A stretch of 64,000 bases of DNA from a bacterium. GTDB lineage: Bacteria > SZUA-182 > DTGQ01 > JAFGSM01. The stretch lies in assembly GCA_049472335.1 (NCBI GenBank), contig JBLIRO010000021.1, positions 1,766-65,765 on the forward strand. The letters run 5' to 3'. This document shows positions 1 to 64,000 of the stretch, in pieces (positions within the stretch are counted from its first letter, which is position 1; each line of letters starts with the position of its first letter). The translations under genes and the position numbers were made by a program. The notes beneath the pieces are model-generated. The model was not told where the DNA came from. It did not search any database and saw nothing but the letters and a program-made list of their open reading frames with translations.

Positions 1-163
1 TAGCCTTTCCGATACATATGGGCAATACTCCCGTCGCCAGGGGATCGAGTGTGCCAGCGTGTCCTATCTTATTCCACCTGAATCTTTTTTTCAGCAACTG
101 CAAGGCTTTGAAAGAGGCCATGCCATGAGGTTTATCCAGAATAAGAAGCCCCGAGGAAAGCAT
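1..163 (-). CDS. truB: tRNA pseudouridine(55) synthase TruB, first 54 codons only (gene runs out of the window start)
   Basis: Not in the ORF track because it is open at the window edge. The reverse complement from the ATG at 163-161 reads [54 protein letters not shown]. This contains the TruB catalytic-Asp box GHxGTLDPxAxGxL. Confidence 0.75.
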
Positions 164-167
164 CCTG

Positions 168-983
168 TTAACCCCCTAACTTTAAAGGATTGGTGATCTT
201 TCGAAGGCAGGCTATAGCGGAAAGCGCCGCCAGATAGCTTGTGCGCGGATTAAACGGCGCAGGGAGGTTTTCCGTCCTGGTAATGAATTTGCCGAATTCT
301 CCCTCAACCTCTATTTGATGAGTGTTTCTTTTGATTTTGGGATCCACAATGATACGCACAGATGTCCTTTTCGGGCCGACACCAGCGAGGCTGAGCGTGG
401 CAGCAACGTTGATATTCTTCGGGAATAAGGGGACTGCTTCCAAAGCGGAACCTTCAAAAATAACCCTTTCCTCATTGACGGCATCAAGGTCTATCCCCTT
501 TTCTATGATATAGGGTGCGGATTTAAGCGCCTGTGGCGGCTTCCTGGTTATTAACCTGACAAAGTCAACCCTGCCGACAGAGGCAGCAGCTACAGCATCC
601 AATCCTGCAATAGCGCCGGAAGGACAATAGATCCTTATCCCCGCATTCCCTGCTTCATTGATAATCTTCTCTGCTCCCAATAATCCTCCTATGCTCATTA
701 TCATGCAATCGATTTTATATCTTGAAGCCAAAGATATTATCTGAGGAACAACATCGGGTGAAGCGGCTTCAACAACGAGGTCCACATTCTTAAAAATCTC
801 TTCAAGCCCCATAAATATTGGGATTTGTATCTTTAATCCCTCTATCAGCTCATTGGCCTTTTCGGTATCCAGATCGTTTACTGCTGACAATTCCGCAACG
901 ACTTTACCTTGATCGATCGCCTGGGCCATCCTTGTGCCAATCGTTCCGCAACCAACCAATCCTATTTTCAATTTAGCGGTCAT
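168..983 (-). CDS. nadX: L-aspartate dehydrogenase (NadX family)
   Basis: 271 aa. N-terminal Rossmann motif [10 protein letters not shown]. Family-typical [30 protein letters not shown] and [12 protein letters not shown] segments. Confidence 0.8.
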
Positions 984-1099
984 CTCCCTTCTTTCCTGTA
1001 TTTATTAAATGTCTAAAACCACTACTTCAAGTGGCAACCTACCCATGAAAGATCATTTTCACCATTACAGGGGTAGTAATTGTAAAAAAACCTTCCGCA

Positions 1100-1561
1100 T
1101 CATTTCTTAATCCCAAGGACTTCTATTACCAGACCGGGAGAAAATCCTCTGCGCAGAAGCATATTATAAAGCCTTTTTTCCTGATGTGCATCCATCGGTT
1201 TATTAAAGCCCTTCTTTTCTATCAGGCGTAAGGCCTCTTCACGTTCCCTTTCTTCAGGATAAAATCTCTCTTTGAGATAACGGCAGTCCTCTGCGGGGAT
1301 ACCCCTTGCAGTCAGTTCCTTATATATCAGTAAGGGACCGTAGCCACCTTTGTTCAGACGGCTTAGATACCATTTCCTGGCAAATTCCTTATCATTTAGA
1401 TAATCAGACTCCTGCAAATAATTTACAACTTGATCGGCCAATAAAAAAGAATATCCCTTTTGAATAAGGTGAGACCTCACCTCTTTGGAACTGCGCGGGC
1501 GATATGAGATAAGATTAATGGCCAGTTCCTTGGCTCTCTGAAAATCTCTTTCCTCACCCAT
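1100..1561 (-). CDS. recX: recombination regulator RecX
   Basis: 153 aa lying directly downstream of recA on the same strand. RecX-like three-repeat helical pattern (RPRSSKEVRSHLIQKGY, YLNDKEFA). Confidence 0.85.
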   Translation of the reverse strand: MGEERDFQRAKELAINLISYRPRSSKEVRSHLIQKGYSFLLADQVVNYLQESDYLNDKEFARKWYLSRLNKGGYGPLLIYKELTARGIPAEDCRYLKERFYPEEREREEALRLIEKKGFNKPMDAHQEKRLYNMLLRRGFSPGLVIEVLGIKK

Positions 1562-1605
1562 CTGGCTGAAAGGTTGTCTTCATCTTGCTTTTACATGTTG
1601 GAGTA

Positions 1606-2667
1606 CTATTTAGCGGGAGCAGATGCCTTCTTTGATTCTGCCTTTGCTTCCTCCTCTTTTTGAGGCTTAGGGTTGATCTCCTCCTTTATCTTTTGTTCGA
1701 TCTGATCAGCTATATCAGGATGCTCTTTCAGGAATATCCGCGCGTTTTCTCTCCCCTGTCCCAACCTTTCTTCGCCAAAACTAAACCATGTCCCCAGCTT
1801 CTGGATGATACCCATATCCACGCCAACATCCAGCAGGTTGCCTTCTCTCGAAATACCCTCCCCATACATGATATCGAACTCGGCATTTTTAAACGGAGGG
1901 GCTACCTTATTCTTGACCACCTTTGCCTGTACCCTGTTACCGATGGTTGCGTCTCCCTTTTTTATTGTGCTGATCCTGCGGATATCCAGCCTAATGGTGG
2001 CGTAAAATTTTAATGCCCTTCCACCTGTTGTGGTTTCAGGATTTCCGAACATGACCCCGATTTTCTCGCGCACCTGGTTTATGAAGATAACAGAGGTCTT
2101 GGATTTGGATATGGCCGCAGTCAGCTTTCTGAGCGCCTGAGACATCAGACGCGCCTGCAATCCCATATGGGAGTCGCCCATTTCCCCTTCAATCTCCGCC
2201 CTCGGCACCAGAGCTGCCACTGAATCTATAACCACGACATCCAAAGCGCCGCTCCTTACAAGGGTTTCTGTTATTTCAAGGGCCTGTTCACCCGTATCCG
2301 GTTGAGAAATAAGCAACTCTTCCGTCTTTACTCCAATCTTCTTTGCATAGTTCGGGTCGAGGGCGTGTTCTGCATCCACAAACGCAGCAATACCACCCTG
2401 TTTCTGAGCCTGGGCAATGACGCTCAAAGCGAGTGTCGTTTTACCTGAGGACTCCTGTCCGTAAATCTCGGTAACCCTGCCCCTTGGTATGCCATTCACG
2501 CCAAGGACCAAGTCCAGCGCGATTGAACCTGTAGGTATACTTTGTATGTCGAGGATAAAATCGGAGCCAAGTCGCATTATGGCCCCTTTGCCGAATTCCT
2601 TTTCTATTTGAAGACAGGCCAGTTCAAGGGCCTTTTTTCTCTCAAGGTTCGAATCGTTCTTATTCAT
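1606..2667 (-). CDS. recA: recombinase RecA
   Basis: 353 aa. Walker [13 protein letters not shown] plus the conserved [25 protein letters not shown] and [22 protein letters not shown] segments. Confidence 0.98.
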
Positions 2668-2754
2668 TTTTTCCCTTCTTTCATATTTTCCTTCTATATT
2701 CTCCCCTTATACCAGGCTGCTGACAGAAGAAGATCCCTATTGTAATGCGGCTTT

Positions 2755-3354
2755 TTAGCTGTTTTTTAAGCTGACGGAACCCAATTCCGTATATATGGCA
2801 CCTTGTGGAGTAAGCGTACTCTTCATTAAGGCCACCTTTGTAACCTCTGTTCCACCAATCTCCGGGACCTTCAAGTCATTGAGTGCCCGCAAGACTTCAC
2901 CCCTGCTTCCCAGGGCCTTTATTCTCCCCAGCGTAAGGTGAGGGCTGAACACCCTCTTTTCAACCTTAAAATCCAATTTGGAGAGGCTGTCTTCGACCCT
3001 CTTCTGAAGGTTACAAACCTCTTCTTCCCCCTTTTGAACACCCACCCAGATAACCCTCGGCTGATTCAGATTGGGGAAAACACCCAGGTCTCCCAAAACT
3101 ATGGAAAACGGGCGGACTCCTGAAGCCGCCTCCTCCAGTCTTTCAAGGATGGAAGGCACAATTTCCGTTTCAACAGAGCCCAGAAATTTCAGGGTAAGGT
3201 GGATGGAACCGGATTTAACCCAGGTCACCCTGGTCCTGCCATGTTTGATTCGGTTCCGAAAACGTTCCGCCAGAGCTGATATATCATCCTGCAAGGCCTC
3301 TGGAAGATTAATTGCTATAAAGGACCTTACCATTTCACCTGAATCCCGGCTCAT
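2755..3354 (-). CDS. thpR: RNA 2',3'-cyclic phosphodiesterase (2H family, ThpR/LigT)
   Basis: 199 aa with the two HxT/S motifs HLTLKFLG and HLTLGR. Confidence 0.8.
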   Translation of the reverse strand: MSRDSGEMVRSFIAINLPEALQDDISALAERFRNRIKHGRTRVTWVKSGSIHLTLKFLGSVETEIVPSILERLEEAASGVRPFSIVLGDLGVFPNLNQPRVIWVGVQKGEEEVCNLQKRVEDSLSKLDFKVEKRVFSPHLTLGRIKALGSRGEVLRALNDLKVPEIGGTEVTKVALMKSTLTPQGAIYTELGSVSLKNS

Positions 3355-4598
3355 ATCACATTCCCCTGCACAAGATATTGCCTTAGTATATTCAGGCCGG
3401 CCAGAGCGCTCTTCATCTTAATCGCCTCACGGGACCCGATAAATCTATGTGATTTACCGTAGCTTTGCTTCGGAGAAACCAGTCCAAAATAAACCAGCCC
3501 CACAGGCTTTTCAATGCTTCCCCCTTCAGGCCCAGCAATTCCGGTAACGCTCAAGCCCAGGTACGTGCCTGTCTTTTCCCTGATGCCAATGGCCATCTCC
3601 CGCGCGACAGCGGAGCTGACCGCGCCATGTTTATCTAATGTGCCGGATTTGACCCCCAACAGCTCCTGTTTGGAGCGATTGCTGTAAGCTACGATACCCC
3701 TCTCAAAATACACGGAGCTGCCCGGCACCTGAGTCAAAAGATGGGATATCAATCCGCCTGTGCATGACTCTGCCACTGAAAGGGTAAGATTTTTCTCTTT
3801 TAAAAGCTTACCCACAACCTCTTCAAGACCTGATTCTCCCCACGTATAAAGGGATGCCCCTAAAAGCTTCTCTACCTCTTTCTTAAGCTGGGAAGACTTC
3901 ATATTTCCGGACCGATACTTGCCGTCTTTCAGGAAAAATTCCACATCCACTCCCCCGTTACGGATAATGAGGTTCATGGAAAAATTATCCTGGCCCGGGA
4001 TGCCCGCAAGCAGGTCATTCACCTCAATCTCCCTCAATCCACAGGTACGGGCCAGAAGACTCACACTCTTCTCAACCTTCCCGCATTTCTCCTTAAGAAA
4101 AGGCGCTACACTGTCACACCACATCTGCTCCATTTCATTGGGCACCCCCGGAAGACTTATAATAAAGGCCTCGTTCTCCTGACATATAAATCCCGGAGCA
4201 GTGCCATTCTTATTAGGGATCACTGTGCAGCGGCGCGGTAAAAGGGCCTGTCTCTGCTCACTTATGGGCATCTCAACCTGGTTCTGCTCATATCGCTTCT
4301 TAATAGCATCCAGCACTTCTGAATTTAATATAAGTTTCCTGTTTATAACCTTGGATATGCACCTTTTTGTGAGATCGTCAGTTGTGGCGCCAAGGCCTCC
4401 GGTTGTAATAACAATATCCGATCTTGCCATCGATGCCGCGAGAACGGTCTCAAGATAGACCTCATCATCCCCTACCCTGGTAATCAATTTTAAGGAATGA
4501 CCTATCTTTTTCAGCTCTCTTGTTAAAAACAGAGCATTGGTGTCAGAAACCCGGCCGTTTATCAACTCCATGCCGATTGAAATAATCTCGACTCGCAC
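3351..4598 (-). CDS. cinA: CinA family protein (MoCF-binding domain + nicotinamide-nucleotide amidohydrolase PncC domain)
   Basis: 415 aa. N-terminal MRVEIISIGMELINGRVSDTNA and C-terminal AESCTGGL motif. Its end overlaps the thpR start by 4 nt. Confidence 0.85.
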   Translation of the reverse strand: MRVEIISIGMELINGRVSDTNALFLTRELKKIGHSLKLITRVGDDEVYLETVLAASMARSDIVITTGGLGATTDDLTKRCISKVINRKLILNSEVLDAIKKRYEQNQVEMPISEQRQALLPRRCTVIPNKNGTAPGFICQENEAFIISLPGVPNEMEQMWCDSVAPFLKEKCGKVEKSVSLLARTCGLREIEVNDLLAGIPGQDNFSMNLIIRNGGVDVEFFLKDGKYRSGNMKSSQLKKEVEKLLGASLYTWGESGLEEVVGKLLKEKNLTLSVAESCTGGLISHLLTQVPGSSVYFERGIVAYSNRSKQELLGVKSGTLDKHGAVSSAVAREMAIGIREKTGTYLGLSVTGIAGPEGGSIEKPVGLVYFGLVSPKQSYGKSHRFIGSREAIKMKSALAGLNILRQYLVQGNVI

Positions 4599-4780
4599 TA
4601 TCCCAACCCTTATAAAATAGTGTGATCAAAATTGATCTGTAAAAAATAATGAATTCGTTTTATACTATTTTAATGTTGATCTCTTGTCAAGGTCTGCCCA
4701 TCAAGGCTTCACCATCGCTTGAGTTGTCTTGAATCACCTATAATCCTGTCAGACACAATAATATTCCCTGGGCTGTGGAA

Positions 4781-5950
4781 TCAGTTTGAAAATAGGCTTC
4801 GAGTATAAAGTCTTTCGATAAAATCCTGCCACGGAATAAATAGAATATTATTTATTTTATAAGGCCTTGGAGTATTACAGACACAATATGCATTGAGTAC
4901 GGCATGGTCCTTCAAAAATGACTTTAATCCAGCAATCCCGTGAGGCTCCTGTGACGATTTAATCTCCACCGGAATAATTGATCCATGTTTCTCGAGAATT
5001 AAATCCACCTCAGCTCCATCAGATGTCCTAAAAAACCAGGTGTTAATTTCTTCGCCTAAATATGAAATGTACTTCATTACTTCTAAAATAATGAAATGTT
5101 CAAAGGCATTTCCATATAATTGGGTTCCTTCAGTAAAATCTATTGACAACATCCTTTTTATGGCAAAGACTAGCCCTGTATCATTGAGATAAAACTTAGG
5201 GTGGCTAATAATACGTTTCCTGTGAGATCCATAATACGGAAGTAAATAAAAACCAATTAACGTATCTTCTAAAATGTTGAAGTATTCCCTTATAACCTTT
5301 AGAGAAACCCCCACCTCCCTGGCAATATTTGAATAATTTATCACATTTCCATTTTCATAGCCTGCAATATCAAGGAATTTTGAGAAAGCAGGAAGATTTC
5401 GTATTAATGCCTCATCGAAGATTTCTTCTTTAAGATAAGTATTTATGTAGCTTTCAAGCAGTTTTTTCTTTGTCTGAGCAGTCTGCGCCAGAAAAATATT
5501 TGGAAGTCCTCCAAAATGAAGAAAATCATTTAAAGAAAATAGATCCTTGACTTCATAATAAGAAAACGGGAATAGTCGTAAGGTAATCGCCCTCCCCCCC
5601 AACATATTAGCATGACTTCTCTTTAATTTTCTGGCACTCGATCCAGTGAGGATAAATCTGGGATCCCATTGTGATTCAATTAACCGATGTACTTCATCGA
5701 GAAGCCCTGGAGCTTTTTGAATTTCATCTATAACAATAAGAGGGGACCTTTTATTTAATGCCTCTATTTCAGCATAAAGAAGCTCAGGATTTTTAGTATA
5801 ACGAATCAATTCGCTTTTTTTTAATAAATCTATATATATATCATATCCACCCGTCCTCTTTAAGAGCCAGGTCTTCCCAACCTGCCTGCATCCGAACAAA
5901 AAACAAGAGGTATTTAAGTTATCCAAAGATAAATATCTTTCTATTTCCAT
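4781..5950 (-). CDS. AAA-family ATPase with DUF4143-type C-terminal domain
   Basis: 389 aa. P-loop GCRQVGKT and Walker B IVIDEIQ. The C-terminal part resembles the DUF4143/restriction-endonuclease-like fold found in this family. Confidence 0.75.
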   Translation of the reverse strand: MEIERYLSLDNLNTSCFLFGCRQVGKTWLLKRTGGYDIYIDLLKKSELIRYTKNPELLYAEIEALNKRSPLIVIDEIQKAPGLLDEVHRLIESQWDPRFILTGSSARKLKRSHANMLGGRAITLRLFPFSYYEVKDLFSLNDFLHFGGLPNIFLAQTAQTKKKLLESYINTYLKEEIFDEALIRNLPAFSKFLDIAGYENGNVINYSNIAREVGVSLKVIREYFNILEDTLIGFYLLPYYGSHRKRIISHPKFYLNDTGLVFAIKRMLSIDFTEGTQLYGNAFEHFIILEVMKYISYLGEEINTWFFRTSDGAEVDLILEKHGSIIPVEIKSSQEPHGIAGLKSFLKDHAVLNAYCVCNTPRPYKINNILFIPWQDFIERLYTRSLFSN

Positions 5951-6188
5951 AAAAATTAACTCTTACTCCAATATTTACGCTCAAAATAGATACATAAGGT
6001 CAATTTTTACGCATTGTAACTTAAAGAACCATTATTGTCAAATCGAATCCCTCAAAATCAATAATTGACCTTTTCCAAAATACATATACAAAGATATTTT
6101 ATCAGAGTCGCTCCTAAAGGTTTGCACAACAATTCCATGAATACTTGAATTTCAACTAATAATCATCATATAATATGGGCCATCCTGT

Positions 6189-6265
6189 GGCGGTGTAGCT
6201 CAGTCGGTTAGAGCATGCGGCTCATATCCGCAGTGTCCGGGGTTCAAATCCCTGCACCGCCACCA
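6189..6265 (+). tRNA. tRNA with anticodon CAT (elongator Met, or Ile2 if lysidine-modified)
   Basis: 77-nt cloverleaf folded by hand. Acceptor GGCGGTG/CACCGCC. D arm GCTC-AGTCGGTTA-GAGC. Anticodon stem TGCGG/CCGCA with loop CTCATAT. T arm CGGGG-TTCAAAT-CCCTG. Encoded CCA. It lacks the three consecutive G-C pairs of initiator anticodon stems. Confidence 0.85.
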
Positions 6266-6423
6266 TATCAACTTATTAATATCCTACAATAATGCTCTTC
6301 TGAAACATGCTTTAAAATGATGCCCCAATAGTGTTCATGGAAGGATATAAAAAAAGGGATTAAAGTGAAATATTCATTATGCATTTTTTTATAAGTGACG
6401 ATTTATAATTGTTTTAAAAACGC

Positions 6424-6886
6424 TTACGCTGCTGTGGAATAGAGAAACAGGATCTGAGGTCGTAGATCTCTAATCACTCTTTTAAAATCGGGCAGGTCAG
6501 GGACAAGAGGGCCAAGCCACTGTTTCCAGGTCCTTTCGACATAATCGATCATTTTTAGCTCAAAAAAATCATCAGGGCTTTTGAATGTGAGACATTTCGG
6601 ACTTTGCATTTGTCTATCAGAAAGGAAAAAAATCCGAAAGTTCCAGGTGATTTTGATAGGTACTGAAAATACGTCAGAAATCGTAGTAATCGCATGCTCT
6701 GGAGCGACTCCAACCTCGTTCCTGAAGTTTATCAATATTTTGTAATATTGCGCAAAATTTTTCCGCAATAATCTCCTCTAATGCATATACCCGGACTTCT
6801 GTTTCAAACAGTTCACCATATTCATGAATGATTGCTCGTTTCTTGAAAGACTTGAGCACTTTTCCATCTACTGCTATTTTGATCAT
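6424..6886 (-). pseudogene. nucleotidyltransferase AbiEii/AbiGii-type toxin, 5'-truncated and frameshifted
   Basis: Two overlapping minus-strand ORFs in different frames (6674-6886 and 6424-6768). Together they resemble the C-terminal half of AbiEii toxins (ALEEIIAEKFCAILQ....ACDYYD). The catalytic N-terminal part is absent. Confidence 0.55.
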
Positions 6887-7029
6887 AAAAGGTAGGAATC
6901 CCTGATTCCTGCTTTATGAGCGAGCTTTAGAGCCTGAATTATAGGAAATATACGATTTCCTTCGGCTGTGATTAGTCTTATAAGCTCTACACCAACATGG
7001 GTCTTTTTCAGTTTTTTAACTGTATTCAT
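6883..7029 (-). pseudogene. 48-codon ORF, possible truncated AbiEi-like antitoxin remnant
   Basis: Hand translation gives MNTVKKLKKTHVGVELIRLITAEGNRIFPIIQALKLAHKAGIRDSYLL. Its stop overlaps the ATG of the toxin fragment (ATGA), a typical TA coupling. Similarity to AbiEi N-termini is only weak. Confidence 0.25.
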
Positions 7030-7509
7030 TTGATATTGTCCAATCTTTGCCAATTATAAACTATTATAATTAGATAATTTATGTCAAACATTGGACAGTG
7101 TCAAATATTCGCCGAACAAAAACAAATAAAGGGGATTGCATTTTTTTATGCCTTAAGATTCAGAATAAATATAAGTTAAGCCGAATTTTCTAAAAGCCTA
7201 TTTTTATCAGGAAAGATATCCTATATTTTATTTAAACCCAAAAATATTTGAATAGCTGTCGTATGGATTATGAAGAGTCTAGGTAATCCTTTGGGATGCC
7301 TAAGAAATATTTAAAAGTATATTTTTTTTCTAATGATTCAGTTTGAATGTTTTACTAAAATTTATGCTATTTTATCTGATAATTTATAATAGCTCCTCTG
7401 AAGTCACACTACAGCATACCCCCCTTCTCAAGTGGATAAACCCTCCATTTAATATTAAGTTAATCAATTGGAATTAAATGATAATTTATATTTTGGCACA
7501 AAGTTTTTA

Positions 7510-7539
7510 TTGACATAAGAACTACTAAGCCAATATAAT
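7510..7539 (+). promoter_or_regulatory. sigma70-type promoter candidate (TTGACA-18 nt-TATAAT)
   Basis: TTGACA at 7510-7515 and TATAAT at 7534-7539, about 90 nt upstream of the ATG at 7630. Confidence 0.35.
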
Positions 7540-7629
7540 ATTATTACATCTTTGATTATAACCTTTTGGAAATTTTCAGTTCTTTACAATCCCACCATTA
7601 AATAATCCATAAAAAAGGGGGAATTTATT

Positions 7630-7853
7630 ATGACAAGGTCTAAATTCTATCTAATACTCTTTTTTTTCTAACAATAATACTCTCAGCACCCTATTATGTC
7701 ACTAATGATATAGCAGAAGAGATTTATGTACATCTTGGAGAAAGTATTCAGACAGCTATCACCACTTCTAATAATGGAGATGAAATTATTGTAGAACCTG
7801 GAACATATTTAGAAAATATTAATTTTTCAGGTAAAGCTATTACAGTCAGGAGT
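7630..7853 (+). other. 5' portion of the 7854-8588 gene (signal peptide + beta-helix N-cap), separated by a frameshift in a T8 tract
   Basis: The ATG at 7630 gives MTRSKFYLILFFF and then TAA at 7669. The frame continuous with the 7854 ORF is open from 7656 and reads TLFFLTIILSAPYYVTNDIAEEIYVHLGESIQTAITTSNNGDEIIVEPGTYLENINFSGKAITVRS. One extra T in the T8 run (7660-7667) would join the two frames. Confidence 0.6.
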
Positions 7854-8588
7854 ATGGATCCGAACGACTTTCTTTCCAGCACTTTTGGCGTATATGTCAA
7901 TGGGACAATGGTCGATGGCGACATTCAGGATGGAACTGCTGTGCCGGGCAGTCTCGATTTCAATCTGACAGGGGATTTTCTGAAATTTACACCGGATGAA
8001 GGAGCTATCTCAAGCGGGGATATGGTGTATATCAGGCTCACTGACAGAATTAGAGATATCTGTGCCAATCCCTTGCAAACACCTCCCATGGGTGTAAAAT
8101 TATTTCATTTTGAGAGCAGTAAAAATTTACAAATAAAAGCCGGATGGAGTATGATCTCGCTTCCCGTTATACCGGAAAGCACTCTAGTCTCGGATCTCTT
8201 TCCCGGAGCCGTAGTAGTCTATGGTTATAAAAAAGGAATAGGATATGACCGTATAAAAAATGAAGAGAATATGGAAGCAGGAAAGGGATATTGGATATTG
8301 CTAACTGAAGAAACAAACTATCCCTTAATCGGTCAATGTATTCTGAATTATAATCTTACAGTATATGAAGACGGATGGGAGATGATCGGCGGTTGCTCAT
8401 ATCCGGCCCAGGCATCGGCAGACAGTTGTGATACAGGTGTTATCTATAGATATGTTCAGGGATATGGGTATCAAAAGGTTCAGGAATCAGAGGCCCTTGA
8501 ACCTGGTCAAGGCTACTGGATACAGCTCAAAGATGTTAAGAATCAATGCACACTAATGGTTGAGCCTTCAAGTCCCATTCTCTATTAA
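7854..8588 (+). CDS. secreted protein, C-terminal part (Ig-like segment + duplicated GW...GxGYW module); probably begins at 7630
   Basis: ORF-track entry of 244 aa. The upstream in-frame extension has no start codon (see the 7630-7853 feature). No catalytic motif recognised. Confidence 0.6.
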   Translation: MDPNDFLSSTFGVYVNGTMVDGDIQDGTAVPGSLDFNLTGDFLKFTPDEGAISSGDMVYIRLTDRIRDICANPLQTPPMGVKLFHFESSKNLQIKAGWSMISLPVIPESTLVSDLFPGAVVVYGYKKGIGYDRIKNEENMEAGKGYWILLTEETNYPLIGQCILNYNLTVYEDGWEMIGGCSYPAQASADSCDTGVIYRYVQGYGYQKVQESEALEPGQGYWIQLKDVKNQCTLMVEPSSPILY

Positions 8589-9000
8589 CGATAATTGACA
8601 ATCTTAAATCATATTGAGGCATAGTCTGAATTGGCTCTGCCTTTTTTGCATGTTTGTCTAAGGCTGCTTCTAACTCAACTTTGACTGTCACAGTTGAGTT
8701 AAAAATTTTTCCAGGTATATAATCGAGAACTAATCTTTTAATTTCATGAGACGCAATATGTTTGTTAATTATATAATCCTTTTATGCCTTGTAAAAATGA
8801 TGAGTTGACAAAATTTAGTTACAACAACGAAATTTTGGTTAAGCTGATATGTGGCATTTAAAATAAAAAATTGTTAAAGTTACATCAAGTAACAGGTGAT
8901 CCATTTTCTTCAATATTAAAAAAAACAAATTGCTGAAAAAGTCGAGGCACAGTTTAAAAGGGCCTTTTATTCTGTACATTAGAAGAAGGGAGAGGGAAAA

Positions 9001-9306
9001 ATGAAAAATTTATTCTTTTTTATTCTGTTTTTATTCAAGCCTATCAGAGTATTCGCCCATGTTGATAATTGGCATATGGACAGATGGGGGCATATGAGCG
9101 GTTACGGATTCGGAGGTATAATTATATGGATAATTCTTTTGATATTAGTTGCCCTGGTTATTTATTTTATTACACAGAATATAAAATTAAGATCATCCGG
9201 ACATTCATCAGGAGAAACTCCTTTGGATATTTTGAAAACACGATATGCAAAGGGTGAGATTTCAAAGGAAGAGTTTAACCAAATGAAAAAGGATTTAGAA
9301 GCATAG
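9001..9306 (+). CDS. small membrane protein with C-terminal SHOCT domain
   Basis: 101 aa. One TM helix (GGIIIWIILLILVALVIYFI). The C-terminal LDILKTRYAKGEISKEEFNQMKKDL matches the SHOCT motif. Confidence 0.7.
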   Translation: MKNLFFFILFLFKPIRVFAHVDNWHMDRWGHMSGYGFGGIIIWIILLILVALVIYFITQNIKLRSSGHSSGETPLDILKTRYAKGEISKEEFNQMKKDLEA

Positions 9307-9328
9307 ATCATTTGATGTTTTTTATAAG

Positions 9329-9769
9329 ATGAAGGTTAGAAGTAAAAAGGTGAAAGATATCAATATCCTGTATAGATCTCCAAGCATAGAAGAATATATA
9401 TCCCTTCGAAAAGCTGTGGGTTGGAATATACCCGATGAACAGGTAATAAAGATATCACTTAAAAATGCCCTGTTCTCTGTATGTCTTGAAAAGGGAAATA
9501 AAATCATTGGTTGCGGAAGAGTAATTGGTGATGAAGGATTATATTTATATATCCAGGATATTATAGTACTACCTGCATACCAGGGGCATGGATATGGGAA
9601 AAAAGTAATGGATGAAATAATGAATTATATTAATCATAAAGCAGGTAAAGGCGCCTTTATAGGCCTGTTTTCCGCAAAAGGGCTCGAAGGATTTTATAAA
9701 AAATATGGATTCAAAGAAAGGCCTGATGAAAACTCCGGGGCAGGGATGTTTCTTTTTAAACTTAACTGA
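9329..9769 (+). CDS. GNAT family N-acetyltransferase
   Basis: 146 aa. Acetyl-CoA-binding motif VLPAYQGHGYGKKVM. Confidence 0.8.
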   Translation: MKVRSKKVKDINILYRSPSIEEYISLRKAVGWNIPDEQVIKISLKNALFSVCLEKGNKIIGCGRVIGDEGLYLYIQDIIVLPAYQGHGYGKKVMDEIMNYINHKAGKGAFIGLFSAKGLEGFYKKYGFKERPDENSGAGMFLFKLN

Positions 9770-11627
9770 GGGAATAAGAAAATTTTCCTTTTATGCAAGA
9801 TGTCTGATCTTTACAATTACCTTAACGGTATTTTGGATTAATCATAATCTAGCATTGGCACAGGAAGAAGATATTCCCTATTACGAATTAGATTCCTTGG
9901 TTATAACTGCCAGCGGTATTCCCGCATACCTTTCAGAGATTGCGCAATCCGTAACTGTAATCACCCGGGAAGAAATCGATACCCTCCCTGCAAAAAGTAT
10001 CCCGGACCTTTTGGAATATGTCAGCAGTGTGGACATACGCCAGCGCGGGATGAGCGGCATTCAGGCAGACCTGGGAATACGCGGAAGCACCTTTGAGCAA
10101 ACATTGGTCTTAGTGGACGGCATAAATATGAGCGATCCCCAGACCGGGCACCACAATATGGATTTGCCGGTTAACCTGGAAGATGTCGAGCGAATCGAGA
10201 TTGTAAAAGGACCCGGGGCAAGGCTATACAGCCATAATGCCATGGCAGGGGTCATTAATATTATTACACGTGAGACAGAGGATAATACCGCAGGCGGACG
10301 TATAAAGTACGGGCAGTATGATTATTACGGTATTGGTGCTTATGGTGCAATAAAAACCGGTGATTTATCCAACCGTCTTTCACTCTCAAGGGCTTCATCA
10401 GAGGGACACCTGGAGGGAAAAACCGATTTCGATATCAACACGTTATTTTACAGGGGACTAATCAGAGGTGAGAGACAAAAATTTCGAATTGGTATTGGAT
10501 ACACAGATAAAGACTTTGGGGCCTATAAATTTTATAGCGATGTTTACCCAGATGAGCGGGAATCAACAGATACATTATTAGCTTATTGCAGCGCCCATTT
10601 ACAGGTTTCAGGTTTAGAGATTATGCCAAAACTCTTTTGGCGGCAACATAATGACGACTTCAGAATCCAGATAAAGGACAATTGGCTCAGGAACACTCAC
10701 AGGAAAGACACCCTTGGGACAGAATTTAATTCCCAGTTTACGTCCGGATTGGGGACAACAGCCGTTGGATTCGAGATCGTTCACGAGGCGGTGGAAAGCT
10801 CTAACCTGGGTGATCACGACCGTGAGAGGAACGGCGTCTTTTTGGAACATTCATGCAAGCCTTTTAAACGGTTGACCATTGGCCTGGGTTCATCGGCAAT
10901 GAAATACAGCGGCCGGGATTGGGAATACTGGCCGAATGCCGGACTAAATATGCTGCTAACGGACAGATTGAATTGGTTTGTATCTTTAGCGAGATCTTTT
11001 CGCGTTCCCACATATACCGAATTATATTATAAAGATCCGGCAAATCAGGGCAACCCCGATCTGAGGCCGGAGAAATCTTGGACCTATGAAACCGGGATTC
11101 GCTGGCGCAGGGAAGCATTCTACACTGATTTCAGCTTATTTTTGCGTAATTCAAAGGATTTGATTGACTGGTCCCGCGTAGGCCCTCCTGACCCCTGGAA
11201 GGCCCGTAACATTTCAAAAATCATTACCCAGGGATTCGAAGTGAGTACATGCTTTGATCCGGGTATATATTGGGATAACACATTCGTTAAGACCTTAGAA
11301 ATTTCTTACACATACTTAGACTCAGACATGGATACGTATGGGCTTGAGTCAAAATACGTCCTGGATTGCCTGAAAAACCAGATCCATGGTTCCGTCATCC
11401 TGGACTGGTCCGGAAATATTAATCAAACGGTTAAGGCACGTTATGAAAGACGAATGACCGGGGACGGGCATTTCATTGTTGATTCACAGTTAACCTATGG
11501 GTGGTCGGGATACGAATTTTTTCTGGAGGCCACAAATATATTCGACGAAAATTATATTGATTCAGGTTTTTCACCCGCTCCAGGATTCTGGATGATAGGA
11601 GGCATAAAGTTTAATAAGGACTTTTAA
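9705..11627 (+). CDS. TonB-dependent outer-membrane receptor
   Basis: 640 aa. Plug domain (DSLVITASG, VTVITREEI, GIRGS, VLVDGI, IEIVKGPG), a long beta-barrel and a terminal aromatic residue (KFNKDF). The annotated start overlaps the GNAT gene by 65 nt, so the true start is probably a later Met (e.g. 9726). Confidence 0.85.
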   Translation: MDSKKGLMKTPGQGCFFLNLTEGIRKFSFYARCLIFTITLTVFWINHNLALAQEEDIPYYELDSLVITASGIPAYLSEIAQSVTVITREEIDTLPAKSIPDLLEYVSSVDIRQRGMSGIQADLGIRGSTFEQTLVLVDGINMSDPQTGHHNMDLPVNLEDVERIEIVKGPGARLYSHNAMAGVINIITRETEDNTAGGRIKYGQYDYYGIGAYGAIKTGDLSNRLSLSRASSEGHLEGKTDFDINTLFYRGLIRGERQKFRIGIGYTDKDFGAYKFYSDVYPDERESTDTLLAYCSAHLQVSGLEIMPKLFWRQHNDDFRIQIKDNWLRNTHRKDTLGTEFNSQFTSGLGTTAVGFEIVHEAVESSNLGDHDRERNGVFLEHSCKPFKRLTIGLGSSAMKYSGRDWEYWPNAGLNMLLTDRLNWFVSLARSFRVPTYTELYYKDPANQGNPDLRPEKSWTYETGIRWRREAFYTDFSLFLRNSKDLIDWSRVGPPDPWKARNISKIITQGFEVSTCFDPGIYWDNTFVKTLEISYTYLDSDMDTYGLESKYVLDCLKNQIHGSVILDWSGNINQTVKARYERRMTGDGHFIVDSQLTYGWSGYEFFLEATNIFDENYIDSGFSPAPGFWMIGGIKFNKDF

Positions 11628-12012
11628 AAATTAATCAATAAGTTTCGCATAATTATCCACGATCCTTCACCGTCAATGGAAGATAAAAACCGTTAATATT
11701 CAGCCATCTGGAATTCTATTCAGAGCCGTAATCATTAATAAATATTTTCGCCTATTTTATAGATTATTTAAGTTAAACGGAAATTAATTTATTTATTAAC
11801 CCGGATGTATGATTTGGGTTAAAGGCTGATTTTATTTTTTTCTTCGGTTTCTTTTATCTTTGTTCTTTTCATTCTATTTTCGAGAAACTGCTCTTAGAAA
11901 GGATTGGCCAAAACAGGGCAGTGGAGATTTGTGAGTGGAAAAAGGGTTCAAAACAGACATTCTCTTTAATATCCACTAATGAAACAATAGGTAAATACTT
12001 TCATCCCATTTC

Positions 12013-12723
12013 ATGGTTTGGTTCTTTAAAAAGGAGCAAAATATGTCTTTTACCAATGAACATGAATCAGAAAATGATGAAAGCAGTATTCTAGTTGTCG
12101 ATTTCCAGCCGATTGTTCGTCTGGGTCTTATTCAACTTATCAACAATAGCAGAGGTCTTAAGGTCTGCGGTGAAGCAGAAAATGCTCATGAAGCCCTGGA
12201 ACTTATTAAAGTACTGAAACCTGACATGGCTATTGTTGACATTTCTATTAAAGGTGTCGGCGGTATCGAACTTATCGAAACGATAAAGCTGCAGTATCCC
12301 AATTTTCCCATACTGGTCTTTTCCATGCTGGATGAATCTTTTTATGCGGAACGGGTCCTTAAAGCGGGCGCCATTGGTTATCTCATGAAGCATGAGGCAT
12401 TAAAAAACATAATAAACGCAATCCGCTGTGTTCTGCTTAAAGAGATCTTCGTGAGTGAAAAGATATCAGCAAATATCATGTATAGGGCCTTATATAACAA
12501 ATCCAATGGTTATTCTTTTCCTATGCAGCTTCTCAGCAACCGTGAACTGGAGGTCTTTCGTTTAATCGGCCAGGGCTATAAGACCAGACGAATAGCAGAG
12601 AAGCTGAACATAAGCACAAGAACAGTTGAAGCTTATCGTATGCATATCAAAGATAAATTGAATCTAAATTCAGGGGAGGATTTACTCCGTCAAGCCATTA
12701 AATGGATAAAAAACGAGAGATGA
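12013..12723 (+). CDS. NarL/LuxR-family response regulator (REC + LuxR-type HTH)
   Basis: 236 aa. REC domain (VVDFQP, phospho-acceptor MAIVDISIKG, SMLDE, GYLMK). C-terminal LSNRELEVFRLIGQGYKTRRIAEKLNISTRTVEAYRMHI. No histidine kinase nearby. Confidence 0.85.
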   Translation: MVWFFKKEQNMSFTNEHESENDESSILVVDFQPIVRLGLIQLINNSRGLKVCGEAENAHEALELIKVLKPDMAIVDISIKGVGGIELIETIKLQYPNFPILVFSMLDESFYAERVLKAGAIGYLMKHEALKNIINAIRCVLLKEIFVSEKISANIMYRALYNKSNGYSFPMQLLSNRELEVFRLIGQGYKTRRIAEKLNISTRTVEAYRMHIKDKLNLNSGEDLLRQAIKWIKNER

Positions 12724-12911
12724 TTTCAGTATTCTTTTATTCATTTTTTTACTCATAAAGAAGATATTCTTTATTATTCAGCCTGCATAACCGGCCTTCA
12801 GTCATAACGCCCCCTATTTATCTTCCTTGTTCCGGATTTATAATGATCGCTTGGGTTTATTCATTAGGAATCTAAAAAAAACATATTTCAGAAATAAATC
12901 TACATAAAAAG

Positions 12912-12946
12912 CGGAAGGTAAAAACTAGATTTTTTACGTCTATTAA
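12912..12946 (+). promoter_or_regulatory. conserved upstream element, copy 1 (CGGAAGGTAAAAACTAGATTTTTTACGTCTATTAA)
   Basis: Near-identical to 14274-14309. It lies 165 nt upstream of the ATG at 13111. GAAGG-N17/18-CGTCTA resembles ECF-sigma -35/-10 geometry. Confidence 0.35.
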
Positions 12947-13056
12947 ATAAGAAGGGCGGATCAGACACCATGGATAATAAAAACATAAGTGGGGGAGTAA
13001 AATCTAATAAGAAAAGTATCCTTTAAATTTTGAAGGATTTAGTCTAAAAAATCAAT

Positions 13057-13096
13057 ATGGGGCAGGAAGATTACAGATGGGGCAGGAAGATCATAG
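13057..13096 (+). repeat. 20-bp tandem duplication (ATGGGGCAGGAAGATTACAG / ATGGGGCAGGAAGATCATAG) abutting the RBS of 13111
   Basis: Read directly; 18/20 identical. Confidence 0.85.
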
Positions 13097-13110
13097 AAAG
13101 GAGGTGAATT

Positions 13111-13908
13111 ATGAAACGTTTTAAAAAAAGGTATTTTTGGGGATTATTTGGTGCTATAGTTTTAATAGGGTTCTTATTCATTGTAAATTTTTGCTTTGTA
13201 CAAGAATTGACTATTATTCCTAAAGCAAATGCACAAGCATTTCAATATAATTGGGGCGGCGTTGGTACCGGAGGATCTCATGAATTAGCCGGTTATTTCC
13301 CAAGTGATTTAAAGGAAACCATAACTACTTGTAGCGGAGGATGTACAGAAACCGCCTCCACCTGTGCGTGGGACTGTGGCGCCACTTTCTCTCAATGCGG
13401 ATCAGGAAGCGGACAAAGATCCGGAGCCGGGCTATTGGGCGGAAGCTATACTTTCGGCATTTGTTCCACTTCCACAACTTGTGGCAACAGCTTATTTGGC
13501 AGTTGTATGAGCGGAAGCTATACTTTCGGAGTTTGCCTAAGGACTGAGATTCCCACATCGAATACCTGCAGCAGCGGCATCTTCTGTGGCGGAGGCGGCA
13601 ATATCACATTACTGACCTGCGGAAGCAGTCCATATAGCAGTTGTGGCATTGGTAGCTATACATACAGCACCTGCAATGTCGGTTGTGGTTATATAATCCC
13701 TACAACCAAGACCTGCAATTGTAGAAAGGAACCAAAATGGCAATGGGGTTCGGAATATACTAACAGTATTTGTCCTATAGCTACTGGTACAACTTGTGAT
13801 GGATATTGCGCATTACCGATTCCGGGAGTTATTTTATATGATTACACCGGAATTAACGATTATACCAACATGTCCAATTATACAGTTTCTACCCCACCCG
13901 CATTTTAA
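13111..13908 (+). CDS. secreted Cys/Gly/Ser/Thr-rich repeat protein (GSYTFGxC repeats), function unknown
   Basis: 265 aa. Strong RBS AAGGAGG. Signal/anchor peptide ending ANA-QAFQYNW. 20 Cys in the mature part. Repeated GSYTFGIC / GSYTFGVC / GSYTYSTC units with near-identical DNA at about 13441 and 13513. Confidence 0.7.
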   Translation: MKRFKKRYFWGLFGAIVLIGFLFIVNFCFVQELTIIPKANAQAFQYNWGGVGTGGSHELAGYFPSDLKETITTCSGGCTETASTCAWDCGATFSQCGSGSGQRSGAGLLGGSYTFGICSTSTTCGNSLFGSCMSGSYTFGVCLRTEIPTSNTCSSGIFCGGGGNITLLTCGSSPYSSCGIGSYTYSTCNVGCGYIIPTTKTCNCRKEPKWQWGSEYTNSICPIATGTTCDGYCALPIPGVILYDYTGINDYTNMSNYTVSTPPAF

Positions 13909-13967
13909 TATAGATGATAATAGCAATCACTAAAATCTTCTCAAAAATACCGGAATAATATTTCTGG

Positions 13968-14007
13968 GGGCCTTTGAAAGCTAATAGGCTTTTAAGGCCC
14001 TTTTATT
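13968..14007 (+). terminator. rho-independent terminator candidate
   Basis: GGGCCTT (13968-13974) pairs with AAGGCCC (13994-14000) and is followed by TTTTATT. The loop is long (19 nt). Confidence 0.45.
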
Positions 14008-14273
14008 ATTCCTAATCTTGATATATGAAGATATTCCTACCCGAGACTCTTTTTATTCTTTCAATAGAAGGGATATAGTAAAAATCACTATGCGGAATAT
14101 AGTAGTTTCCATTATTGTCAAGTGTAATTTTAAGAGTTATTATTATAACAAATAACATTTTTGTATTTTTTTATTCGATATCGGGATGCCAGAAACATTT
14201 GCAGCAACTTCTCAATATCCTGGTGGGATCTTGAGAAGCTTAATCACAACAAGGTAAGATTTTTATAAACGTA

Positions 14274-14309
14274 CCGAAGGGAAAAATCAAAATTTTTTAC
14301 GTCTATTAA
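14274..14309 (+). promoter_or_regulatory. conserved upstream element, copy 2 (CCGAAGGGAAAAATCAAAATTTTTTACGTCTATTAA)
   Basis: Shares the TTTTTTACGTCTATTAA core and the GAAGG box with 12912-12946. It lies 74 nt upstream of the ATG at 14383. Confidence 0.35.
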
Positions 14310-14382
14310 GACAGGCGAGGGAAATTAGGTATAGGGACTAACCGTATTTTAAAGCCTTAATAATAATAAATCCTGATGCGTC

Positions 14383-15996
14383 ATGTTAAAACTTATACCA
14401 AATAAGCTTTTATGTTCTAAATGGGCCCATCTGTCTATTATTATATCTTTAATATTTTTATTGACATCTTCATTTACTTCGGCTGTTGATAATCAAATCC
14501 AATATCCAACAATAAATCTTCCTGGATTGTTTAAACCATCGGGCTTTCCATATCAACCGCCCTTTTTTTCTTATACAAATTATACCTTCGATCCCATACG
14601 ATCCTCATTAAATTCTTCTTTTAAATTGGAAAGCAATTATTCCATACCCTTTTCACAGTTCGGCATTAGTAATTATTCTTTTCAGTTTCTACCAAACCGG
14701 ACTTCTGGTAGTATTTCCTCCTCTCTTTTTGAGAGTCTCACTTTCTCATATAAAAATCCCCTTAATTTATTTAACTACCAGCCTTCGTTTACACAATTTC
14801 CAAATAACACAAATTTCAATATACCTTATGTAGGATCATTAATGCCCAATATGGGATATATGCCACATGTTTTTCCCAGTGATAAATTTATATATAGTTA
14901 TTATCCTGGAGATATTTATGGTCAAAAGACACCTGCCCATCTGACGACGAGCCTTCCGCAAAAGCCTGGTGAAATCATCGGTACCATAGGAATAATAACT
15001 GATATACATTATTCCGACAAAGATTCCACTGACAGGCGTTCTCAATTTTCATTAAGTGGTCCCCGTTTTTACAGTGAAGCCGCTAACGACCTGGCCGATT
15101 TTGTCGACAAGATGAATTCTATGGGAGTTGATGCAATAATTGAGCTGGGCGATTTCATAGATATCCATTCAGGAAATTCCGCAGAAGAAGGCAACACCAA
15201 CACGCATGACGACGGGGCCCACGGAGAGGCAATATTATTCGAGGCAGAATCTATTTACTCAAAACTTGTCATGCCGTATTATCACGTTATTGGCAACTGG
15301 GATATGTATGATTATGATTTTGCCACTGCTGATGAATGGTTCCGCCACATTATCAATGGCACTCCCGAAACCATCGTAAGCCTTGGGGGAAAACTTTATA
15401 CCGATGCAATTGGTAATCCTGTAAGCAGGTATTACGCATTTAAATTTGGTGAAGTTCTGGGTATAGCGTTGGATTCTTCCGGCACTAATGCCTTAAGAGA
15501 CAACTATTTGATGCATACCACAGGGATAAACGGAACGGGTTTTGTCCCCGGGAAGCAGCTTGACTGGCTTGAAGATGTGCTGGCGGACAATAGAGATGGC
15601 GAAAACATGCCCGTTATAGTATTTATTCATCCTTTTTTATATCCGGAATTCATGGGGAATAATTATTATATGTGCAGAAATTACCTGGATGTTCGAGATA
15701 TTCTTGAAGCCGATGATAATGTGCTGGCTGTATTTAACGGTCATCATCATCCCGGTGCGGATGGTTGGTGGGAGGATACTCAAGATAATCCCGATTCTAA
15801 TGTTTATCATGCAGCCACCGGTGTATTTGGCGAAAAACACAAGGGTATCAAATACTATAATCTGAGAGGATCAATTATCGGATGGGGTTCCGATTCCTCA
15901 GGCCCAATTGAAGAGCCTTCAAATGTTTATTATGTTTTGACAGTGGAGAGAGGAGAGTCGATTTCCATTAAGGTTGAGACTTTTAGTACCAATTAA
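14383..15996 (+). CDS. secreted calcineurin-like metallophosphoesterase with N-terminal aromatic/Pro/Asn-rich low-complexity region
   Basis: 537 aa. Signal peptide. Low-complexity region at about residues 35-175. Phosphoesterase motifs DIHYSD, GDFID, GNWD, FIHP and GHHH. Confidence 0.8.
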   Translation: MLKLIPNKLLCSKWAHLSIIISLIFLLTSSFTSAVDNQIQYPTINLPGLFKPSGFPYQPPFFSYTNYTFDPIRSSLNSSFKLESNYSIPFSQFGISNYSFQFLPNRTSGSISSSLFESLTFSYKNPLNLFNYQPSFTQFPNNTNFNIPYVGSLMPNMGYMPHVFPSDKFIYSYYPGDIYGQKTPAHLTTSLPQKPGEIIGTIGIITDIHYSDKDSTDRRSQFSLSGPRFYSEAANDLADFVDKMNSMGVDAIIELGDFIDIHSGNSAEEGNTNTHDDGAHGEAILFEAESIYSKLVMPYYHVIGNWDMYDYDFATADEWFRHIINGTPETIVSLGGKLYTDAIGNPVSRYYAFKFGEVLGIALDSSGTNALRDNYLMHTTGINGTGFVPGKQLDWLEDVLADNRDGENMPVIVFIHPFLYPEFMGNNYYMCRNYLDVRDILEADDNVLAVFNGHHHPGADGWWEDTQDNPDSNVYHAATGVFGEKHKGIKYYNLRGSIIGWGSDSSGPIEEPSNVYYVLTVERGESISIKVETFSTN

Positions 15997-16235
15997 ATTC
16001 TACATAATCAATTTCTAATAATCAATTGCAAAAAGTGTTTGTATTCTACTAATATCTCTTCTTGCCTAACAATAAGATATTATCTTGTATTTTATTGATA
16101 TACTTTAAAATCAAAGAAAAATCTTTATGTTCTATTAGTTGTTTTTTAACAAAATCATATCTCATTAATTTCAAATCAATAACTACAAAATCCCTAACAC
16201 CTTTATTTTCATAATCTTATAACCTCTCTTAATTT

Positions 16236-16251
16236 TGGTATGTCCTTTGCT
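16236..16251 (+). promoter_or_regulatory. sigma54-type -24/-12 promoter candidate (TGGTATG-tcct-TTGCT)
   Basis: GG at 16237-16238 and GC at 16249-16250, with the canonical spacing of TGGCACG-N4-TTGCW. About 270 nt upstream of the small-peptide ATG. rpoN is encoded in this window. Confidence 0.45.
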
Positions 16252-16520
16252 CTATAAATTAGCATAAAGATTAACCCCTGGGGAATGTGTAGAATTTCCG
16301 TTCGACATGGCTTCGGATCACAACTGAGACCTTATAACTGCATCCGTTATGTCGTCTGTTGAATCTGCACAAGTTACTTTAATCCGTAACCTTTAAAATA
16401 ATCAGGAGGGAAACATTATAAAGTAACATCTTAAAGACACGGTACCATTTAAAACAGATCTGATATTTTTTGTTGATATTTTTATCATCCAAAGATTACC
16501 TTAAGAAGGAGGGAAATATT

Positions 16521-16721
16521 ATGCAATATTTGAATGTGTCTCAACCCGCATATGCCACATATTATTATGATGACGGAAACTGGTGTGGGAATAGTTTTGA
16601 TTTCTGTAACAGAATTGGTTACGGCTCAGGATTCAATGTTGGCTTTGGTACTGGTACGGGCAATAACGTCCTTTGTGTTACACCTTTGGAATACGGGGAA
16701 ATCGGAAGAGCTGTTCTGTAG
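16521..16721 (+). CDS. 66-aa Gly/Tyr/Asn/Cys-containing peptide, candidate RiPP precursor
   Basis: The ATG at 16521 lies 7 nt after a strong RBS (AAGGAGGG). Sequence: MQYLNVSQPAYATYYYDDGNWCGNSFDFCNRIGYGSGFNVGFGTGTGNNVLCVTPLEYGEIGRAVL. No signal peptide. It sits immediately upstream of YcaO. The ORF track starts it at an upstream TTG (16470). Confidence 0.6.
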   Translation: MQYLNVSQPAYATYYYDDGNWCGNSFDFCNRIGYGSGFNVGFGTGTGNNVLCVTPLEYGEIGRAVL

Positions 16722-16732
16722 TACCTTACAGT

Positions 16733-16767
16733 TGGGATGGGTATGCCCAAAAGGCATGCCCATCCTA
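16733..16767 (+). terminator. strong stem-loop between the peptide gene and ycaO (attenuator or processing hairpin)
   Basis: GGATGGGTATGCC (16735-16747), loop CAAAA, then GGCATGCCCATCC (16753-16765). This gives 13 bp with one G-U pair. There is no clean U-tract after it. Confidence 0.55.
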
Positions 16768-16824
16768 TTCCCCTTTAGGAGCCAAAACAAAAGTAAAGGA
16801 TAAGAGAAAAGGAGATGGAAAAAG

Positions 16825-18705
16825 ATGTTTCAAACATTAAAAAGACCTTACAAAGAATCTAACGCATATGAAACAATAGAGAAGATCAGGAATATATTGA
16901 ATACAGCGGATCTGGCTCCCAGAGTGGTTTTTCACGCCAATCCCTATCCCCAGATTCATTCCGTAAGATTGGAGTTGGATGAAACAAAAGGGGGTTTTGG
17001 GACAAACGGGAAGGGTCGAGACAAAGAGTATTGCTTTGCCAGCGGATACGCTGAATTTATCGAAAGGATGCAAAACGGGCTTTATGCCAACTTTTCACGC
17101 ACAATGATGAAAGGGATCAAAGAAAAACACGATTTTTTCTATGCCCCGGATGAGAGATATATCTCCAAAGAAGAATTCCTGCAACTTCCTGACGAGATCG
17201 TTTCGGACATAATTCATCGCGGCGGCAGGGATAAGATAAAATTTATCGAATCATATTTCAACCGTTTGAAGGTTAACAATGTCTCCGGGGTTGTTTCTTT
17301 ACCTTTTTATGATACAAAAAATGACAGAGAAATATTTCTTCCCCTCAATCTCCTTTTGCTTGCTGTAGGATCTACAGGGATGGCTGCAGGAAACACCAAT
17401 ACAGAGGCAATTTTTCAGGCCATTTGCGAGATTATGGAAAGATGGGGAGCCGCTGAGATATTTTACAACCAGTTGACCCCTCCAACTATCCCTGACGAAT
17501 TTCTTAAACAGTTTGAAGAGGAATACAAGATCATAGAAAACATCAGAAAGAGCGGGAAATACAAAGTCACAATAAAGGACTTTTCCGCCAACAGGAGAAT
17601 CCCCGCGGTAGGGATTATTATCGAGCATCCTGAATCACAAAAATATAAACTTAATGTGGGATGCGACACTTCATTCCAGGTGGCTCTCAGCCGCTGCCTT
17701 ACCGAAATTTATCAGGGCAGGATGAATGATAAGGTTTTCGATGAAGGCCTTCTTGATATCCCTAAGGAGGTGGCGGATTATTTTAAAAATGATGATCCCG
17801 TGTCGCTTTATAAAAGATATTCGGTTTTTGCGAGTTTCACCCATGACGGCAGCGGGATATTCCCTAAAAGCCTTTTTGATGACAAATTCGATTACCCTTT
17901 TGATTCTTCAATATTCGGCACAAAAAAATCCTATGACACTGAGGTGAAAACACTCATAACCAATTTCCATAAAATGGGATACAACGTATATATAAGGGAT
18001 GTCTCTTTCATGGGCTTTCCATCGGTTTTCGTTTATATCCCCAGGGTATCCGTCAAGGGGGTAAAAAACGCGCCTATACAGAATAATAGCGATACCTTTA
18101 GTGTCATTGAACTGGACAAAATAGAGCCCATGGTCTTCAATCTTAAAAACTGTAACGATGATGAGCTGCAGCAGATCGCCGACACTCTGGATAAACTTGC
18201 AGGCCAAATCAAGTTTAATGAGCTTTTTAACGTCGATCTGAAACCCATGTCTCCATGGAAAAATCTTGAAGTCTCCTTTCTTTTGACTCTGATATGGTAT
18301 AGATTGGGAGCCCTGGATAAAGCCAGGTTGAGCTTCAAGTTGTTTTTAAAAGAGCAGAAAGAGGAAAAGGAGTATTATAAGATCGTCGATCAATACCTCG
18401 ACCTTAAAGTAAAAGGGATCGATGAAGAAAAGATCGCGCAGAAGATCCTCAAGAAAGGATTCGATCAGAAACTGGTCGAAACAGTTATGCAGGATATGTC
18501 CGATCCAGATGAGATCTTTAAATACATCAAGCTTCCAAAATGCCCTGACTGCTCCGGTTGTGAGCTGCAAAATGATTGTTTGACCAACGGCAAACAGGTC
18601 ATTGCTCACAATATTTACCCTATAATGAAGGAGAATGAAATTGACCAGATAAGATTATCCTTAATTCTCAACGGGGCCGAAGAAGGGCCTGAAGAAGGAG
18701 ATTGA
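16825..18705 (+). CDS. YcaO-domain protein (ATP-dependent peptide backbone-modifying enzyme superfamily)
   Basis: 626 aa. N-terminal YcaO signature TNGKGRDKEYCFASGYAEFIERM. Overall layout resembles long stand-alone YcaOs with a helical C-terminal region. C-terminal CPDCSGCELQNDC cluster. Confidence 0.85.
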   Translation: MFQTLKRPYKESNAYETIEKIRNILNTADLAPRVVFHANPYPQIHSVRLELDETKGGFGTNGKGRDKEYCFASGYAEFIERMQNGLYANFSRTMMKGIKEKHDFFYAPDERYISKEEFLQLPDEIVSDIIHRGGRDKIKFIESYFNRLKVNNVSGVVSLPFYDTKNDREIFLPLNLLLLAVGSTGMAAGNTNTEAIFQAICEIMERWGAAEIFYNQLTPPTIPDEFLKQFEEEYKIIENIRKSGKYKVTIKDFSANRRIPAVGIIIEHPESQKYKLNVGCDTSFQVALSRCLTEIYQGRMNDKVFDEGLLDIPKEVADYFKNDDPVSLYKRYSVFASFTHDGSGIFPKSLFDDKFDYPFDSSIFGTKKSYDTEVKTLITNFHKMGYNVYIRDVSFMGFPSVFVYIPRVSVKGVKNAPIQNNSDTFSVIELDKIEPMVFNLKNCNDDELQQIADTLDKLAGQIKFNELFNVDLKPMSPWKNLEVSFLLTLIWYRLGALDKARLSFKLFLKEQKEEKEYYKIVDQYLDLKVKGIDEEKIAQKILKKGFDQKLVETVMQDMSDPDEIFKYIKLPKCPDCSGCELQNDCLTNGKQVIAHNIYPIMKENEIDQIRLSLILNGAEEGPEEGD

Positions 18706-18709
18706 ATCC

Positions 18710-20527
18710 ATGAAAACCCAATATCCCCATAAAGGCATATTCTCTTTTTTGCTGAAGCGCCTTGGAGGGTCCCCTCCAATAGAAAAGGCCCTGGAGGTGG
18801 TGAAGAGAGAGGTAAAAAAATACAGGCGGCTCATTTTTCTGGGAGCAGTGCTTATGTTCCTCGGCGCCCTTTTACTACTTCCCCTTCCCTTTATAATGGG
18901 AAAAATCATCGATATAGTATTACCCCAAAAGAATGTCAGGCTGCTTTTGACAGCTATCGGCATTCTGTTGGGAGTGAATATTATTGCGTCTATTATAAAC
19001 TACTTTCAGGAAGTACTTTTTTTTAAGATCAACAACAAGATGATCATCGATATCCGGAAGGCCCTTTTTCAAAAGGTCAACCGTCTTCCATTATTCATTA
19101 CGAAATCCTGTAATACCGGTTATCTGATGTCCAGGATCAAGGATGATCCCCCCCGCCTGGCTGCTTTGTTCGGGGAGAAGCTCATCCAAATGGTGAAACA
19201 GTTTTTTGTCTTCATCGTTTGCTTGAGTGCCCTCTTTTATATCAGTTGGGAATTGGCGTGCATCACCATCGCGGTCTTGCCTTTTTTCTTGTATACCGTT
19301 TATTACTTCGGGAAAAAGATCAAGAAGCAATCGGAGACGGTTTTCGAACGTGTCGCCGTAAACAGCAAATCCTTGCAGGAAAATCTCGACATGGTTGAAC
19401 TATGCAAGTCTTTTGGCAGGGAGGCCTTCAATACCAGGCGTTATCTGAGGGAAATCATAAAGACCTTAAGGGATTTTATAGTCCTAAAAAAACTGGAAAG
19501 CTTAAACAGTGTTATACTCGGATTTATCGGTGCAATTCTTCCGTTGAGCATACTCGGATACGGTGGATATAAGATCATCGCGGGGACATTCAGCATTGGT
19601 ATGCTTGTCACCTTTATAAGCCTGTTAAGCAATGTAGTCAGCCCGGCGTCCAGCCTGATAGGATTCAATATCGAAATACAAAAATTAAAGGTCGCCCTCA
19701 TACGTGTCGGAGAAATCCTGCATTTGCCGGAAGAGCCGGAAGCGGAGGGAATAGACTTCAGACCTGTGGATTCATTGAATGTAGATCATTTAATGTTCTC
19801 TTATAATGGTCTCAAACCTGTGCTGAAGAATATTACCCTAAATGCCGGGAAAGGGGAAAAAATAGGCATTGTCGGGGCCTCGGGCTCCGGAAAGACCAGT
19901 CTTGCCAGAGTTGTTTCCGGTTTGTATCAGTTCGCCGGAACGATCAGTATCAATGATTATCCGGTTGGCGCCATGCAAAGCAAAACACTGAGAAAAAATG
20001 TTGCCGTGGTGCCGCAGGAACCCTTTTTATTCAACGACTCTATCTATGCCAACGTTGCCTTCGGAAAACCGCGCGCTACTGAGGAAGAAGTAAGGGATGC
20101 GTTAATCAGGGCCAATGCCTGGGAATTCATCGAAAAAATGAAGGATAAGGAAAGGACCCTGGTAGGGGAGCGTGGAAACAGTCTTTCAGTGGGGCAGAAA
20201 CAAAGAATTGCAATTGCCCGGGCACTGATTAAGGATACGGATATACTTATCCTGGATGAGGCCACCTCCAATGTGGACAACATCTCGGCAAAAATGATAG
20301 CCGATGCCATAGATGATATATCAAAGCAAAAAATCATATTCATCATCGCTCACAATTTAGACTCAGTGACAACCTGCGATAAGATCATATACTTAAAAGA
20401 TGGGATTATCTCAGAAGAAGGAAGCCACGAAGAGCTCTTAGCCAAACAAGGGGATTATGCCGGACAATACAACAAACATATTCATTCACTTAAAAAGCCA
20501 CAGATGGAAGCTATGGCAGTCTCATAG
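18710..20527 (+). CDS. ABC exporter, fused 6-TM permease + ATPase (no N-terminal peptidase domain)
   Basis: 605 aa. Starts 4 nt after the YcaO stop. Walker A GASGSGKTS, signature LSVGQKQR and Walker B ILILDEAT. Confidence 0.9.
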   Translation: MKTQYPHKGIFSFLLKRLGGSPPIEKALEVVKREVKKYRRLIFLGAVLMFLGALLLLPLPFIMGKIIDIVLPQKNVRLLLTAIGILLGVNIIASIINYFQEVLFFKINNKMIIDIRKALFQKVNRLPLFITKSCNTGYLMSRIKDDPPRLAALFGEKLIQMVKQFFVFIVCLSALFYISWELACITIAVLPFFLYTVYYFGKKIKKQSETVFERVAVNSKSLQENLDMVELCKSFGREAFNTRRYLREIIKTLRDFIVLKKLESLNSVILGFIGAILPLSILGYGGYKIIAGTFSIGMLVTFISLLSNVVSPASSLIGFNIEIQKLKVALIRVGEILHLPEEPEAEGIDFRPVDSLNVDHLMFSYNGLKPVLKNITLNAGKGEKIGIVGASGSGKTSLARVVSGLYQFAGTISINDYPVGAMQSKTLRKNVAVVPQEPFLFNDSIYANVAFGKPRATEEEVRDALIRANAWEFIEKMKDKERTLVGERGNSLSVGQKQRIAIARALIKDTDILILDEATSNVDNISAKMIADAIDDISKQKIIFIIAHNLDSVTTCDKIIYLKDGIISEEGSHEELLAKQGDYAGQYNKHIHSLKKPQMEAMAVS

Positions 20528-20731
20528 TAACGCCTGATTTTTTAATGTTAATTAAGTAAGTATTGTGTTTCCTTAATTTAAGAACGTAATACAAAAATCT
20601 ATTGAGCGTCTAAATTAATTGTAAAGTTTTTGTTTATATTTTCACATTAAAGATTGTCGTATTCATCTTTATTTAATTATTTTGACTTTTTAATTGTTTA
20701 AAAATGCACACCTTTCTTACGAGTTAGCTGG

Positions 20732-20754
20732 GTCAGCTCTTGAAATACTGACAC
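20732..20754 (+). promoter_or_regulatory. recurrent motif GTCAG-N3-TTGAAATAYTGAYA, copy 1
   Basis: GTCAGCTCTTGAAATACTGACAC, about 90 nt upstream of the ATG at 20842. Contains the dyad GTCAG-N11-CTGAC. Confidence 0.3.
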
Positions 20755-20841
20755 ATCATTTTGCAAAATTTAAGATTTTGTGTTAATTTAATTTATAGAC
20801 TGCTCTTATTATTTTAATATACTTAAATTGCGGAGCACATC

Positions 20842-23800
20842 ATGAAGTCATTATTAAAAGGCTTAACAGTATTTCTTACCCTCCTAGTTTTGTCACCCAT
20901 ACTCAGCTCACCTGCCATAGCACAGTTAAATTTTTACTTCCCGGACTTTTGGCCGCCAGAATATTTACGAGACTTACAAACCTACTCGCGCCCAGCCACT
21001 ATCAAAAAAAGTGATATACTTGTTGATGACTTTGAGTATTCGGACAGCCCTTACAATCATGGGTGGATGGGATCTGATATTTATGGTGGCGGTTTTACCA
21101 AAATATCGATGGATTCGCAAATAAATAGTCTTGTACTTGATGCTTATAGGCCTCATTCCAATTTCTTAGTTTACACACCCTCTTCAATGCGAAAGATCTC
21201 GTATAACCTTTTTACACCCCTGAGCCTTAATAAACCTAATGGTGAGTCAGGCATAAGTATGGATACAAATCCGGTTTTAAGCCTTCTTTTCAGGTCCCTT
21301 CATGACAATGAGTCATGGGATCTATTTTTACTCGATGTTATTGGAGAAGATACAAGCGGTGAAAGGACTATTACCGTCACAATCAAGATAGGGCCTATGG
21401 AACAGCCTTGCGGAACTTCCGTAGGATCTTTAAAGGGCAATGAATGCATATTTGACATAAGAGCTGCTGTTACCGGTTTTAATCCTTCAGGGCAATTACA
21501 GGTCACTGCTACTATCAATCGGAGTATGCTCGATGGTTCATGGCATACCGTGCATGTCGATTTGGTTAAAGCAGTAAAGACCGCCGTAGCTGTATTCAAT
21601 GAGATAGATGATTCCGATAAATCTGATTGGCATATAGCCAGGGCGAACTCAATTGAAATAAGAGGCTGGAAATTTCGTTTGGACAATATCATATTCAGGT
21701 CTAAGACAGGCGGGAAGTTTCTCGAGTCTCCCGATCTTTTCGAAATGGGCCCTCTGTATAACCAAATATTTGAGCCTTACAGGTTTCTGTTTATTGCGGA
21801 TTCTCAGGGGGAAGGGATATTGGTCCATGACAAGAACAGCCAGGCAAATAAAATTAAACAGATCACAGACCTTATGCTCAATCCTGACAATTTCCTTCTT
21901 GTGGAAGACCCTAACGATCCCAATGATCCTGTCGTGAGATACTGGACAGACGAAATGGGCGCGGACCCCAATCTCTTCGGAGAAAATGATCCTAACCTGG
22001 CGCAGAAATTTGACAGGAATTCGTTCGTTGTGGACCTTAACCTGGCTATCTTTGCTGATTCTAACCTTAGGATGGAGCCGGATGGTCCCGGAAGCCTGGC
22101 TGAAACTATCATTTCATCAGGCATTCTGGACTGGCATTCCACAGTTGGCGGATACGGCGCCTACGGCACTCAGTATTACTTGCTGCAACCACTCCCGATC
22201 TATCCTTATGACGGTATGCCGACTTTTCTGCCGGCCCGCTATTCTCTCATAGACGTCATAGGGAAATACGGCAAGCCCTATTACTCCCCTGAACACGTCC
22301 GTATGCTCGAAGGAGCTCTTTGGAATTCGGGAATCACTGCGTGGCCTAACATTGCGGCCCTTGATTATACACCGCAGTATTTTGAAGACATGATCGTGAC
22401 CATTGAGGTTACTAACGGGATAGATAGCGACGTGAGGACCTTCCCTATCAGTGTGACCAACTATCCGGTTGAGAATTATCCGCCAGTGCTCCAGTTGGAT
22501 GCAGTGTTCCGGTTGAATATCGGGGAGTTAGTCTTCTATGTGGATGATATTAATGAATATGCATTTAATGTAATCGATCCTGATTGTTTCATCTTCTCAT
22601 TGTCATCTGATCCGCCAACTACACATGTACCAGGAATCCCTATGCATGAAGATTACAGGACCGATATGGACGGGCTCAGTTGGGGTATTGACACGATAAC
22701 AATTAACGGACAACTATCTTCATTGTTTACTACTTATCATTATATAGGTCCCTGGTATGACTGTAGTATCTTTAGTTCATTGATGGATGATTTTGACTAC
22801 TGTTATTTCCAGGATACCGGTTTGATTCAGTTTACACCACGGTCTGAAAAAACTCTAGGAATTGAAATCATTGCCAGTGATTTGAGGGGGGGCAATTCCA
22901 CCATTGAATTGAAAATCAATTGCGTTTCCTGGTCAGACACCGATGAAGACGGTATTCAAGATTCACTGGACAACTGTCCCTTTTTAGCAAACCAATGTCA
23001 ATTTGATTCGGATGAAGATGGTATAGGTGATGAATGTGATATCTGCCCTGAAGCCTTCGACCCTAATCAGGAGGATCTGGACAGCGATGGAACCGGTGAT
23101 TTATGTGATAACTGTCCCGGCACTCCCAATACGGATCAGTTGGATAATGACAAGGATAATATAGGTAACGCATGCGATACATGTCCGGGTGATATCAATA
23201 ATGACGGGGACGGGGATGGCTGGTGCGGCGACATAGACAACTGTCCGAATATCTGGAATATGGATCAGGAGGATAAGGATGGAGACGGTATAGGCAATCC
23301 CTGCGATAATTGCCCTGACTACTCCAATCCTGATCAAGGGGATTCAGACGGAGATGGAATCGGTGACGCATGTGATAACTGTCCGCATTTTCCGGATTCT
23401 AACCTGCAGGATACTGATGGGGACGGCATCGGGGATGTGTGCGACAACTGCCCTAATGCAGTCAATCCCGGTCAGGTTGACCAGGACAATGATGATATGG
23501 GCGATGAATGCGATGTATGTCCCAATGATTTTACAAACGATGAAGACGGGGATAATGTCTGCGGCATGACAGACAATTGCCCCGGACTTTCCAATCCTGA
23601 TCAAAAAGATAAGGACAATGACGGAATCGGGGATGTGTGTGATAACTGCCCTAATGGTCTAAATCCTGACCAAACGGACAAAGACTGGGACGGCATAGGA
23701 AATGTATGCGACAATTGCGTGTATGCATCCAATCCTGAACAGATTGACAAGGATGGAGATGGTATAGGTGATCCGTGTGATAATTGTCCGGATATATCCA

Positions 23801-24354
23801 ATCCTTTTCAAGACGACACGGACAAGGACGGACTGGGGAATGTATGTGATAAATGCCCATCCATATCCGATTATAAACAAAAAGATATGGATGGTGACGG
23901 AATCGGGGATATGTGCGATAACTGCCCGGAGGCTTTTAATCCTGACCAGGCGGACTCAGATGGAGACAATATAGGTGATGCCTGTGATACTCCATCTACT
24001 CAACCTGAAAAAAAGCAAAGCAAGACAATCCTGCCCTATTATCAATTCCGGCAGCAATTTCCATGGTTTTCAAGTTTTATGCCTTATAATCTTTTAGGAT
24101 ATCGCTATGGCGCCATCTATAGCTCATTATTTGATAATACCCAAAACCCGTTTTTGATAAATACCTTCCAGCAGGGAGATTATGCACAGAATAATTTCTT
24201 ATATCCCATAAATACGACAAATTACGGATCTTCTTTTTTACCGAACCTTTTGACCCATTCAGCCCCTTGGGCTTGGCATGGTTCTATATATTACTATGAC
24301 CAAAGCGGTCTCCCTCTGGGTTTTAATCAGTATTTACCGAAGCCATTACAGTAA
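20842..24354 (+). CDS. large secreted protein with 16 thrombospondin type-3 (Ca-binding) repeats and an aromatic-rich C-terminal tail
   Basis: 1170 aa. Signal peptide ending AIA-QLNFYF. About 670 aa of unrecognised N-terminal region. A DxDxDGxGDxCDNCP repeat array. The C-terminal ~108 aa are Y/F/N/P-rich. Confidence 0.85.
22936..23988 (+). repeat. array of 16 coding thrombospondin type-3-like repeats
   Basis: Counted by hand from [15 protein letters not shown] to [12 protein letters not shown]. The array generates many spurious alternative-frame and antisense ORFs in the track. Confidence 0.9.
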
Positions 24355-24587
24355 GAAGTAAGTCTAAAACTTCGTCTGAAGTTTTGATATATTATTTAAA
24401 TAGTTTGTATAATATCTAAAGGACCCCTTGAAACATATTTTTAATTCGGAAAAATATTAGAATTTTACATATTATCCTATTGCTTTTTACTTTTTGCTTT
24501 AAAATAGATTTGCTCGGTTGTTTGTGACTCTTAAAGTCACGGAAGTTTGATTAAAATTCAAAAAATATTTAAAGGTGGGATATCGAT

Positions 24588-26330
24588 ATGATTACAAGGA
24601 CGCAAGTAAAGGATCTACGTTACTATCTTCTAATCTTTTTATTATCAACCATAATACTTTTCTCACTTCTTATCATTAGGATAAACTTCAGCCATGCATA
24701 TTTTTCCCCTTATCCAGCATTCTTTCAGCCCCCATGGCAACAGATACCATATTTTAGCCCTGTGTTTCCTGGAAGCGTTATTCCACCCCAATACCCATAC
24801 TCAAACTTATACCCAAGATTTGCTCGATCCAATACAAATTATCCTGCATCCTTCTATCCCAATTTCGGAGGCTTCGGGTTTTTGCCTTACAGGTCCTATA
24901 ATAGTGCTTATAGCTTACCCCTGACTTCTCAATTACCCTTTTATACACCTGCAAATCCGGCCTCAATGTATACCCTTTTCAACAATCCCGGCCTTGCCAG
25001 CGCCTATTTACGCCCGGATCCTCAATGGAGGATAGGCAAAGAGGTAACCCCTTCACCACCGCCAACTCCCGGCATGGGAACCGGTATAGAAACAGGTCAA
25101 TTAAGGATCGGGGCCACAGCCAGTCAAAGACGTGGCACTAACAGTTCGATCGTTCCTTCATATGTTAACCGCCAGTTGATTGTTATGTTCCGTCCTGAAG
25201 TCCCGCCACAGGAAAGAATGGCAGTGCTTGGCAAGCATAACTGCACGGAAATAAGAACAAGCGCCTATGGAGGATTTACACTCATTGCGCTCTCATCCTT
25301 TCAGAGTGTGCGTGACACCGCGGAGCAATTTTCAATGGAACCATCCGTGCTTTATGCGGAGCCTAATTATTACAGACGTGCCCATCTTCTCCCAAACGAT
25401 CCCTATTACGTTTATCAATGGCATTTTCCCTGGCCGCACCTGGCCACCCCCCTGTCTTGGGACATAAACACAGGAGCAGGAGTGACTGTAGGGCTGCTCG
25501 ATTCCGGCGTTGCCTACCGCACTGCCGCGCCTTATGCACAGGCCCCGGACCTTGCAGGCACTTTGTTCGCTCCGGGCTGGGACTTTGTGAACGCGGACGC
25601 ATTTCCTGACGACGATTACGGGCATGGGACCCATATGTGCGGCTGTATCGCGCAAACCACAAACAACTTATTGGGCGTGGCAGGAGTGGCGTTTTCCTCC
25701 ACCATAATGCCTGTAAAGGTCATGGATAGTTTGGGAGATGCCACTATTGCGGACGAGGCTGACGGAATATATTTTGCAACTAATAATGGGGCAAGGGTTA
25801 TAAACATGAGCTTCGGAGGAGTCGGGACATCCGCCACAGAAGAAGCAGCTTTGGTATTCGCCTATAGCCAGGGGGTGACGCAACTGGGTTCATCCGGAAA
25901 TGCCGGATCAACCGTGCCGGAATATCCGGCAGCCTATCCGGAATGTATTTCCGTAGGAGCAGTTCAGTATGATCAAACCAGAGCCCCTTATTCAAATTAC
26001 GGGGTAGAGTTGGATCTCGTAGCCCCCGGAGGAAACATTACTCTGGACCAGAATTTTGATGGATACGGTGACGGAATTTTACAGCAAAGACATGATGGAG
26101 TAAACTTTACATCCTTCTATTATGAATTTATGGAAGGAACATCCCCTGCCTGCGCGCTGGCAGCGGGTGTGACCGCCCTTGTGATCAGCAAAAGCACGGC
26201 CGTGTTAACACCGCTTCAGGTTACAAATATCCTTCAGACCACCGCGACTGATCTGGGCGTAGTCGGCTGGGACCAGGAATACGGATGGGGAGAAGTCTAC
26301 GCCTACGGAGCCCTCCTCAATACCCCTTAA
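24588..26330 (+). CDS. secreted subtilisin-like serine peptidase (S8) with N-terminal low-complexity region and I9-like propeptide
   Basis: 580 aa. Catalytic triad motifs GLLDSGV (Asp), HGTHMCG (His) and GTSPACA (Ser). Low-complexity region YFSPYPAFFQPPWQQIPYFSPVFPG... at about residues 36-150. Confidence 0.9.
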   Translation: MITRTQVKDLRYYLLIFLLSTIILFSLLIIRINFSHAYFSPYPAFFQPPWQQIPYFSPVFPGSVIPPQYPYSNLYPRFARSNTNYPASFYPNFGGFGFLPYRSYNSAYSLPLTSQLPFYTPANPASMYTLFNNPGLASAYLRPDPQWRIGKEVTPSPPPTPGMGTGIETGQLRIGATASQRRGTNSSIVPSYVNRQLIVMFRPEVPPQERMAVLGKHNCTEIRTSAYGGFTLIALSSFQSVRDTAEQFSMEPSVLYAEPNYYRRAHLLPNDPYYVYQWHFPWPHLATPLSWDINTGAGVTVGLLDSGVAYRTAAPYAQAPDLAGTLFAPGWDFVNADAFPDDDYGHGTHMCGCIAQTTNNLLGVAGVAFSSTIMPVKVMDSLGDATIADEADGIYFATNNGARVINMSFGGVGTSATEEAALVFAYSQGVTQLGSSGNAGSTVPEYPAAYPECISVGAVQYDQTRAPYSNYGVELDLVAPGGNITLDQNFDGYGDGILQQRHDGVNFTSFYYEFMEGTSPACALAAGVTALVISKSTAVLTPLQVTNILQTTATDLGVVGWDQEYGWGEVYAYGALLNTP

Positions 26331-26364
26331 GGGACAGAGTTATACCCCTTAAGGGACGGAGTTA
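26321..26364 (+). repeat. 22-bp tandem duplication spanning the S8 peptidase stop codon, plus a third partial copy at 26401-26415
   Basis: TACCCCTTAAGGGACAGAGTTA followed by TACCCCTTAAGGGACGGAGTTA, then TAAGGGACGGAGTTA. Confidence 0.85.
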
Positions 26365-26403
26365 GTTTATTAGTTTAAGGTATAATCAGAGGGTCTGCAA
26401 TAA

Positions 26404-26452
26404 GGGACGGAGTTAGGATTAAACAGGAATGCCCCGTCCCTTTTTCTTTTTT
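26404..26452 (+). terminator. hairpin + T-run terminator candidate for the S8 gene (overlaps the 3' end of the convergent PEP-CTERM gene)
   Basis: GGGACGG (26404-26410) pairs with CCGTCCC (26434-26440) and is followed by TTTTTCTTTTTTC. The loop is long (23 nt). Confidence 0.4.
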
Positions 26453-27096
26453 CTTATGGCCGCAAGTCCTAAAACGCCGAATAGAAGAAAAACAAAACTT
26501 GATGGTTCAGGGACCGGCGCATAAAAATAATTAACTATCATTTCCCCATTAAACACACAATCAGAAAATTCATATTTTTTGCCCAAATCATCGTATATAA
26601 CACCAGGAAAAATATCTTTAAATACATTTGTAAGGGAAACGGAAGTATCATTTTCTTTTAAGGTAAAGAAAGACAGAATGTCGGGATTGGAATAAAATTC
26701 ACCTTGAATACCCCAGGTCCCCGCACCTGTCATTGCTTGCCCATCACCATTGAATGAACATAATCCATCTCCATCGCCAAAATCGAATTCCTGATGTATT
26801 CTTGACCCTAAGTTTATGTTTTCAACCTTTAAGATATATTGGTTTTCATAATAAAATGCCAATCCTTCAACATTATTACTATATGGAGGAGGATCGACAG
26901 ACTGATAATAAAACCAGCCATCTGAATATGTTTCCACAAGTACTTTCTCTAAGGTTCCAAGGGCTGAGTCAAACAAAAAATCCTGTGCGTCCAAAACATT
27001 ACCAATAGATAAATTTCTGCTAATATTGGCTGCTTTTGCCAAGGAGATAAAAGACGATAAACTAAAAATAATTAATAACATTAAAATCTTTCTCAT
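26419..27096 (-). CDS. PEP-CTERM-sorted secreted protein
   Basis: 225 aa. Signal peptide. The C-terminus VPEPSSFVFLLFGVLGLAAIRKKKKGRG is the PEP motif + TM helix + basic cluster of exosortase substrates. Confidence 0.75.
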   Translation of the reverse strand: MRKILMLLIIFSLSSFISLAKAANISRNLSIGNVLDAQDFLFDSALGTLEKVLVETYSDGWFYYQSVDPPPYSNNVEGLAFYYENQYILKVENINLGSRIHQEFDFGDGDGLCSFNGDGQAMTGAGTWGIQGEFYSNPDILSFFTLKENDTSVSLTNVFKDIFPGVIYDDLGKKYEFSDCVFNGEMIVNYFYAPVPEPSSFVFLLFGVLGLAAIRKKKKGRGIPV

Positions 27097-27370
27097 TTAT
27101 TACTTAGCTCCCTTAAAAATTATTTATGATAAGGACATAAAAATTTTTAATTACTCCATGTGCTCATCTCCTTTTTAACAATTAAGCAGTTTGCCTCAAA
27201 ATTTTATAACTTGAAATTTTATTAAATCTCGAGGCAAATCAACTTCATATAGTTTTAAATCCAAAAAAAGGTTAATTCTTCATTAAAAAATTAACATACA
27301 TTTTGAAAAAGCAATTCTTATGCCTTTCAGCCAATTCTAATTATGGCAATTGTGTCCTCTGAATCCCAGA

Positions 27371-27393
27371 GTCAGGCATTGAAATATTGACAA
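27371..27393 (+). promoter_or_regulatory. recurrent motif GTCAG-N3-TTGAAATAYTGAYA, copy 2
   Basis: GTCAGGCATTGAAATATTGACAA, in the 800-bp intergenic region between 27096 and 27908. Confidence 0.3.
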
Positions 27394-27554
27394 TGAACCT
27401 AAGGAAAATTGTGTATTACTTTGTTTTACATTCTCAGATTTCAAGACTTGACCCTGCTGAACCTTATAACCAAATTTAATTTCAATATGTTTTAGTCTCA
27501 TTAAACTAAATATTAAGCATAAAAAGGTTATTTGACCAAAATTAGAATTGCCAT

Positions 27555-27731
27555 ATGGCGTTTTTATTATATTTAAAAAAGGATCTTGTTGTATATAAAT
27601 TAGTTGAAGATTTAGGTTTTCTGGAGGTAATCCAAGGATCTAAAGGATACATGAAGACAGAACATCCGGATTTAACTATTGAATTTCTTGTACCAGAGAG
27701 AGGAAGGGTATCTGTTTATTTTTTCAAATAA
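27555..27731 (+). pseudogene. short remnant resembling a nucleotidyltransferase-fold (TA-associated) protein fragment
   Basis: Hand translation: MAFLLYLKKDLVVYKLVEDLGFLEVIQGSKGYMKTEHPDLTIEFLVPERGRVSVYFFK. The IEFLVPERGR segment recalls a family of nucleotidyltransferase-fold proteins. Too short to be functional. Confidence 0.3.
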
Positions 27732-27907
27732 CCGATGGTTAGTGGATTAGGCTTGTGGAAATGTTTGATCATCATAATTCTCTATAAACTGGGGCTTGAC
27801 AACCTTAACCACAGCATAGATAATCGGACAATGGGTGATGTATTAACCAACTCCAAATAAATTTTTCTCTTATATAACTAAAATCAATACAGCAAAGAGG
27901 GGGATCT

Positions 27908-28414
27908 ATGAGCAGCAAAAGATGTATATATCTATCAATTGTTATTATAATGTTCATCCTTGCAGGTTTTGCAACAAAGGCAATCGCTCAAGGGATGTCG
28001 GGTATCCGCTGGAAAGGATGGGGAGTTCGTGCTGGTCTGAGCAGTGACCCTGACCAGGTATATGGCGGCGTTCATTTCAATTTGGGAGAGTTTGCTAAAG
28101 ATGTTCGTTTCAGGCCTACTATGGAAATCGGTTTCGGTGATGATCAGACACTCCTTCAGATCTTGGCTGAGGTGCATTACGTTTTCTCAAAATTCCGGGT
28201 TTGGAAGCCATATCTTGGAGGCGGTCTGGGATTAACCTATATCAATTATGATGATGAGCATCCAAAAGATGACAGTGATACAGAGATTTCCCTGAATCCA
28301 ATAGCAGGGATAGAGACAATGTTGAATCAAGGGATGAAGCTCTTTTTCGAGCTCAAATTGGGTCTTGCGGATGAAGATCCTGACTTAAAGTTCGGGGTAG
28401 GATTAAGCTGGTAG
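27908..28414 (+). CDS. small outer-membrane beta-barrel protein
   Basis: 168 aa. Signal peptide ending AIA-QG. Alternating amphipathic strands. Terminal aromatic residue (GVGLSW). Confidence 0.6.
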   Translation: MSSKRCIYLSIVIIMFILAGFATKAIAQGMSGIRWKGWGVRAGLSSDPDQVYGGVHFNLGEFAKDVRFRPTMEIGFGDDQTLLQILAEVHYVFSKFRVWKPYLGGGLGLTYINYDDEHPKDDSDTEISLNPIAGIETMLNQGMKLFFELKLGLADEDPDLKFGVGLSW

Positions 28415-28599
28415 CAAGACCCTATCTCGGGAAAACACTTCTCTTTCAGTGAGAACCTGGACTCCGGGGGGTGTGTTTAAAACCACCTTTTTAACAGGGA
28501 TTAAAGAGTACAGATGCAGAAATAAAATGTTTATATATAGAAATATTCTTCTGTAATAGTTTTGGAAAATTGATAGAAGTCTATAAAAGATGGATTAAA

Positions 28600-28632
28600 T
28601 TTTAAGGGCGGGGAAAGAAAATCCCCCGCCCC
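28600..28632 (-). terminator. GC-rich hairpin downstream of the 28644-30110 gene
   Basis: GGGCGGGG (28606-28613) pairs with CCCCGCCC (28624-28631). On the minus strand it is followed by the U-rich CTTAAAATTTAAT. Confidence 0.45.
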
Positions 28633-28643
28633 AGGAGACTCGT

Positions 28644-30110
28644 TTATGGGACAATACAGATGGAATCCATTCCCTTAATTGGGGTCCCGTCATTCAAACT
28701 ACCGGTCAGGATTCCAGTTGTATCCTCATCCGAGAAAATCCCTTCCATATTTGCAAATTTTGCAATAAGATCTTCATGCCCATCTCCATTTACATCCTCT
28801 AAATGGGCTAAGAGAACGCCCTGTTTACCAACAGCCCCTATTTCCAAAACATCTTGCAGCTTTAGACTTTCAAGATTGATATTCGCTACATCAAAATCAG
28901 CAGCTCCAAATACGGCCACAGGTATGAAACCATAACCTGCTTTATTGATACAGTTTGGTTCGCCACCTGGTTTAATATCTATCTGGACCTCCCGGACCTT
29001 GATTTCAGGTGTCCAGAGGAAAGCATACTGGCCCAAATCCTGGGAGAAGGCTGTGCCTATAATCTGACCGCTGTCATTAATATCACTCGCTTTCAAAAGG
29101 CCCGGTTCCCCTGTTATCTCACTAAGGGCGACAGGTTCGGGTTTCCAGACTACAGCAGTCTCATCCTCCAGGATATTTTCTTCTGTCTCATATGCATTGG
29201 CTCCCACAATGATTCCTTGATTATTAATACCATATGCCATGGAAACGTTTTTCCCGGAAAGCATTCCCAATTGTGTCATTCCGGTCTCATTTGTGAAAAG
29301 AAAAGCCTTTGCGTTTCCCGCCCAACAAACACCAAATTCATCACATACCAGATTTCCACAAACACCTATAACATCTCCATTATCATTGATGCCAAAACCC
29401 TGAGACAACTCATATCCGGGAAGCACTCCGAGGTTGATCTTCTCTTCACTCTGAGTCCAAGTGAAGGCACGTGAAATAAAGCCTTCCGTTTCCGTCCATT
29501 TCCAGCTAAAGCCAACGACCTTATCGTTATAGTTAACAGCGTAAGCGACACTACCACAACTATACGGATCTTCACACTCCCACAGTATTCCCAATTCTGT
29601 TAACTCCTCTTCCATTAAAAAATATGCACGTTGACCATAATCCGTGAATATATCACCCACTATATGACCCAGGTTATTAATACCTATGGCAGTGGAACCA
29701 GAGCCGACCTTTTCACTAAGATCGCTGACCCCTTCTTCAGTCCAGAGGAAGGGTATAAAATCCTCGAACCAGCCCTCTTCCGACATGTAATAACAATAAC
29801 CAACAACGTCTCCATCCTCATTAATATCAAAGGCATGACATACATTTTTACCTTCAGGGAGTGGTAGCGTTATCATTTCACCATCCACCCATTTGAATGC
29901 TATTGCACTTATAAACATACCATCATCGGATGAGGTAGCGTAAAAGCCCACTACCTGGCCATTGTTATTGATGGCTAAAACATCGATGGTATCTGCTCCG
30001 TCAGGCCTCGGGATTTTGACAAAATCCGACGATACTGCCTTGCCCACTAAAATCATTGCAAGGATAGTGACAAATACAATCGACAACCCCTTTTTATTTA
30101 TTCTTTTCAT
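28644..30110 (-). CDS. secreted repeat protein (HAF-family-like extracellular repeats) with C-terminal FG-GAP/dockerin-like Ca-binding motif
   Basis: 488 aa. Signal peptide. Seven repeats of the form INNNGQVVGF / INEDGDVVGY / INNLGHIVGD / INDNGDVIGV / INNQGIIVGA / INDSGQIIGT. C-terminal DVNGDGHEDL. Confidence 0.65.
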   Translation of the reverse strand: MKRINKKGLSIVFVTILAMILVGKAVSSDFVKIPRPDGADTIDVLAINNNGQVVGFYATSSDDGMFISAIAFKWVDGEMITLPLPEGKNVCHAFDINEDGDVVGYCYYMSEEGWFEDFIPFLWTEEGVSDLSEKVGSGSTAIGINNLGHIVGDIFTDYGQRAYFLMEEELTELGILWECEDPYSCGSVAYAVNYNDKVVGFSWKWTETEGFISRAFTWTQSEEKINLGVLPGYELSQGFGINDNGDVIGVCGNLVCDEFGVCWAGNAKAFLFTNETGMTQLGMLSGKNVSMAYGINNQGIIVGANAYETEENILEDETAVVWKPEPVALSEITGEPGLLKASDINDSGQIIGTAFSQDLGQYAFLWTPEIKVREVQIDIKPGGEPNCINKAGYGFIPVAVFGAADFDVANINLESLKLQDVLEIGAVGKQGVLLAHLEDVNGDGHEDLIAKFANMEGIFSDEDTTGILTGSLNDGTPIKGMDSICIVP

Positions 30111-30995
30111 TTTGATGGCCTCCTTTCCTAAAAAGGGTTAAATGTGTTAAGTATCCTTTATATGATTAATAGCGTTGATAAGAGATTTAAGCGAAGCAGG
30201 GTGAATTCTTTCAAGTGACAGTGTATGAGTAAATTCGAGAGATCTTATCACCTTCTATTATAATTTAGCCACACCCATATCAAGACAATCTGAATGTTGC
30301 CACAGGAAGTGAAGCAATCCCGAATAGCCATAACAAACTTTGTGAAGCTTCCAAAAATCCAGATGGAATTGAAGATTGAATGTTAAAAAGAAATCAAGGC
30401 ATAATTAAGATATAATTGAGAATGTGGAAATGTGAAATAGAGATCACCCAAATGTCCCAAATCATTTATTATAATTGTAAGGGACCTTACATTGCTACCT
30501 GACCAGTGGGAAAAAGGAATGAGGAATTCCAATGCCAGCCCGGATGAAATTTTAGGTAAAAAATGGAATTTGCAAAAGCTTAATTAAAAAGAAAAGGAAA
30601 GAGAAAAATCGAGAAACCTTTTCTTATACATAAAATTTCAAAGAGCTATATGATTTCAGTTGTTTTTAATTGCTAATTTTTTTTGAAAACTTGGAAATAG
30701 ATTAACATTAGAGAAAATATTTTTTAAAAAATAATCTTTACAAATTATGCAATATTAACCAATTTTTGTCAACGGCTTCAGTTGGTAAAGAGATGAATCC
30801 CTGGTATCTGCTCGAAATGTTTATCCACAGTAAAATTGATGCGTCTTTTTCTTTATTGATATTTTTCTAAGTTTTTGATAGCCTTTTAATTAGCTATAGT
30901 TACAGGGAGTTAGCCCATTAAAAGAGGAGGAGGCTTTATTTGGCAGCAAAATATTTTAGCGTGATCGTTAAGATCTTAAACAACCCGTATACACT

Positions 30996-31895
30996 GTGAT
31001 CGATCCCGGATTAAATGAAAAAGCTGTGCTTATAACCGGTGGCAACAATCCATATGGTATTGGAGCGGCAATTGCCAGGGCTTTTGCTTCACACGGCTCA
31101 AAAATATTTATTCATTATTTTCAACAGGAAATTACTTTACCGAATGAGAGCCATGATATTTCTACTACACAGGAAACAGGACTGCCCTTCTTTTTTGAAC
31201 AACAAAGAAAAACAGCAGATGAAGTGGTTTCATCCATTCGAAAATATGGCGGGGAAGCTGAGTCATGGGGAGGAGATCTTCGCAATCCGGAAAACGTAGA
31301 TCGTTTATTTGACTTGGCAGAAAAGGCTTTTGGGCATATCGACATACTAGTGAATAATGCAGCCGAGTATATTGCGGACTCCTTCCTGCCGCTCGATACT
31401 ACAGAGAAAAAGGCGAAACTATGGGAAGGTGGACCAACCTTCTCGACAATAGATGTTGAAAGCCATGATCGTCATTTTACAGTGAATTCAAGAGCGGCTG
31501 CCATCCTCATGGCAAAGTATGCACATAGAATCATCGAAAGACAGACAAATTGGGGAAGGATAATCAATATAAGCGCGGATTGTGCTTGGGGATGTCCTAA
31601 AGAGGTTTCTTACCGGGCAAGTAAATACGCCTTGGAATCATACAGCCGTAGTGCCGCAGCCGAACTGGGACGGTATGGAATCACGGTTAATGTGGTCTCG
31701 CCCGGTCCGGTACAATCCGGCTATATAACTCCGGAAATGGAAAAAGCTCTTATTTCGGATATCCCTTTACAAAGAGTCGGACTTCCGGAGGATATCGCAA
31801 ATGCTGTAGTATTCTTCGCATCAAAGCAAGCTGGCTGGATAACGGGGCAAGTATTATTTGTACACGGCGGTCATCGGATGGCTTTAGGCCAATAG
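30996..31895 (+). CDS. short-chain dehydrogenase/reductase (SDR) family oxidoreductase
   Basis: 299 aa. GTG start. Cofactor motif ITGGNNPYGIGAAIA, NNAA, and catalytic YRASKYAL (YxxxK). Confidence 0.85.
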   Translation: MIDPGLNEKAVLITGGNNPYGIGAAIARAFASHGSKIFIHYFQQEITLPNESHDISTTQETGLPFFFEQQRKTADEVVSSIRKYGGEAESWGGDLRNPENVDRLFDLAEKAFGHIDILVNNAAEYIADSFLPLDTTEKKAKLWEGGPTFSTIDVESHDRHFTVNSRAAAILMAKYAHRIIERQTNWGRIINISADCAWGCPKEVSYRASKYALESYSRSAAAELGRYGITVNVVSPGPVQSGYITPEMEKALISDIPLQRVGLPEDIANAVVFFASKQAGWITGQVLFVHGGHRMALGQ

Positions 31896-31929
31896 TCTAA
31901 GAAATTAATAATAAAAAGGAGGGTTTTCT

Positions 31930-32685
31930 TTGCGTTATTTAATACGATGTTTAATATCTTTTTCAATCCTTCTTGTATTTACAACTCTTGTATTCGGAGA
32001 AACAAATCATCATGTTACGTATGAAATAAACGGGGAGTCTTATGCGGGTTACTATGTTCCTGCCGATAAAGACTCTCCATTTATTTTACTTATCCACGAC
32101 TGGGATGGACTCACGGATTACGAAATCAAACGAACCCACATGCTCTCAGAGTTGGGATACAGTGTATTTGCCGCAGACTTATTTGGAGCAGGTATACGGC
32201 CTACAACAATAGAAGACAAACGGCAACTTACAGGCGAGCTTTACAAAGACAGGGAAAAGATCCGCAAACTGATTTATGGGGCACTGCAGGAAGCAAAGGC
32301 AAGAGGGGCGAATATCAAAAACGGTGTTGCTATGGGCTATTGTTTTGGCGGCACGGCAGTCCTTGAGTTGGCGCGTTCAGGAGCGGACCTTAAAGGTTTT
32401 GTTACATTTCATGGCGGCTTGGCTACACCGGAAGGTCAGGATTACTCAAAAACCAAAGGAGAAGTCTTGATCTTGCATGGCACTGCTGATTCAGCTATTC
32501 CCATGAAAGAATTTGCAGCATTGGCAAAAGAACTTGAATCTGCCGGGGTTAGGCATGAAATGATAACTTATGGCGGTGCGGACCATGCGTTTACAGTTTT
32601 TGGCGGGGGGCGTTATAACGAAAATGCGGACAAAAAATCCTGGCAACGTTTTATTAAATTCCTTGAAGATAAATTTGAAAAATAA
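31930..32685 (+). CDS. secreted dienelactone hydrolase family protein
   Basis: 251 aa. TTG start after AGGAGGG. Signal peptide. Nucleophile motif GYCFGG and HGTAD. Confidence 0.85.
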   Translation: MRYLIRCLISFSILLVFTTLVFGETNHHVTYEINGESYAGYYVPADKDSPFILLIHDWDGLTDYEIKRTHMLSELGYSVFAADLFGAGIRPTTIEDKRQLTGELYKDREKIRKLIYGALQEAKARGANIKNGVAMGYCFGGTAVLELARSGADLKGFVTFHGGLATPEGQDYSKTKGEVLILHGTADSAIPMKEFAALAKELESAGVRHEMITYGGADHAFTVFGGGRYNENADKKSWQRFIKFLEDKFEK

Positions 32686-32705
32686 AAGGATCTATTTTTT
32701 ATTTT

Positions 32706-33185
32706 TTAAGGGTTTCCTATCACCTGCTTCAAATAAGGAATTGCAGGCTTTATTATAACCGGTTTTAAAATGTTAATTATTTTCCAGCCCTTATTGGTTT
32801 TTTGAAGGAATACAGTCTGAAGCTCGTTCCTGTCAGCATAAACCACCTCTACCTCAAATACCCTCTTGCCTTCGTTCTCTTCTGTTCCATTAATTATTGA
32901 CACACCTTTAACATTTTGAGCATATTCTTTTATATATTCCCGGAAGCCCTGGTCTTTCCAATCCTTTCTGTTTGATTGCAAAATAGCCAGGGATTCGCCG
33001 GTAAAACATTTTAGAAAATCTTCTACATCTCCAAGCTTAGCGAAAGAAAACATCTTCCAAATTATATCAGAGGCATTTTCCGGACTCTGAATCCTCTGAA
33101 ATTTGAAGAGAAAGATAAATATGGTTATTCCTATAAGGAAAACTAAAACTATAAAAACTTTACGAAAAAAGGCCTTCTCTTTCAT
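32706..33185 (-). CDS. membrane-anchored small protein (NTF2-like/DUF4878-like fold suspected)
   Basis: 159 aa with one N-terminal TM helix. Last gene of the minus-strand cytochrome operon. No motif recognised. Confidence 0.5.
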   Translation of the reverse strand: MKEKAFFRKVFIVLVFLIGITIFIFLFKFQRIQSPENASDIIWKMFSFAKLGDVEDFLKCFTGESLAILQSNRKDWKDQGFREYIKEYAQNVKGVSIINGTEENEGKRVFEVEVVYADRNELQTVFLQKTNKGWKIINILKPVIIKPAIPYLKQVIGNP

Positions 33186-33284
33186 CTTCTCTTGCTTCCT
33201 AAACCATAATATTCAGGCTCTTACGCCCCTTATAAGGAAAATCTCGCTCACACATGGAGCTTTATAAAGGAGCCAGAAGAAGGT

Positions 33285-34355
33285 TTAAAGACCGAAGCCT
33301 GACTCCTGCTTAGAATTGCCGAATCCATAGTCTTGATAATTATATAAAAGGTAGCGTATTTTCTGAATATTTTCCTCCATATTCTTTATCATACTCAGAG
33401 TAAGCCATTTATTATGGGCGCCCCGGCTATTATCCTTCAGGAGATAAAAATAGTTTTCTTGAACCTTTTCAAACAGGGAAAATGGTTGTTCCAGGGCCGG
33501 GCCATAACCTTTCCTTTTTATGCTGTTAAACTGGGATTTGACCTCCTGTATTTGCGATTTAATTTGATTTATCCTTTCGCCAAGCTCACTTTTAAGCCTT
33601 TGGTATTGCATGACAGTCTCTTCCTTATGGCATTCAAGACAAGTTTTTTGATCTACTTCCTCAAACCCTTGATGGCACTCCTGGCAAGCTTCCTTTTCCT
33701 GGTAATGAGATGATCCCAGGCTTGATGATTCACCTGTCGCGTCTATTCCCTTAAGCATGTTATATTGATAGATGTGGCAGATATTGCATTTATTTCGAGG
33801 AGCTATTTCATCGTTATGGCAGGTAAAGCAAAAATCTTTCATCATGGAAAGATTTTTGGCCATACCGTATTCCTCATGGGCCACTCTATCGTGACAGACA
33901 ACACAGGAATAGCCCATATCCATATGCAAGCCGTGATTTACCCGAATCCTTTTGCCTAACATTGATTCTTCCATATTTTTATGGCATCCGGTACTAGAAC
34001 AGTTAACAGACTTTGATGCCTTGATATCATCCTCCTCTATTCCAAAAAAATAGATATAGGTGTTTTTAAGCCCATAGACAGTTGTCTTTATTGTCCCAAA
34101 TAGTCCTGGTTGTAAGTGGCAGGCATTGCAGCTATTTTTTGTATATTCCGGTTTATGTTGTGATTTTTGCCAGTTATCACAAGCGCTTTTAATAAGATGG
34201 CAGGATCCGCAAAAGGATGGCCGATCAAACACATAAGTATTGAGTATCCACAATAAAGAGATTAAGCAGATGCATAAAGCGCTTAAGATGATAAGGGGTC
34301 TCTTTTTTTCTTTCAAAATACGAAACATTTCTATTATCTCTTTCACCACGGCCAA
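33285..34355 (-). CDS. membrane-anchored multihaem c-type cytochrome (NapC/NirT/NrfH-like N-terminus)
   Basis: 356 aa with an N-terminal TM helix. Seven CxxCH motifs (CGSCH, CNACH, CVVCH, CFTCH, CNICH, CQECH, CLECH) plus one atypical CSSTGCH. Confidence 0.85.
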   Translation of the reverse strand: MAVVKEIIEMFRILKEKKRPLIILSALCICLISLLWILNTYVFDRPSFCGSCHLIKSACDNWQKSQHKPEYTKNSCNACHLQPGLFGTIKTTVYGLKNTYIYFFGIEEDDIKASKSVNCSSTGCHKNMEESMLGKRIRVNHGLHMDMGYSCVVCHDRVAHEEYGMAKNLSMMKDFCFTCHNDEIAPRNKCNICHIYQYNMLKGIDATGESSSLGSSHYQEKEACQECHQGFEEVDQKTCLECHKEETVMQYQRLKSELGERINQIKSQIQEVKSQFNSIKRKGYGPALEQPFSLFEKVQENYFYLLKDNSRGAHNKWLTLSMIKNMEENIQKIRYLLYNYQDYGFGNSKQESGFGL

Positions 34356-34402
34356 CAGGTTAAAATGTTATAGGCCACGATATTTCAAAAGGCCGGATCA
34401 AG

Positions 34403-37012
34403 CTATTTCCTGGTGGTTTTGGGCCTGTAATGATAGCAAATTGGCGCTGTCCAGGCCATCGCCCCATCCTTTTGCCTTACCTGGATAAGGTAATGATAAT
34501 CATCTTTTCCAGAAATATCCATATCCACAAAGGTTATATCCGCCTCTTTTCCCTTGATATTTCTTGAACTATAGATACATTTGGCGTTGCGGATAATATC
34601 CGCCTGTTCTATTTCTGCGGTGCCAATGATCCTGGCCAGCATCCTTGGGTTTGGATTGGAAGCCAAAAACTTATCCCCCATCGGATGTCCTTCAACCGTA
34701 AAATCAAGAACAATCCAGTCAGTAGCTACATAATTCCTTCTTTTCTCCAGGGCTTCAATAAGGGATTCTTCGTTGAAATCTTCAACATAAACACAAGTAA
34801 TAATAGGCATACCCTTAGGGATCGGCTTTTTTTGCAGGTAATGCCCCGGCGCCCTCTTATAAGGGCTTTTTCCCTTCATATAAAAAGAAAGAAAATATTT
34901 CCCGTTAAGATAAACGGATGTAGCCTTTTTTGCCTCCCAGAGTGAATAGTTATCAGGGCCAAACCATCTTGCGCTGTCCCGGGATGCATAATCAGCTATC
35001 CCCAGAAAATCATACTGCTGATCATCCAGGGCGTATTTGAAGGCATCTGTAACAAAACTGTCCATGCCCTTCCTGCCTCTAGTATCATGCTGCTCATGGA
35101 CCGTACCCCAGAAGAGTTTGTATTTTTTTAACCCCAGGTTCGATTCGTATCGTATCTTTGGAACTGAAATTGATTGTATATAGGATTCCTGAGTTATAAT
35201 TTTCGGTTGATTTTCAACCAGTGTAAGCTCCATATACTGAGGAGGCAATTTCTCCAGGTTCAGTGAAGCGACAAAGATACTGTCAGGATCAAGTGTTCTT
35301 GATCCATTCCGGCGATTATCTCCTGGATAGGCAATCCAGATCTCGGCCTTATCATTGACGGCACTGGCTGAAGAGGCAAAGATATTACGCCAGGTATTAT
35401 AGCCAATCTCAATCGGGGAAGACCAGATTTTACCGTCATAAAAGATGCCGTAAACCTTCCATATTTCCATTAACTTATCATGGATGTAAAAGGGTATGCT
35501 GCTGGTGTAATGATGGAAAAAAAGCCAGAGCCTTCCGCTTGAGTCTATCTGAAGCTGGGGAAGATCGGCATACATTTTCATGGCAGGTGTAAATTTGAAA
35601 TAAAAATCCTCAGTAGGTTTATAGAATTTACCCTCGTAATAACAGATAAGACCAATTTTTCTTGAATTATACCTGCCCCGCCTTCCTTCCATCGGGGTTT
35701 TATCATAATTTATCTGGGTTTCAACAGACTCAAATTTACCTATTTCAATAAATCTTTGTTCTTCATCCTCTCCAAAACCCCAGTTATCCCCTGACATATC
35801 CCAGGCAATCCACACTCTTCCTGACTTATCCGCAGCAAGGCTGGCATGAGCTACATAATTCCTAGTAGAAAATATCTCTATTTCCGGTCCAAAGGCACCG
35901 ATCTCAGGATTGAATTGTCTCAGGACTATAGCGTGCTTTCTATCGCGATATGTATCCCAGGCTAGATAAATATTTCCTTTATAGTCTGTTGTTATGACAG
36001 GTTGCCAGTCGTTTCCTTGATGGTCTGTGACCCTGATAATGGATGACCATTTGCCTCTATCCCAGTATTTCATGAATATATCCGCATTTTCAGACCCAAA
36101 GCCCTGCCAGGCTACCCAAAGCCGGCTATTTTCATCTACTATGAGGCGCTGGTTTGTATCCGGACCCGGATGATTGCTGATCCGAAAGATTGAGGACCAG
36201 CGGCCGTTCTTGTAATATCTTGCATAAATATCCCAGTTTTCCTTAACCATGGCTGGCCAGCAGACCCAAAGGCCTCCATCGGGGTCTCCGGCCAAAGATG
36301 GCTGGAGATAGGATCCTGTATCCGAAATCTCTATCTCTTTTCCCCATTCCTGGCCATTGTATTTCCTTAAAACCAATCGCTCCCTGCCTTTTTTGAAACT
36401 TATATATGCTGTCCAGATATTTCCCATACTATCTATAGCGATGGAAGGATAATTGTTCATCGTCCCTTTTGAGCCAAATATAAAGGAACGCGGCAGTAAT
36501 TGAATCTCAATGTTTTGATTAATTCTTGTAATCGGCCTCCCAAGCTTTAAATCTTCCAGATTGAAGGAAAACGTACCCCCTGCGGTAGCAACAGAAATGC
36601 TTGTTGTGCGGGGTGCATTAAGCTCCAGGATAATTCCTTTAGCTACCCACTCCTCAAGATATTCTCTTGGTGAGAACCCTTCAAGCCTGTCCACTATTGC
36701 ACGGCCATGAAGCCTTTCAATTGAGCACTTCCATCTGTTTTCTTCAGGGAAAAGATTATCCTGCTCTGTGAAGTTAATAGCCTTTATATTCTCAATCCTG
36801 CCCTCAGAAATTGACACCTCGCCATCCCATGTGATAGGCTTTGGCCCCCTTATTCCAAAGATTATCTGCACTGTCCAAAGGAGTACCTTTTTATGCTTTT
36901 CTATTTGAGAATCTAAGATGCTAACATTATAGAAAAGAGAGAATATTAGGATAAATGTACAAAGAATAATCTGAGAGATGATTTTATTTCTGTGAAATAA
37001 ATTTTTCATCAA
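34403..37012 (-). CDS. large secreted protein: beta-propeller-like W-rich repeats + C-terminal PHP/CehA-McbA-like metallohydrolase-type region
   Basis: 869 aa. Signal/anchor peptide. Repeated units (GRWSSIFRISN, GKWSSIIRVTD, LWVAWQ, IYLAWD, VWIAWD). The C-terminus ends in the family-typical YHYLIQVRQKDGAMAWTAPI. The function assignment is weak. Confidence 0.55.
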   Translation of the reverse strand: MMKNLFHRNKIISQIILCTFILIFSLFYNVSILDSQIEKHKKVLLWTVQIIFGIRGPKPITWDGEVSISEGRIENIKAINFTEQDNLFPEENRWKCSIERLHGRAIVDRLEGFSPREYLEEWVAKGIILELNAPRTTSISVATAGGTFSFNLEDLKLGRPITRINQNIEIQLLPRSFIFGSKGTMNNYPSIAIDSMGNIWTAYISFKKGRERLVLRKYNGQEWGKEIEISDTGSYLQPSLAGDPDGGLWVCWPAMVKENWDIYARYYKNGRWSSIFRISNHPGPDTNQRLIVDENSRLWVAWQGFGSENADIFMKYWDRGKWSSIIRVTDHQGNDWQPVITTDYKGNIYLAWDTYRDRKHAIVLRQFNPEIGAFGPEIEIFSTRNYVAHASLAADKSGRVWIAWDMSGDNWGFGEDEEQRFIEIGKFESVETQINYDKTPMEGRRGRYNSRKIGLICYYEGKFYKPTEDFYFKFTPAMKMYADLPQLQIDSSGRLWLFFHHYTSSIPFYIHDKLMEIWKVYGIFYDGKIWSSPIEIGYNTWRNIFASSASAVNDKAEIWIAYPGDNRRNGSRTLDPDSIFVASLNLEKLPPQYMELTLVENQPKIITQESYIQSISVPKIRYESNLGLKKYKLFWGTVHEQHDTRGRKGMDSFVTDAFKYALDDQQYDFLGIADYASRDSARWFGPDNYSLWEAKKATSVYLNGKYFLSFYMKGKSPYKRAPGHYLQKKPIPKGMPIITCVYVEDFNEESLIEALEKRRNYVATDWIVLDFTVEGHPMGDKFLASNPNPRMLARIIGTAEIEQADIIRNAKCIYSSRNIKGKEADITFVDMDISGKDDYHYLIQVRQKDGAMAWTAPICYHYRPKTTRK

Positions 37013-37166
37013 TGGATTTCTCTTCTTACATAAGTCAATGACATGATCCTTGAGAACATATAAGAATTTTTTTTTGTATCTTTAATATGTTCTGTTATAA
37101 ATCAAATTTTGTCAAATGTAAACCCAGAGAACTATCATCCGGCAATTCTTGTGCAATAATCTGTAG

Positions 37167-37192
37167 CTAGCGAAGTTCCGCTTCAAACCGAC
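37167..37192 (+). repeat. 26-nt dispersed direct repeat, copy 1 (CTAGCGAAGTTCCGCTTCAAACCGAC)
   Basis: 24/26 identical to 48855-48880, same orientation. Confidence 0.7.
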
Positions 37193-37319
37193 TAAAAAGT
37201 GCATTTTGTTTGGAATCTTTAACCTTCAAATTGAATATCAAGAAAATTAAAATTTTTTAATTTTAATTTAATCTTCTTTTAATTATTCTTATGGTAAAAT
37301 AAAAATAAGGAGGTGAACT

Positions 37320-37931
37320 ATGATATCAAATAAGAAATTGAGAAATGTTTTATTGATTCTTATTATATCCCTGGCCCTTGGGCTTATCTTTTCACCAATG
37401 GCCTTATGTCAATATTGGACGGCATTACCGCCATATAATTTCCTCTGGCCATTATGGTCACCAGCCTTGTCTCCGGTTAATCCTGTTACCGGGCTACCAA
37501 CTCCCATAGTCAGCGACCTTTATCCGAGCACCGTACTTCCCGCCCAGCCGGGTTTGGTATGGAATCCGGTTTTGAGTTATCCATATTTTCTTTACAATTC
37601 ACCTGTAGGGATGCAGTATTATGATGTCATTTACGGAATAAATACCTGGCCGCCCAGTTATGTATGGAATCCTGTAACAGGTGCACCCGTTCCAGTCGGT
37701 TTACCGGCGGGGTATGGTTTTCTGCCTGCTACAGACCCTCTCTGGATACAGCAAAATCTGCCGGTTGCAAATCTGGCCTATCTGGCAGAATACCCAAATT
37801 TGGCCCTGGCCGCTTACAATATAGTCCTTCCTCCAAATCTGACAGGTTTAAATCCATGGCTGGCTTCTCTAATATATCCGACACCAGCCTTTTCCTCACT
37901 TCTCACAGTGGCTGATATTTTAGGATACTGA
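37320..37931 (+). CDS. small secreted Pro/Trp/Tyr-rich protein, 'WPLWSP' family paralog 1
   Basis: 203 aa. RBS AAGGAGGTG. Signal peptide ending ALC-QYW. 48 of the first 73 mature residues are identical to the 45407 product in an ungapped hand alignment. Confidence 0.7.
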   Translation: MISNKKLRNVLLILIISLALGLIFSPMALCQYWTALPPYNFLWPLWSPALSPVNPVTGLPTPIVSDLYPSTVLPAQPGLVWNPVLSYPYFLYNSPVGMQYYDVIYGINTWPPSYVWNPVTGAPVPVGLPAGYGFLPATDPLWIQQNLPVANLAYLAEYPNLALAAYNIVLPPNLTGLNPWLASLIYPTPAFSSLLTVADILGY

Positions 37932-37954
37932 TTTTTGGGTATTTCAGGCTAAAA

Positions 37955-37990
37955 GGGTGCTGATGGGCTTAAATCCTTCAGCCCCCTTTT
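37955..37990 (+). terminator. rho-independent terminator candidate after 37931
   Basis: GGGTGCTGA (37955-37963) pairs with TCAGCCCCC (37978-37986) with one mismatch, followed by TTTT. Confidence 0.5.
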
Positions 37991-38245
37991 GTTATATTTA
38001 CCCTTGTAAATCCACTAATGCCAGATCCCATCAGTAATCAATCCAGATACTTCACTTCCTTATAATCGATTGGAACACCAATTAATCAAATGGATATAGT
38101 ATAAAACACTATACAATGTGTCGTATATCACACTATTTTCAAATATAAATTTTGGTATTAAAATTGTATTATATAGCAATAGAAAAATGCCCGCCTATAT
38201 TGAGAATTAGCATAATTATAAGTTTAGATATAAGGAGAACAGAAA

Positions 38246-40372
38246 ATGAAACAAAAAGTGAAATGCAATGTAATTGAAACAACTATTATTATCATGATCA
38301 CATGTATACTCTTATGTTTGTCCCGTCCAATCAAGGCCCAATATAGCCCTTTCTCTTATCTTTCACCTGCCCTGGGGAATCCGGGCCTGTTTCAAAGCCC
38401 TTCATTTTTGACCGGTTTCCCTATTACAGGTTATGCGCCCGGTTTTTCCGGGGCAAACATGGGCTCTTATTACGGATACAATCCCTACAATCCATACGGC
38501 AATTTATATGGAGCACCCGGTTCCTATTATCCATATTATCCTTCTTATACCTCCTTCCCCGCGCCCCCTCCCCTCCCTGTAGGTAATATAGAGACCGTCA
38601 GGGCCATGGAGGCAAAGGGGATATACATCTATTATATATTTGAGGAGGCATATTCCGATGGCGTAACGATACCAAGTCCCGAAATAACACTACAGATTGC
38701 CGATGTCAGCGATCCTGACGACCCGGATATAATCAAAAGCATCTCACTTGATTATCCCGTATCCGATATCTTTCTCCACGGGGACTATCTGTACTGGATT
38801 TCAGACACTGGCCTGGAAGAACTTGGTTATAATCTGAATGATGATGAATACATATTGGGGGTTTTTGACATATCTGATCCAGATTCCCCCACAGAGATGG
38901 ACACCCTGAAGCTGACATTTTCCTCTCAGGGCGCTCCCGTATTCTCCTTTAATGAGAACCGTCTTTATATCCTGTATCAAGAGCAGGAAGAGGACTGGGA
39001 TGATGAAATCCATAATCTGATTACCATCGATATCTCCGATCCGGGAGATCTTACAAAGCTATCTACCGGGGAGATAGAATTGGACGGCTCAATAATACAC
39101 GACATGACTGTCAGGGACAACCTTGCAATCCTCTCTAAGGGCTATATCATGGATATATCCGATCCAAAACATCCATACCTTGTCTCCGAAGTGGAAGATA
39201 ACGGAAGTCACCTCGGACGTCATGCGGTATACGGGAACTATCTGCTCCTCACCGCAGAGGAAGAAGGTTTGTGGATAGTCGATATCGAAGACCCATCCCA
39301 GCCCGAGTTTATAACGAAAATAGAGTTGGCATGGCCCAAGGATATTATTATCAAGGATCAGCTTGCATATATATCCGATTACTGCAAGGGGCTCAATGTG
39401 GTGGACCTTACTGATCCGGAAGATCCCGAACTGATCCACGGATACAGGCTCCCTTCACACAAGATGTACCGCAGCACATCTAACAGCACTGAAGGCTGGC
39501 TAAACGATATGGATATGGGAGAAGGGCTTGCCCTTACCTTATCCTATTCAAATATACAGATATGGGATATATCAGAGAAAGACGATGTTCAGATGGTTGA
39601 GAGGATCGGCTCCTCTCATGAACAAGAGGATCTTACAAAATCGATAATCCCTGGGAAACTGGTTTTGCTTCTTTCACATGATGCAATAGATTTGCTGTCC
39701 ATCGGCCAGGACGGAGGTATTGCCACTTTCGGTATTGATTCACTTGATGAATTAAACGAGAAATACAATATATCCAAAATCACAAAAGAAACATCATCAT
39801 GGGAAATCCCTGCAATAATGTCTGACTATGATAATTATTCAAAAAGGACCTTTTCCATAGAATTCCCAGGATCCGTAAATATGTATGATATTTGGGATGA
39901 CTATATGGACAATCCTTATTGTCTTATTGCAGAGTTTCTCTATACACCCGATCCTTATTCGAATGGAATTGTTGTAGGTTATGGGGGCGGCTATTATGGC
40001 TTACCCTTTCCGGGAGGATACGGCCTGGGAGGGATCTATGGCCCAGGGGGGTATGGCATGGGATTTGGGGCTTTCAATCCCTATGGTTATACAGGTATCC
40101 CATATCAAGGCACCAATCTTCTGCTAGGCCCCTTTGGTTTATCCGGAACAGGATATTCACCATACGGCCTGACTAATCCTTTTCAGTATGGCACAGGTAT
40201 GCCCGGCATTATTAGTTCAATCCCCTGGAATCCTATATCATCATTATTTCCGGGTGGGAACTGGCAATTTCCCAACCAGTCATATTGGCCCGGTTCCCTA
40301 TTTTCAGGCACTAATATTTATAATCCAATATACCCGGGAGGAAATTATTCCATGTACTATCCGTTTATATAA
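38246..40372 (+). CDS. secreted LVIVD-repeat beta-propeller protein flanked by N- and C-terminal Tyr/Gly/Pro-rich low-complexity regions
   Basis: 708 aa. Signal peptide ending IKA-QYSPF. LVIVD-type repeats (ILGVFDISDPDSP, LITIDISDPGD, GYIMDISDPKHP, LWIVDIEDPSQP, LNVVDLTDPEDP). The C-terminal ~135 aa are GY/PY-rich. Confidence 0.8.
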   Translation: MKQKVKCNVIETTIIIMITCILLCLSRPIKAQYSPFSYLSPALGNPGLFQSPSFLTGFPITGYAPGFSGANMGSYYGYNPYNPYGNLYGAPGSYYPYYPSYTSFPAPPPLPVGNIETVRAMEAKGIYIYYIFEEAYSDGVTIPSPEITLQIADVSDPDDPDIIKSISLDYPVSDIFLHGDYLYWISDTGLEELGYNLNDDEYILGVFDISDPDSPTEMDTLKLTFSSQGAPVFSFNENRLYILYQEQEEDWDDEIHNLITIDISDPGDLTKLSTGEIELDGSIIHDMTVRDNLAILSKGYIMDISDPKHPYLVSEVEDNGSHLGRHAVYGNYLLLTAEEEGLWIVDIEDPSQPEFITKIELAWPKDIIIKDQLAYISDYCKGLNVVDLTDPEDPELIHGYRLPSHKMYRSTSNSTEGWLNDMDMGEGLALTLSYSNIQIWDISEKDDVQMVERIGSSHEQEDLTKSIIPGKLVLLLSHDAIDLLSIGQDGGIATFGIDSLDELNEKYNISKITKETSSWEIPAIMSDYDNYSKRTFSIEFPGSVNMYDIWDDYMDNPYCLIAEFLYTPDPYSNGIVVGYGGGYYGLPFPGGYGLGGIYGPGGYGMGFGAFNPYGYTGIPYQGTNLLLGPFGLSGTGYSPYGLTNPFQYGTGMPGIISSIPWNPISSLFPGGNWQFPNQSYWPGSLFSGTNIYNPIYPGGNYSMYYPFI

Positions 40373-40433
40373 ATACTTTAATCCGGGTATAAATCCCTCC
40401 GGCTTTAATAGTCCGGAATTTTAGTCAAAATGA

Positions 40434-40458
40434 TTCAGGTGATTGAAAATATTTTAAC
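40434..40458 (+). promoter_or_regulatory. recurrent motif, looser copy (TTCAGGTGATTGAAAATATTTTAAC)
   Basis: About 150 nt upstream of the ATG at 40605. Shares TCAGGT..TTGAAA.TATT with the other copies. Confidence 0.2.
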
Positions 40459-40604
40459 AAAAACTCTATTACTATATATTGCTAAATCAACTAGGACTTA
40501 AAATAACAAAAGTCAGAAAGGGATTACATTGAAGGGAATAAAAAATGCAGCAGTAAAAATAATGTTTTCCGGCGTAAACACTCAGAATTGGAAGGAATAT
40601 TAAA

Positions 40605-42689
40605 ATGATACAATCATGGATCTTCTATCTACAAAGGAGCATGAGAATCCGCAACAGGGATTTCCATGTGAATAACAATAGATTAATAGCTTTTTTTATT
40701 ATCATCAACATAACGATATTAATCAATCCTATAAATGTTAATGCTCAATGGATGCCATTTACCGGGTTAAATTTTCCAGGAGCACTTACCCAATGGCCAT
40801 CTTACACCGGGTCTTTATTCAGCCCTGACTATTCTTTATTCAATTTCAATCCCGCATACGGGAATTCTTTTTACTCGCCATTTTATCCATTGTCCGGATC
40901 GTTTTCAGGAGGAATATATGGAGGGTTATATGGAGGATCATATGGGGGATTGTATGGGAGGAATTATAATCTCCTTTCTCCGGGTTTAATTCCCTCTTTT
41001 TTGTACACCAATCCTTATATAAGCCCTTCTTCTTCCAGTCCAACAAACTGGACGGCAAACGTGTTGCCCGGCAACAATAATTGGTGGCAGGGACCACCTT
41101 TATATTTCCCCCAGAATTCGTTATTTAATCCTATTTTACCGAGTATTATACCGGTTTCTCAGCCGAACACTTACTGTGATCCGGCTTCTGCACCAGGCAG
41201 GATGAAAGGGAACTGGAGCAGCAAGATGATGAAAGACGAAGATGGCAATGCATTATCAGGGGAACTGAGCGTTAGAAGCGGAGGTGACAGCGATACTATC
41301 AATATGCTGGATTCTTACCTTATACTGGGCGAAGGCTCCCTTAATGAATTTAAATATACCCGCACCAACGGCAAGGCACCCATATCATTTCAAGGGACCT
41401 TCTATTCAGGATATACAGCGAATTTTACCGGCACTGCCAACAATAAACTTTGCTGCCGGAATACCTACTGTGCTTTTGCCGGTGTTTTTGAGGTGGAAGG
41501 TAATTATGTGATCAAAGACAAACTTGGAGAAATCGCAGATAAAGGCACCTTTAAACTCAAAGGGCCTGTTAGCAGCTCCTCTACAAGTCATACACCGGTT
41601 GACGCCATCAAGGCACTGGGGAAGCCCGTTGAAGAAGGGAGAGAGATCCTTTCCCTGACTACCGGAGCAGACGGCCGCATCTATGGAGGAACGGATATCG
41701 GGTGTCTAAATGTAGGGCACATGTTCATCTATGATCCTGCCACAGAAGAGACCATCGATCTGGGCAACCCGGGTTATGAATGCAATGCCATGACCACAGG
41801 AAAGGATGGCTTGATCTATCTTGGCGGAGGCACAAGGTCTTCGGGTGACCATGATTGTAAGTCAATAGGTTATGCCAACTTTGCCATCTATGACCCGGAC
41901 AGGCCCTGGAATCCCGGCCAGGGATCAAATGCCAATCCCCGGGACCTGGGACAGGCCGTGAATTTCAGCGGAGAAGTTGAGGGCTATCCCATAGTGGTAC
42001 ACGATCTGGCCACTGCCCCCAATGGAAAGATATATGGCTGTACAGGTTACAGAGACGGACAATCGGGGGAATACTATGCCAACCTCTTTGTATATGATCC
42101 TCAAACGGATACCATAGAGAATCTGGGTCAGCCAATCTCGAACCAGAGCAGTATCACCAGGCTGGCAATAGCCCCGGACGGCATTATATATGGAGTAATT
42201 CTCGGCCCTCGCACTGGATACAGGCCCCCTCCGGGTAAGCTCTTTTCCTATGATCCGGCATCCGCATCCTTCACCATGATCAATACACCATCATCTATCG
42301 AGGGAGCCGGTGACCTTACCGTAGGAGCGGACGGTCTGTTATATCTGGCAGGGAATGAAAACAATACCACTATATTTACCTATGATCAGGTCTCAAAATC
42401 CTTTGATATTAAAGGCGGTCTTGGCGGAGGCGGCAGCGTCCTGAGGATGATCACTGCCGTGGATGGGATCATTTATATCGGTTGCGCGGTAAATGGTTAT
42501 TTTGTTCATTATGATCCTGAAAAGGCTTGGGATGACAAGCCATATAGTGATGCTAATGACAAACCAGGAGTAAATCCCAGGGTCTTTCATTGGACGGAAA
42601 AGGTAAATGCCTTGACTGAAGGTTTGGACGGGACTATCTATTTTGGCAATTTAAGCGGGCAGCTATTTTATTTCGAAGGAGAAGAATAA
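40605..42689 (+). CDS. secreted protein: N-terminal low-complexity region + middle domain + 7-bladed beta-propeller (DGxIYxG repeats)
   Basis: 694 aa. Signal peptide ending VNA-QWMPF. Low-complexity region to about residue 190. Seven repeats: ADGRIYGGT, KDGLIYLGG, PNGKIYGCT, PDGIIYGVI, ADGLLYLAG, VDGIIYIGC, LDGTIYFGN. Confidence 0.75.
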   Translation: MIQSWIFYLQRSMRIRNRDFHVNNNRLIAFFIIINITILINPINVNAQWMPFTGLNFPGALTQWPSYTGSLFSPDYSLFNFNPAYGNSFYSPFYPLSGSFSGGIYGGLYGGSYGGLYGRNYNLLSPGLIPSFLYTNPYISPSSSSPTNWTANVLPGNNNWWQGPPLYFPQNSLFNPILPSIIPVSQPNTYCDPASAPGRMKGNWSSKMMKDEDGNALSGELSVRSGGDSDTINMLDSYLILGEGSLNEFKYTRTNGKAPISFQGTFYSGYTANFTGTANNKLCCRNTYCAFAGVFEVEGNYVIKDKLGEIADKGTFKLKGPVSSSSTSHTPVDAIKALGKPVEEGREILSLTTGADGRIYGGTDIGCLNVGHMFIYDPATEETIDLGNPGYECNAMTTGKDGLIYLGGGTRSSGDHDCKSIGYANFAIYDPDRPWNPGQGSNANPRDLGQAVNFSGEVEGYPIVVHDLATAPNGKIYGCTGYRDGQSGEYYANLFVYDPQTDTIENLGQPISNQSSITRLAIAPDGIIYGVILGPRTGYRPPPGKLFSYDPASASFTMINTPSSIEGAGDLTVGADGLLYLAGNENNTTIFTYDQVSKSFDIKGGLGGGGSVLRMITAVDGIIYIGCAVNGYFVHYDPEKAWDDKPYSDANDKPGVNPRVFHWTEKVNALTEGLDGTIYFGNLSGQLFYFEGEE

Positions 42690-43327
42690 CCTTCTTCCTG
42701 GCCGAAGCTGCTCCAAGGTTAGGAATACGAAAATATCTGTGTTGACAATGTTGAAGCGTAACCAGGACAGTAATAATTTCGTCTTTTTTCGTGATTGTTA
42801 CAGATACGAGATAAAAAGACACGGAGGCAAGTTTTTCATATCTAATAAAAATTTCAAAGATATTTATTTAATGAAGCAGAGATTTTATAATTAATTATTT
42901 TAAAAGAAGATAAGACAAAAAGAATTGTAGAGTATTAAAAGGCAATTAGTTGCAAAAACAACTTTATAAAGGAGATTGTTTTATCGATATAATTAAAGAA
43001 TTATTATAAAAATTTAATCTGTTTATTCCATTCATTGTTAACAGGTGATGAAAAGAGAAAATAATCCTGCTTTCCATGTGCCTTGTTCCTTTTCCTATTA
43101 AATTAAATCGAGAATATTGAAAATACCATAATCATGATTTGGTATTTAAATATCTCCCTGCTACTTTTCGATTCTCTCTATCCCGAATACGTTAGTATTA
43201 AAAAAATTCATATACACCTGTTTTTATGGATTTCGATTTTTATAGAGTGCTTAAAGGTTTTGCATCTTGGTAAAATAGTAATACCCTGGTTTTTTAAAAT
43301 ACACATTACTTTTTCGATGCTCATGAG

Positions 43328-43350
43328 GTCAGGTCTTGAAATATTGATAC
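43328..43350 (+). promoter_or_regulatory. recurrent motif GTCAG-N3-TTGAAATAYTGAYA, copy 3
   Basis: GTCAGGTCTTGAAATATTGATAC, about 125 nt upstream of the ATG at 43476. Confidence 0.3.
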
Positions 43351-43475
43351 TGAGTTTAAAGAGAATTGAGAATGAATTTTGCTGTTATAATTTTGGGCTT
43401 GAACCTTTTCATGCTTAATATATATTTTAATGAGGCAAAAACATATTAAAATTAAATTATGAGGTGAGGTGAATC

Positions 43476-45260
43476 ATGCCGGGTAAAAATACTTATAAAA
43501 CGTCTTTTGCTTTTATGTTTTGTTTTTTTGCTTTTTCTCTCTTTTTTCTTATACCTACACTTCAATGCCAATGGTATTCATATCCACCACCTATGAACAA
43601 TCTAAATTTTAACGGGTTTCCAGGGAATTCTCCATGGGCTTTTAGTAACTATCCTCCGGCTTATGGCTCCTCCCCTGTCTTACGAAATTTCTCTCCCATC
43701 CCTGGTTATTCCGGATTTTCTATAAATTCCGATCCTTACGGAAATCCATGGATGCCGTATTTTCCTCCGACTTCAGGATCAAAAAATTTGGCCACAGCCA
43801 GGTTTTCCTTTGTCCATTTAGCTGTAGATGGGGACTATATCTATGCGCTATTCACAGAAGCAAGAGGCCGGAACAGGAGTGCACTTGTCATTTTTGAGGC
43901 TTCCGGCTCGGATGATTATGAATATCTCTCCCATATCACTCTTTATGAGCCTGGCTATTTAATAGATGCGAATCCAGCGCCCATGGAAATCATTATCAAA
44001 GATGATCTTGCTGTAATCGGCGGTGATGACCAGGGCATGATTTACCTGGTGGATATCTCCGAAAAGGATGACCCGGAGCTTATCAACAAGCTCATCCTGG
44101 GCAACAGGACGGCGGATGATAGTGCTGCTGACAGGGTGACCGGTCTGGCAATTGAAGATGATGTGCTTTTTGTGAGTGTCCCTTTTTTTGTGGAAAATGA
44201 CAGTAGAATCTACGCCGTGGATATTTCCAATCCGGAGGATACGGATGAGGATGATGACCTGCTTGATTCCTTCACCGTAGATGACTATGACGTCCACGGC
44301 ATGGTATCTTCTCAGGATTACCTCTATGTCGTCGGCAGAGACCGTGGTTACCCTGACGGAGAGAACGAAGGCGGGGCCACAATTCTCATTATGGATGTCT
44401 CAGACCCGGAGCATCTATCTTTGGAGGAAATCTTCGATGACCTGGATGATTCGTCGTTGGGAGAACCGGATGATTTAAGTGTAGAGATTGCAGGTGACTA
44501 TCTTTTTGTAACATGCGGTGATTTTGAAGGCTCCTCTTCAGAGTCTAAATTAAGGATAATTGACATAAGTGACCCCGAAGACCCGGATCTGATATCTTCT
44601 TCCAAAAAAATGACCGGCACGCAAATATTCGGAAACAGATACATATCCGTTAAGGATAATTATGCCTATGTATTAGCATCCGATACCAGCGACAAGGAAT
44701 CCGGAATCTATGTCTATGACATATCCGATCCGGAGGACCCTGATTTAGTTGAAACTAGAAATATTAGTGACGGCAGCGGATATGACCTCCATCTCGTCGA
44801 TGACAGGCTTTTTGTCCACATTATCAATCAAGGGATTATAAAACTGATTGACATATCGGATCCAAGGGATCTGTCAATAGAAGGGACCGTGGACCTTGCC
44901 GGGATACTGGAAGAGGCAGAGGAATTCGATGATTGGGGATACACCGGGTATGTAGTTCCTCCTTATCTTTATGGGGGTTATCCGCCATATGGATATTCTT
45001 ATACTCCACCTCCTCTTTATACACCATCCCTACCCATTGGTTATAACACACCATACGGAACATCCAGGGTCGGTTTGGGAAATGTCCCTAACTACTACGG
45101 ATATGCACAACCATTTTATGGCGGCAATCTCAACTACGCTTCAAGATTTGGCTTTAACTATGGGCAAATACCCTATGGTGGATATCCTAATTATGGCCCT
45201 GTGCCTGGGTATAGTTATGGTTTATCAGCACCTTATTTTGGCAGTTGGCGGCAATTCTGA
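43476..45260 (+). CDS. secreted LVIVD-repeat beta-propeller protein with N- and C-terminal low-complexity regions (paralog-like to 38246)
   Basis: 594 aa. Signal peptide ending LQC-QWYSY. Repeats MIYLVDISEKDDP, RIYAVDISNPED, ILIMDVSDPEH, LRIIDISDPEDP, IYVYDISDPEDP and IKLIDISDPRD. The C-terminal ~108 aa are PY/GY-rich. Confidence 0.8.
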   Translation: MPGKNTYKTSFAFMFCFFAFSLFFLIPTLQCQWYSYPPPMNNLNFNGFPGNSPWAFSNYPPAYGSSPVLRNFSPIPGYSGFSINSDPYGNPWMPYFPPTSGSKNLATARFSFVHLAVDGDYIYALFTEARGRNRSALVIFEASGSDDYEYLSHITLYEPGYLIDANPAPMEIIIKDDLAVIGGDDQGMIYLVDISEKDDPELINKLILGNRTADDSAADRVTGLAIEDDVLFVSVPFFVENDSRIYAVDISNPEDTDEDDDLLDSFTVDDYDVHGMVSSQDYLYVVGRDRGYPDGENEGGATILIMDVSDPEHLSLEEIFDDLDDSSLGEPDDLSVEIAGDYLFVTCGDFEGSSSESKLRIIDISDPEDPDLISSSKKMTGTQIFGNRYISVKDNYAYVLASDTSDKESGIYVYDISDPEDPDLVETRNISDGSGYDLHLVDDRLFVHIINQGIIKLIDISDPRDLSIEGTVDLAGILEEAEEFDDWGYTGYVVPPYLYGGYPPYGYSYTPPPLYTPSLPIGYNTPYGTSRVGLGNVPNYYGYAQPFYGGNLNYASRFGFNYGQIPYGGYPNYGPVPGYSYGLSAPYFGSWRQF

Positions 45261-45406
45261 ATACAACCGATCAGACAATTTTTATGACAAGCTTTAATGG
45301 AAAAAAACTTTATAAATAGGATTAAAGAATAAAAAAATATTGTAACATCTTAGTTGATTAAAAAGTAAATGTTTTTAATTTATCATTAAAAATAAAGGAG
45401 GGAATC

Positions 45407-45922
45407 ATGTCAAAAAAAAGAATAATCTTTATCTGTCTCATTATCTCCATTATCTCATTGATTTTGGCTCCCTCAGCTCAATCCCAAAATTGGGCAGCCA
45501 TACCTCCTTATAATATCTTGTGGCCATTGTGGTCACCCATCTTATCACCTGTTAATACAACTACACAGCTCCCAACACCGATTGTTTCAAACTTGAATCG
45601 TTTTACCCTGCTTCCATACCAACCAGCTATCGCTTGGGATCCATATATGCCTTATCCCTGGTTTCTTTACAATAGTCCCTTTGGCTTAGTATATTATGAT
45701 GTATTACAGGATTTTATTTCTATGTGGCCTCCACTTCATCTAATCAATCCGTTTACGTTTGACCCCCTCCCCATTACACTTCCATCTAATTATTCTGCTT
45801 TTCCGCCGGTCTCTAGTGTTTTTCTTTCAGAATATGTCCCAATTGCAAACGAAGCATATACTGATCAATACTTCCCTAATGCATTCTTGTTAACTGCTAT
45901 TCAACTCGTTGCCCCATTTTAG
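45407..45922 (+). CDS. small secreted Pro/Trp/Tyr-rich protein, 'WPLWSP' family paralog 2
   Basis: 171 aa. RBS AAGGAGGG. Signal peptide ending AQS-QNW. The conserved core is IPPYNILWPLWSPILSPVN..LPTPIVS...FLYNSPFG.VYYDV. Confidence 0.7.
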   Translation: MSKKRIIFICLIISIISLILAPSAQSQNWAAIPPYNILWPLWSPILSPVNTTTQLPTPIVSNLNRFTLLPYQPAIAWDPYMPYPWFLYNSPFGLVYYDVLQDFISMWPPLHLINPFTFDPLPITLPSNYSAFPPVSSVFLSEYVPIANEAYTDQYFPNAFLLTAIQLVAPF

Positions 45923-45964
45923 ATGATTAGTAATGATGTTCATTGTTTTGTAAGGTCTCGGATT

Positions 45965-46201
45965 TTATGGGGTATTGAGCATAGCTCCGTAGGCGTAGAT
46001 TTCTCCCCACCCGTATTCCTGGTCCCAACCGGTTGTCCCAGATCCACCGCGGTACTTTCAAGGATATTTCGCACCTGAAGCAGCGTTAACACAGTCGAGC
46101 TTTTACTTAGAACAAGGGCAGCTACACCCGAGGCCAGTGCACAGGTCTTGAATTGTTAGGTCATAGAAGACAAGGTCAACATCCGGGGAGAAGATATTCA
46201 T
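45965..46201 (-). pseudogene. decayed C-terminal fragment of an S8 peptidase paralogous to 24588-26330
   Basis: The minus strand reads TCALASGVAALVLSKSSTVLTLLQVRNILESTAVDLGQP and then, after a 1-nt frameshift, GWDQEYGWGEIYAYGAMLNTP-stop. The intact gene has ACALAAGVTALVISKSTAVLTPLQVTNILQTTATDLGVVGWDQEYGWGEVYAYGALLNTP-stop. The catalytic Ser box is missing. Confidence 0.65.
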
Positions 46202-46792
46202 AAGCTCATTAAAAAAGTCTTTTTCAATTTTTTTTTGAGACAAGGGAATCCTTTGCCCTTATGAGACATGAAAGGAAAAGATAAAGGAGAGAACATAAAA
46301 TCCAATCCCAAAATAAAGGAGAAGTATTTTTGAAATCAAACAGGAGGAAAGGGGGGAATTTTAATTTAAGTTGAAAAAAATATTTTTTATGGTTATAATT
46401 TAAATAATATAGATTGGTTTTCTAATATCCTAATTCATCTGAAAATTTCTATCGTGCATTTTCATTTTTTTCTTTGTATTTAGGATTCATAATTATTTTA
46501 ATTCAATTTTTACTTCATTGTTTTTTTAATTACTCTTCGAATTGTTTCAAAATTTTCATGAAACTAAGATTTAATCTAATTTAAAAAAGAAGTTCATAAT
46601 CAGGTTAGTAAAGTTTAAAATAGCAAAATTGTCAGGTTTTAACTAAAGCAACTTTATTATTTATGTTTTTAGATATCTAAAATGTATATCATTAATATCT
46701 TATAGCAATCCGTATTAATTTTATTTTAGATAAAATATATATTATTCAGCTTTATATAATGCCAAATTGATCAAAAGAAAGGATTTATTAAC

Positions 46793-48187
46793 ATGCAAAA
46801 AAGAAATATATTAACAAATTATATAAAGTCAACCTTTTTAATTGTTATTAGTTTATTCTTAGGATGTGCTGGTACCTTAAGAAAAGCGCCACTAGAAAAA
46901 CACGACTCGCATTTTATTCTTAGGGAGTATCCAAAACATGGAATTGTATATTTTTATAAAGAGAAAAAAGGTTTAGGTTCTATATATATAAAAGCTAATG
47001 GAAAAAGGATAGGCGCATTGAATAATGGAACATATTTTGTTTATTTAGCAGAACCCGGTCAAAATATATTTTCTGTAGAAGATAATTTGAGAGAATCCCC
47101 TTCACAAACAATAAATATTGAACCTAATAGAGACTATTATTTTCGAGGCAGTATTAAAAGAGGTTTTTGGGACGCTGTACCCTATTTAGAAAGAGTAGGC
47201 GAGATTCTAGGTAGAGGTACCATTTTGGGGTTGACTTATGCAACACTTGAAAAACCACCTGCTTCCACAAATACAATAGAAGCTTATGAAGAATTCTTAA
47301 AGCAATATCCAGCCAGAAATTATATGCAAAAAAAAGAAATAAAATGGTTTATAAGGGGGAAAAAAAATGATAACTCACCAGATTATTTATTTATATTAGA
47401 TAATGGATACTCGTTTAATGGGGAATTGGCAGATGATTTTATTTATCTTATAGATTCCTCAGGGGAGCGAAAAAAGATAAGTTCTAATGATATTATCTCA
47501 ATATATGCAATTGGCTTGGAAACTAAAAGGTTAGAATTGAAAGAAAACAAAATAAAGGGAACTATCATTGGAGAGATTAAAATAAGAACAAAAAAAGGCG
47601 GTTTAATAATCGATCCAAAAAATTTAGCTTTTTACCATTCCCATATAACAAGATCAGCTAACGAAATATCAAGACTAGAAATTATAGAGAATCAAAAAAT
47701 TATGTTTTGGGAGAGCAAAAAGACTTCCGATTCGATAAAAGGCACAATAATACCAGAATATTGGATAAGCAAAGTATTTACATTAAATAATCCACGTTAT
47801 TCACCAATTATTGATGATCCCTTTGAGCCAATAGAATTTTCATTTGACTTTCAAAAACATTCGGATATAAGTGATAATACTTTAATCATATTCCGGATGA
47901 TTATTTTAAAGGAAGGCGGTTTTGGAGGATTTGAAACGTTGGCTTTTGATTATACACCATTATCTATTTCAATAGGAGAAACAAAAAAAATAGACTTAAA
48001 TATAACCCTTGCTTATAAATCATTTACTAAATCGCTTAAGGGAAAGGGATATTTAGAACTGTTTGTTGTTCCCAACGCTGGGACATCTTATAGATTCCTA
48101 ACAGATAAGATTAAGATTTTTAGAACGATTAGTAACGTTCTGAGATTACCCATTGAAATCAAAAATAATAAAAATATAAAATCCTGA
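46793..48187 (+). CDS. putative lipoprotein with DUF2846-like N-terminal domain, function unknown
   Basis: 464 aa. Lipobox-like LFLGC. Visibly AT-rich, Lys/Ile/Asn-rich coding sequence. No catalytic motif. Confidence 0.55.
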   Translation: MQKRNILTNYIKSTFLIVISLFLGCAGTLRKAPLEKHDSHFILREYPKHGIVYFYKEKKGLGSIYIKANGKRIGALNNGTYFVYLAEPGQNIFSVEDNLRESPSQTINIEPNRDYYFRGSIKRGFWDAVPYLERVGEILGRGTILGLTYATLEKPPASTNTIEAYEEFLKQYPARNYMQKKEIKWFIRGKKNDNSPDYLFILDNGYSFNGELADDFIYLIDSSGERKKISSNDIISIYAIGLETKRLELKENKIKGTIIGEIKIRTKKGGLIIDPKNLAFYHSHITRSANEISRLEIIENQKIMFWESKKTSDSIKGTIIPEYWISKVFTLNNPRYSPIIDDPFEPIEFSFDFQKHSDISDNTLIIFRMIILKEGGFGGFETLAFDYTPLSISIGETKKIDLNITLAYKSFTKSLKGKGYLELFVVPNAGTSYRFLTDKIKIFRTISNVLRLPIEIKNNKNIKS

Positions 48188-48341
48188 AATTAAAAAAAGC
48201 TATCAATTTCGCAGAGGTTAAGGATCTTGTCCTTCTCTTTCAAGTATCAAAGGAGAAGAGGTTTTGGGGGAATAGGATAGATGTTCGGTTTATTTAAAGC
48301 CTTATCAGGCCAAAAATATAATATTAAAAAGGTAAAATAAA

Positions 48342-48947
48342 ATGTTTTATTTCATAATGGGTGTGTTTATAATTGCTATTATTGCAACTTTTATTATATT
48401 GATCCGCCTGATGATTAGTAGTGAAGACCAAAAAGAGCCGATTGAGCCCAAAAACGAACAACAACAAGAAGATAATATTGAAGAAGATGTCTTTCAAGCA
48501 GGGGTAGCTAATAAATGCCCTTGCTGTGATTCAGAAAATCTTGAATTAAACCCAAAATGCGACTGTGGTTACGATTTTACAACAGAAAAAGTTCAAGAAC
48601 CATATATAAAGTTTGATGCTCTCATTAATATTGATAATTTAAAAAATGTAAAATTAAGAGAAGATTATAATAATATAGATTCTTCTAAATGTCTTATAAT
48701 TAAATGTAAAAAATGTGGAAATAAAAATACTTATTGTATCACATCTAAAGAAGATATATGTAAGATTCCTCTCACTGCCGGTGTTAGAATTATTAAAAGA
48801 CTAATGCCAGGCACTCTACTTCCACTTATAGTAACTCTCTTTATAAGCACTATACTAGCGAAGCTCCGCCTCAAACCGACAAGGTTAAAGACTGCTTTTC
48901 TGGCGGAGCTTCTCGATGCTGGCTTCTTGATGCTAGATACTGGATAA
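48342..48947 (+). CDS. membrane protein with two zinc-ribbon-like CxxC pairs, function unknown
   Basis: 201 aa with an N-terminal TM helix. CPCCDSENLELNPKCDC and CKKCGNKNTYC. The 3' end overlaps a long hairpin and a dispersed repeat, so the C-terminus is uncertain. Confidence 0.45.
   Translation: MFYFIMGVFIIAIIATFIILIRLMISSEDQKEPIEPKNEQQQEDNIEEDVFQAGVANKCPCCDSENLELNPKCDCGYDFTTEKVQEPYIKFDALINIDNLKNVKLREDYNNIDSSKCLIIKCKKCGNKNTYCITSKEDICKIPLTAGVRIIKRLMPGTLLPLIVTLFISTILAKLRLKPTRLKTAFLAELLDAGFLMLDTG
48855..48880 (+). repeat. 26-nt dispersed direct repeat, copy 2 (CTAGCGAAGCTCCGCCTCAAACCGAC)
   Basis: 24/26 identical to 37167-37192. Confidence 0.7.
48860..48912 (+). other. 11-bp perfect inverted repeat (GAAGCTCCGCC ... 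GGCGGAGCTTC) with a 31-nt loop
   Basis: Read directly. The 5' arm lies inside repeat copy 2. Confidence 0.6.
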
Positions 48948-49078
48948 ATACAAATAAAAAATATTCCTTGATTTGCTAGAATCCAGAGACTAGAAACCAG
49001 CATCGGTTCCATTTCACCTTAAATTAATCGCTAAAAACTTGATCATTTGTTAAGTTTTTAGTCTATAAAGGACAACTA

Positions 49079-49108
49079 GAGCCGCCCCACGAAAGAGTAA
49101 GGCGGCTC
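49079..49108. terminator. hairpin between convergent genes (possible bidirectional terminator)
   Basis: GAGCCGCC (49079-49086) pairs with GGCGGCTC (49101-49108), with a 14-nt loop. U-tracts are weak on both strands. Confidence 0.35.
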
Positions 49109-49201
49109 GAAGAGTATACAATTATGGGGAAAGATAACCCTCATTGATAAATATTTCAATCAATTGGGGGTGCATCTTAAACAATCTGCCGAATGTAATC
49201 A

Positions 49202-50524
49202 TCATTCAAGGGCATCAACAACTGCAGGCACTGTTAATCCCGGTTGCAAGGATATCCTGCATGACGGCTGCACCGCCACGGGAGACAACATGGGTGATAG
49301 TGATACCTCACCAATGGAACGCCTGCCCATATATCCGGAGCCCGATTTGAAATAACATATTTTCGCCTCAGTCATGGCATTCTGGCATCGCCCGAGTATA
49401 CCCCTGGCGCTGGCAAGGAGATAGCACGGCGGGAATATGGGGAAAGAGACCTTTATGGCCTCCAGACAGCAGTCAAATGCTTTGAGCTCATTCCGGGCAT
49501 ATCTAAGCTCCATAAGAGTTTTGCTTATTACGAGACCATAACCCCATGGGGGGTATTGCCATTCTCCACCTCCCGGGTCTGGCAACAGGACGCCTCCGAT
49601 TTTCTCCGCGCGGCGAAGCCCCTTTTGTGCATCTGTAACGATATGGTCCAGTGTTTGTCCAACGGCCTGCAATAAGGGAATCATCACATCAGGGTCCCAA
49701 TATTGGTCAGGGAAAGATTTATCAAGTGCCATCATCAGTGTTGTATAGCCTAAATCCTTTTTTCCTGCAAGAAATTGAAGGCGCGCGGTCCTTACCAGAC
49801 CAGGTCCCACCGGATCAGGCATGCTGGTCTTAAATATCTCCAGCAATTGACCCAATGCACGGGCAACCTCAGGGGTGAGCGTCCTCATGGCCATATTCGC
49901 CAGGGAAAGCCGCGCCTCAGCGGCAAGAGTGGCGGCAAAGGCATCCTGCTTCATCTCATACGCCTTCTCAACTGCATTAATGAGATGACCGGCCATGGGA
50001 ATATAGATATTATGCCGGTTGACTTCCGAGGAAAGCCCTGCAAGGATCTCTTCAAGTTTCTCTATCTCCTTGCCGAGAGGATCGCCGCACCTGCCGTCAT
50101 CCTCGCTCAGGGAAGAAAGATAGGGGATGGGTGGAAAGGCAGAGTCATTCCATTCGATGTGGCCTATAAACCAGGCATTCGGGAAATCGCCCTCCTGATC
50201 GAGGGCCACGATGACATTGATACACAAATCTGTTCCCACAGCCCCGGGGGGCGTCTTTGCCATGCAAAGGCATGAATCGCTGGTTGCCTCTGATACATCA
50301 GGTTTATCCTTAAGAAGGAGCACACCCCGCTGATAATATTTGAAGACCACGTCTCCGGTTTGCATCGGTCTGTCAATAGGTAGCTCCACCTTGATGTGGA
50401 AGCCCGGGGGACCTTCTATGATAGAGATGGATGCGGTATATGCAGAGACGGGACACGGGATAAGGGCTGTAACCATAAGCAGGCAGAAAGTAGATAATAA
50501 AATGGATACAGGTCTTGTTTTCAT
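49202..50524 (-). CDS. secreted hypothetical protein
   Basis: 440 aa. Signal peptide ending VSA-YTAS. Visibly more GC-rich than its neighbours. No motif recognised. A long antisense ORF (49775-50275) is judged spurious. Confidence 0.55.
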   Translation of the reverse strand: MKTRPVSILLSTFCLLMVTALIPCPVSAYTASISIIEGPPGFHIKVELPIDRPMQTGDVVFKYYQRGVLLLKDKPDVSEATSDSCLCMAKTPPGAVGTDLCINVIVALDQEGDFPNAWFIGHIEWNDSAFPPIPYLSSLSEDDGRCGDPLGKEIEKLEEILAGLSSEVNRHNIYIPMAGHLINAVEKAYEMKQDAFAATLAAEARLSLANMAMRTLTPEVARALGQLLEIFKTSMPDPVGPGLVRTARLQFLAGKKDLGYTTLMMALDKSFPDQYWDPDVMIPLLQAVGQTLDHIVTDAQKGLRRAEKIGGVLLPDPGGGEWQYPPWGYGLVISKTLMELRYARNELKAFDCCLEAIKVSFPIFPPCYLLASARGILGRCQNAMTEAKICYFKSGSGYMGRRSIGEVSLSPMLSPVAVQPSCRISLQPGLTVPAVVDALE

Positions 50525-50953
50525 TCTCTTTCTCCTTTTTATTTATTGATTTATGAATGTTATAAATGTGTAAATAGACCACGGGCAATGATTCATGGAC
50601 ATGTCTCCATATATCACCCCCTTTCCGGTTGTCCTTTATAAACAAGAAACTTAACAAATGGTCAGGTTTTTACCTATTATCCTGGTGCGAAATGGAAACG
50701 ATATTGAAATCCTCATGAGACGTCAAAGAAGCTTCACGGACAAGACGCGTAGATGATTTTGGCTGAAGGAATATTGGAATATTATAATGTCAAAATCGCT
50801 GTTTTTTATTTTTATCATATCAAAAAATTTTGTCAAGAATGATATCGGTCCGAAGATAGACACAGAGACCGGACAATAAAATTTGCCCTGATCGAAGCAT
50901 ACAACCATTTTTTTATCGGTTCCAAGTCTGTTTTTACATAGTTGCTATTTCAA

Positions 50954-50982
50954 TTGACAAAATTTATAAGTATTGATATATT
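50954..50982 (+). promoter_or_regulatory. sigma70-type promoter candidate (TTGACA-17 nt-TATATT) with a ~320-nt leader before metK
   Basis: TTGACA at 50954-50959 and TATATT at 50977-50982. Confidence 0.35.
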
Positions 50983-51309
50983 TAGCATTGTTTTATGATT
51001 AAAAAAGATTTTTAGAGACTGAAAAAGCGGTTCTGTTTGATTATACATCTTCGCCAGGATAGCGCTCAAAACCTTGGAATTGGGCCTTATGACTAGAATC
51101 ATCTTTTTGGATCGGTCATTTTCAATCCATCTAATAGTCTTCTAAGAACCTTCAAACTTTGAAATACCGTAAGAAGATATCAGGCGCGTAATATCTTCCA
51201 CAGGCCATTTCGAAGTATAAGTGCTCTTAAAGATAAGGATTTTTCCCCGGAAATTAAGAAAACTATTTTGAAAACCAGACATTTAAAATGAAAACTGGAG
51301 GATGTTCAG

Positions 51310-52461
51310 ATGCATAAAAAGGATTATCTTTTTACCTCGGAATCAGTCACAGAAGGCCATCCTGATAAGATGTCAGATCAGATCTCGGATGCAATTTTAG
51401 ACAGTATTATGGCCCGGGACCCCCTGGGAAGGGTTGCATGTGAAACACTTGTTACAACTGGTTTGGCGCTTGTCAGCGGAGAGATCACCACAAGCTGTTA
51501 TGTGGATATACCGAAGATTGTGAGGGAAGTGGTTAAGGAGATCGGATATACGGATGCAAATTATGGTTTTGATTATGAAACATGTGCAATATTGACATCC
51601 ATAGATGAGCAGTCAAGGGATATTGCACAGGGAGTGGATATCGGAGGAGCCGGAGACCAGGGCTTGATGTTCGGCTATGCCTGCACGGAGACAGAAGAGC
51701 TTATGCCCATGCCGATTCTATTGGCTCACAAACTGACTAAAAGGCTAAGCGTGGTCAGGCGCAACGGGGCACTCCCCTTTTTAAGGCCTGATGGCAAATC
51801 CCAGGTAACCATCGAATATATTAATCTAAAACCGTCCCGTGTCGATAGCATTGTGGTTTCGGCACAGCATAATCCTGATGTATCCATTGAGGACCTTAGA
51901 AAGGGGATCATAGAAGAGGTGATCCGTCCGGTAATCCCGGAACACCTCATTAATAGTGAAACAGCTTTTCATATCAATCCCACAGGCAGATTCGTGACAG
52001 GGGGCCCTCAGGGGGACTGCGGTATGACAGGCAGGAAGATTATAGTGGATACCTATGGCGGGGTTGGAAGCCATGGCGGTGGGGCCTTTTCCGGCAAAGA
52101 TCCTACCAAGGTGGATAGGTCCGCATCCTATATGGCGCGTTATATAGCAAAAAACATTGTTGCTGCGGGTATAGCAGAGCGATGCGAGATTCAGCTTGCT
52201 TATGCCATTGGGGTTGCCGAGCCTGTCTCCATAATGGTAGATACATTTGGGACAGGTAAGATCTCTTTGGCCAAAATCAGGGACCTTATCAGAGACAATT
52301 TTAATCTCACTCCGAAAGGTATCATTGACAGCCTCGATCTTCGCAGGCCAATCTTTAAAAAGACCGCTGCTTATGGTCACTTTGGACGTAATGATCCTGA
52401 TTTTACATGGGAGAAGACAGATATGGCTGATAAGCTTCTTAAAGAGGCAGGCTTGGACTAA
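51310..52461 (+). CDS. metK: S-adenosylmethionine synthetase
   Basis: 383 aa. [28 protein letters not shown] and [16 protein letters not shown]. Confidence 0.97.
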
Positions 52462-52479
52462 AAAGAGGAGGTGAATTAA

Positions 52480-54326
<1,847 letters not shown>

Positions 54327-54793
54327 GAGCATTATATTTTTTCATATTTTAACATTTTTTGGTTCTGCAAAAGCAGATACCCTTTTAAAGAAAGTTGAGA
54401 AAGAATCCCTTGAGAGCCCAATTACAATTACATCTCAAAAGGTGGATTTTGACAACCAGAAACAGGAAGCGATATATTCTGGTGAAGTCAAGGTGGTCAA
54501 AGGGGATATAATACTTACCGCAGATACTATAAGAGTGCTTTTTAGGGGAAAAGATCAGAGTGTCAAATTGATTCAAGCAGATGGCCGAGTAAGAATCTGG
54601 TGGAAGGATAGATATGCGGAGGCTGAAAAAGGGATTTACGATGATCAATCGCAAACCCTGATTCTCACAGGTTCTCCTAAGACCTGGCAAGATGAGAATA
54701 TGGTGAAAGGAGATAAGATATCTTATAATCTGGCAGATGACAGGGTTGTGGTGGAAGGTAGTGTTGAGACCGTTATAAAGATGGACCCGGGTA

Positions 54794-55555
54794 TTGCGGA
54801 AAAGGTTAAACCTTGATATGGTCCAGGATTTTAACCATGCATTGGAGGTGCAGGAACTTGTTAAATCTTTCCATTATAAGGAGGTGGTGCACACGGTTTC
54901 TCTCCTGGTAAGGCGGGGAGAGGTTGTGGGCCTTTTAGGGCCAAACGGGGCAGGGAAAACGACGATTTTCAAGATCATAGTTGGTTTGATCAGGCCGGAT
55001 CAGGGTAAAGTCTATTTGAATAAAAAGGATATTGCCCGGGAACCCATGTTTAAAAGGGCCAGGATGGGGCTGGGATATTTACCTCAAGAGCCTTCGGTCT
55101 TTAGAAAATTATCCGTCGAGGACAACTTAAAGGTAGTTTTAGAGGGACTACCTTTAGACCGTTCAGAAAGAAAAGTGAGATTGGAAAATATTCTTCAAGA
55201 ATTAGATTTAGATCATTTGAAGGACCAAAGAGCAGATACCCTCTCAGGTGGAGAAAGGAGAAGGCTTGAAATTGCAAGGGCCCTTGTACCTGAGCCTTTA
55301 TTTATGTTGCTTGATGAACCTTTTGTTGGTATAGATCCAAAGGCTGTAGGGAGTATACAGGATATCGTCGGCAGGCTCAAGAAGAAGGGATTCGGGGTGA
55401 TTATAACCGATCACAATGTAAGGGAGACACTGGCAATTACAGATAGATCATACATAATCTTCGAAGGGAAGGTGCTTATAGAAGGCACCTCTTCAGAGCT
55501 GGTAACAGACGAAAGGGCTCGAGAGGTTTATTTAGGAGAAAGATTTAAACTTTGA
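54794..55555 (+). CDS. lptB: LPS export ABC transporter ATP-binding protein LptB
   Basis: 253 aa. GPNGAGKTT, LSGGERRRLEIARAL and LLDEPF. Confidence 0.92.
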   Translation: MRKRLNLDMVQDFNHALEVQELVKSFHYKEVVHTVSLLVRRGEVVGLLGPNGAGKTTIFKIIVGLIRPDQGKVYLNKKDIAREPMFKRARMGLGYLPQEPSVFRKLSVEDNLKVVLEGLPLDRSERKVRLENILQELDLDHLKDQRADTLSGGERRRLEIARALVPEPLFMLLDEPFVGIDPKAVGSIQDIVGRLKKKGFGVIITDHNVRETLAITDRSYIIFEGKVLIEGTSSELVTDERAREVYLGERFKL

Positions 55556-55669
55556 TCAATTAGAAAGGTGACTGTTGACAAAAGACTTGTATTATGTTAT
55601 TGTTAATAATGATATTATAGAATTAATTTTGTTTTACTGACCTATCTTGATTGTTGAAAGGAGGTCCAA

Positions 55670-55945
55670 ATGACCAAGGCTGATTTGGTGATGGAGGTTG
55701 CCAAACAGACATCTCTGACTAAAAAAGAATCGGAAACGGTCATAAAAACCATATTTGGAAGCATCAGCGAGGCGCTAGGTGCAGGTGACAAGGTTGAATT
55801 ACGTGGATTTGGGAGTTTTAGGGTCCGGGGTCGCAAATCCAGACAGGGAAGGAATCCAAAAACAGGCGATACCGTTAAGGTGCCAGCCAAAAAGGTCCCT
55901 TTTTTCAAGGCAGGAAAAGAATTAAGGGCCTTGGTTGACTATTGA
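55670..55945 (+). CDS. HU/IHF-family DNA-bending protein (IHF-beta-like)
   Basis: 91 aa. VELRGFGSFRVRGRKSRQGRNPKTGDTVKVPAKKVPFFKAGKELR. Confidence 0.85.
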   Translation: MTKADLVMEVAKQTSLTKKESETVIKTIFGSISEALGAGDKVELRGFGSFRVRGRKSRQGRNPKTGDTVKVPAKKVPFFKAGKELRALVDY

Positions 55946-56082
55946 TTGATTAGAAAACAGAGCCTGTAAATAAACAGGGAAAGGCTCACATAATGGTGAA
56001 GTTAAAACACTTCCTCCATTATAAATGGTCTGGACTAAAAAATCATTATCTTGGATTGTTTGCAGATTAAAAGGGGACTACT

Positions 56083-57552
56083 ATGGGCTTAGAGATGAAA
56101 CAAACACTGAGCATGAAATTGACCCAGAGGTTAATGATGACTCCTATGTTGCAGCAGTCCATAAAACTGCTTCAGTTATCCAAGTTGGAGTTGACTCAGT
56201 TGGTGCATCAAGAACTTCAGGAAAATCCTCTTTTAGAAGAGGTGCAATCCGAAATTCAAGAGACCGTACAAGAGGAAGAACCATTTGAATGGGATAAGAA
56301 TTCGATTAAGCCTGAAGATATTAAATTGAGTGATGCAGAACGAATTTACGATTCGAATGAGGATTTTGACTGGGAGGGTTTCTTAGACGATACTGTTGAT
56401 ACGGGATATTATTCTCAGTCCGAAGAAAAAGAGGTACCGCCCCTGGAAAATATCCTGACCAGACCACAATCTTTACAAAATTACCTTTTATGGCAGTTAA
56501 GGATGTCCCTGGCCGACGACAAGGAATTTTGGGTCGGTGAGTTCATAATAGGCAATATTGATGAAAATGGTTATTTAAGGGAAAGCCTGGATGAGATTTC
56601 AAAGGAGCTATCCGTACCCGAAGAATTGACTGAAAAGGTATTGAAATTGATACAAGGATTCGATCCTTTGGGTGTTGGCGCGAGGAACCCTCAGGAATGT
56701 TTGCTCCTTCAAATAACTGAAGATGATCCAGAAAAAAAAGCCCTTCTTGTAAGTATTATTCAGAACCATCTTCACCATTTAGAGTCAAAGGAATATTCAG
56801 CCATCGCAAAGGATCTGGGGCTGAGTATAGAGAAGGTAATAGAGCTTGCAAAAATTATCCTGAGTTACGATCCGAAACCCGGAAGAAAGTTTGATCCTGA
56901 AGCATCTTTTTACATTGTTCCGGATGTTTTCGTCTATAAAGTCGACGATGAATATGTTCTCAGTCTTAATGATGAAGGTTTGCCTCAGTTGAGAGTCAGC
57001 AATGCATATAGACGAATATTAAGGAATGCTCACAGGGTGCCTGATCAGACAAGAAAATATGTAGAAGAGAAACTCAGGTCCGCTGTATGGCTTATAAAAA
57101 GTATCCAACAGAGACAGAGAACCCTTTTTAATGTGGCATCCAGTATTGTTAGATTTCAGCGGGAATTTCTTGATAAGGGACTTGCCTATCTTAGACCTCT
57201 GACTTTGATGGATGTAGCTAACGATGTTTCAATGCACGAATCAACCATAAGCCGGGTTACAACAAATAAGTATATTTACACCCCAAGGGGTATTTTTGAG
57301 CTGAAATTCTTTTTCAATCCTGGTTTTAAAAGGGCTCAGGGTGATTATATCTCCTCCGTCAGGGTAAAAGAACTGATTAAAGAGATGATTAAGAATGAAG
57401 ATAGCAGGAAACCATTCAGTGACAAGCAGATTTTACAGATGCTCAAACAAAGGGGAATCAATATCGCGAGGAGAACGATTGCCAAGTACCGTGATGAGCT
57501 TAATATTCTCCCATCACAACGCAGAAAGGTACTCTATCCAAATCATCCATAA
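56083..57552 (+). CDS. rpoN: RNA polymerase sigma-54 factor
   Basis: 489 aa. N-terminal MKQTLSMKLTQRLMMTPMLQQSIKLLQLS, an HTH, and the RpoN box ARRTIAKYR. Confidence 0.95.
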   Translation: MGLEMKQTLSMKLTQRLMMTPMLQQSIKLLQLSKLELTQLVHQELQENPLLEEVQSEIQETVQEEEPFEWDKNSIKPEDIKLSDAERIYDSNEDFDWEGFLDDTVDTGYYSQSEEKEVPPLENILTRPQSLQNYLLWQLRMSLADDKEFWVGEFIIGNIDENGYLRESLDEISKELSVPEELTEKVLKLIQGFDPLGVGARNPQECLLLQITEDDPEKKALLVSIIQNHLHHLESKEYSAIAKDLGLSIEKVIELAKIILSYDPKPGRKFDPEASFYIVPDVFVYKVDDEYVLSLNDEGLPQLRVSNAYRRILRNAHRVPDQTRKYVEEKLRSAVWLIKSIQQRQRTLFNVASSIVRFQREFLDKGLAYLRPLTLMDVANDVSMHESTISRVTTNKYIYTPRGIFELKFFFNPGFKRAQGDYISSVRVKELIKEMIKNEDSRKPFSDKQILQMLKQRGINIARRTIAKYRDELNILPSQRRKVLYPNHP

Positions 57553-57680
57553 AAGAGCCCCTTTTGCCTTGATTAAAAAGATTATTAATTATAAGCCAGC
57601 CTGGATTATGAACAACAGGTTAACAGATGTGGAATAAACTGGGTGCGGAAATTTTCTGTGATCCCTTCTTGCTATTTACC

Positions 57681-57710
57681 TCTATATCAACATCCTCTAT
57701 ATCAACATCC
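57681..57710 (+). repeat. 15-bp tandem repeat (TCTATATCAACATCC x2, then partial TCT)
   Basis: Read directly in the rpoN-hpf intergenic region. Confidence 0.8.
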
Positions 57711-57840
57711 TCTCATTTCTTTTATGACAACATGTGTTCAACAGTTTTATTTTTTTTCTATACAATTCTAATGAACCTAGACAAGATAAATGGTTATTTG
57801 GAAATTCCAAAAATTTGATTTTTATAAAGGAGGCCATTAA

Positions 57841-58377
57841 ATGCAGGTATTAATAACCGCCCGGCATATGGAATTAACAGAAGCCTTAAAAGACCATGTA
57901 AGGAATAAAATAGAGCGACTCAATAAATATGCTGATGCTATCATAGAGGCAAATGCTATCCTATCCGTCGAAAAATATCGTCATAGCGCTGAAATAACTA
58001 TAAAGGTCAATGGAATGACTTTTAATAGTGTGGATATGACGGAAAATATGTATACTTCTATCGATCGAGTAATAGATAAACTGGAAAGACAGCTCAAAAA
58101 GTACAAGGGAAAAAGGAAAGATCATAAGCATAAAAAAGAGATAGTAATCCCTTCGGATGTTTTTAGTCCGGACAAATCTGAAACACTGGCTGAAAAAATG
58201 CGTCTTGTCAAGACAGTTAGGGTTCCTCTCAGAACCATGGATCTTAATGAGGCATTGGACAATCTTGATTTGAATCCTCAGGAGTGTTTTTTGTTTATTA
58301 ATGTTAAAACTGATAAAATGAATGTTCTTTATAAAAATAGTGAAGGAAAATTATTACTTATGGAGCCAGAGGCATAA
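57841..58377 (+). CDS. hpf: ribosome hibernation-promoting factor (long form)
   Basis: 178 aa. MQVLITARHMELTEALKDHV... plus a C-terminal dimerisation extension. Canonical position after rpoN. Confidence 0.9.
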   Translation: MQVLITARHMELTEALKDHVRNKIERLNKYADAIIEANAILSVEKYRHSAEITIKVNGMTFNSVDMTENMYTSIDRVIDKLERQLKKYKGKRKDHKHKKEIVIPSDVFSPDKSETLAEKMRLVKTVRVPLRTMDLNEALDNLDLNPQECFLFINVKTDKMNVLYKNSEGKLLLMEPEA

Positions 58378-58410
58378 TGCCGATAAATATTGAGGTCGGG
58401 AGGGTGATCA

Positions 58411-58890
58411 ATGAAAGTTGCAGATCTGAAACTCATTGATCTTTTGCCTGAAAAGGTAATCGCTTCTGATTTAAAGGCCGAAAACAAGACAGAGGTTTTA
58501 AGAGAAATGGTCGGTCTTTTATATCAAGAGGGAAAGATCAATGATCAGGAAAAGGCCTTGGAAGTTCTGCTGGATAGAGAAAAGCTTGGGAGCACAGGCG
58601 TAGGATATGGCATAGCCATTCCACATGGAAAATATAATGATATTGACAACTTGGTAGCTGCTTTTGGACGTTCGAAAAAGGGAATAGATTTCGATTCTGT
58701 GGACCATAAACCTGTTCATATCTTTTTTCTTTTTTTGGCGCCGGAAAATGCAGCAAATCTTCATCTAAGGGTTTTAGCAAGGAGTTGTCGGCTCTTAAAA
58801 AGGGATACATTCCGAGAATCGCTTATGCAGGCTGAGAATGAAGCTGAGATTTTAAAGGTCATTGCCAGGGAAGAAGGGGCAATGCTATAA
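58411..58890 (+). CDS. ptsN: PTS-Ntr EIIA component
   Basis: 159 aa. Active-site GIAIPHGK. Position after hpf. Confidence 0.85.
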   Translation: MKVADLKLIDLLPEKVIASDLKAENKTEVLREMVGLLYQEGKINDQEKALEVLLDREKLGSTGVGYGIAIPHGKYNDIDNLVAAFGRSKKGIDFDSVDHKPVHIFFLFLAPENAANLHLRVLARSCRLLKRDTFRESLMQAENEAEILKVIAREEGAML

Positions 58891-58939
58891 ATTTATCTGT
58901 ATATCGTTTTTTATTTATAATCTTACGTCAAGATAAGAT

Positions 58940-59878
58940 ATGTATAATCCAAAATTCCTTACTGTCAGAAAGCTTTTTGAAGAAAAAAGAGATTTTCTGA
59001 GTATCAAGCTCCTTTCTGGCAAGTCCGGATTAAATAATAAAATACTTAAGGCAAGGCTTCAGCGGCCGGGACTTGCATTGTCCGGATATATGGATAAATT
59101 GGACCCGGACAGGATTCAAGTGCTGGGCAGTACGGAGCTTGATTATCTTGCCTCTTTGGAGGAAAAAAAGTGCAAAGAGATTTTGACAGCTATAACTGGT
59201 TTTCCTTTATGCTGCATTCTTATTACAAAGGGATTGAATCCACCTTCATTGCTTATGGAATTGGCCGAAAAAAAGGGTATTCCGATAGTTGGTTCAGATT
59301 TACAAAGCTCTATTCTTATACGTCGTTTGATTAATTTTTTGGAAGAGACTCTGGCTGAGGAGACCAGTGTTCATGGCGCACTTTTGGATCTTTTTGGTCT
59401 TGGGGTACTTATTTTAGGTAAAAGTGGAATTGGTAAAAGTGAATGTGCTTTGGAGCTTGTGGATAGAGGGCACCAGCTTGTCGCTGACGATATTGTTAAA
59501 ATAAACCTGTTGCCACCCAACAATTTGATAGGGAGTGGGTATACTATAACTCGTTATCATTTAGAGATAAGAGGTCTGGGGATTATAGATATTAAACATC
59601 TTTTTGGAGTAGCTTCTGTCAGAGAAAAAAAGAAGGTTGAATTGGCAATCGTACTTGAGGAATGGAAGAAATATGAAGAATATAATCGCACTGGATTAGA
59701 TAAAAATACCATCGAGTTTCTGGGTGTTCAGATTCCGATGATTAAAATGCCTGTAGCACCCGGCCGCAATATGGGTGTTATTTTTGAGGTCGCGGTTCGG
59801 GATTTTTTATTAAAAAAAGAAGGCATAGATTCAGCAATGGAGTTGGACCAGAGAATAAAGATGAAAAGGCAAAAGTAA
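58940..59878 (+). CDS. hprK: HPr kinase/phosphorylase
   Basis: 312 aa. P-loop GKSGIGKSECALEL and the LVADD, EIRGLGIIDI signature. Confidence 0.9.
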   Translation: MYNPKFLTVRKLFEEKRDFLSIKLLSGKSGLNNKILKARLQRPGLALSGYMDKLDPDRIQVLGSTELDYLASLEEKKCKEILTAITGFPLCCILITKGLNPPSLLMELAEKKGIPIVGSDLQSSILIRRLINFLEETLAEETSVHGALLDLFGLGVLILGKSGIGKSECALELVDRGHQLVADDIVKINLLPPNNLIGSGYTITRYHLEIRGLGIIDIKHLFGVASVREKKKVELAIVLEEWKKYEEYNRTGLDKNTIEFLGVQIPMIKMPVAPGRNMGVIFEVAVRDFLLKKEGIDSAMELDQRIKMKRQK

Positions 59879-59911
59879 ATATGAAAAAAGGATTAGGAGG
59901 AACACACAATA

Positions 59912-60325
59912 ATGATTGGAGTTGTGATCGTGGCCCACGGACAATTGGCTCATGCATTCAAAGAGGTTACAGAACTCATATTGGGGCCTCAAAAGAATTT
60001 TATGGCAGTTTCTGTAATGGCTTACGATAAATCGGAACTTGCAAGAAAGAAATTAAAGAATGCAATTACACTTGTTAACAAGGGGGAAGGCGTATTGATT
60101 CTAACAGATATGTTTGGAGGGAGTTCCTCCAATTTAAGCCTTTCTTTTTTGGAGGAGGGTAATGTTGAAGTCTTGACTGGAGTGAACCTTCCGATTTTGA
60201 TAAAGCTTATGAGTCTCAGACAAGAGCCTATAGATTTTGAATCTTTGAAAGAAAAACTTTGTATATATGGAAGGGAAAGGATTATAGCAGCAAGTGAGTT
60301 GTTGAATCAAAGGCTAATTAAGTAA
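59912..60325 (+). CDS. PTS EIIA component, mannose/fructose family
   Basis: 137 aa. N-terminal IGVVIVAHGQLA with the phosphorylatable His. Confidence 0.8.
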   Translation: MIGVVIVAHGQLAHAFKEVTELILGPQKNFMAVSVMAYDKSELARKKLKNAITLVNKGEGVLILTDMFGGSSSNLSLSFLEEGNVEVLTGVNLPILIKLMSLRQEPIDFESLKEKLCIYGRERIIAASELLNQRLIK

Positions 60326-60339
60326 GGTTTTAAATTTAG

Positions 60340-62502
60340 ATGAAACAAGTTTTTCTCATCCTTGGTATACACAATCATCAGCCTGTAGGAAATTTTGATT
60401 TTGTGCTTGAAGATGCCTTTCAAAAGGCATATTGGCCATTTTTAAAGATCCTGGAACAGCATCCCCATATTAAAATTTCTCTTCATTACTCCGGGATTTT
60501 ATGGGAATGGTTTGAGTCAGAGCATCCTCAAATTATAGATTTGTTCTATGAATTGCTGGAAAAAGGCCAGATAGAATTTCTCTCAGGTGGATTCTATGAG
60601 CCGATCTTATCGATTATTCCGGATAAAGACAAACTAGGACAAATGGAAAAAATGACGATTTTCCTCAATCAAAAATTTGGCATCAGGCCCCGTGGTATGT
60701 GGCTGGCTGAAAGGGTGTGGGAGCCAGGACTTCCTAAATTCATAAGTAATGCAGGATTGGATTATGTAATAGTAGATGATAGGCATTTTTTAGCTGCCGG
60801 ATTGGATGAAAAGGATTTATATGGATATTATCTCACAGATGATCAGGGAAAAGTTATCAAGGTCTTCCCAGGGAGCAAAGAATTGCGCTATTTGATCCCC
60901 TTTCAAGTACCTGAAAAGACAATTGAGTATTTGATCAGAATAAGAGAGCAAGGATCCGGAGATCTTGCTATGATGGGTGATGACGGTGAAAAGTTTGGGA
61001 TTTGGCCCGGAACATATACATGGGTATATGAGCAAAAATGGCTTGAACATTTTTTTGATCTGATCGAAAAAAACAAAGATTGGTTAAAGATGTGTACTTA
61101 TTCTGAATATATTTCTGAGCGGTCTCCCATTGGTCAGATTTATCTGCCATCAGGAAGCTATGCAGAGATGGAGGAATGGGCACTCCCGCTGAATGCCCAG
61201 GAAGTATTTCATTCTCTACGTACCAAGCTAAACCGGAAGGAATTTGAGAATAGCGTATATAATTTTATTAGGGGAGGATTATGGCGTAATTTTTTGTGTA
61301 AATATAAAGAAGGGAACAATATTTATAATAGAATGTTATTAATAAGCCAAAAAATCGAGGATATAGAAAATCTTATTCATGACAATAAAAGAAAACAAGA
61401 AAATGCTGGATGGCTTACATTGGCCAAGGATGAACTCTGGAAGGGACAGTGTAATGATGCTTACTGGCATGGCCTTTTTGGCGGGCTTTATTTGCCGCAT
61501 CTGAGAGCCGCCCTTTATCGTCATCTTATTAAAGCTGATAATCTGATCGAAGAGCACAGGCACTCAAAATCCACATGGACAGAGTGGTTGATGAGAGACA
61601 TGGATCAGGATGGATTTGACGAGATAGAGATAAGCACGGATAAATATTGTATCTTTATAGATCCTTATTCAGGGGGGGCTATATATGAATGGGATTTTCG
61701 TCCCAAATGTTTTAATGTTATAAATTCCTTTATCAGAAGACCTGAGATCTACCATCAGAAGATACTCGGCCCTGCAAAGGATGAAAAAGAGTCTCCGACA
61801 GGTGTCAGGAGTATTCATGATATTGAAGGCGCCAGGGAGGAAGGCCTGGAAAAGATATTGGTTTACGATAAATATATTAGAAATTCCTTACTGGATCATT
61901 TCTTGGATCCATCAACTACTATTGAACAGTTTTCATCGTTACAATATAAAGAGATTGGGGATTTTTTAGAAAAACCATATTCTTTTCAGGTGGTTAGAGA
62001 TAGCGAGAATATATGGATTCGTTTTTCCCGGACAGGGACGGTAAATCCTTCAGGCAGTGTAAATCTTTCAAAGGCACTGACTATTTCTCCAGGGGAAACC
62101 CTTATCAATGTCCTCTATTCTATAGAGAATTTAAGTGACTCTTTAGTCGATGCAGTCTTCGGAATCGAGTTCAATTTCAATCTGTTGGCGGGAAGTGCAG
62201 ATGACCGTTACTACCAGATCGATGATCAGATTCCAAGAGAACGGCATTTGGCTAGTTTTGGCAGTTTAAAAGGGATCGAGAGAGTTTGCCTGGTTGATAA
62301 AAGTGCAGGCATAATCATAGGCATCCATTCATGTCAAAAGGCGGACGTCTGGCGGTTTCCAATTGAGACCGCATCAAATTCGGAAGCAGGTTTTGAAAAG
62401 GTTTATCAAAGCTCTGCTATTTTTTTTCATTGGCCTTTATATCTCCATAGAGGAGAAAAACAGACCTATAACATGGACTGTTGGGTGAGAGAAATTTCTT
62501 AA
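60340..62502 (+). CDS. glycoside hydrolase family 57 protein (alpha-glucan-active)
   Basis: 720 aa. N-terminal LILGIHNHQPVGNF, WLAERVW and GDDGEKFG, which are GH57 conserved regions. Confidence 0.85.
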   Translation: MKQVFLILGIHNHQPVGNFDFVLEDAFQKAYWPFLKILEQHPHIKISLHYSGILWEWFESEHPQIIDLFYELLEKGQIEFLSGGFYEPILSIIPDKDKLGQMEKMTIFLNQKFGIRPRGMWLAERVWEPGLPKFISNAGLDYVIVDDRHFLAAGLDEKDLYGYYLTDDQGKVIKVFPGSKELRYLIPFQVPEKTIEYLIRIREQGSGDLAMMGDDGEKFGIWPGTYTWVYEQKWLEHFFDLIEKNKDWLKMCTYSEYISERSPIGQIYLPSGSYAEMEEWALPLNAQEVFHSLRTKLNRKEFENSVYNFIRGGLWRNFLCKYKEGNNIYNRMLLISQKIEDIENLIHDNKRKQENAGWLTLAKDELWKGQCNDAYWHGLFGGLYLPHLRAALYRHLIKADNLIEEHRHSKSTWTEWLMRDMDQDGFDEIEISTDKYCIFIDPYSGGAIYEWDFRPKCFNVINSFIRRPEIYHQKILGPAKDEKESPTGVRSIHDIEGAREEGLEKILVYDKYIRNSLLDHFLDPSTTIEQFSSLQYKEIGDFLEKPYSFQVVRDSENIWIRFSRTGTVNPSGSVNLSKALTISPGETLINVLYSIENLSDSLVDAVFGIEFNFNLLAGSADDRYYQIDDQIPRERHLASFGSLKGIERVCLVDKSAGIIIGIHSCQKADVWRFPIETASNSEAGFEKVYQSSAIFFHWPLYLHRGEKQTYNMDCWVREIS

Positions 62503-62595
62503 CATTTTAAGGGAGTATTATTTCCAGGATTTTTCGGTTTTTGTGATTTTTCAAGGAGTTTCTGAAGGATTTTGGATTTAAATTTTTAATACTAA

Positions 62596-62865
62596 ATGCC
62601 TAGCCAGACTGCGACAATCAAAAACACCCTCGGACTGCATCTGCGTGCTGCTTCAAAACTTGTTAAGCTGGCTCAGGAATATGATTCTGAAATCTATTTT
62701 CTAAAGGATAACATTAAAGCAAATGGAAAAAGTATGCTGGGTATTGTAACCCTGGGAGCGATTTGCGGATCAACCCTGGAAATAATAACTGAGGGACCCG
62801 ATGCCCAGGAACTTTTGAATGCAGTGATAAAATTAATAGAAAGAAATTTTGACGAGGAGGTCTAG
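62596..62865 (+). CDS. ptsH: phosphocarrier protein HPr
   Basis: 89 aa. Active-site GLHLRAA (His15 equivalent) and regulatory Ser in GKSMLGI. Confidence 0.9.
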   Translation: MPSQTATIKNTLGLHLRAASKLVKLAQEYDSEIYFLKDNIKANGKSMLGIVTLGAICGSTLEIITEGPDAQELLNAVIKLIERNFDEEV

Positions 62866-62872
62866 GGACTAT

Positions 62873-64000
62873 ATGTCAAAGACTTTGCATGGTATTCCAG
62901 TATCCTCCGGAATCGGTATCGGTCGAGCCTTTCTTATAGATCGTCGCAAGATAAAGGTTGAAAAATATCCTATTAAAGCTGAAGACATCCCCAAGGAGAT
63001 TGAAAGATTTCAGAAAGCCCTTGATCTTGCCAAGAAACAGCTTATGGAGATCAAGGAAAACTTGATAAAGGAGCTGGGAAATAAAGGCCATGCCCATATC
63101 GTTGATGTTCATATTCTGATATTGGAAGATGAAATGCTTATCAATGAGGCAATAAAGATTGTGGAACAGGAACGAGTTAATGCTGAATGGGCACTCCGGA
63201 CCGTTATGAGTCAATTCGTGAGTATCTTTGAAGGCTTGGAAGACTCCTATTTAAAGGAGAGACGAAGTGATATAGAACATGTTGGAGAAAGGATACTGAG
63301 AAACCTGGTTGGCAAAACCATAAGCAATATTGACGAATTGGATCAGGATGTTATTGTCATAGCCCATGATCTTTCCCCTGCTGACACGGCACAGATGCAT
63401 AAGGGAAAGGTCCTTGCCTTTGCAACGGATATAGGTGGCAGGACCTCTCATACGGCCATAACTGCAAGATCCCTTGAGATTCCGGCAGTTGTAGGTCTTG
63501 AAAACGTTTCTGCCACGGTTAAGACAGGAGATCCTGTAATAGTGGATGGTAATGAGGGTTTATTGATTGTCAATCCTACTACTACGGAGTTCAGAACATA
63601 TCTTGATAAACAAAAACATTATAAATATATAGTCTCAGAACTTCTTAGGCTAAAAAAGTATCCGGCTGAAACCTTCGACGGATACCGGATTGAATTAAAA
63701 GCAAACATAGAATTTTTTGACGAAATTCCTCATCTTTTAAGCCGGGGAGCGGAAGGGATAGGATTATACAGAACCGAATTTCTATATATGACCAGAAACT
63801 CCCTTCCCACTGAAGAGGAACACTTTCATGTCTATAAAAAATTGGCTGAGCAGATTGCACCATATTCGGCTGTCATAAGAACGCTTGATATGGGCGGGGA
63901 TAAGATAGATTCCCATCTCCATGCTATTGATGAGCCTAATCCGGTTTTAGGGCTAAGGGCCATCCGTTTTTCTCTGAAGCATCCGGATCTTTTCAAACTC
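62873..64000 (+). CDS. ptsI: phosphoenolpyruvate-protein phosphotransferase (Enzyme I), first 376 codons; runs out of the window
   Basis: Absent from the ORF track (no stop within the window). The ATG at 62873 gives MSKTLHGIPVSSGIGIGRAFLI... with the phospho-His region GGRTSHTAITARSLEIPAVVG and GIGLYRTEFLYM. The three minus-strand track ORFs here are antisense artefacts. Confidence 0.9.
   Translation, partial: MSKTLHGIPVSSGIGIGRAFLIDRRKIKVEKYPIKAEDIPKEIERFQKALDLAKKQLMEIKENLIKELGNKGHAHIVDVHILILEDEMLINEAIKIVEQERVNAEWALRTVMSQFVSIFEGLEDSYLKERRSDIEHVGERILRNLVGKTISNIDELDQDVIVIAHDLSPADTAQMHKGKVLAFATDIGGRTSHTAITARSLEIPAVVGLENVSATVKTGDPVIVDGNEGLLIVNPTTTEFRTYLDKQKHYKYIVSELLRLKKYPAETFDGYRIELKANIEFFDEIPHLLSRGAEGIGLYRTEFLYMTRNSLPTEEEHFHVYKKLAEQIAPYSAVIRTLDMGGDKIDSHLHAIDEPNPVLGLRAIRFSLKHPDLFKL

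Follow-up and report, generated by a model that had tools for sequence, protein, structure and literature searches.

A window of 64,000 nt (the whole stretch of DNA analyzed) encodes six large exported proteins with low-complexity (LC) regions rich in aromatic residues, Pro, and Gly and nearly free of charge. This composition class is real and is confined to exported proteins. Judged by alignment, the LC regions have composition in common and no homology, and no known sorting family fits them. Our tentative reading, to which we give slightly less than an even chance, is that they are composition-coded cohesive tethers in a protein matrix, while a family of small proteins forms a separate folded component of the layer.

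RESULTS

LC regions in the window

LC segments were called in stretches of 40 aa with YFW of at least 15%, DEKR of at most 5%, and YFWPGNSQ of at least 60%. Among the 43 ORFs of ≥120 aa in the window, eight carried such segments (14383, 20842, 24588, 37320, 38246, 40605, 43476, and 45407, named by start position), all eight with signal-peptide-like N-termini, and the other 35 carried none. These genes, and one further gene that the preliminary description had placed with them, are the following.

13111..13908, + strand: Cys-rich repeat secreted protein; only common feature, mature N-terminus ANA/QAFQYNW
14383..15996, + strand: exported metallophosphoesterase-like protein; LC at aa 35-176 (nt 14485-14910), immediately following the signal peptide
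20842..24354, + strand: exported TSP3-repeat protein (Pfam TSP_3, 9e-41); C-terminal LC tail at aa 1060-1170 (nt 24019-24351)
24588..26330, + strand: exported S8 subtilase (Peptidase_S8, 3e-52); N-terminal LC at aa 37-150 (nt 24696-25037)
37320..37931, + strand: small secreted Trp/Pro-rich protein; member of a conserved, predicted folded family, not LC
38246..40372, + strand: exported LVIVD beta-propeller protein (Pfam LVIVD, 1e-13); N-terminal LC at aa 32-112 (nt 38339-38581), C-terminal Gly/Tyr LC tail at aa 570-708 (nt 39953-40369)
40605..42689, + strand: exported Kelch-like propeller protein; N-terminal LC at aa 47-192 (nt 40743-41180)
43476..45260, + strand: second exported LVIVD propeller protein, 25% identical to 38246; LC at aa 31-102 (N-terminal, nt 43566-43781) and aa 487-594 (C-terminal, nt 44934-45257)
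45407..45922, + strand: second small-family member, 46% identical to 37320 (profile E = 4e-68)

All the coordinates and peptides of the preliminary description were located where it gave them, and its claim of an aromatic, Pro/Gly-rich, near-chargeless composition was borne out. The LC segments contain 21 to 28% aromatic, 15 to 37% Pro plus Gly (Pro alone, 9 to 21%), and 0 to 8% charged residues, compared with 9 to 12% aromatic and 13 to 30% charged residues in the globular remainder of each protein, and their local sequence entropy is 3.0 to 3.5 bits versus 3.5 to 3.7 bits. They are also, as described, not strictly repetitive: the single DNA tandem array within them (12 bp x 4.9, nt 40908-40968) coincides with a GGxY repeat in 40605. 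The window has a GC content of about 40%, and the LC-coding stretches are skewed toward pyrimidines. The globular partners are indeed unrelated, being an S8 protease, a metallophosphoesterase-like enzyme, TSP3 repeats, LVIVD propellers, and a Kelch-like propeller, and the reading frames of the LC regions are continuous with the recognized domains.

The phosphoesterase-like protein 14383 shows DxH, GDxxD, GNxD, and GHHH motifs and weak NCBIfam phosphodiesterase matches at aa 336-466; Pfam gave no match to its LC region. In 20842, the C-terminal tail belongs to the class, while the N-terminal piece also proposed for it (following the Ala of the cleavage site, nt 20923-20964) measures just about 14 aa and has D/E residues. 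That N-terminal motif is kept in an orthologue (locus L014, 12388-14862) with a different C-terminus; in NCBIfam, 20842 scored best, though short of the cutoff, against the MYXO-CTERM cohesion protein MtsC. In the subtilase 24588, the LC region is followed by a fervidolysin-type prodomain (aa 190-260; Fervidolysin_NPro, 7e-8) and the catalytic domain (aa 296-568), and two homologues carry the LC region at the C-terminus instead (L008, 8106-10088; L010, 11862-13871). Protein 13111, without a Pfam or NCBIfam match, lacks the LC composition and is therefore a doubtful member.

Enrichment among exported proteins of relatives

The census was extended to cover 78 related loci (about 12 related species) along with the window; the small family was left out, and signal peptides were called by an in-house hydrophobicity heuristic rather than SignalP. 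LC segments were present in 56 of 219 signal-peptide proteins, a frequency (26%) that may exceed the genome-wide figure because the loci were chosen around small-family genes. They occurred in only 4 of 526 proteins that had neither a signal peptide nor transmembrane (TM) helices and in 5/90 multi-TM proteins; none of 120 RecA proteins carried one. The enrichment of exported over cytoplasmic proteins (odds ratio, 45; Fisher p = 1e-27, with heuristic signal peptides) thus excludes a proteome-wide bias. The segments were N-terminal in 35 cases, internal in 23, and C-terminal in 14, and made up the whole protein in 6. Stand-alone proteins, consisting of a signal peptide and LC sequence only, were found at L057 (1442-2347 and 2416-3207), L079 (10601-11155), and L054 (10677-11327), some stand-alone proteins being GY-repeat proteins. 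The lineage also has separate PVPT-rich linkers between domains.

Segment relationships and selection

The proposal that "the same module" recurs did not hold. Pairwise Smith-Waterman comparisons among the segments of the six large proteins gave z values of -1.1 to 3.3, indistinguishable from those of shuffled controls, with no homologous domain, conserved motif, or fixed position; a mild dipeptide grammar was detected (YG, PY, PF, YP, and GL enriched). Neither Pfam nor NCBIfam recognized the LC regions, so profile searches do not place them in a described family. They are nevertheless under purifying selection, with dN/dS of 0.19 to 0.34 versus 0.09 to 0.13 for the cores (38246, 0.19 to 0.20 versus 0.13; 40605 against its L006 orthologue, 0.34 versus 0.09, with 77% identity in the LC region and 94% in the core). 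Long LC regions at both ends were kept in 14/14 orthologues of the LVIVD protein 38246, down to 31% identity, with many indels and a constant composition. Outside the lineage, only 8 of 106 LVIVD homologues had a segment, short and internal, which marks the LC regions as an addition specific to the lineage. Distant homologues of similar length have a C-terminal Por_Secre_tail or FlgD_ig domain where the Gly/Tyr tail sits here; one outgroup homologue is named a GC-type dockerin protein, and there was a weak "choice-of-anchor B" match (NCBIfam). A single-sequence AF2 model rendered the LC region as coil with a pLDDT of about 25, which says little about disorder since confidence was low over the whole model (mean pLDDT, 35.7).

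A separate small folded family

The two small proteins, 37320 and 45407, had been grouped with the LC proteins; modeling and conservation indicate instead that they constitute a separate, folded, previously undescribed family. They align with each other at a Smith-Waterman z of 33.7 against shuffles, and 37320 has 236 homologues with invariant residues that include W33, P37, P38, Y39, and L42-W46. Its AF2 model (pLDDT, 90.2; pTM, 0.80) matched nothing in the PDB by fold or sequence, and its dN/dS against L006 was 0.17. The family is restricted to this lineage, with at least 10 paralogues per genome, and probably contributes to the envelope layer proposed for the LC proteins.

Gln at the mature N-terminus

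The seven Gln mature N-termini previously listed are all present as quoted. An [AGSC]Q pair occurs at the signal peptide end in 64% of the LC proteins and in 74% of small-family members, whereas the remaining exported proteins have it at roughly the chance rate (18%); a Gln immediately following the signal peptide thus marks the LC plus small-family class. The aromatic residues noted shortly after this Gln are also there, but composition alone accounts for them: 70% of the proteins have one at +2 to +6, versus about 72% expected from an aromatic content of 22%.

The pattern resembles the Q-rule, in which Gln at +1 of signal peptidase I (SPI) substrates is cyclized to pyroglutamate (PMC5837995, PMC10653852). 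The rule is described as Bacteroidetes specific and as covering most SPI substrates (PMC5837995, PMC10653852), and in Bacteroidetes pyroglutamate stabilizes extracytoplasmic proteins (PMC10653852). The host here, in contrast, is not Bacteroidota by RecA, and its Gln is above chance in the LC and small-family proteins only.

Host and gene context

LptA/LptC, a TonB-dependent receptor, and a PEP-CTERM protein indicate that the host has an outer membrane, and the window encodes a multiheme cytochrome. Related genomes come from the Zodletone spring and "CSMAG" genome sets, sites that we take from their names to be sulfidic or anoxic. Exported Sulfatase+TPR proteins adjoin small-family or LC genes in five related loci, and a TPR protein with a possible beta-barrel C-terminus adjoins the LC-subtilases in L008 and L010; across the 78 loci, no neighbor family recurred widely except two-component regulators.

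DISCUSSION

We infer that the LC regions are disordered, self-associate, lie at the cell surface, and serve in retention; disorder is consistent with their low entropy and high Pro plus Gly content. The six large proteins would each bear terminal, disordered, near-chargeless regions of about 70 to 170 aa, rich in Tyr, Phe, Trp, Pro, Gly, Ser, and Asn. Sec export and SPI cleavage would usually expose a Gln, likely cyclized to pyroglutamate. The LC regions could then act as "sticker-spacer" tethers, aromatic/Pro/Gly contacts between them retaining the enzymes and the binding domains within an envelope-associated protein layer or matrix, a layer that the signal peptide-plus-LC proteins of relatives may build. 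They would thereby do the job performed for homologous domains in other phyla by a T9SS CTD, PEP-CTERM, or MYXO-CTERM anchor. The earlier suggestion of a retention tag or sticker gains indirect support from the T9SS domain in the LC place of LVIVD homologues and from the LC-only proteins, and the LC regions probably hold exported proteins at the cell surface. Given the outer membrane, the proteins could, however, remain in the periplasm; and the LC region of 24588, being N-terminal of the prodomain, would be lost on autoprocessing, an ill fit with a permanent anchor.

Uncharged, Pro-rich aromatic sequences could instead bind a polysaccharide or another surface. Anchoring of the enzymes to a non-protein substrate, such as exopolysaccharide, peptidoglycan (by aromatic-sugar stacking), elemental sulfur, or mineral or hydrophobic particles, is unlikely: the Gly/Tyr-rich envelope proteins of sulfur globules coat sulfur, the provenance of the related genomes and the multiheme cytochrome would suit it, and the Sulfatase+TPR neighbors hint at polymer chemistry. 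Yet no polysaccharide synthesis or sulfur oxidation genes were seen adjoining the window LC genes, no carbohydrate-binding module was recognized, and LC-only proteins suit a protein matrix at least equally. It is also unlikely that the LC regions are passive spacers (flexible stalks, entropic bristles, or tethers across the periplasm) with no cohesive or targeting role. Their Pro plus Gly content, frequent indels, relaxed sequence constraint, and position directly after the signal peptide in 35 of 78 segments would be expected of spacers, but they are terminal rather than interdomain, with nothing beyond them to be held at a distance, and their aromatic, essentially chargeless composition is unlike that of the usual Pro/Thr/Ser or charged linkers. 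The lineage has its PVPT-rich sequences for that role, some proteins are LC only, and the composition persists at both ends in every 38246 orthologue.

That the LC region or the Gln-aromatic N-terminus is a sorting signal for a dedicated putative secretion or attachment machinery, like T9SS CTD or exosortase tags, strikes us as quite improbable. The class specificity of Gln at +1, the T9SS CTD position of the LC tail in LVIVD homologues, and the exported TPR proteins recurring beside LC genes (including the possible beta-barrel one) speak for it; the lack of a conserved motif, length, or position, the absence of widely recurring neighbors other than two-component regulators, and the composition-explained aromatics after Gln speak against. 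Functional amyloid or other beta-rich fibers, like curli or Fap, are very unlikely: the proteins are exported, the segments lack charge and abound in Gly, Asn, Gln, Ser, and Tyr, and some relatives have stand-alone repeat proteins, but the Pro content disfavors cross-beta structure, the window segments lack imperfect repeats, there is no match to Curlin_rpt or another repeat family, and neither a CsgG- nor a FapF-type exporter turned up. An artifact of proteome or nucleotide composition or of miscalled frames, which the GC content and pyrimidine skew might suggest, has a negligible chance; it is refuted by the census in the window and among cytoplasmic proteins, frame continuity, dN/dS well below 1, and retention in the orthologues.

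If the LC regions are cohesive tethers, they have parallels elsewhere. SgpA, SgpB, and SgpC of purple sulfur bacteria are Sec-exported, small, Gly/Tyr-rich structural proteins and by description resemble the stand-alone GY-repeat proteins of the relatives; they are stand-alone, coat periplasmic sulfur, and are not known as appendages on enzymes, and no sulfur oxidation context was seen here. Eukaryotic Gly/Tyr/Pro-rich extracellular proteins (plant glycine-rich proteins, extensins, insect cuticle and chorion proteins, and silk GGX regions) likewise have a signal peptide followed by Gly/Tyr/Pro/Ser-rich LC sequence with few charges, and they, like the cohesive aromatic domains of FG-nucleoporins and FUS-like proteins, have a composition-coded function with cohesion by aromatic "stickers." Many of the extracellular ones, however, need oxidative Tyr cross-linking, unlikely in an anaerobic setting, and their hosts are eukaryotes, while here LC sequence is appended to enzymes and propellers and also stands alone.

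The comparison with SLH, PEP-CTERM, and T9SS CTD drawn earlier fits in presumed function but not in mechanism, since those are positional, motif bearing, or folded. C-terminal anchors are folded domains or short tags of a motif, TM helix, and basic residues, at the extreme C-terminus and recognizable by profile; the LC regions have no motif, fold, or profile match and may be N-terminal, C-terminal, internal, or at both ends. Like the T9SS CTD/Por_Secre_tail, PEP-CTERM, MYXO-CTERM, and GC-type dockerin, with their "choice-of-anchor" logic, they nevertheless occur on a range of exported enzymes and binding domains that have no relation to one another, and in LVIVD homologues of Bacteroidota, Calditrichota, and related candidate phyla it is the T9SS CTD that fills the C-terminal place of the Gly/Tyr tail.

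Composition of the aromatic-rich regions and their restriction to exported proteins

The proteins listed in the preliminary description of this DNA, between 13.1 and 45.9 kb of the window, are all encoded on the + strand, and every peptide quoted for them was found in the window. The low-complexity (LC) regions, which are aromatic/Pro/Gly-rich and nearly free of charge, lie on six large exported proteins, named here by their start coordinates:

14383, +: weak phosphodiesterase matches, with metallophosphoesterase motifs visible in the sequence
20842, +: TSP3 repeats (Pfam/NCBIfam)
24588, +: S8 subtilase with a fervidolysin-type prodomain
38246 and 43476, +: LVIVD/beta-propeller repeats
40605, +: weak Kelch match

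With the LC criterion set at 40-aa windows containing at least 15% YFW, at most 5% DEKR, and at least 60% YFWPGNSQ, such segments were present in 8 of the 43 window ORFs of at least 120 aa, all of them proteins named in the preliminary description, and in none of the remaining 35. The Cys-rich protein 13111, also counted as a member there, falls outside this criterion and shares with the others only an A-Q-aromatic N-terminus. The segments contain 21 to 28% aromatic, 15 to 37% Pro plus Gly, and 0 to 8% charged residues, compared with 9 to 12% aromatic and 13 to 30% charged residues in the globular parts of the same proteins. The contrast is sharp in the LVIVD propellers (38246-40372 and 43476-45260), whose cores have 26 to 30% DEKR in "DISDPEDPD"-type repeats next to the uncharged ends. 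The segments had been described as not strictly repetitive, correctly so, since they hold a single short DNA tandem array (40908-40968).

We then scanned the GTDB species genomes with an alignment of the small secreted Trp/Pro-rich proteins (37320, 45407, and homologues, here the small family), which yielded 78 loci (1.2 Mb) from about 12 related metagenome-assembled genomes (MAGs). ORFs were called crudely (956 in total), and signal peptides were assigned by a hydrophobicity heuristic. Excluding the small family, LC segments occurred in 56 of 219 signal-peptide proteins, a frequency (26%) that may be inflated because the loci are centered on small-family genes, versus 4 of 526 proteins without a signal peptide or transmembrane (TM) helices, a cytoplasmic control unaffected by this centering (odds ratio, 45; p = 1e-27). 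Multi-TM proteins carried them in 5 of 90 cases, and RecA, used as a further control, in 0 of 120. A proteome-wide bias, which would have undone the original observation, is thus not what this lineage displays.

Shared composition without shared sequence

The claim that a single module is attached to all these proteins did not hold, as the segments of the six large proteins show no similarity beyond composition. In Smith-Waterman comparisons of all pairs of their eight LC segments against 100 shuffles, z ranged from -1.1 to 3.3; the only significant pair was that of the two small proteins, 37320 and 45407 (z = 33.7). The pooled composition of the LC segments is 15% Gly, 14% Tyr, 12% Ser, 10.5% Pro, 8.6% Leu, 6.7% Phe, and 3% D+E+K+R, and across 75 segments of the lineage the dipeptide grammar is mild, with YG, GL, PY, PF, LY, and YP enriched. 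Their position varies as well: 35 segments directly follow the signal peptide, 14 are C-terminal, 23 are internal, and 6 make up the whole mature protein. Even within the subtilase family the region may be N-terminal (24588 in the window), upstream of the catalytic domain (related locus L057), C-terminal (L008), or at both ends (L010).

The segments have the characteristics of intrinsically disordered LC sequence, namely, an entropy of 3.0 to 3.5 versus 3.5 to 3.7 bits in the globular parts, the Pro plus Gly content already mentioned, and indel-rich orthologue alignments. A single-sequence AF2 model of 38246 rendered its LC regions as coil with a pLDDT of about 25, which is weak support for disorder because the whole model was poor (mean pLDDT, 35.7).

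Selection and retention of the LC regions

Compared with the closest relative (locus L006), identity was 77 to 88% in the LC regions and 92 to 94% in the cores, with dN/dS values of 0.19 to 0.34 and 0.09 to 0.13, respectively. The LC regions are therefore under purifying selection, though a relaxed one. All 14 LVIVD orthologues found in the protein database retain long LC regions, down to 31% identity, the full-length ones at both ends; in their alignment, composition is conserved, indels are many, and conserved positions are few. Among more distant LVIVD homologues, 8 of 106 had an LC segment, which was short and internal. Selection, orthologue retention, and lineage specificity, taken together, argue that the LC regions are functional.

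In Bacteroidota, Calditrichota, and several candidate phyla, distant LVIVD homologues of about the same length terminate in a T9SS sorting or FlgD-Ig domain, and one distant homologue is named a GC-type dockerin protein. In NCBIfam, the choice-of-anchor B model (TIGR04312) scored 26.4 bits with 38246 and 21.7 bits with 43476, against a cutoff of 100, which indicates related propellers and not membership; the best model for the TSP3 protein 20842 was the MYXO-CTERM cohesion protein. By its position, then, the C-terminal LC tail takes the place that a surface anchor has in other lineages.

Comparison with known sorting, anchoring, and fiber families

Neither as whole proteins nor as isolated segments did the aromatic-rich parts give any Pfam or NCBIfam match, even at E = 1, and these searches placed them in no described domain family. 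The T9SS C-terminal sorting domain (Por_Secre_tail, PF18962), a folded domain some 75 aa in length at the very C terminus, was matched neither on whole proteins nor on isolated tails, while outgroup LVIVD homologues, serving as a positive control, were matched by the identical search. The PEP-CTERM tag combines the PEP motif with a TM helix and a cluster of basic residues at the very C terminus; no LC protein matched its profile, PF07589, and a regular-expression scan hit 1 of the 61 LC proteins of the lineage. Isolated segments did not match SLH, choline-binding (CW_binding_1), LysM, or similar wall-binding repeats up to E = 1. Curli and Fap amyloids are built of imperfect Gln/Asn/Gly repeats with a low Pro content; the LC regions gave no Curlin_rpt or Fap profile match, contain 9 to 21% Pro, and have only the one short tandem array. 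Since every membership test against known sorting and anchoring families failed, there is no known family under which to file the LC regions.

The small Trp/Pro-rich family

The proteins 37320 and 45407 had been regarded as carriers of the same module. They belong instead to a folded, conserved family, as judged from their mutual similarity and from modeling. We found 236 homologues of 37320, all from unclassified MAGs; 155 copies of the family are spread over about 12 species genomes, several of which have at least 10, and among 1.84 billion representatives only 102 clusters at 50% identity matched it. Many Trp, Pro, Tyr, and Leu residues are invariant in the alignment (consensus, LPPYNTLWPLWSPALSP...). 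AlphaFold2, given 100 sequences, returned a model with a pLDDT of 90.2 and a pTM of 0.80, comprising short strands, long coil stretches, and one long helix. By this prediction, the family is folded and lineage restricted and not a low-complexity tag. Neither Foldseek against the PDB nor a profile search of PDB sequences gave a match, so structure provides no functional lead; the predicted fold may be new. That these proteins form a new family is well supported, and the family marks an uncultured lineage with a largely uncharacterized secretome. Some members in relatives are joined to linkers rich in PVPT and to repeats of a domain without annotation, "GTWxGxW".

Gln at the mature N terminus

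At heuristically assigned cleavage sites, a small residue followed by Gln closes the signal peptide in 74% of the small family and 64% of the LC proteins, compared with 18%, about the chance level, of other exported proteins. In the small-family alignment, position -1 is Cys in some members and Ala or Ser in others, which identifies these sites as targets of signal peptidase I rather than lipoboxes. Of the proposed mature N-terminal motif, a Gln followed by aromatic residues, the Gln stands as a class-specific feature, whereas the aromatic residues are accounted for by composition: one lies within five residues of the Gln in 70% of cases, and about 72% is expected from the 22% aromatic content. 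According to the Q-rule of Bacteroidetes, an N-terminal Gln is cyclized to pyroglutamate, which stabilizes extracytoplasmic proteins (PMC5837995, PMC10653852). The rule places Gln at +1 of most substrates of signal peptidase I across a proteome; in the present host, which is not a member of the Bacteroidota, Gln marks a single protein class, with other exported proteins near chance. The class-specific Gln also takes this phenomenon beyond the Bacteroidetes, to which its descriptions had been confined.

The host and other genes of the window

The host has two membranes, since the window encodes LptC, LptA, a TonB-dependent receptor, an outer membrane beta-barrel protein, and a PEP-CTERM protein. 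Its RecA reaches 73% identity or more only with proteins of unclassified "bacterium" MAGs; the nearest named phyla, a mixed set, are at about 70%, which points to a deep lineage. The organism is present in samples such as DRR851362, DRR851354, and SRR29850981. Other features of the window are the following:

6189-6265, +: tRNA-Met (CAT), the sole Rfam or ARAGORN match in the window
16825-20527, +: YcaO cyclodehydratase (Pfam, 4e-48, plus YcaO_C), directly followed by an ABC exporter
26419-27096, -: PEP-CTERM protein with a canonical tag
33285-34355, -: NapC/NirT-type multiheme cytochrome
34403-37012, -: 869-aa protein with the two-component "regulator propeller" repeat

The canonical PEP-CTERM protein implies that the genome has an exosortase-type sorting system, which the LC proteins do not use. 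The YcaO/ABC exporter pair lies downstream of the Cys-rich secreted protein 13111-13908, which has "GSYTFGxC"-type repeats, and the region could be a RiPP-type modification/export cluster, for which no precursor peptide was identified. The cytochrome and the 869-aa protein are just upstream of the small/LVIVD gene cluster, on the opposite strand. The tRNA gene sits in about 1.9 kb of AT-rich sequence without a long ORF.

Neighboring genes in related loci

Clustering of the ORFs from the 78 loci revealed no universal dedicated machinery gene near the LC genes. The clusters were mainly two-component regulators, the commonest neighbors (65 members in 36 loci), along with some TPR proteins, ABC transporters, and subtilases. 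Relatives also encode proteins consisting of only a signal peptide and Gly/Tyr-rich sequence. Features of these loci are listed below.

Features of related loci (minus strand where marked -)
L057 1442-6147: two proteins of signal peptide plus Gly/Tyr repeats only, then a TPR + DUF3857 + transglutaminase-like protein
L023 2054-4981, L051 10853-13831, L062 1616-3844, L082 17309-19525, L083 1799-3211: exported Sulfatase (PF00884), four of the five fused to long TPR arrays
L068 9932-19513, L052 6672-7775, L059 12420-13496, L029 4316-5317 (-), L034 14984-16012 (-), L015 15733-16965 (-): unannotated domain of about 110 aa ("GTWxGxW...LxLxQ..."), one to six copies
L007 9339-9809, L008 41-562, L009 9337-9807, L010 3799-4284, L011 5077-5616, L012 9435-9896, L013 3769-4254, L014 9400-9885: second small secreted Tyr-rich family ("QVYPGNYDPTYL...INSITDPFYY...")
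L008 6425-7825, L010 10321-11718: lipoprotein-like TPR protein, C-terminal half beta-barrel-like, ending in ...YRF or ...YDF

In the five loci, each Sulfatase gene has a small-family or LC gene as its direct neighbor, both on the same strand; the Sulfatase proteins and the DUF3857/transglutaminase-like TPR protein could be modification or assembly factors. Copies of the "GTWxGxW" domain are separated by PVPT-rich linkers and fused to the small family or to GY- or YPQYQT-repeat regions. The second small family is conserved directly upstream of the closest 37320 orthologues and is absent from the window. Pfam gave no match for the GY-repeat proteins, the "GTWxGxW" domain, or the second small family. 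The lipoprotein-like TPR protein lies directly upstream of subtilases with C-terminal LC tails and could be an outer membrane partner.

Discussion

The observation behind the preliminary description was confirmed, and its interpretation was borne out in part: the composition class is real, and the single module is not. We rate the LC regions as a kind of low-complexity structural or retention sequence and the small family as a separate, new protein family. The data are best fitted by composition-coded, probably disordered, putative cohesive tethers that would keep enzymes and binding domains, once exported, within a protein layer or matrix of the envelope, a reading that we favor tentatively, at somewhat less than even confidence. 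Counting against it are that no route across the outer membrane was identified and that the LC region of 24588 precedes a prodomain normally removed by cleavage.

Binding of the LC regions to a nonprotein substrate appears rather unlikely as an alternative to cohesion between proteins. We consider it unlikely that they are passive spacers; the relaxed selection and the abundant indels speak for this reading, and the retention of long LC regions in all 14 LVIVD orthologues speaks against it. That the LC regions are a genuine sorting signal read by a dedicated machinery is quite unlikely; the C-terminal tails in the place of an anchor speak for it, and the lack of a universal machinery gene in the neighborhoods speaks against it. 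An amyloid is very improbable given the Pro content and the lack of a Curlin_rpt or Fap match, and an artifact is scarcely credible beside the RecA and cytoplasmic controls.

The cohesive-tether reading can be carried further, to a proposal that we regard as doubtful. The uncultured lineage would retain its exported proteins by sequence-independent, composition-coded means, in that LC regions with pyroglutamate-capped N termini would draw enzymes and binding domains into a cohesive gel or sheath of protein outside the cell, built from LC-only proteins and a new-fold Trp/Pro-rich scaffold family. Known bacterial surface-retention systems depend on recognizable motifs or folded domains, and it is through these that annotation finds surface proteins; should composition by itself be enough to encode retention, an entire class of surface and matrix proteins would be invisible to profile-based annotation. 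Our literature search for a bacterial precedent of secreted Gly/Tyr low-complexity proteins gave eukaryotic systems only, and, if the proposal is true, cohesive low-complexity assemblies, best studied inside eukaryotic cells, could also organize a bacterial envelope. Such a gel or sheath would be a functional replacement of motif-based sorting, such as T9SS or exosortase, and a bacterial, extracellular counterpart of condensates or FG-type cohesive phases.

What the first reader, a model, noticed from the sequence alone, without database searches (positions are those of the whole stretch)
16236..20527. Orphan YcaO operon: sigma54-like promoter, 66-aa peptide, hairpin, stand-alone YcaO, translationally coupled ABC exporter
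Five features support a RiPP-like operon.
- A strongly ribosome-bound small ORF (16521-16721) lies 100 nt upstream of a 626-aa YcaO-domain protein.
- A 13-bp hairpin sits between them. This arrangement is known from RiPP operons, where precursor mRNA is kept in excess over enzyme mRNA.
- The YcaO stop (18705) is 4 nt from the ATG of an ABC exporter.
- None of the usual YcaO partners is present in the window: no E1-like/Ocin-ThiF protein, no TfuA, and no FMN-dependent dehydrogenase.
- The exporter lacks a C39 peptidase domain.
The chemistry therefore cannot be inferred (azoline, thioamide, amidine or something else). The peptide does not look like known TOMM, thiopeptide or bottromycin precursors.
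Basis: partly seen in the sequence, partly recalled or inferred. Interest (0 to 1): 0.75.

Follow-up and report, generated by a model that had tools for sequence, protein, structure and literature searches.

The report
Tail-tagged peptide plus stand-alone YcaO operon
This is a real three-gene operon (small peptide, peptide-modifying YcaO enzyme, exporter) from an apparently undescribed family found in many anaerobic bacteria, whose very variable peptides all end in nearly the same five residues (Gly-Arg-Pro-Val-Leu), probably the handle and target of the enzyme.

Summary

**What comparison adds**
- The YcaO has about 34 orthologues (36-93% identity) in many anaerobic phyla.
- 30 loci, counting the window, carry one to nine small upstream genes. 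Their N-terminal parts are unrelated. Their last residues follow [E/D][T/I]-G-R-[P/A/S]-[V/I]-[L/I/V]-stop.
- The strict tail occurs in 41/604 upstream small ORFs against 6/7586 elsewhere. All six Arg codons are used, so selection acts on the protein.
- The window peptide (…GEIGRAVL) is a member. Against a sister genome it shows 8 synonymous and 2 non-synonymous codon changes.
- The hairpin after the peptide gene recurs and shows compensatory changes.
- The ABC exporter follows directly in six other loci.
- No TfuA, E1-like, dehydrogenase or radical-SAM gene lies in the window.

**What the enzyme resembles**
- It has the E. coli YcaO fold but is not the ribosomal-protein type.
- It is closer to the Bacteroidales group containing ItfB, which makes an amidine at a peptide's last bond.

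**Best reading:** a tail-directed YcaO activates a C-terminal backbone amide for attack by ammonia or sulfide, and the product is exported. The chemistry is inferred. The sigma-54 promoter remains only a candidate.

**Verdict:** interpretation supported; new variant of a known kind.

The parts
16236..16251 (+). Candidate sigma-54 (-24/-12) promoter element, TGGTATGTCCTTTGCT
   Evidence: It is the only match in the window, with chance expectation 0.33 per window. It is identical in sister locus L001. It is absent upstream of the precursors in other orthologous loci. rpoN is encoded in the window at 56083-57552. No enhancer-binding protein was seen nearby.
16506..16512 (+). Shine-Dalgarno sequence (AAGGAGG) of the precursor gene, 8 nt before the ATG
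   Evidence: Read directly from the sequence. It is conserved in L001.
16521..16721 (+). Precursor peptide gene (66 aa): hypervariable N-terminal body rich in Gly, Asn, Tyr and Phe with 3 Cys, plus the conserved C-terminal tail
   Evidence: ORF found. It is 97% identical in L001, with 8 synonymous and 2 non-synonymous codon changes in frame against 0/10 and 2/7 in the other frames. It belongs to a set of 51 tail-bearing peptides in 30 loci. No Pfam or NCBIfam model matches it.
16695..16718 (+). Conserved C-terminal tail G-E-I-G-R-A-V-L, the proposed recognition and modification site
   Evidence: Counts from 46 unique tails: position -5 G in 33, -4 R in 40, -3 P 31 / S 7 / A 5, -2 V 30 / I 10, -1 L 33 / I 7. 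All six Arg codons and all four Pro codons are used. Enrichment is 41/604 against 6/7586.
16733..16767 (+). RNA hairpin between the precursor gene and ycaO, a probable attenuator or transcript-stabilising stem
   Evidence: dG -27.6 kcal/mol, z = -6.7. A significantly stable hairpin (z of -2 or lower) follows the last precursor gene in 20 of 27 related loci tested. Homologous stems in the window, L001, L081, L002 and L003 are 84% paired, 9 of 15 pairs change on both sides, 0 of 500 shuffles reach the score, and slid controls give 30-46%. The G-U pairs lie on the sense strand.
16809..16814 (+). Shine-Dalgarno sequence (AAGGAG) of ycaO, 10 nt before the ATG
   Evidence: Read from the sequence. 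The start codon is confirmed by alignment to 31 homologues, where M1, R7, Y9 and K10 are conserved.
16825..18705 (+). Stand-alone long-form YcaO (626 aa): YcaO ATP/Mg domain, TPR-like YcaO_C domain and a Cys4 tail
   Evidence: Pfam hits and NCBIfam hits. The closest solved structure by sequence is E. coli YcaO 4Q84, E = 3.5e-30. The AF2 model has pLDDT 90.5 and matches E. coli YcaO with TM 0.75-0.81. It is 30% identical (E = 2e-73) over full length to a P. gulae YcaO that clusters with ItfB. Residues S73, E77, E80, R81, E194, Q198, E202, E205 and R206 are invariant.
18541..18579 (+). Invariant C-terminal motif C573-P-x-C576-x-x-C579-x5-C585, a candidate Zn or Fe-S site
   Evidence: It is invariant in a 32-sequence alignment. 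It is present in all 34 orthologues and in many, but not all, members of the more distant radical-SAM-associated clade. The bound metal is unknown.
18710..20527 (+). ABC exporter (605 aa, fused membrane and ATPase domains, no C39 peptidase); its ATG lies 4 nt after the ycaO stop
   Evidence: Pfam and NCBIfam hits. A homologous exporter sits directly after ycaO in L001 (96% identity), L006 (61%), L012 (52%), L011 (51%), L021 (39%) and L081. The genes overlap in L006 and L021.
12013..12723 (+). LuxR/NarL-type response regulator, possibly the operon's regulator (weak association)
   Evidence: Pfam Response_reg plus GerE. A homologous regulator lies within 6 kb of ycaO in 7 of 34 orthologous loci. 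Histidine kinases accompany it in L014, L016 and L021.

Best explanation
**What it is.** A compact peptide-modification operon: precursor, hairpin, YcaO and ABC exporter.

**Proposed mechanism**
1. The 66-aa precursor is made in excess because the hairpin after its gene attenuates or end-protects the transcript. This step is inferred.
2. The stand-alone YcaO needs no E1-like, RRE or TfuA partner because it reads the peptide's free C-terminal tail (acidic-acidic-[T/I]-G-R-[P/A/S]-[V/I]-[L/I/V]-COOH). This tail is the only part conserved across phyla. Conservation is shown; binding is inferred.
3. Using ATP/Mg, the YcaO O-phosphorylates a backbone amide within the last three or four residues. 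A small external nucleophile then attacks. Ammonia would give an amidine, as for ItfB, which acts on the last peptide bond of its substrate. Sulfide would give a thioamide, as for E. coli YcaO and the methanogen enzymes. The chemistry is inferred from relatives. The conserved tail holds no Cys, Ser or Thr, so an azoline in the tail is excluded.
4. The variable N-terminal body carries whatever activity the product has.
5. The modified peptide is exported by the tightly linked ABC transporter. The linkage is shown; export is inferred.

The confidence given (0.6) is for the whole statement, including the tail as the modification site. That this is a genuine YcaO-precursor pair I put at about 0.85.
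For: **Precursor family**
- 51 tail-bearing small ORFs lie upstream of orthologous YcaOs in 30 loci. Enrichment is 41/604 against 6/7586.
- Synonymous codon diversity at every tail position shows protein-level selection.
- Tandem arrays of 8-9 precursors occur in L011 and L012.
- The window peptide shows 8 synonymous and 2 non-synonymous codon changes against L001.
- The closest relative with data, L081 (YcaO 62% identical), has a completely different Gln-rich precursor ending in GETGRPVL, followed by hairpin, YcaO and ABC exporter.

**Minimal module**
- Peptide plus YcaO is the only universally conserved pair.
- No partner enzymes lie in the window.

**Enzyme**
- The segments carrying invariant S73, E77, E80, R81, E194, Q198, E202, E205 and R206 align to the matching E. 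coli YcaO segments; I recall these as its ATP/Mg-binding motifs.
- The fold is E. coli-like over the full length.
- It is closer to the ItfB similarity-network cluster than to E. coli YcaO.
- E. coli YcaO thioamidates without TfuA, using sulfide (PMC13063428).

**RNA and exporter**
- Hairpin recurrence and covariation.
- Recurrent ABC coupling.
Against: - No experimental data exist for any member, so the site and type of modification are unproven.
- The tail could be a docking 'follower' only, with modification elsewhere in the variable body.
- About two thirds of orthologous loci have no adjacent exporter, so export is not a family-wide trait.
- Arg at -4 is replaced by K, E, Y or L in L003, L004 and L016.
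- L007 and L044 have no recognisable precursor within 2 kb.
- ItfB itself was not available for direct comparison. The link rests on a P. gulae protein reported to be 36.6% identical to ItfB and in its network cluster.
- That P. gulae protein lacks the full Cys4 motif.
- Hairpin function was not measured.
Confidence: 0.6

Rival explanations
1. Follower-guided azoline or other core chemistry. The conserved tail is only a C-terminal recognition sequence. The YcaO cyclodehydrates Cys, Ser or Thr, or performs another amide activation, in the variable N-terminal body. The window peptide has 3 Cys and several Ser and Thr.
For: - The window peptide contains C22, C29 and C51 plus Ser and Thr.
- L021's peptide is Cys-rich.
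- Follower-type recognition is known in bottromycin biosynthesis (my knowledge; also mentioned in PMC12338566).
- SagD-family similarity is detectable at 60 bits.
Against: - The SagD score is far below its 219-bit cutoff.
- No E1-like, Ocin-ThiF or RRE partner and no dehydrogenase is present.
- The protein's C-terminus has no PxPxP motif.
- Many family precursors have no Cys and few or no Ser/Thr near the C-terminal half, for example the Gln-rich precursors of L013, L014, L020 and L081. A family-wide azoline chemistry is therefore unlikely.
Confidence: 0.12
2. The modified peptide is not an exported natural product. It is an intracellular cofactor precursor, signal or regulatory peptide whose conserved C-terminus is the functional group, comparable to PQQ or mycofactocin precursors. 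In the window the ABC transporter is an accessory or serves another substrate.
For: - Only about 11 of 34 orthologous loci have a transporter nearby.
- Conservation is restricted to the extreme C-terminus, as in the mycofactocin precursor MftA (my knowledge).
- Two-component regulators are linked in 7-8 loci.
- The family is spread across anaerobes, as a physiological function would be.
Against: - Hypervariable bodies and tandem arrays of 8-9 diverse precursors (L011, L012) are typical of diversified secreted products, not of a cofactor.
- In the window, L006, L021 and L081 the exporter is 4 nt away, overlapping or close by, and it co-diverges with the YcaO.
- No redox or tailoring enzymes that a cofactor pathway would need are conserved.
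Confidence: 0.12
3. Housekeeping protein-modifying YcaO, like E. coli YcaO acting on ribosomal protein uL16. The upstream small ORF is incidental.
For: - The best NCBIfam hit is YcaO_for_S12.
- The best solved-structure match is E. coli YcaO, with TM 0.75-0.81.
- E. coli YcaO has a protein substrate (PMC13063428).
Against: - The score is 211 against a 700-bit cutoff.
- The pI is 5.4 (ortholog median 5.8) against 4.4 for the uL16 group.
- A tail-bearing small ORF is present in nearly all orthologous loci, with protein-level selection.
- The gene is tightly linked to an exporter.
- One orthologue sits on a plasmid (L004).
Confidence: 0.04

Closest known systems
ItfB / itf cluster of Bacteroides thetaiotaomicron and the related Porphyromonas gulae 'BGC8' YcaO (Clark & Seyedsayamdost, JACS 2022, as summarised in PMC11002830 and PMC10352776)
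   Same: - Both are long-form YcaOs of about 610 aa that work without an E1-like or TfuA partner.
- Both substrates are small peptides with a conserved extreme C-terminal motif ending in a hydrophobic residue. In ItfB the modification, a backbone amidine made from ammonium, is at the last peptide bond.
- A Cys-rich C-terminal element is reported for ItfB ('[Fe-S]-recognition domain').
- An ABC exporter lies in the cluster.
- The window YcaO aligns over its full length with the P. gulae member: 30% identity, 235 bits, E = 2e-73.
   Different: - The window has no radical-SAM partner, no Gly-Gly leader, no C39 peptidase domain on the exporter and no TonB component in the operon.
- The tail motif is G-R-P-V-L rather than I-T-F.
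- The window belongs to a separate clade: 36-93% identity within it, and 25-33% to the radical-SAM-associated clade.
- The ItfB sequence itself was not compared.
- The chemistry here is untested.
E. coli YcaO (uL16 Met82 thioamidase; PDB 4Q84-4Q86; NCBIfam NF040716)
   Same: - It is the closest solved structure, with the same two-domain architecture of YcaO domain plus TPR-like C-terminal domain (TM 0.75-0.81).
- It is also stand-alone and TfuA-independent.
- It uses an external small nucleophile, sulfide.
- An Arg immediately precedes the modified residue in uL16 (R81-M82). The tail here also has a conserved Arg (PMC13063428).
   Different: - E. coli YcaO recognises a folded, basic ribosomal protein and not short peptides. 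It is very acidic (pI 4.4) and has no adjacent small ORF.
- The window protein scores 211 against the 700-bit cutoff, has pI 5.4, carries a Cys4 tail and is paired with a peptide and an exporter.
TfuA-associated thioamide-forming YcaOs (thioamitides, McrA thioglycine)
   Same: Both perform ATP-dependent backbone amide activation with an external sulfur nucleophile and need no Cys, Ser or Thr at the site. The host organisms here are mostly anaerobes from sulfidic habitats, where TfuA-independent thioamidation is known (PMC13063428).
   Different: - No TfuA or ThiS-like gene lies in the window.
- The methan_mark_1 score is 45 against a 365-bit cutoff.
- Those enzymes are short, about 380-400 aa, without the TPR-like domain.
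Azoline-forming cyclodehydratases (TOMM/LAP, cyanobactin, thiopeptide YcaOs)
   Same: They share the YcaO ATP-binding core and the operon logic of precursor followed by enzyme and exporter.
   Different: - There is no E1-like or RRE partner or fusion, no FMN dehydrogenase and no PxPxP C-terminus.
- The SagD model scores 60 against a 219-bit cutoff.
- The conserved part of the substrate has no Cys, Ser or Thr.
Daptide DapY YcaOs (C-terminal imidazoline)
   Same: Both are YcaOs acting at the very C-terminus of a ribosomal peptide (PMC12338566).
   Different: DapY needs prior decarboxylation, transamination and methylation by DapBCDM and carries the PxPxP motif. None of those genes is present here.

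Membership tests
YcaO superfamily (PF02624) | YcaO ATP/Mg-binding domain above the Pfam gathering score | tested here: met
   164.7 bits against a 25.7-bit cutoff, plus YcaO_C at 31.5 against 26.1. The motif residues are invariant in 32 homologues.
E. coli-type uL16-thioamidating YcaO (NF040716 'YcaO_for_S12') | Score above the equivalog cutoff | tested here: not met
   211 bits against a 700-bit cutoff.
E. coli-type uL16-thioamidating YcaO (NF040716 'YcaO_for_S12') | Strongly acidic protein (pI about 4.4) and no adjacent small ORF | tested here: not met
   pI is 5.42 and the ortholog median is 5.8. A conserved small ORF is adjacent. The criterion comes from PMC13063428.
Azoline-forming cyclodehydratase (TOMM, SagD family TIGR03604) | Score above the family cutoff | tested here: not met
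   60.5 bits against a 219-bit cutoff.
Azoline-forming cyclodehydratase (TOMM, SagD family TIGR03604) | E1-like/Ocin-ThiF/RRE partner or fusion, a C-terminal PxPxP motif, and usually an FMN dehydrogenase | tested here: not met
   No such domains occur in any window ORF of at least 120 aa. The C-terminus reads …NGAEEGPEEGD, without PxPxP.
TfuA-dependent thioamide-forming YcaO | Adjacent TfuA, with or without a ThiS-like carrier | tested here: not met
   No TfuA lies in the 64-kb window. The rest of the genome could not be examined.
ItfB-like C-terminal amidine-forming YcaO | Full-length sequence relationship to the ItfB similarity-network cluster | tested here: inconclusive
   The window YcaO is 30% identical (235 bits, E = 2e-73, residues 7-615) to P. 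gulae A0A0A2F9V0. PMC10352776 places that protein in ItfB's cluster at 36.6% identity. ItfB itself (WP_004319383.1) was not obtained. The window protein falls in a separate subclade.
ItfB-like C-terminal amidine-forming YcaO | Precursor with a conserved extreme C-terminal motif ending in a hydrophobic residue | tested here: met
   The tail …G-R-[P/A/S]-[V/I]-[L/I/V]-COOH occurs in 51 peptides. The motif differs from I-T-F.
ItfB-like C-terminal amidine-forming YcaO | Cluster partners: SPASM radical-SAM enzyme, Gly-Gly leader and C39-peptidase ABC transporter | tested here: not met
   None is present in the window. SPASM radical-SAM genes occur next to only 3 of 34 orthologues (L004, L023, L027) but next to many distant-clade YcaOs.
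ItfB-like C-terminal amidine-forming YcaO | Ammonia-dependent amidine at the last peptide bond (-0.98 Da) | not testable with these tools
   This needs co-expression or in vitro reconstitution with mass spectrometry.
RiPP biosynthetic operon (generic) | Translated small precursor gene next to a peptide-modifying enzyme, co-conserved across genomes | tested here: met

The most novel reading that the evidence does not exclude
The family may define a leader-independent, 'C-terminal tag' mode of YcaO substrate recognition. In this reading the invariant Cys4 element holds an Fe-S cluster that captures and delivers sulfide or ammonia. That would explain partner-free (TfuA-independent) thioamidation or amidination of the last residues of otherwise arbitrary peptides. 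A more exotic variant is attack by the conserved Arg guanidine, giving a new cyclic amidine.
Probability: 0.15. Interest if true: 0.85.

Novelty: new variant of a known kind. Interest (0 to 1): 0.64.

Why it matters
- **Partner-free YcaO.** YcaO enzymes are among the most versatile peptide-backbone editors, but most characterised ones need a partner (E1-like/RRE, TfuA) or a long leader peptide. This family pairs a partner-free YcaO with peptides that share only a five- to eight-residue C-terminal tail.
- **Possible tool.** If the tail is sufficient for recognition, it would be a portable tag for installing an amidine or thioamide at the C-terminus of arbitrary peptides.
- **Open mechanistic question.** It would also give a genetically simple system for asking how TfuA-independent YcaOs obtain their nucleophile. 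That question is still open for E. coli YcaO (PMC13063428).
- **Unexplored producers.** The family is spread over many poorly studied anaerobic phyla, so it marks an untouched pool of modified peptides.
- **Unannotated genes.** Neither Pfam nor NCBIfam has a model for the precursors. Annotation pipelines therefore have no family model with which to name these genes, which makes them easy to miss or leave as unnamed hypothetical proteins.

Tried and rejected
1. **Sequence search for the peptide.** tblastn of the window peptide against the 80 loci found only the sister genome. The family became visible only by reading the C-termini of upstream small ORFs.
2. **Model libraries.** Pfam and NCBIfam scans of ten family peptides gave no family, even at E up to 10.
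3. **Sigma-54 promoter as a family trait.** Rejected. The pattern occurs upstream of the precursor only in the window and L001.
4. **Obtaining ItfB for direct comparison.**
   - The JACS paper is not held.
   - No ITF-ending peptides occur in the 80 loci.
   - A second homology search from a Bacteroidales YcaO returned no protein labelled B. thetaiotaomicron.
   - A cluster look-up did recover the P. gulae BGC8 YcaO, which I used as a proxy.
5. **Supplement of PMC13063428.** Figure S33, which shows putative RiPP clusters among non-acidic relatives of E. coli YcaO, is an image. I could not check whether this family is shown there.
6. **Rfam.** A scan of the window found only one tRNA and nothing at the leader or hairpin.
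7. **Re-alignment of six hairpins.** MAFFT misplaced the 3' arm of L003, so the pair count used the nine-sequence alignment A3. This under-counts pairing for L004 and L005.
8. **One look-up failed.** The contig look-up for P0002 (64% identity) returned nothing.
9. **Literature.** Searches for the tail strings and for YcaO with C-terminal-motif terms found no description of this family.
10. **Not attempted.**
    - Enzyme-peptide complex prediction, because the tools fold single chains only.
    - The metagenome scan, because the genome scan already gave enough loci.

Full report
**1. The observation**

- ORF 16521-16721 (+) encodes a 66-aa peptide. AAGGAGG lies 8 nt upstream of its ATG.
- A stem-loop spans 16733-16767. 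It has 15 pairs including two G-U, dG -27.6 kcal/mol and z = -6.7 against shuffles. No U-tract follows it.
- A 626-aa protein at 16825-18705 matches Pfam YcaO (E = 4e-48) and YcaO_C (E = 2e-7).
- A 605-aa ABC exporter has its ATG at 18710, 4 nt after the YcaO stop. It has a membrane domain and an ATPase domain but no C39 peptidase.
- Pfam scans of every non-nested ORF of at least 120 aa in the 64-kb window found no TfuA, ThiF/E1-like, nitroreductase-type dehydrogenase or radical-SAM protein.
- The sigma-54-like element TGGTATGTCCTTTGCT (16236-16251) is the only match in the window. About 0.33 matches are expected by chance.
- Only one small ORF with the tail described below exists in the window.

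**2. Related loci**

- A protein search found 326 relatives of about 615 aa, at 40-64% identity, in MAGs and isolates. Named sources include Omnitrophota, Clostridia, Dehalococcoidales, Negativicutes, Desulfobacterales, Anaerolineae, Spirochaetales, Prevotellaceae and Aminicenantes.
- An exhaustive HMMER scan counted 847 clusters (at 50% identity) with E of 1e-30 or better.
- A scan of one genome per species returned 80 loci. Thirty-four carry orthologues at 36-93% identity. The rest carry a more distant clade at 25-33%.

**3. The precursor family**

- tblastn with the window peptide finds only the sister genome L001, at 97% identity.
- Reading the small + strand ORFs just upstream of each orthologous YcaO shows a shared feature: they end alike.

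| Locus | Copies | C-terminal end |
|---|---|---|
| window | 1 | …GEIGRAVL |
| L002 | 2 | …GEAGRPVL |
| L005 | 1 | …GSIGRPVV |
| L011 | 8 | …EETGRPVL |
| L012 | 9 | …EETGRPVL |
| L013, L014, L019, L020 (Gln-rich bodies) | 1 each | …GDIGRPIV / IM / LV / LL |
| L021 (Cys-rich body) | 1 | …DNIGRPVL |
| Bacteroidales loci (Ala-rich bodies) | 1-2 each | …NRSVI / NRSIL / NRALI / ERAVI / ARPVL |

- **Enrichment.** The strict pattern R[PAS][VILM][VILM]-stop occurs in 41 of 604 small ORFs ending within 2 kb upstream of the YcaO. It occurs in 6 of 7586 small ORFs elsewhere in the same loci.
- **Coverage.** With looser variants (L003, L004, L009, L016, L019, L024), 29 of the 32 orthologous loci that have enough upstream DNA carry a candidate. 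L007, L029 and L044 do not; L029 has only a doubtful ORF ending …SRPRM. None of the distant-clade loci has the tail.
- **Tail counts over 46 unique tails.** Position -5 is G in 33, -4 is R in 40, -3 is P 31 / S 7 / A 5, -2 is V 30 / I 10, -1 is L 33 / I 7. Positions -7 and -8 are mostly acidic.
- **Level of selection.** All six Arg codons, all four Pro codons and many Val and Leu codons are used. Conservation is therefore at the protein level and not a DNA element.
- **Window peptide against L001.** 12 nucleotide differences give 8 synonymous and 2 non-synonymous codon changes in frame. The other two frames give 0/10 and 2/7.
- **Closest relative with context.** L081 (YcaO 62% identical) has a called 62-aa gene, MRYLPENTV…QLFEGFGETGRPVL. 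Its body is unrelated to the window's. It is followed by hairpin, YcaO and ABC exporter.
- **Models.** No Pfam or NCBIfam model matches any of these peptides.

**4. The hairpin**

- A significantly stable hairpin (z of -2 or lower) directly follows the last precursor gene in 20 of 27 related loci tested. The window's own hairpin was scored the same way.
- Some of these hairpins have U-tracts, as in L004, L012, L023 and L026. Others do not.
- In the window's nearest relatives the stem is homologous (GGATGGRTAYG…). On an alignment of nine sequences:
  - 84% of cells pair.
  - 9 of 15 pairs show changes on both sides.
  - No shuffle out of 500 reaches the covariation score.
  - Sliding the 3' partner drops pairing to 30-46%.
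- The window has a U-G pair where L001 and L081 have U-A.
- The G-U pairs lie on the sense strand, which points to an RNA-level role.
That function is inferred, not measured.

**5. What else is conserved**

- Clustering of neighbouring proteins shows that peptide plus YcaO is the only universal pair.
- A fused ABC exporter homologous to the window's follows the YcaO directly in L001, L006, L011, L012, L021 and L081. The genes overlap in L006 and L021.
- Other loci carry different neighbours:

| Neighbour | Loci |
|---|---|
| MFS exporter | L004 |
| M48 peptidase | L023, L028, L033 |
| M50-like peptidase | L016, L018 |
| Rce1-like (CPBP) protease | L011, L012 |
| SPASM radical-SAM enzymes | L004, L023, L027 |
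| No obvious partner | remaining loci |

- A LuxR/NarL-type regulator like the window's (12013-12723) is near the YcaO in 7 of 34 loci. Histidine kinases accompany it in some of them.

**6. The enzyme**

- **Model libraries.** The best NCBIfam hit is the E. coli-type equivalog NF040716, at 211 bits against a 700-bit cutoff. SagD (TOMM) scores 60 against 219. The McrA-type model scores 45 against 365.
- **Structure.** The closest solved structure is E. coli YcaO, E = 3.5e-30 over residues 15-409. An AlphaFold2 model built on 32 homologues (pLDDT 90.5, pTM 0.90) superposes on E. coli YcaO over its full length with TM 0.75-0.81. It superposes on azoline-forming and methanogen YcaOs only through the core, with TM about 0.4.
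- **Active-site residues.** The segments carrying invariant S73, E77, E80, R81, E194, Q198, E202, E205 and R206 align to the matching E. coli YcaO segments. I recall these as its ATP/Mg-binding motifs.
- **Cys4 motif.** An invariant C573-P-x-C576-x-x-C579-x5-C585 lies near the C-terminus. It is present in all orthologues and in many, but not all, distant-clade members.
- **Not the E. coli function.**
  - E. coli YcaO has now been shown to thioamidate ribosomal protein uL16 at Met82 without TfuA, using sulfide in vitro.
  - It recognises the folded protein, not short peptides.
  - Its group is marked by pI about 4.4 and no adjacent small ORF (PMC13063428).
  - The window protein has pI 5.4 and its orthologues have a median of 5.8.
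- **Link to ItfB.**
  - The more distant clade in my loci is frequently flanked by SPASM radical-SAM genes and sometimes by Gly-Gly-leader peptides. This matches the radical-SAM plus YcaO clusters described in Bacteroidales.
  - A cluster look-up identified P0241 as P. gulae A0A0A2F9V0. PMC10352776 reports it to be 36.6% identical to ItfB and in the same similarity-network cluster.
  - The window YcaO aligns with P0241 over residues 7-615 at 30% identity, 235 bits and E = 2e-73. That is clearly better than its match to E. coli YcaO.
  - ItfB installs a backbone amidine from NH4Cl between the last two residues (Thr-Phe) of ItfA, whose C-terminal I-T-F motif is conserved. ItfB is described as fused to an '[Fe-S]-recognition domain' (PMC11002830).

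**7. Mechanism proposed**

Shown:
- A translated precursor family with a conserved free C-terminal tail.
- A catalytically intact, partner-free YcaO.
- A conserved RNA hairpin.
- A recurrent, tightly linked exporter.

Inferred:
- The tail is both the docking site and the place of modification. It is the only element shared across phyla, and it contains no Cys, Ser or Thr.
- The reaction is most likely ATP-dependent activation of one of the last backbone amides, followed by attack of a small external nucleophile.
- Both nearest characterised relatives work this way. ItfB uses ammonia to give an amidine at the last bond. E. coli YcaO uses sulfide to give a thioamide next to an Arg.
- The hosts are nearly all anaerobes from sulfidic or ammonium-rich habitats.
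- My estimates: about 0.85 that this is a genuine YcaO-peptide pair; about 0.6 that the tail is the modification site; roughly even odds between amidine and thioamide, with about 0.2 left for something else.

**8. Rivals**

- Follower-guided azoline formation in the variable body is unlikely as a family-wide chemistry. Many precursors lack suitable residues, and all azoline-family hallmarks fail.
- An intracellular cofactor-like or signalling role is possible, because two thirds of the loci lack an exporter. Diversified multi-copy precursors and the tightly linked exporter in the window argue for a secreted product here.
- A housekeeping protein-modifying role fails on score, pI and the conserved partner peptide.

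**9. The promoter**

- The -24/-12-like element is identical in L001 within a well-conserved leader.
- The organism encodes RpoN in this same window.
- The element is not a family feature, is not significant alone, and no enhancer-binding protein is nearby. It remains a candidate.

**10. Novelty**

- Six full-text searches found no description of a YcaO family with this tail or of these precursors.
- The uL16 paper mentions that a few non-acidic relatives of E. coli YcaO sit in putative RiPP clusters. It shows them only in an image I could not read, so a passing prior sighting cannot be excluded.
- The system is best classed as a new variant of a known kind: a YcaO-dependent ribosomal peptide pathway with a new precursor family, a minimal two-gene core and apparently tail-directed recognition.

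Noticed in passing
window 16284-16438: A segment of about 155 nt lies in the operon leader, between the sigma-54-like element and the precursor gene. It is absent from the otherwise collinear sister genome L001. It is unique in the window and has no Rfam match. It could be an insertion here or a deletion there; its function is unknown.
   Followed up: partly
window 13111-13908 (+) and 14383-15996 (+): Two upstream genes have no Pfam family. One encodes a 265-aa protein with an N-terminal hydrophobic segment and a Cys/Gly/Ser/Thr-rich body with repeated 'GSYTFG[IV]C'-like units. The other encodes a 537-aa protein with weak metallophosphoesterase similarity. Both are conserved only in L001, at 81-82% identity.
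   Followed up: partly
window 20842-27096: Downstream of the operon lie a 1170-aa protein with many thrombospondin type-3 repeats, an S8 subtilase with a fervidolysin-like prodomain, and a PEP-CTERM protein on the minus strand. The subtilase could process the peptide, but it is not linked to the YcaO in other loci.
   Followed up: partly
window 53739-59878: The conserved lptC-lptA-lptB-rpoN-hpf-ptsN-hprK gene block is present, so the organism has sigma-54 and an outer membrane. A tRNA lies at 6189-6262. Window GC content is 40%.
   Followed up: no
L011:4627-5787 and L012:4434-5791: Tandem arrays of 8 and 9 precursor genes of 41-52 aa share an aromatic 'F/Y…YNNEKS' middle and the EETGRPVL tail. 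A GerE-type regulator and an Rce1-like (CPBP) intramembrane protease lie upstream and the ABC exporter lies downstream. Rce1-like (CAAX-type) proteases are known, from my own knowledge, for clipping C-terminal tripeptides.
   Followed up: partly
L008:707-1078, L010:4993-5349, L013:1108-1455, L014:5088-5480, L019:4980-5459, L020:5367-5654: In Desulfobacterota- and Acidobacteriota-type loci a second conserved small protein of 95-160 aa lies just upstream of the Gln-rich precursor. It has a Met/Pro-rich N-terminus ('MMPMGGGM') followed by a predicted coiled coil ('EEFQKQQLQFQHQQ…'). It has no Pfam family.
   Followed up: partly
L024:7887-8732, L026:7348-8175, L030:7832-8665, L031:7897-8556: In four Bacteroidales loci the gene directly after the YcaO encodes a lipoprotein-pathway enzyme: Lgt in three and signal peptidase II in one. 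Several Bacteroidales precursors have an Ala-rich hydrophobic stretch, some with a Cys. Whether this is coincidence or a link to lipoprotein processing is unresolved.
   Followed up: no
L034:5608-5754, L046:5789-5926, L048:5702-5902, L053:5765-5890: The more distant YcaO clade (25-33% identity) has a different upstream peptide family. These peptides carry a Gly-Gly-type leader and a shared '…DL[QED]EVTQTGKKK…' core. Many of these loci carry one to four SPASM radical-SAM genes, matching the ItfB-like cluster architecture.
   Followed up: partly
L004 (Haloimpatiens sp. FM7330 plasmid, 47533-61374): An orthologous YcaO sits on a plasmid. It has four precursors whose tails lack Arg (GKTVL, GEAIL, GETVL), an MFS exporter and two SPASM radical-SAM genes. 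This locus comes from a named isolate (Haloimpatiens sp. FM7330), which may make it the most tractable member for experiments.
   Followed up: partly

Follow-up and report, generated by a model that had tools for sequence, protein, structure and literature searches.

Five adjacent genes on one strand, arranged as small protein, LVIVD propeller, different propeller, LVIVD propeller and small protein, raise the question of whether this mirror order reflects a single multi-component surface assembly. The genes, named here S1, L1, P, L2 and S2, are located in the window, i.e. the whole 64,000-nucleotide stretch of DNA that was analysed. After comparison with related contigs we favour, at a probability of about 0.6, the reading that this part of the chromosome of an uncultivated diderm bacterium is a plastic island, whose genes encode Sec-exported and probably cell-surface or matrix proteins and which was pieced together from smaller units, and not one five-part system.

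The five genes and their products

All five co-directional ORFs of the preliminary description were found on the + strand, at 37320-37931 (S1, 203 aa), 38246-40372 (L1, 708 aa), 40605-42689 (P, 694 aa), 43476-45260 (L2, 594 aa) and 45407-45922 (S2, 171 aa). The signal peptides claimed for every product agree with the signal-peptide-like N-termini of 5/5 proteins, each of which is followed by Gln and an aromatic residue. Strong ribosome-binding sites had also been assigned throughout; they are evident for S1, L1, L2 and S2, whereas the Shine-Dalgarno sequence of P is weaker or ambiguous. LptC with an adjoining ABC ATPase, a TonB receptor and RecA indicate a diderm chromosomal context.

The outer genes encode small exported proteins of one family (S). 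S1 is Pro/Trp-rich and nearly charge-free, with 0 Lys/Arg in the 173 residues of its mature part, and S2 represents a short subtype. Over 150 residues the two are 50% identical (E 3e-44), and their supposed paralogy is thereby borne out.

LVIVD-repeat proteins are cell-surface beta-propellers (PF08309; Adindla et al. 2004, PMC2447325), for which a function in attachment has been proposed in one preprint (10.1101/2022.05.06.490989). Membership of the family was defined by several repeats of about 42 residues and a score above the Pfam gathering threshold. With 50.4 bits (1.4e-13) for L1 and 25.1 bits (1.1e-5) for L2 against a cut-off of 20.2, both genes encode exported LVIVD propellers with low-complexity tails at both ends, as had been proposed, and they resemble the family in signal peptides and typical size (about 600-700 aa) as well. 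Beta_propel of Pfam was also matched (L1, 7e-8; L2, 2e-6), and the precomputed Pfam marks of the orthologs of L1 and L2 agree with the LVIVD assignment. L1 and L2 are 26% identical (E 2e-15), and L2 belongs to an LVIVD subfamily different from that of L1. Orthologs of L1 (47-73% identity) are confined to the same lineage. Scores against choice-of-anchor B (TIGR04312) were 26.4 bits for L1 and 21.7 bits for L2, below the curated cut-off of 100, and a comparison of L1 with PDB sequences gave nothing meaningful. By their family and signal-peptide-like N-termini, L1 and L2 are predicted to be cell-surface proteins.

The centre gene encodes, as previously noticed, a different, seven-bladed propeller with an N-terminal low-complexity region. 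Seven DGxIY blade motifs were recognized in P besides a beta-rich middle domain (about aa 190-330), and its low-confidence single-sequence model (pLDDT 59) has a generic propeller fold, to which G-beta, PorZ, streptogramin lyase and Kelch propellers match equally well. One stretch matched Kelch_6 (PF13964) marginally, with 27 bits at a cut-off of 25.3. Nothing meaningful was found for P among PDB sequences, and a metagenome scan with P yielded one distant locus only.

The tails of L1, L2 and P are rich in Tyr (10-22%), Gly (9-24%) and Pro (13-22%) and almost devoid of charge. K/R/D/E residues account for 0/81 positions in the N-terminal and 1/143 in the C-terminal tail of L1, 2/143 in the N-terminal region of P, and 2/69 and 3/106 in the tails of L2, while the propeller cores are strongly acidic (91 D/E vs 24-26 K/R). 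Low-complexity tails were also found on a subtilase and a phosphoesterase-like protein of the same window, and on nine clustered proteins of a distant relative, L087. Throughout this genome and lineage, exported proteins generally bear uncharged Tyr/Gly/Pro tails, which are not specific to the cassette. Moderate conservation of the tail sequences between orthologs shows that more than composition is retained in them. In remote LVIVD homologs (Bacteroidota, KSB1, WOR-3, Zixibacteria), the C-terminus is usually formed by a T9SS sorting domain (PF18962), which many of them carry, or by a FlgD-Ig domain; L1 and L2 bear the uncharged tails instead, and PF18962 had no Pfam match in L1, L2 or P. NCBIfam gave no PEP-CTERM match (TIGR02595) in 5/5 proteins, and the same model does detect a PEP-CTERM protein at 26419-27096 of the window (18.2 bits, cut-off 16). 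Nothing relevant emerged when the literature was searched for Tyr/Gly-rich tails of secreted bacterial proteins.

The terminator-like hairpin reported behind S1 was confirmed. At 37950-37992 (+ strand), a GC-rich stem-loop with a U-rich run (UUUUGUUAUAUUU) reached -29.4 kcal/mol (z -3.9), 0/200 shuffles were as stable, and the element is likely the intrinsic terminator of S1. A simple terminator scan missed it because its loop exceeds 8 nt. The sequence just downstream of S genes, taken over 90 nt and compared across loci, folds more stably than that behind other genes (-22.3 vs -17.6 kcal/mol, p about 2e-4). The spacers before P and L2 (232 and 786 nt, GC 0.29-0.30; the latter at 42690-43475, + strand, GC 0.29, blastn) are indeed AT-rich, but the recurrent motif ascribed to them is only weakly supported and consists of 72-83% matches over 22-39 nt of AT-rich DNA. 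Hence, a shared regulatory motif was rejected. Promoter and terminator counts were not above shuffled controls, and remnants of S pseudogenes were looked for in the spacers and not found. A 75-nt element upstream of L2 (43385-43458) recurs inverted at 27473-27547 (blastn).

The S family and the hybrid S1 gene

S is a large, undescribed and lineage-restricted family whose members adjoin many unrelated genes. The family search gave 236 matches, and a genome scan gave 155 tblastn-confirmed copies, the best 80 of which came from 11 MAGs; among 1.84 billion proteins the family has 102 representatives at 50% identity. At least 11-15 S loci were present in each of three MAGs, and 78 S-bearing loci from 11 MAGs contained about 120 S genes. 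Some stand alone, others are lined up in tandem arrays with as many as nine members, and in larger surface proteins S forms the N-terminal domain. Downstream of them lie genes as diverse as those for sulfatases, a PQQ-like lipoprotein, LeuRS and other small low-complexity proteins, and the S1 orthologs of other MAGs adjoin a Tyr-rich small gene.

No Pfam, NCBIfam, PHROG or PADLOC model matched the S protein, and the S profile found nothing meaningful among PDB sequences. The AlphaFold model of S1 has a pLDDT of 83, for which Foldseek returned no fold match (best E 2.1 vs PDB and 0.64 vs BFVD). Conserved positions are almost all Trp, Pro, Leu or Tyr, and a catalytic-looking set of residues is absent. 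A phage or defence origin was rejected, as PHROG and PADLOC matches were absent. Also rejected was the idea that S is a decayed duplicate of the N-terminal tail of L1, P or L2, since the S profile matched these proteins weakly (E 0.008-5) and only over the signal-peptide region.

The S domain is a promiscuous N-terminal module. Its fusion partners include LVIVD, beta-helix/PKD, FG-GAP/BACON and PT-linker repeats, and in one protein with an HExxH motif the domain is internal rather than N-terminal. The single S-LVIVD case, P0383, is a natural fusion in which the S domain stands N-terminal to the propeller.

Comparison with the closest relative, contig L004, revealed the origin of S1. The 5' half of the chimera (37134-37415, + strand), made up of upstream DNA and the signal-peptide part of S1, derives from an S2'-type gene, with 86-87% nucleotide identity to the region upstream of and inside S2' in L004 but only 48-52% to S1' of L004. 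The mature part of S1, on the other hand, is 92-95% identical in nucleotides to S1'. Two tandem S genes, which this sister genome still keeps apart, have been combined in the hybrid S1 gene of the window, and S genes recombine with one another.

Gene order in related contigs

The gene order is S2'-S1'-L1'-P' in L004, regulator-L1'-P'-LVIVD in L084, which contains no S gene, and L2'-S2' in L086, where an 80% ortholog of L2 precedes an S2 ortholog (phmmer E 7.6e-105). The mirror order S-L-P-L-S is thus not kept between relatives and was found, among the contigs compared, in the window genome only. It is a local accident of rearrangement and not a conserved five-part machine. Synteny between the window and L004 stops 72 nt past P (blastn), and in L004 a subtilase fragment directly follows P'. 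A different fragment of this kind marks the right edge of the window cluster, where a frameshifted subtilase-paralog remnant (45968-46143, - strand) retains the C-terminal 59 residues and matches the product of 24588-26330 (tblastn; blastn 79%). In view of these remnants, L2-S2 may have been deleted from L004, and the five-gene stretch could predate what the sister contig suggests.

What persists is the propeller part. The L1-P pair is present in the window, L004 and L084 and keeps its synteny at identities as low as about 75%; in the window and L084, P is succeeded by a second LVIVD gene. In the distant L087, LVIVD genes cluster again with the P middle domain, which occurs there alone, and L088 has both an L1-like and an L2-like gene. 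The conserved and evolutionarily stable module is L1-P, usually with another LVIVD gene behind it.

The S genes behave differently. Their co-occurrence with LVIVD genes in other genomes, on which the preliminary description had staked its proposal, was seen only in the close relatives L004 and L086. Six other LVIVD loci had no S gene within 10 kb. Contigs with an L1 or L2 relative and no S gene include L082, L083, L087, L088 and L089; L085 carries P without an adjacent L or S gene, one S gene lying 8 kb off on the other strand. Conversely, an iterated LVIVD profile run on the 4116 ORFs of the 78 S loci detected the window and L004 only, apart from a weak partial match at the edge of L050, 6-9 kb from its S genes and on the other strand; an LVIVD gene was absent from all other S loci (75/75). 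In two MAGs, the S1 ortholog and the L1 or L2 relative are on different contigs.

An origin by duplication of an S-L pair was rejected. The two pairs have opposite order, which also counts against a duplication followed by inversion, both LVIVD subfamilies occur without S genes in distant MAGs, and the Tyr-rich small gene takes the place of L1 beside S1 orthologs elsewhere.

Readings of the segment and likeness to known systems

It is very improbable that the five products form one surface assembly of two S proteins, two LVIVD proteins and a central propeller, whose stoichiometry the mirror order would reflect. Co-directional adjacency, common export signals, common tail chemistry and the recurrence of the L-P-L order in L084 would suit such an assembly; however, no other contig has the mirror order, neither L004 with its S2'-S1'-L1'-P' nor L084 without S, and S1 possesses a likely terminator of its own. 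As S genes are overwhelmingly found without LVIVD genes, S1 is a recent recombinant and the tails are genome-wide, the idea of two of each around one core is mostly unsupported. From the wider suggestion of a multi-component surface assembly, the export-like signals of all products, the L1-P module and one S-LVIVD fusion survive, but the five-part unit does not, and the five-gene machine dissolves once relatives are compared. The opposite extreme, that exported-protein genes without any functional relation merely accumulate in a rearrangement-prone region, accounts for the synteny breaks on both sides, the gene remnants, the chimeric gene and the patchy GC content. We nevertheless regard it as quite unlikely, because the synteny of L1-P extends over three contigs, to identities of about 75%, and because of the renewed clustering of LVIVD genes with the P middle domain in L087 and of L1-like with L2-like genes in L088.

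Between these stands the proposal that S is a dedicated LVIVD adaptor or anchor of the sublineage, so that S1-L1 and L2-S2 would be split versions of an S-LVIVD fusion and P a third client. An S gene adjoins both LVIVD genes of the window, and each adjacency is kept once (S1-L1 in L004, L2-S2 in L086), which makes pure chance unlikely at such a copy number; P0383 even joins S to LVIVD in the N-to-C order of S1-L1. Yet L004 and L086 are close relatives (80-90% identity) and hence not independent evidence, and the surroundings of L1 and L2 orthologs at 40-75% identity are free of S genes. Since the S domain is moreover fused to at least four other unrelated architectures, the two pairs run in opposite gene order and S1 orthologs in other MAGs neighbour the Tyr-rich small gene instead, we consider a dedicated adaptor doubtful. 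In the favoured plastic island, the propellers would be binding or enzymatic ectodomains acting together, the charge-free aromatic tails may self-associate and so hold the acidic ectodomains in the envelope or extracellular matrix, and S would serve in structure or anchoring, as a module with a transcript of its own and probably high abundance; composition and architecture suggest these roles of the tails and of S.

A more far-reaching and speculative extension, to which we give little weight, is that the S domain and the charge-free tails together define an undescribed, lineage-wide surface display or matrix system, with the window cluster as a client island. Stand-alone S proteins, highly expressed from many paralogs, would polymerise or coat the envelope, and either an N-terminal S domain or self-associating aromatic tails would keep enzymes and propellers in place. 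If true, the system would stand in for T9SS C-terminal domains, PEP-CTERM or SLH domains, which serve elsewhere as modular sorting and anchoring domains of surface proteins. The S domain and tails may be likened to them in being joined to many unrelated extracellular domains within one lineage; unlike them, S is N-terminal, about 150 residues long, mostly stand-alone and matched by no known family or fold.

Worth recording in any case are the S family, with its narrow range, confident predicted structure without a solved or viral fold match, many copies and promiscuous fusions, the charge-free aromatic tails as a habit of the exported proteins of this lineage, and L1-P as a small conserved propeller module. 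Together they hint that this lineage, for which metagenomes are the sole source, has an unusual biology of the envelope or matrix, and they open no long-standing question.

Resilin and the [G/S]Y[G/S] regions of FUS type are Tyr/Gly-rich, self-associating low-complexity domains. The L1, L2 and P tails appear similar in composition (Tyr/Gly/Pro-rich, almost no charge), but they belong to bacterial exported proteins. Streptomyces chaplins and fungal hydrophobins are small structural proteins that are secreted, encoded in many copies and present in short and long forms. S seems comparable in having many paralogs per genome, small size, a signal peptide and a strongly hydrophobic or aromatic, nearly charge-free composition, although the likeness is one of general features, not of sequence or fold, and the host here is diderm; assembly of S into a surface layer is, on this analogy, purely hypothetical. 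Some S members are longer and multi-domain, possibly paralleling the long forms of those families.

Composition of the five-gene cluster

The cluster is real but composite, an island of genes for exported proteins built around a conserved propeller module of L1, P and an LVIVD partner. Its S genes come from a multi-copy family that is mobile and recombines, and their placement here is both recent and variable.

All five plus-strand reading frames were recovered exactly as first delimited: the small-protein genes S1 (37320-37931) and S2 (45407-45922), the LVIVD beta-propeller genes L1 (38246-40372) and L2 (43476-45260), and the central propeller gene P (40605-42689). The proposed paralogy of S1 and S2 was evident from an alignment of 150 residues with 50% identity (E 3e-44), and L1 is a distant paralog of L2 (26% identity, E 2e-15). 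As claimed, both L proteins are LVIVD-repeat proteins, each scoring above the Pfam gathering score and matching Beta_propel too. P gave only a marginal Kelch_6 match in Pfam. It carries seven evenly spaced DGxIY motifs, and its single-sequence AlphaFold model, of low confidence (pLDDT 59), matched many beta-propellers without preference.

The N-termini of all five products are signal-peptide-like, as had been noted, and continue with Gln and an aromatic residue. Composition counts bore out the low-complexity regions (hereafter tails), which hold 0-3 charged residues per 69-143, with 10-22% Tyr, 9-24% Gly and 13-22% Pro; the LVIVD cores of L1 and L2 contain 91 Asp/Glu versus 24-26 Lys/Arg. The terminator-like hairpin 3' of S1 was also recovered (-29.4 kcal/mol, z -3.9), followed by a U-rich run. 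The spacers are indeed AT-rich, but their supposed recurrent motif is a weak AT-rich similarity and nothing more. Apart from this motif, the observations of the preliminary description were thus confirmed. A 75-nt AT-rich element (43385-43458) ends 17 nt 5' of the L2 start codon; an inverted copy (84% identity) is intergenic at 27473-27547, with no gene obviously tied to it.

Gene order in related genomes

The mirror order S-L-P-L-S had been read as the mark of a stoichiometric surface assembly. However, the symmetry proved incidental. The sister MAG contig L004, 87-91% identical to the window over L1 and P, reads S2'-S1'-L1'-P', and synteny between the two ends 72 nt past P. At the more distant locus L084 (~75% identity) the order is regulator-L1'-P'-LVIVD with an S gene on neither side, and the third gene is related to L2 no more closely than L1 is. 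L2' (80% identity) followed by S2' was found on a 3.3-kb contig (L086). Adjacent S genes were absent from the L1 orthologs of L082 and L083 (52-56% identity), from the P ortholog of L085 (51%) and from the L2-like genes of L087, L088 and L089 (40-48%). Within 10 kb, an S gene occurs at only one of these six distant loci, L085, on the opposite strand and 8 kb from P. Moreover, separate contigs carry the S1 ortholog and the L1 ortholog in MF1_201910_bin_226; in MF1_202303_bin_233 an L2-like gene is likewise on another contig than the S1 ortholog.

Synteny of L1 and P, in contrast, was observed on three contigs, two of which have a second LVIVD gene after P. An L1-like and an L2-like gene occur together at L088, and L087 (DAOURK010000047, CSMAG_150; 14-16780) is an island of nine co-directional genes for putative exported proteins with Tyr/Gly/Ser/Pro tails, three of them L2-like LVIVD genes and one encoding a 339-aa protein in which a tail is joined to the P middle domain alone. 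It follows that the propeller genes are recurrently associated, while the S flanks are not.

Taken by itself, L004 could nevertheless somewhat understate the age of the five-gene stretch, since L2-S2 may have been lost from L004 by deletion. Frameshifted fragments of a subtilase paralog point to such an event: one lies 3' of S2 in the window (45968-46143, minus strand), and a different one directly follows P' in L004 (6590-6756). Directly 5' of L1' in L084 lies a GerE-type response regulator gene (1363-2076) with 75% identity to the window gene at 12013-12723, which is 25 kb 5' of L1. The two regulators may be paralogs; alternatively, the lineage of the window gained ~25 kb by insertion.

S1 itself is a hybrid: the region 5' of it and its signal peptide share 86-87% identity with S2' of L004 and ~50% with S1', whereas from the conserved PPYN motif on it is 92-95% identical to S1'. 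This two-parent pattern is what unequal crossing-over of tandem paralogs typically leaves behind.

The S family and its relation to LVIVD proteins

S is a large, undescribed, lineage-restricted family. S1 had no match in Pfam, NCBIfam, PHROGs, PADLOC or PDB sequences; 236 relatives were obtained in a protein search, and an S profile found 102 among 1.84 billion cluster representatives. Scanning one genome per species gave 155 confirmed copies, the best 80 of which came from 11 MAGs, with three MAGs holding 11-15 loci apiece. The alignment defines a strongly conserved domain of ~150 residues, with nearly all invariant positions being Trp, Pro, Leu or Tyr and with less than one Lys/Arg per domain on average. 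AlphaFold run on this alignment confidently predicted a small beta domain with C-terminal helices (pLDDT 83, pTM 0.73), for which no fold match was found in the PDB (best E 2.1) or among viral models.

Neighbourhoods of up to 10 kb on either side were compared at 78 loci with ~120 S genes. S genes occur singly, in tandem arrays (nine stand-alone copies at L080, seven at L063) or as the N-terminal domain of bigger proteins. Same-strand genes 3' of S are mixed, including sulfatase-like proteins, a PQQ-like lipoprotein and leucyl-tRNA synthetase, and most commonly encode other small exported low-complexity proteins. Folding of the 90 nt immediately 3' is more stable at S genes than at other genes (mean -22.3 versus -17.6 kcal/mol; permutation p ~2e-4, arrayed paralogs not being independent), which fits individually terminated S genes. 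An undescribed small exported family with '..LFPAPTLP..VGV..LIPT..' lies directly 3' of S at no fewer than seven places (L016, L021, L039, L042, L050, L057). Another, Tyr-rich and of ~150 residues, is encoded at L001 (9381-9809) and L002 (9468-9902); its gene sits 5' of the S1 orthologs in other MAGs.

That S acts as an adaptor paired with LVIVD proteins in this sublineage retains some probability, given the double S/LVIVD adjacency and a single fusion protein, P0383 (765 residues), in which a signal peptide and an S domain with an insertion precede a strong LVIVD propeller (Pfam 3e-51). The expected co-occurrence did not extend further: when LVIVD profiles iterated over 221 LVIVD proteins were run on the 4116 ORFs of the 78 S loci, LVIVD genes appeared only in the window and L004, except for a weak partial match at the edge of L050, on the opposite strand and 6-9 kb from its S genes. 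Other fusions join S to beta-helix/PKD domains and to FG-GAP/BACON domains; S is internal in one protein with an HExxH motif, and at L066 (9932-20559) an array of five fusion proteins has Pro/Thr-rich linkers (PT-linker repeats) and repeated beta-rich units of ~110 residues after the S domain. S thus behaves as a general module rather than an LVIVD-specific partner.

Tails and other features of the window

Judging from composition and architecture, the tails would be self-associating tethers, S a structural or anchoring module, and the propellers cooperating ectodomains. The tails are not cassette-specific, because they also occur in L087 and on non-cluster proteins of the window: a subtilase (S8, fervidolysin-type prodomain; 24588-26330, plus strand) and a metallophosphoesterase-like protein (14383-15996, plus strand) each have, directly behind the signal peptide, a long uncharged aromatic/Pro region of the type found in L1, P and L2. 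In other phyla, remote LVIVD homologs have a T9SS sorting domain at their end, and this analogy of position suggests that the tails may serve retention in the present organism. LptC, an adjoining ABC ATPase and a TonB receptor mark it as a diderm. A 225-aa exported protein (26419-27096, minus strand) with a C-terminal PEP-CTERM sorting domain (TIGR02595, 18.2 bits, cut-off 16) indicates that it probably has an exosortase system; the PEP-CTERM signal is absent from all five cluster proteins.

Other large, putatively exported proteins are a 1170-aa thrombospondin type 3 repeat protein (20842-24354, plus strand) and a HAF-repeat protein (28644-30110, minus strand). At 33285-37012 (minus strand) a NapC/NirT-type multihaem cytochrome gene adjoins that of an 869-aa protein, which combines propeller repeats with a CehA/McbA-type metallohydrolase end and whose gene adjoins S1 divergently. 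A YcaO cyclodehydratase gene followed directly by an ABC exporter (16825-20527, plus strand) may mark a locus of RiPP or thioamide type. The stretch 46000-49000, with a GC content of 0.29-0.32 against ~0.40-0.45 nearby, encodes a DUF2846 protein and an unassigned Cys-rich membrane protein of 201 aa; it may be a separate acquisition.

Follow-up and report, generated by a model that had tools for sequence, protein, structure and literature searches.

The window (the whole stretch of DNA analysed here, 64,000 nucleotides long) contains two genes, hereafter members A and B, which encode small exported proteins of a family called PPYN after the proline-containing motif of the mature N-terminus, and which comprise the following features.

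37320 to 37931, forward strand: member A of the PPYN family, open reading frame (stop codon included) of a 203-aa precursor, which scores highest against the family profile
37307 to 37313, forward strand: Shine-Dalgarno sequence AAGGAGG of member A, 6 nt before the ATG, read from the sequence
37320 to 37409, forward strand: Sec-type signal peptide of member A, 30 aa, ending SPMALC/QYW, where the predicted cleavage (slash) exposes Gln
37410 to 37928, forward strand: mature PPYN domain of member A, 173 aa, modelled by AF2 on the mature-only alignment A2
45407 to 45922, forward strand: member B of the PPYN family, open reading frame (stop codon included) of a 171-aa precursor
45395 to 45401, forward strand: Shine-Dalgarno sequence AAGGAGG of member B, read from the sequence
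45407 to 45484, forward strand: signal peptide of member B, 26 aa, ending APSAQS/QNW, placed by sequence and family alignment
45485 to 45919, forward strand: mature PPYN domain of member B, 145 aa, aligned over profile positions 8–179 and included in alignment A2

The AAGGAGG site lies 5–6 nt 5' of each start codon, and GGAGG-type ribosome-binding sites comparable to that of member A precede all paralogs of the window genome (32/32). The signal peptide of member A has a basic n-region and a hydrophobic h-region in its sequence, and its residues 4–29 are modelled as one helix by AF2.

Translation of positions 37410–37628 and 45485–45703 gives exactly the two 73-residue cores quoted in the preliminary description of this DNA, and the 48 ungapped identities counted there were reproduced (48/73), while 100,000 composition-preserving shuffles of one 73-mer yielded a mean of 6.7 identities and a maximum of 19. 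Full-length members A and B share 50% identity over 150 residues in BLASTP with composition adjustment (E=3e-44). Because the observed identities far exceed the shuffle maximum and the E value is adjusted for composition, the similarity is position-specific, as had been proposed, rather than an artefact of the unusual composition, and the two genes are paralogs. The extent of 73 residues was however an underestimate, as the whole mature protein of about 170 residues is conserved across the family. The statement that the C-terminal halves diverge likewise does not hold, as the BLASTP alignment of the pair stops only a few residues short of the C-terminus and the family keeps a C-terminal LLTxAxIWG(L)P motif.

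Sequence pattern and predicted fold

The N-terminal part of the family follows the pattern signal peptide, A-x-A/Q-[YN]-W-x-x-[LIM]-PPYN-x-LWPLWSP-x-LSP ... TG-x-P-TP ... LP-x-QP, and the later part follows W[DN]P ... P[WY][LF]LYN ... Y[FY]D ... YG-x-N-x-WPP ... AN-x-x-Y ... LLT-x-A-x-IWG(L)P. Over the 80–106 aligned sequences the invariant positions are occupied by W, P, Y, N and L only, and no His, Cys, Lys, Arg or Glu is conserved, which disfavours an enzyme; the data are best fitted by a non-catalytic structural or binding domain.

The preliminary description could not assign the cores to a known family, and the searches agree with it. Neither member A nor member B matches any Pfam or NCBIfam family at E<=0.1, no Pfam match recurs at E<=1 among the 106 aligned members, and a profile search of the PDB sequences gives no match (best E 2.4). 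A literature search for the PPYN motif and for the names of the metagenome-assembled genomes (MAGs) likewise found nothing relevant.

With the family alignment, AF2 models the precursor of member A at a mean pLDDT of 92.8 and a pTM of 0.82, and the mature domain alone (alignment A2) at a pLDDT of 94.8 and a pTM of 0.88, in agreement with the earlier proposal of a real domain. The mature model contains six strands of four residues each (3–6, 11–14, 48–51, 59–62, 69–72 and 76–79), long irregular Pro/Trp-rich stretches in the N-half at pLDDT above 95, and three helices in the C-half (110–135, 142–155 and 167–171). Foldseek comparison of the precursor and mature models with the PDB gives no match at E<=0.001 (best E 2.4–4.7, TM <=0.20), and the same is true of the mature-domain model against BFVD (best E 0.46, TM at most 0.2). 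Compared with these two libraries, the predicted structure is a strong candidate for a new fold, though not a proven one, and together with the very unusual composition it makes PPYN a good target for experimental structure determination.

Distribution, composition and export

The window genome is a MAG of 4.98 Mb in 149 contigs, is 88% complete and contains no 16S rRNA gene. It encodes 32 full-length PPYN members and two fragments, one of which is part of a copy split by a stop codon, as identified by phmmer and hmmsearch at the level of open reading frames, and tblastn of the genome returns 34 matches. Tandem arrays, each with two to four genes, account for several of these members. The phylum is represented by 20 species genomes in the GTDB-based genome set; every one of the 13 from the window's order carries PPYN, in 11–70 copies, and the seven from the other orders carry none. 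Among 1.84 billion representative proteins, a profile search found just 102 matching clusters, and a collection of 5.8 billion protein clusters contains 236 relatives, all of which are unnamed or labelled 'hypothetical protein [bacterium]'. PPYN is an undescribed family of exported, nearly charge-free, Pro/Trp-rich proteins confined to one order. The genomes bearing it are those of uncultured MAGs, some of them from Zodletone spring.

The PPYN tree consists of old subfamilies common to several genera and even families, to which recent tandem expansions have been added in certain genomes. The clade that holds member A comprises 11 rows and at least six genomes, while member B forms a small clade of its own with two orthologs from two other genomes. 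The dN/dS ratio is 0.07–0.18 in most paralog and ortholog pairs, alike in the N- and C-halves, and indicates a family under strong purifying selection. Antigenic variation or an arms race was rejected as an explanation, as both halves show these low ratios and the subfamilies are old. For member A and its ortholog in the same-genus relative L012 the ratio is 0.45 overall, 0.38 in the N-half and 0.04 in the C-half, the raised value coming from the signal peptide and the N-half, and for member B and its L012 ortholog it is 0.18. The duplicated arrays on contigs C102 and C129 have a dS of about 1 and thus are old duplicates, not assembly artefacts.

The 31 mature PPYN proteins analysed from the window genome contain 16.8% Pro, 15.9% Leu, 4.4% Trp and 6.2% Tyr, and are essentially without Cys. 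Their Lys, Arg and His amount to 1.0% (13% genome-wide), with none at all in the mature domain of member A, and their Asp and Glu to 4.6% (12% genome-wide).

The window genome encodes four Omp85 matches, LpxC and five secretins, and on the evidence of such genes the organism is classed as a diderm with LPS. As the organism is a diderm, the Sec signal by itself demonstrates export into the periplasm only. The earlier description of small secreted proteins thus holds in the sense of export by Sec.

Small size, an export signal, strong hydrophobicity, a near absence of charge and many paralogs per genome, in which short and long (fused) versions coexist, are shared with the chaplins (ChpA-H of Streptomyces), rodlins, BslA and hydrophobins, which are Sec-exported, hydrophobic, multi-copy paralogs. 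Chaplins, too, exist in short and long versions. PPYN proteins might by analogy form a surface-active coat, an amphipathic film that makes the surface of the cell or filament hydrophobic, and a role as surface building block, as in coat proteins of the chaplin and hydrophobin type, is also proposed for them below. A coat of that kind is nevertheless improbable. There is no sequence or Pfam relationship to these proteins, including chaplins (PF03777), rodlins, hydrophobins and curlin repeats (PF07012), and no internal repeat in the PPYN alignment. Each of the 31 mature copies has 0–1 Cys, which does not allow the eight cysteines and four disulfides of a hydrophobin. The coat-protein unit has roughly 50 residues and forms amyloid, whereas PPYN has about 170 residues, is Pro/Trp-rich and, by its predicted fold, is a well-packed globular domain of mixed structure and not a repeat prone to amyloid. 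The diderm envelope, moreover, demands an additional export step.

The sequence A-x-A/Q occurs at the cleavage site in most of the 32 paralogs. The lipobox L-[AS]-[GA]-C is absent, as 30/32 paralogs have no Cys near the cleavage site and the site of member A (MALC/Q) has Leu at -1, which is atypical. Signals for sortase or exosortase (LPXTG, PEP-CTERM and relatives) are not found either, as the alignment shows neither a C-terminal transmembrane segment nor a basic tail, and the proteins end in LLTxAxIWGLPxL or ILGY.

A crude genome-wide scan of signal-peptidase sites gives Gln as the commonest +1 residue (166/1096, 15%, vs 3% Gln overall). The genome also encodes a glutaminyl cyclase of family Glu_cyclase_2 (C84:33427-34116, E=2.9e-100), which is preceded by an aromatic low-complexity segment in the same open reading frame. 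Gln after the signal-peptidase-I site, known as the Q-rule, has been described as specific to Bacteroidetes (PMC5837995, PMC10653852). The PPYN proteins resemble the Q-rule substrates in that a signal-peptidase-I site exposes Gln in most members and the genome contains a glutaminyl cyclase gene, and because of this match an N-terminal pyroglutamate on the mature proteins is likely. They differ in that this modification is a predicted one and that the host belongs to a separate, tiny phylum, so that the Gln preference behind the signal peptide, although Bacteroidetes-like, is here seen in a lineage other than Bacteroidota.

Gene neighbourhood, partner gene and fusions

Members A and B flank three tagged propeller proteins in the window, in the order small protein, LVIVD, propeller, LVIVD, small protein. 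The two LVIVD proteins (38246 and 43476) and the Kelch-like propeller between them (40605) carry a low-complexity segment rich in aromatic residues, Pro, Gly and Asn directly after the signal peptide. This cassette is kept only in L012, the closest relative within the genus, where the two PPYN genes stand side by side and the order is B-like, A, LVIVD, Kelch-like. An LVIVD homolog lies within 6 kb in 1/79 PPYN loci of other genomes, and the other LVIVD genes of the window genome are not adjacent to PPYN genes. An association with LVIVD, which the preliminary description had suggested as a possible context of the family, was accordingly rejected as a general feature and is limited to the genus.

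Low-complexity aromatic/Pro tags of the same kind occur on 184 of about 4,194 genes of the window genome by a crude count. A tagged gene lies within 1.5 kb of PPYN at 6/23 loci of this genome (2.7 expected, P about 0.05) and within 6 kb at 11/23 loci (6.4 expected, P about 0.03), and at the 79 loci of other genomes a tagged reading frame is found within 6 kb at 22 and another PPYN member at 15. The suggested context of tagged neighbours thus survives only as a weak enrichment in the window genome. Most copies in this genome stand among housekeeping genes, no conserved envelope or assembly genes were found beside most of them, and clustering of the neighbours brings out, apart from the partner gene described below, no more than signal-transduction and TPR proteins, both of them large families of a generic kind.

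The tags raise the possibility that PPYN is their adaptor, recognising the aromatic/Pro-rich segments of some 180 exported proteins by polyproline-II binding of the WW, SH3, GYF or profilin type, and organising or chaperoning these proteins in the periplasm or on the surface. Such a function would fit the number of tagged genes, the modest enrichment of PPYN loci beside them, the arrangement of two PPYN genes around three tagged propellers in the window and the aromatic partner that adjoins the genes of the member A clade. Against it stand the weakness of the enrichment, the 22/79 loci elsewhere and the fusions of PPYN, which fill the slot of the tags and suggest an equivalent rather than a complementary role, so that an adaptor function seems quite unlikely.

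A second family of exported aromatic proteins of about 160 aa is encoded directly upstream, on the same strand, of every gene of the member A clade in other genomes (loci L013-L020 and L009-L011), and also precedes, on the same strand, a PPYN paralog on contig C80 of the window genome. The window genome encodes a protein of this second family at C80:20904-21389. These proteins contain the conserved motif YTNPLYY and the C-terminus GSPDFYLSWVLLQ, have no Pfam match, and show the phyletic pattern of PPYN (13/13 genomes in the order, 0/7 outside). A remote homology between the two families was rejected, as hhalign aligns their signal peptides only. Member A of the window has lost this gene and adjoins the first LVIVD gene instead. 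Homologs without any constant context, which by the preliminary description would count against it, are partly observed as far as LVIVD is concerned; this is offset by the conserved partner gene and the domain fusions.

A shared promoter was rejected, as 7-mer enrichment upstream of the 32 paralogs yields the Shine-Dalgarno sequence only. Sigma-54 sites of the type TGGCAT-N5-ATGCT are enriched in front of the PPYN genes of other genomes (18/104 vs 25/380, P=0.001). One family of genomes has a PPYN subfamily in divergent orientation to the genes of a dCache-PAS histidine kinase and of an NtrC-type sigma-54 activator, with sites of the -24/-12 type in the space between. Only 1/32 PPYN genes of the window genome has such a site, and they are therefore not a property of the whole family.

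About 90% of the members consist of the domain alone, and about 10% are long (11/102 representatives; 12/111 reading frames in the fetched loci). In 9/10 long representatives PPYN directly follows the signal peptide and the other modules come next. P0146 combines PPYN with five LVIVD repeats and TSP3, P0134 with PKD and a right-handed beta-helix, and P0169 with BACON, F5/8-C and FG-GAP, while several further long members have passenger domains without assignment. P0141, which carries the motif HExxHxxGxxH, has PPYN near its C-terminus. Genome G012 has seven tandem genes, in each of which the signal peptide and PPYN are followed by a Pro/Thr/Val linker and then by one to six repeats of a domain of about 110 residues, which has no Pfam match in the one array gene scanned. 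As PPYN and the low-complexity tags both follow the signal peptide on the same kinds of passenger, they share an architectural slot.

The type IX sorting domain (TIGR04183 and related models) is likewise a terminal module that occurs tens of times in a genome and is carried by large surface proteins of various kinds, and PPYN could in principle be an N-terminal counterpart directing proteins to an outer-membrane translocon. Its 11–70 copies per genome resemble the numbers of type IX cargo, and the Gln at +1 is Bacteroidetes-like. PPYN is however N-terminal, twice as long and mostly cargo-less, members A and B match no C-terminal Por/T9SS sorting-domain model of NCBIfam or Pfam, and the subfamilies are long conserved under purifying selection along the entire length, all of which makes a sorting domain highly improbable.

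The fusion partners (beta-helix, PKD, BACON, F5/8-C and FG-GAP) are also of types characteristic of surface proteins that act on glycans or serve adhesion, and the invariant residues are aromatic together with Asn, Asp, Ser and Thr. PPYN could on these grounds be a ligand-binding module akin to a carbohydrate-binding module, in which a Trp/Tyr/Asn/Asp face binds an environmental polysaccharide or the cell's own O-antigen or exopolysaccharide, and which its modular N-terminal position would suit. Free copies would then be lectin-like binders, and fused copies would target enzymes or adhesins to the polymer. Both the module and this division of labour are rather unlikely, as PPYN matches neither a carbohydrate-binding module of Pfam nor such a fold in the PDB, about 90% of the members are the domain only, the extreme hydrophobicity and near-zero charge are atypical for soluble lectins, and no glycoside hydrolases or polysaccharide loci are found among the conserved neighbours. 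The nearly invariant aromatic face, taken by itself, would fit a glycan- or peptide-binding module just as well as the assembly module proposed below.

Two further systems have a comparable architecture. S-layer anchors, such as SLH domains and the N-terminal LPS-binding domain of Caulobacter RsaA, are terminal modules on unrelated exported proteins and resemble PPYN in this and in the attachment to the envelope proposed for it; PPYN differs from them in having no Pfam match to SLH (PF00395) and no fold match in the PDB, and in that most members are the module alone. The mycobacterial PE/PPE proteins are likewise named for a Pro-containing N-terminal motif, and have an N-terminal domain of about 110–180 residues, variable C-terminal extensions and a massive expansion in one lineage. 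No sequence or fold match between them and PPYN was found. In PE/PPE proteins, which are helical, Sec signal peptides are absent and secretion proceeds through ESX systems.

Proposed role in the envelope

The reading that we tentatively favour takes PPYN for a lineage-specific module of envelope assembly or anchoring, as the domain stands alone in most members, replaces the low-complexity tag on large surface-type proteins in others, co-occurs and in part is co-transcribed with the second aromatic family, and as the whole set is found in a single order. The data establish the family with its export signal, composition, distribution, fusions, purifying selection and partner gene, and a confidently modelled fold; from these we infer the pyroglutamate, a site outside the inner membrane, the function in assembly or anchoring and the partner that is bound. 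Signal peptidase I would cut the precursor to leave an N-terminal Gln, which is probably cyclised to pyroglutamate by the exported glutaminyl cyclase. The mature part of about 170 residues would form one compact, almost charge-free domain, in which the Pro/Trp/Tyr-rich N-half packs on the helical C-half. The invariant N-half may be the assembly or attachment face for a common partner, which could be another copy, a protein of the second family or a glycan or lipid of the envelope, while the more variable helical half would distinguish the long-lived subfamilies. Free-standing copies would serve as the units from which a proteinaceous layer or matrix of the envelope is built, and the fused copies (about 10% of the members) would tether large passengers, such as LVIVD propellers, beta-helix/PKD and FG-GAP/BACON proteins and repeat stalks, to this layer.

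A wider and more speculative possibility, which we consider unlikely on present data, is that the order builds a hitherto unknown type of envelope or extracellular matrix from charge-free proteins rich in Pro and aromatic residues. PPYN and the second family would be its folded units, some 180 exported enzymes and propellers would dock onto it via their tags or via fused PPYN domains, and pyroglutamate together with the scarcity of Lys and Arg would confer resistance to proteases.

PPYN links three features of these genomes, namely the aromatic tags on many exported enzymes, a second family with the same distribution and the preference for Gln after the signal peptide. Present in 11–70 copies per genome and absent from the sister orders, it is one of the defining traits of its order, and it probably reports on envelope construction in an uncultured and barely studied phylum. 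If the anchoring idea is true, PPYN would be a new compact module for protein display or self-assembly.

A second exported aromatic family

Beside PPYN (the exported Pro/Trp-rich family), the genomes of the order encode a second undescribed family of small exported proteins rich in aromatic residues, in which a YTNPLYY motif is conserved and the C-terminus (GSPDFYLSWVLLQ) is invariant. This family had no match in Pfam and shares the distribution of PPYN, being present in 13/13 genomes of the order and 0/7 outside it. In other genomes, one YTNPLYY member lies immediately upstream of each gene of the clade of member A (PPYN gene 37320-37931, + strand, of the window).

YTNPLYY-family members (C, contigs of the window's own genome; L, PPYN loci from other genomes)
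C80:20904-21389
C44:3033-3425
C78:295-693
C103:12746-13144
C132:891-1313 and 4216-4608
C76:52383-53306
C108:1503-2427
L013:5339-5809
L016:3799-4284, and others

Low-complexity tags and N-terminal glutamine

About 4% of the genes in the window's genome carry uncharged Tyr/Phe/Trp-Pro-Gly-Asn-Ser low-complexity segments, most of them located either directly behind a signal peptide or C-terminally. Among the proteins tagged in this way are metallophosphoesterases, 5'-nucleotidase-like enzymes, propellers and pure (G/L/M)Y-repeat proteins.

Tagged genes in the window (about 180 more in the genome)
38246-40372, LVIVD protein
40605-42689, Kelch-like propeller
43476-45260, LVIVD protein

An aromatic segment of this type also precedes the Glu_cyclase_2 domain (C84:33427-34116) of a glutaminyl cyclase within a single ORF (C84:32707-34128). 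Across the genome, glutamine is the residue that most often follows predicted signal-peptidase-I sites (15% vs 3%), and this preference, together with the cyclase, looks like the 'Q-rule' of Bacteroidetes in another, tiny phylum.

Sigma-54-type sites

A subfamily of PPYN genes in one genome family is divergent from a dCache-PAS histidine kinase and an NtrC-type sigma-54 activator (L049:1544-6010; L052, L054, L055 and L077). The PPYN start is preceded, at a distance of 340-550 nt, by -24/-12 sites of the type TGGCAT-N5-ATGCT. These neighbours and sites suggest that the subfamily is expressed under signal control. In the window, cggcaattcttgtgcaa (37140-37156), which lies about 165 nt upstream of the 37320 start codon (ATG), has the GG-N10-GC spacing of a -24/-12 element, but is a weak sigma-54 candidate because of three mismatches to the consensus.

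Tandem arrays and turnover of PPYN genes

L091 (genome G012, C12:71000-89000) comprises seven PPYN genes in tandem. In each of them the signal peptide and PPYN domain are joined by a Pro/Thr/Val linker to an unassigned domain of about 110 residues (AEQAGTW...GPMTLNL...LLGNP...NNQIY.SGSG...TFTID...) that is present in 1-6 copies. A Pfam scan of one of them (12048-14012) returned no match.

ORFs of the L091 array
2362-4089
4610-6313
7159-8721
8863-11943
12048-14012
14574-15602
17059-end

L087 (MF1_202303_bin_233 scaffold_39, 5484-12499) holds about 10 PPYN genes in tandem over about 7 kb. Its counterparts in the window's genome are the arrays on C129 and C102, to which it is orthologous, partly gene for gene. 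The window's genome also contains two decayed PPYN copies (C60:45291-45977 and C100:17428-17757): a TAG stop divides one of them into an N-terminal and a C-terminal piece, and an internal deletion reduces the other to 109 aa. These copies indicate that the family undergoes birth-and-death turnover.
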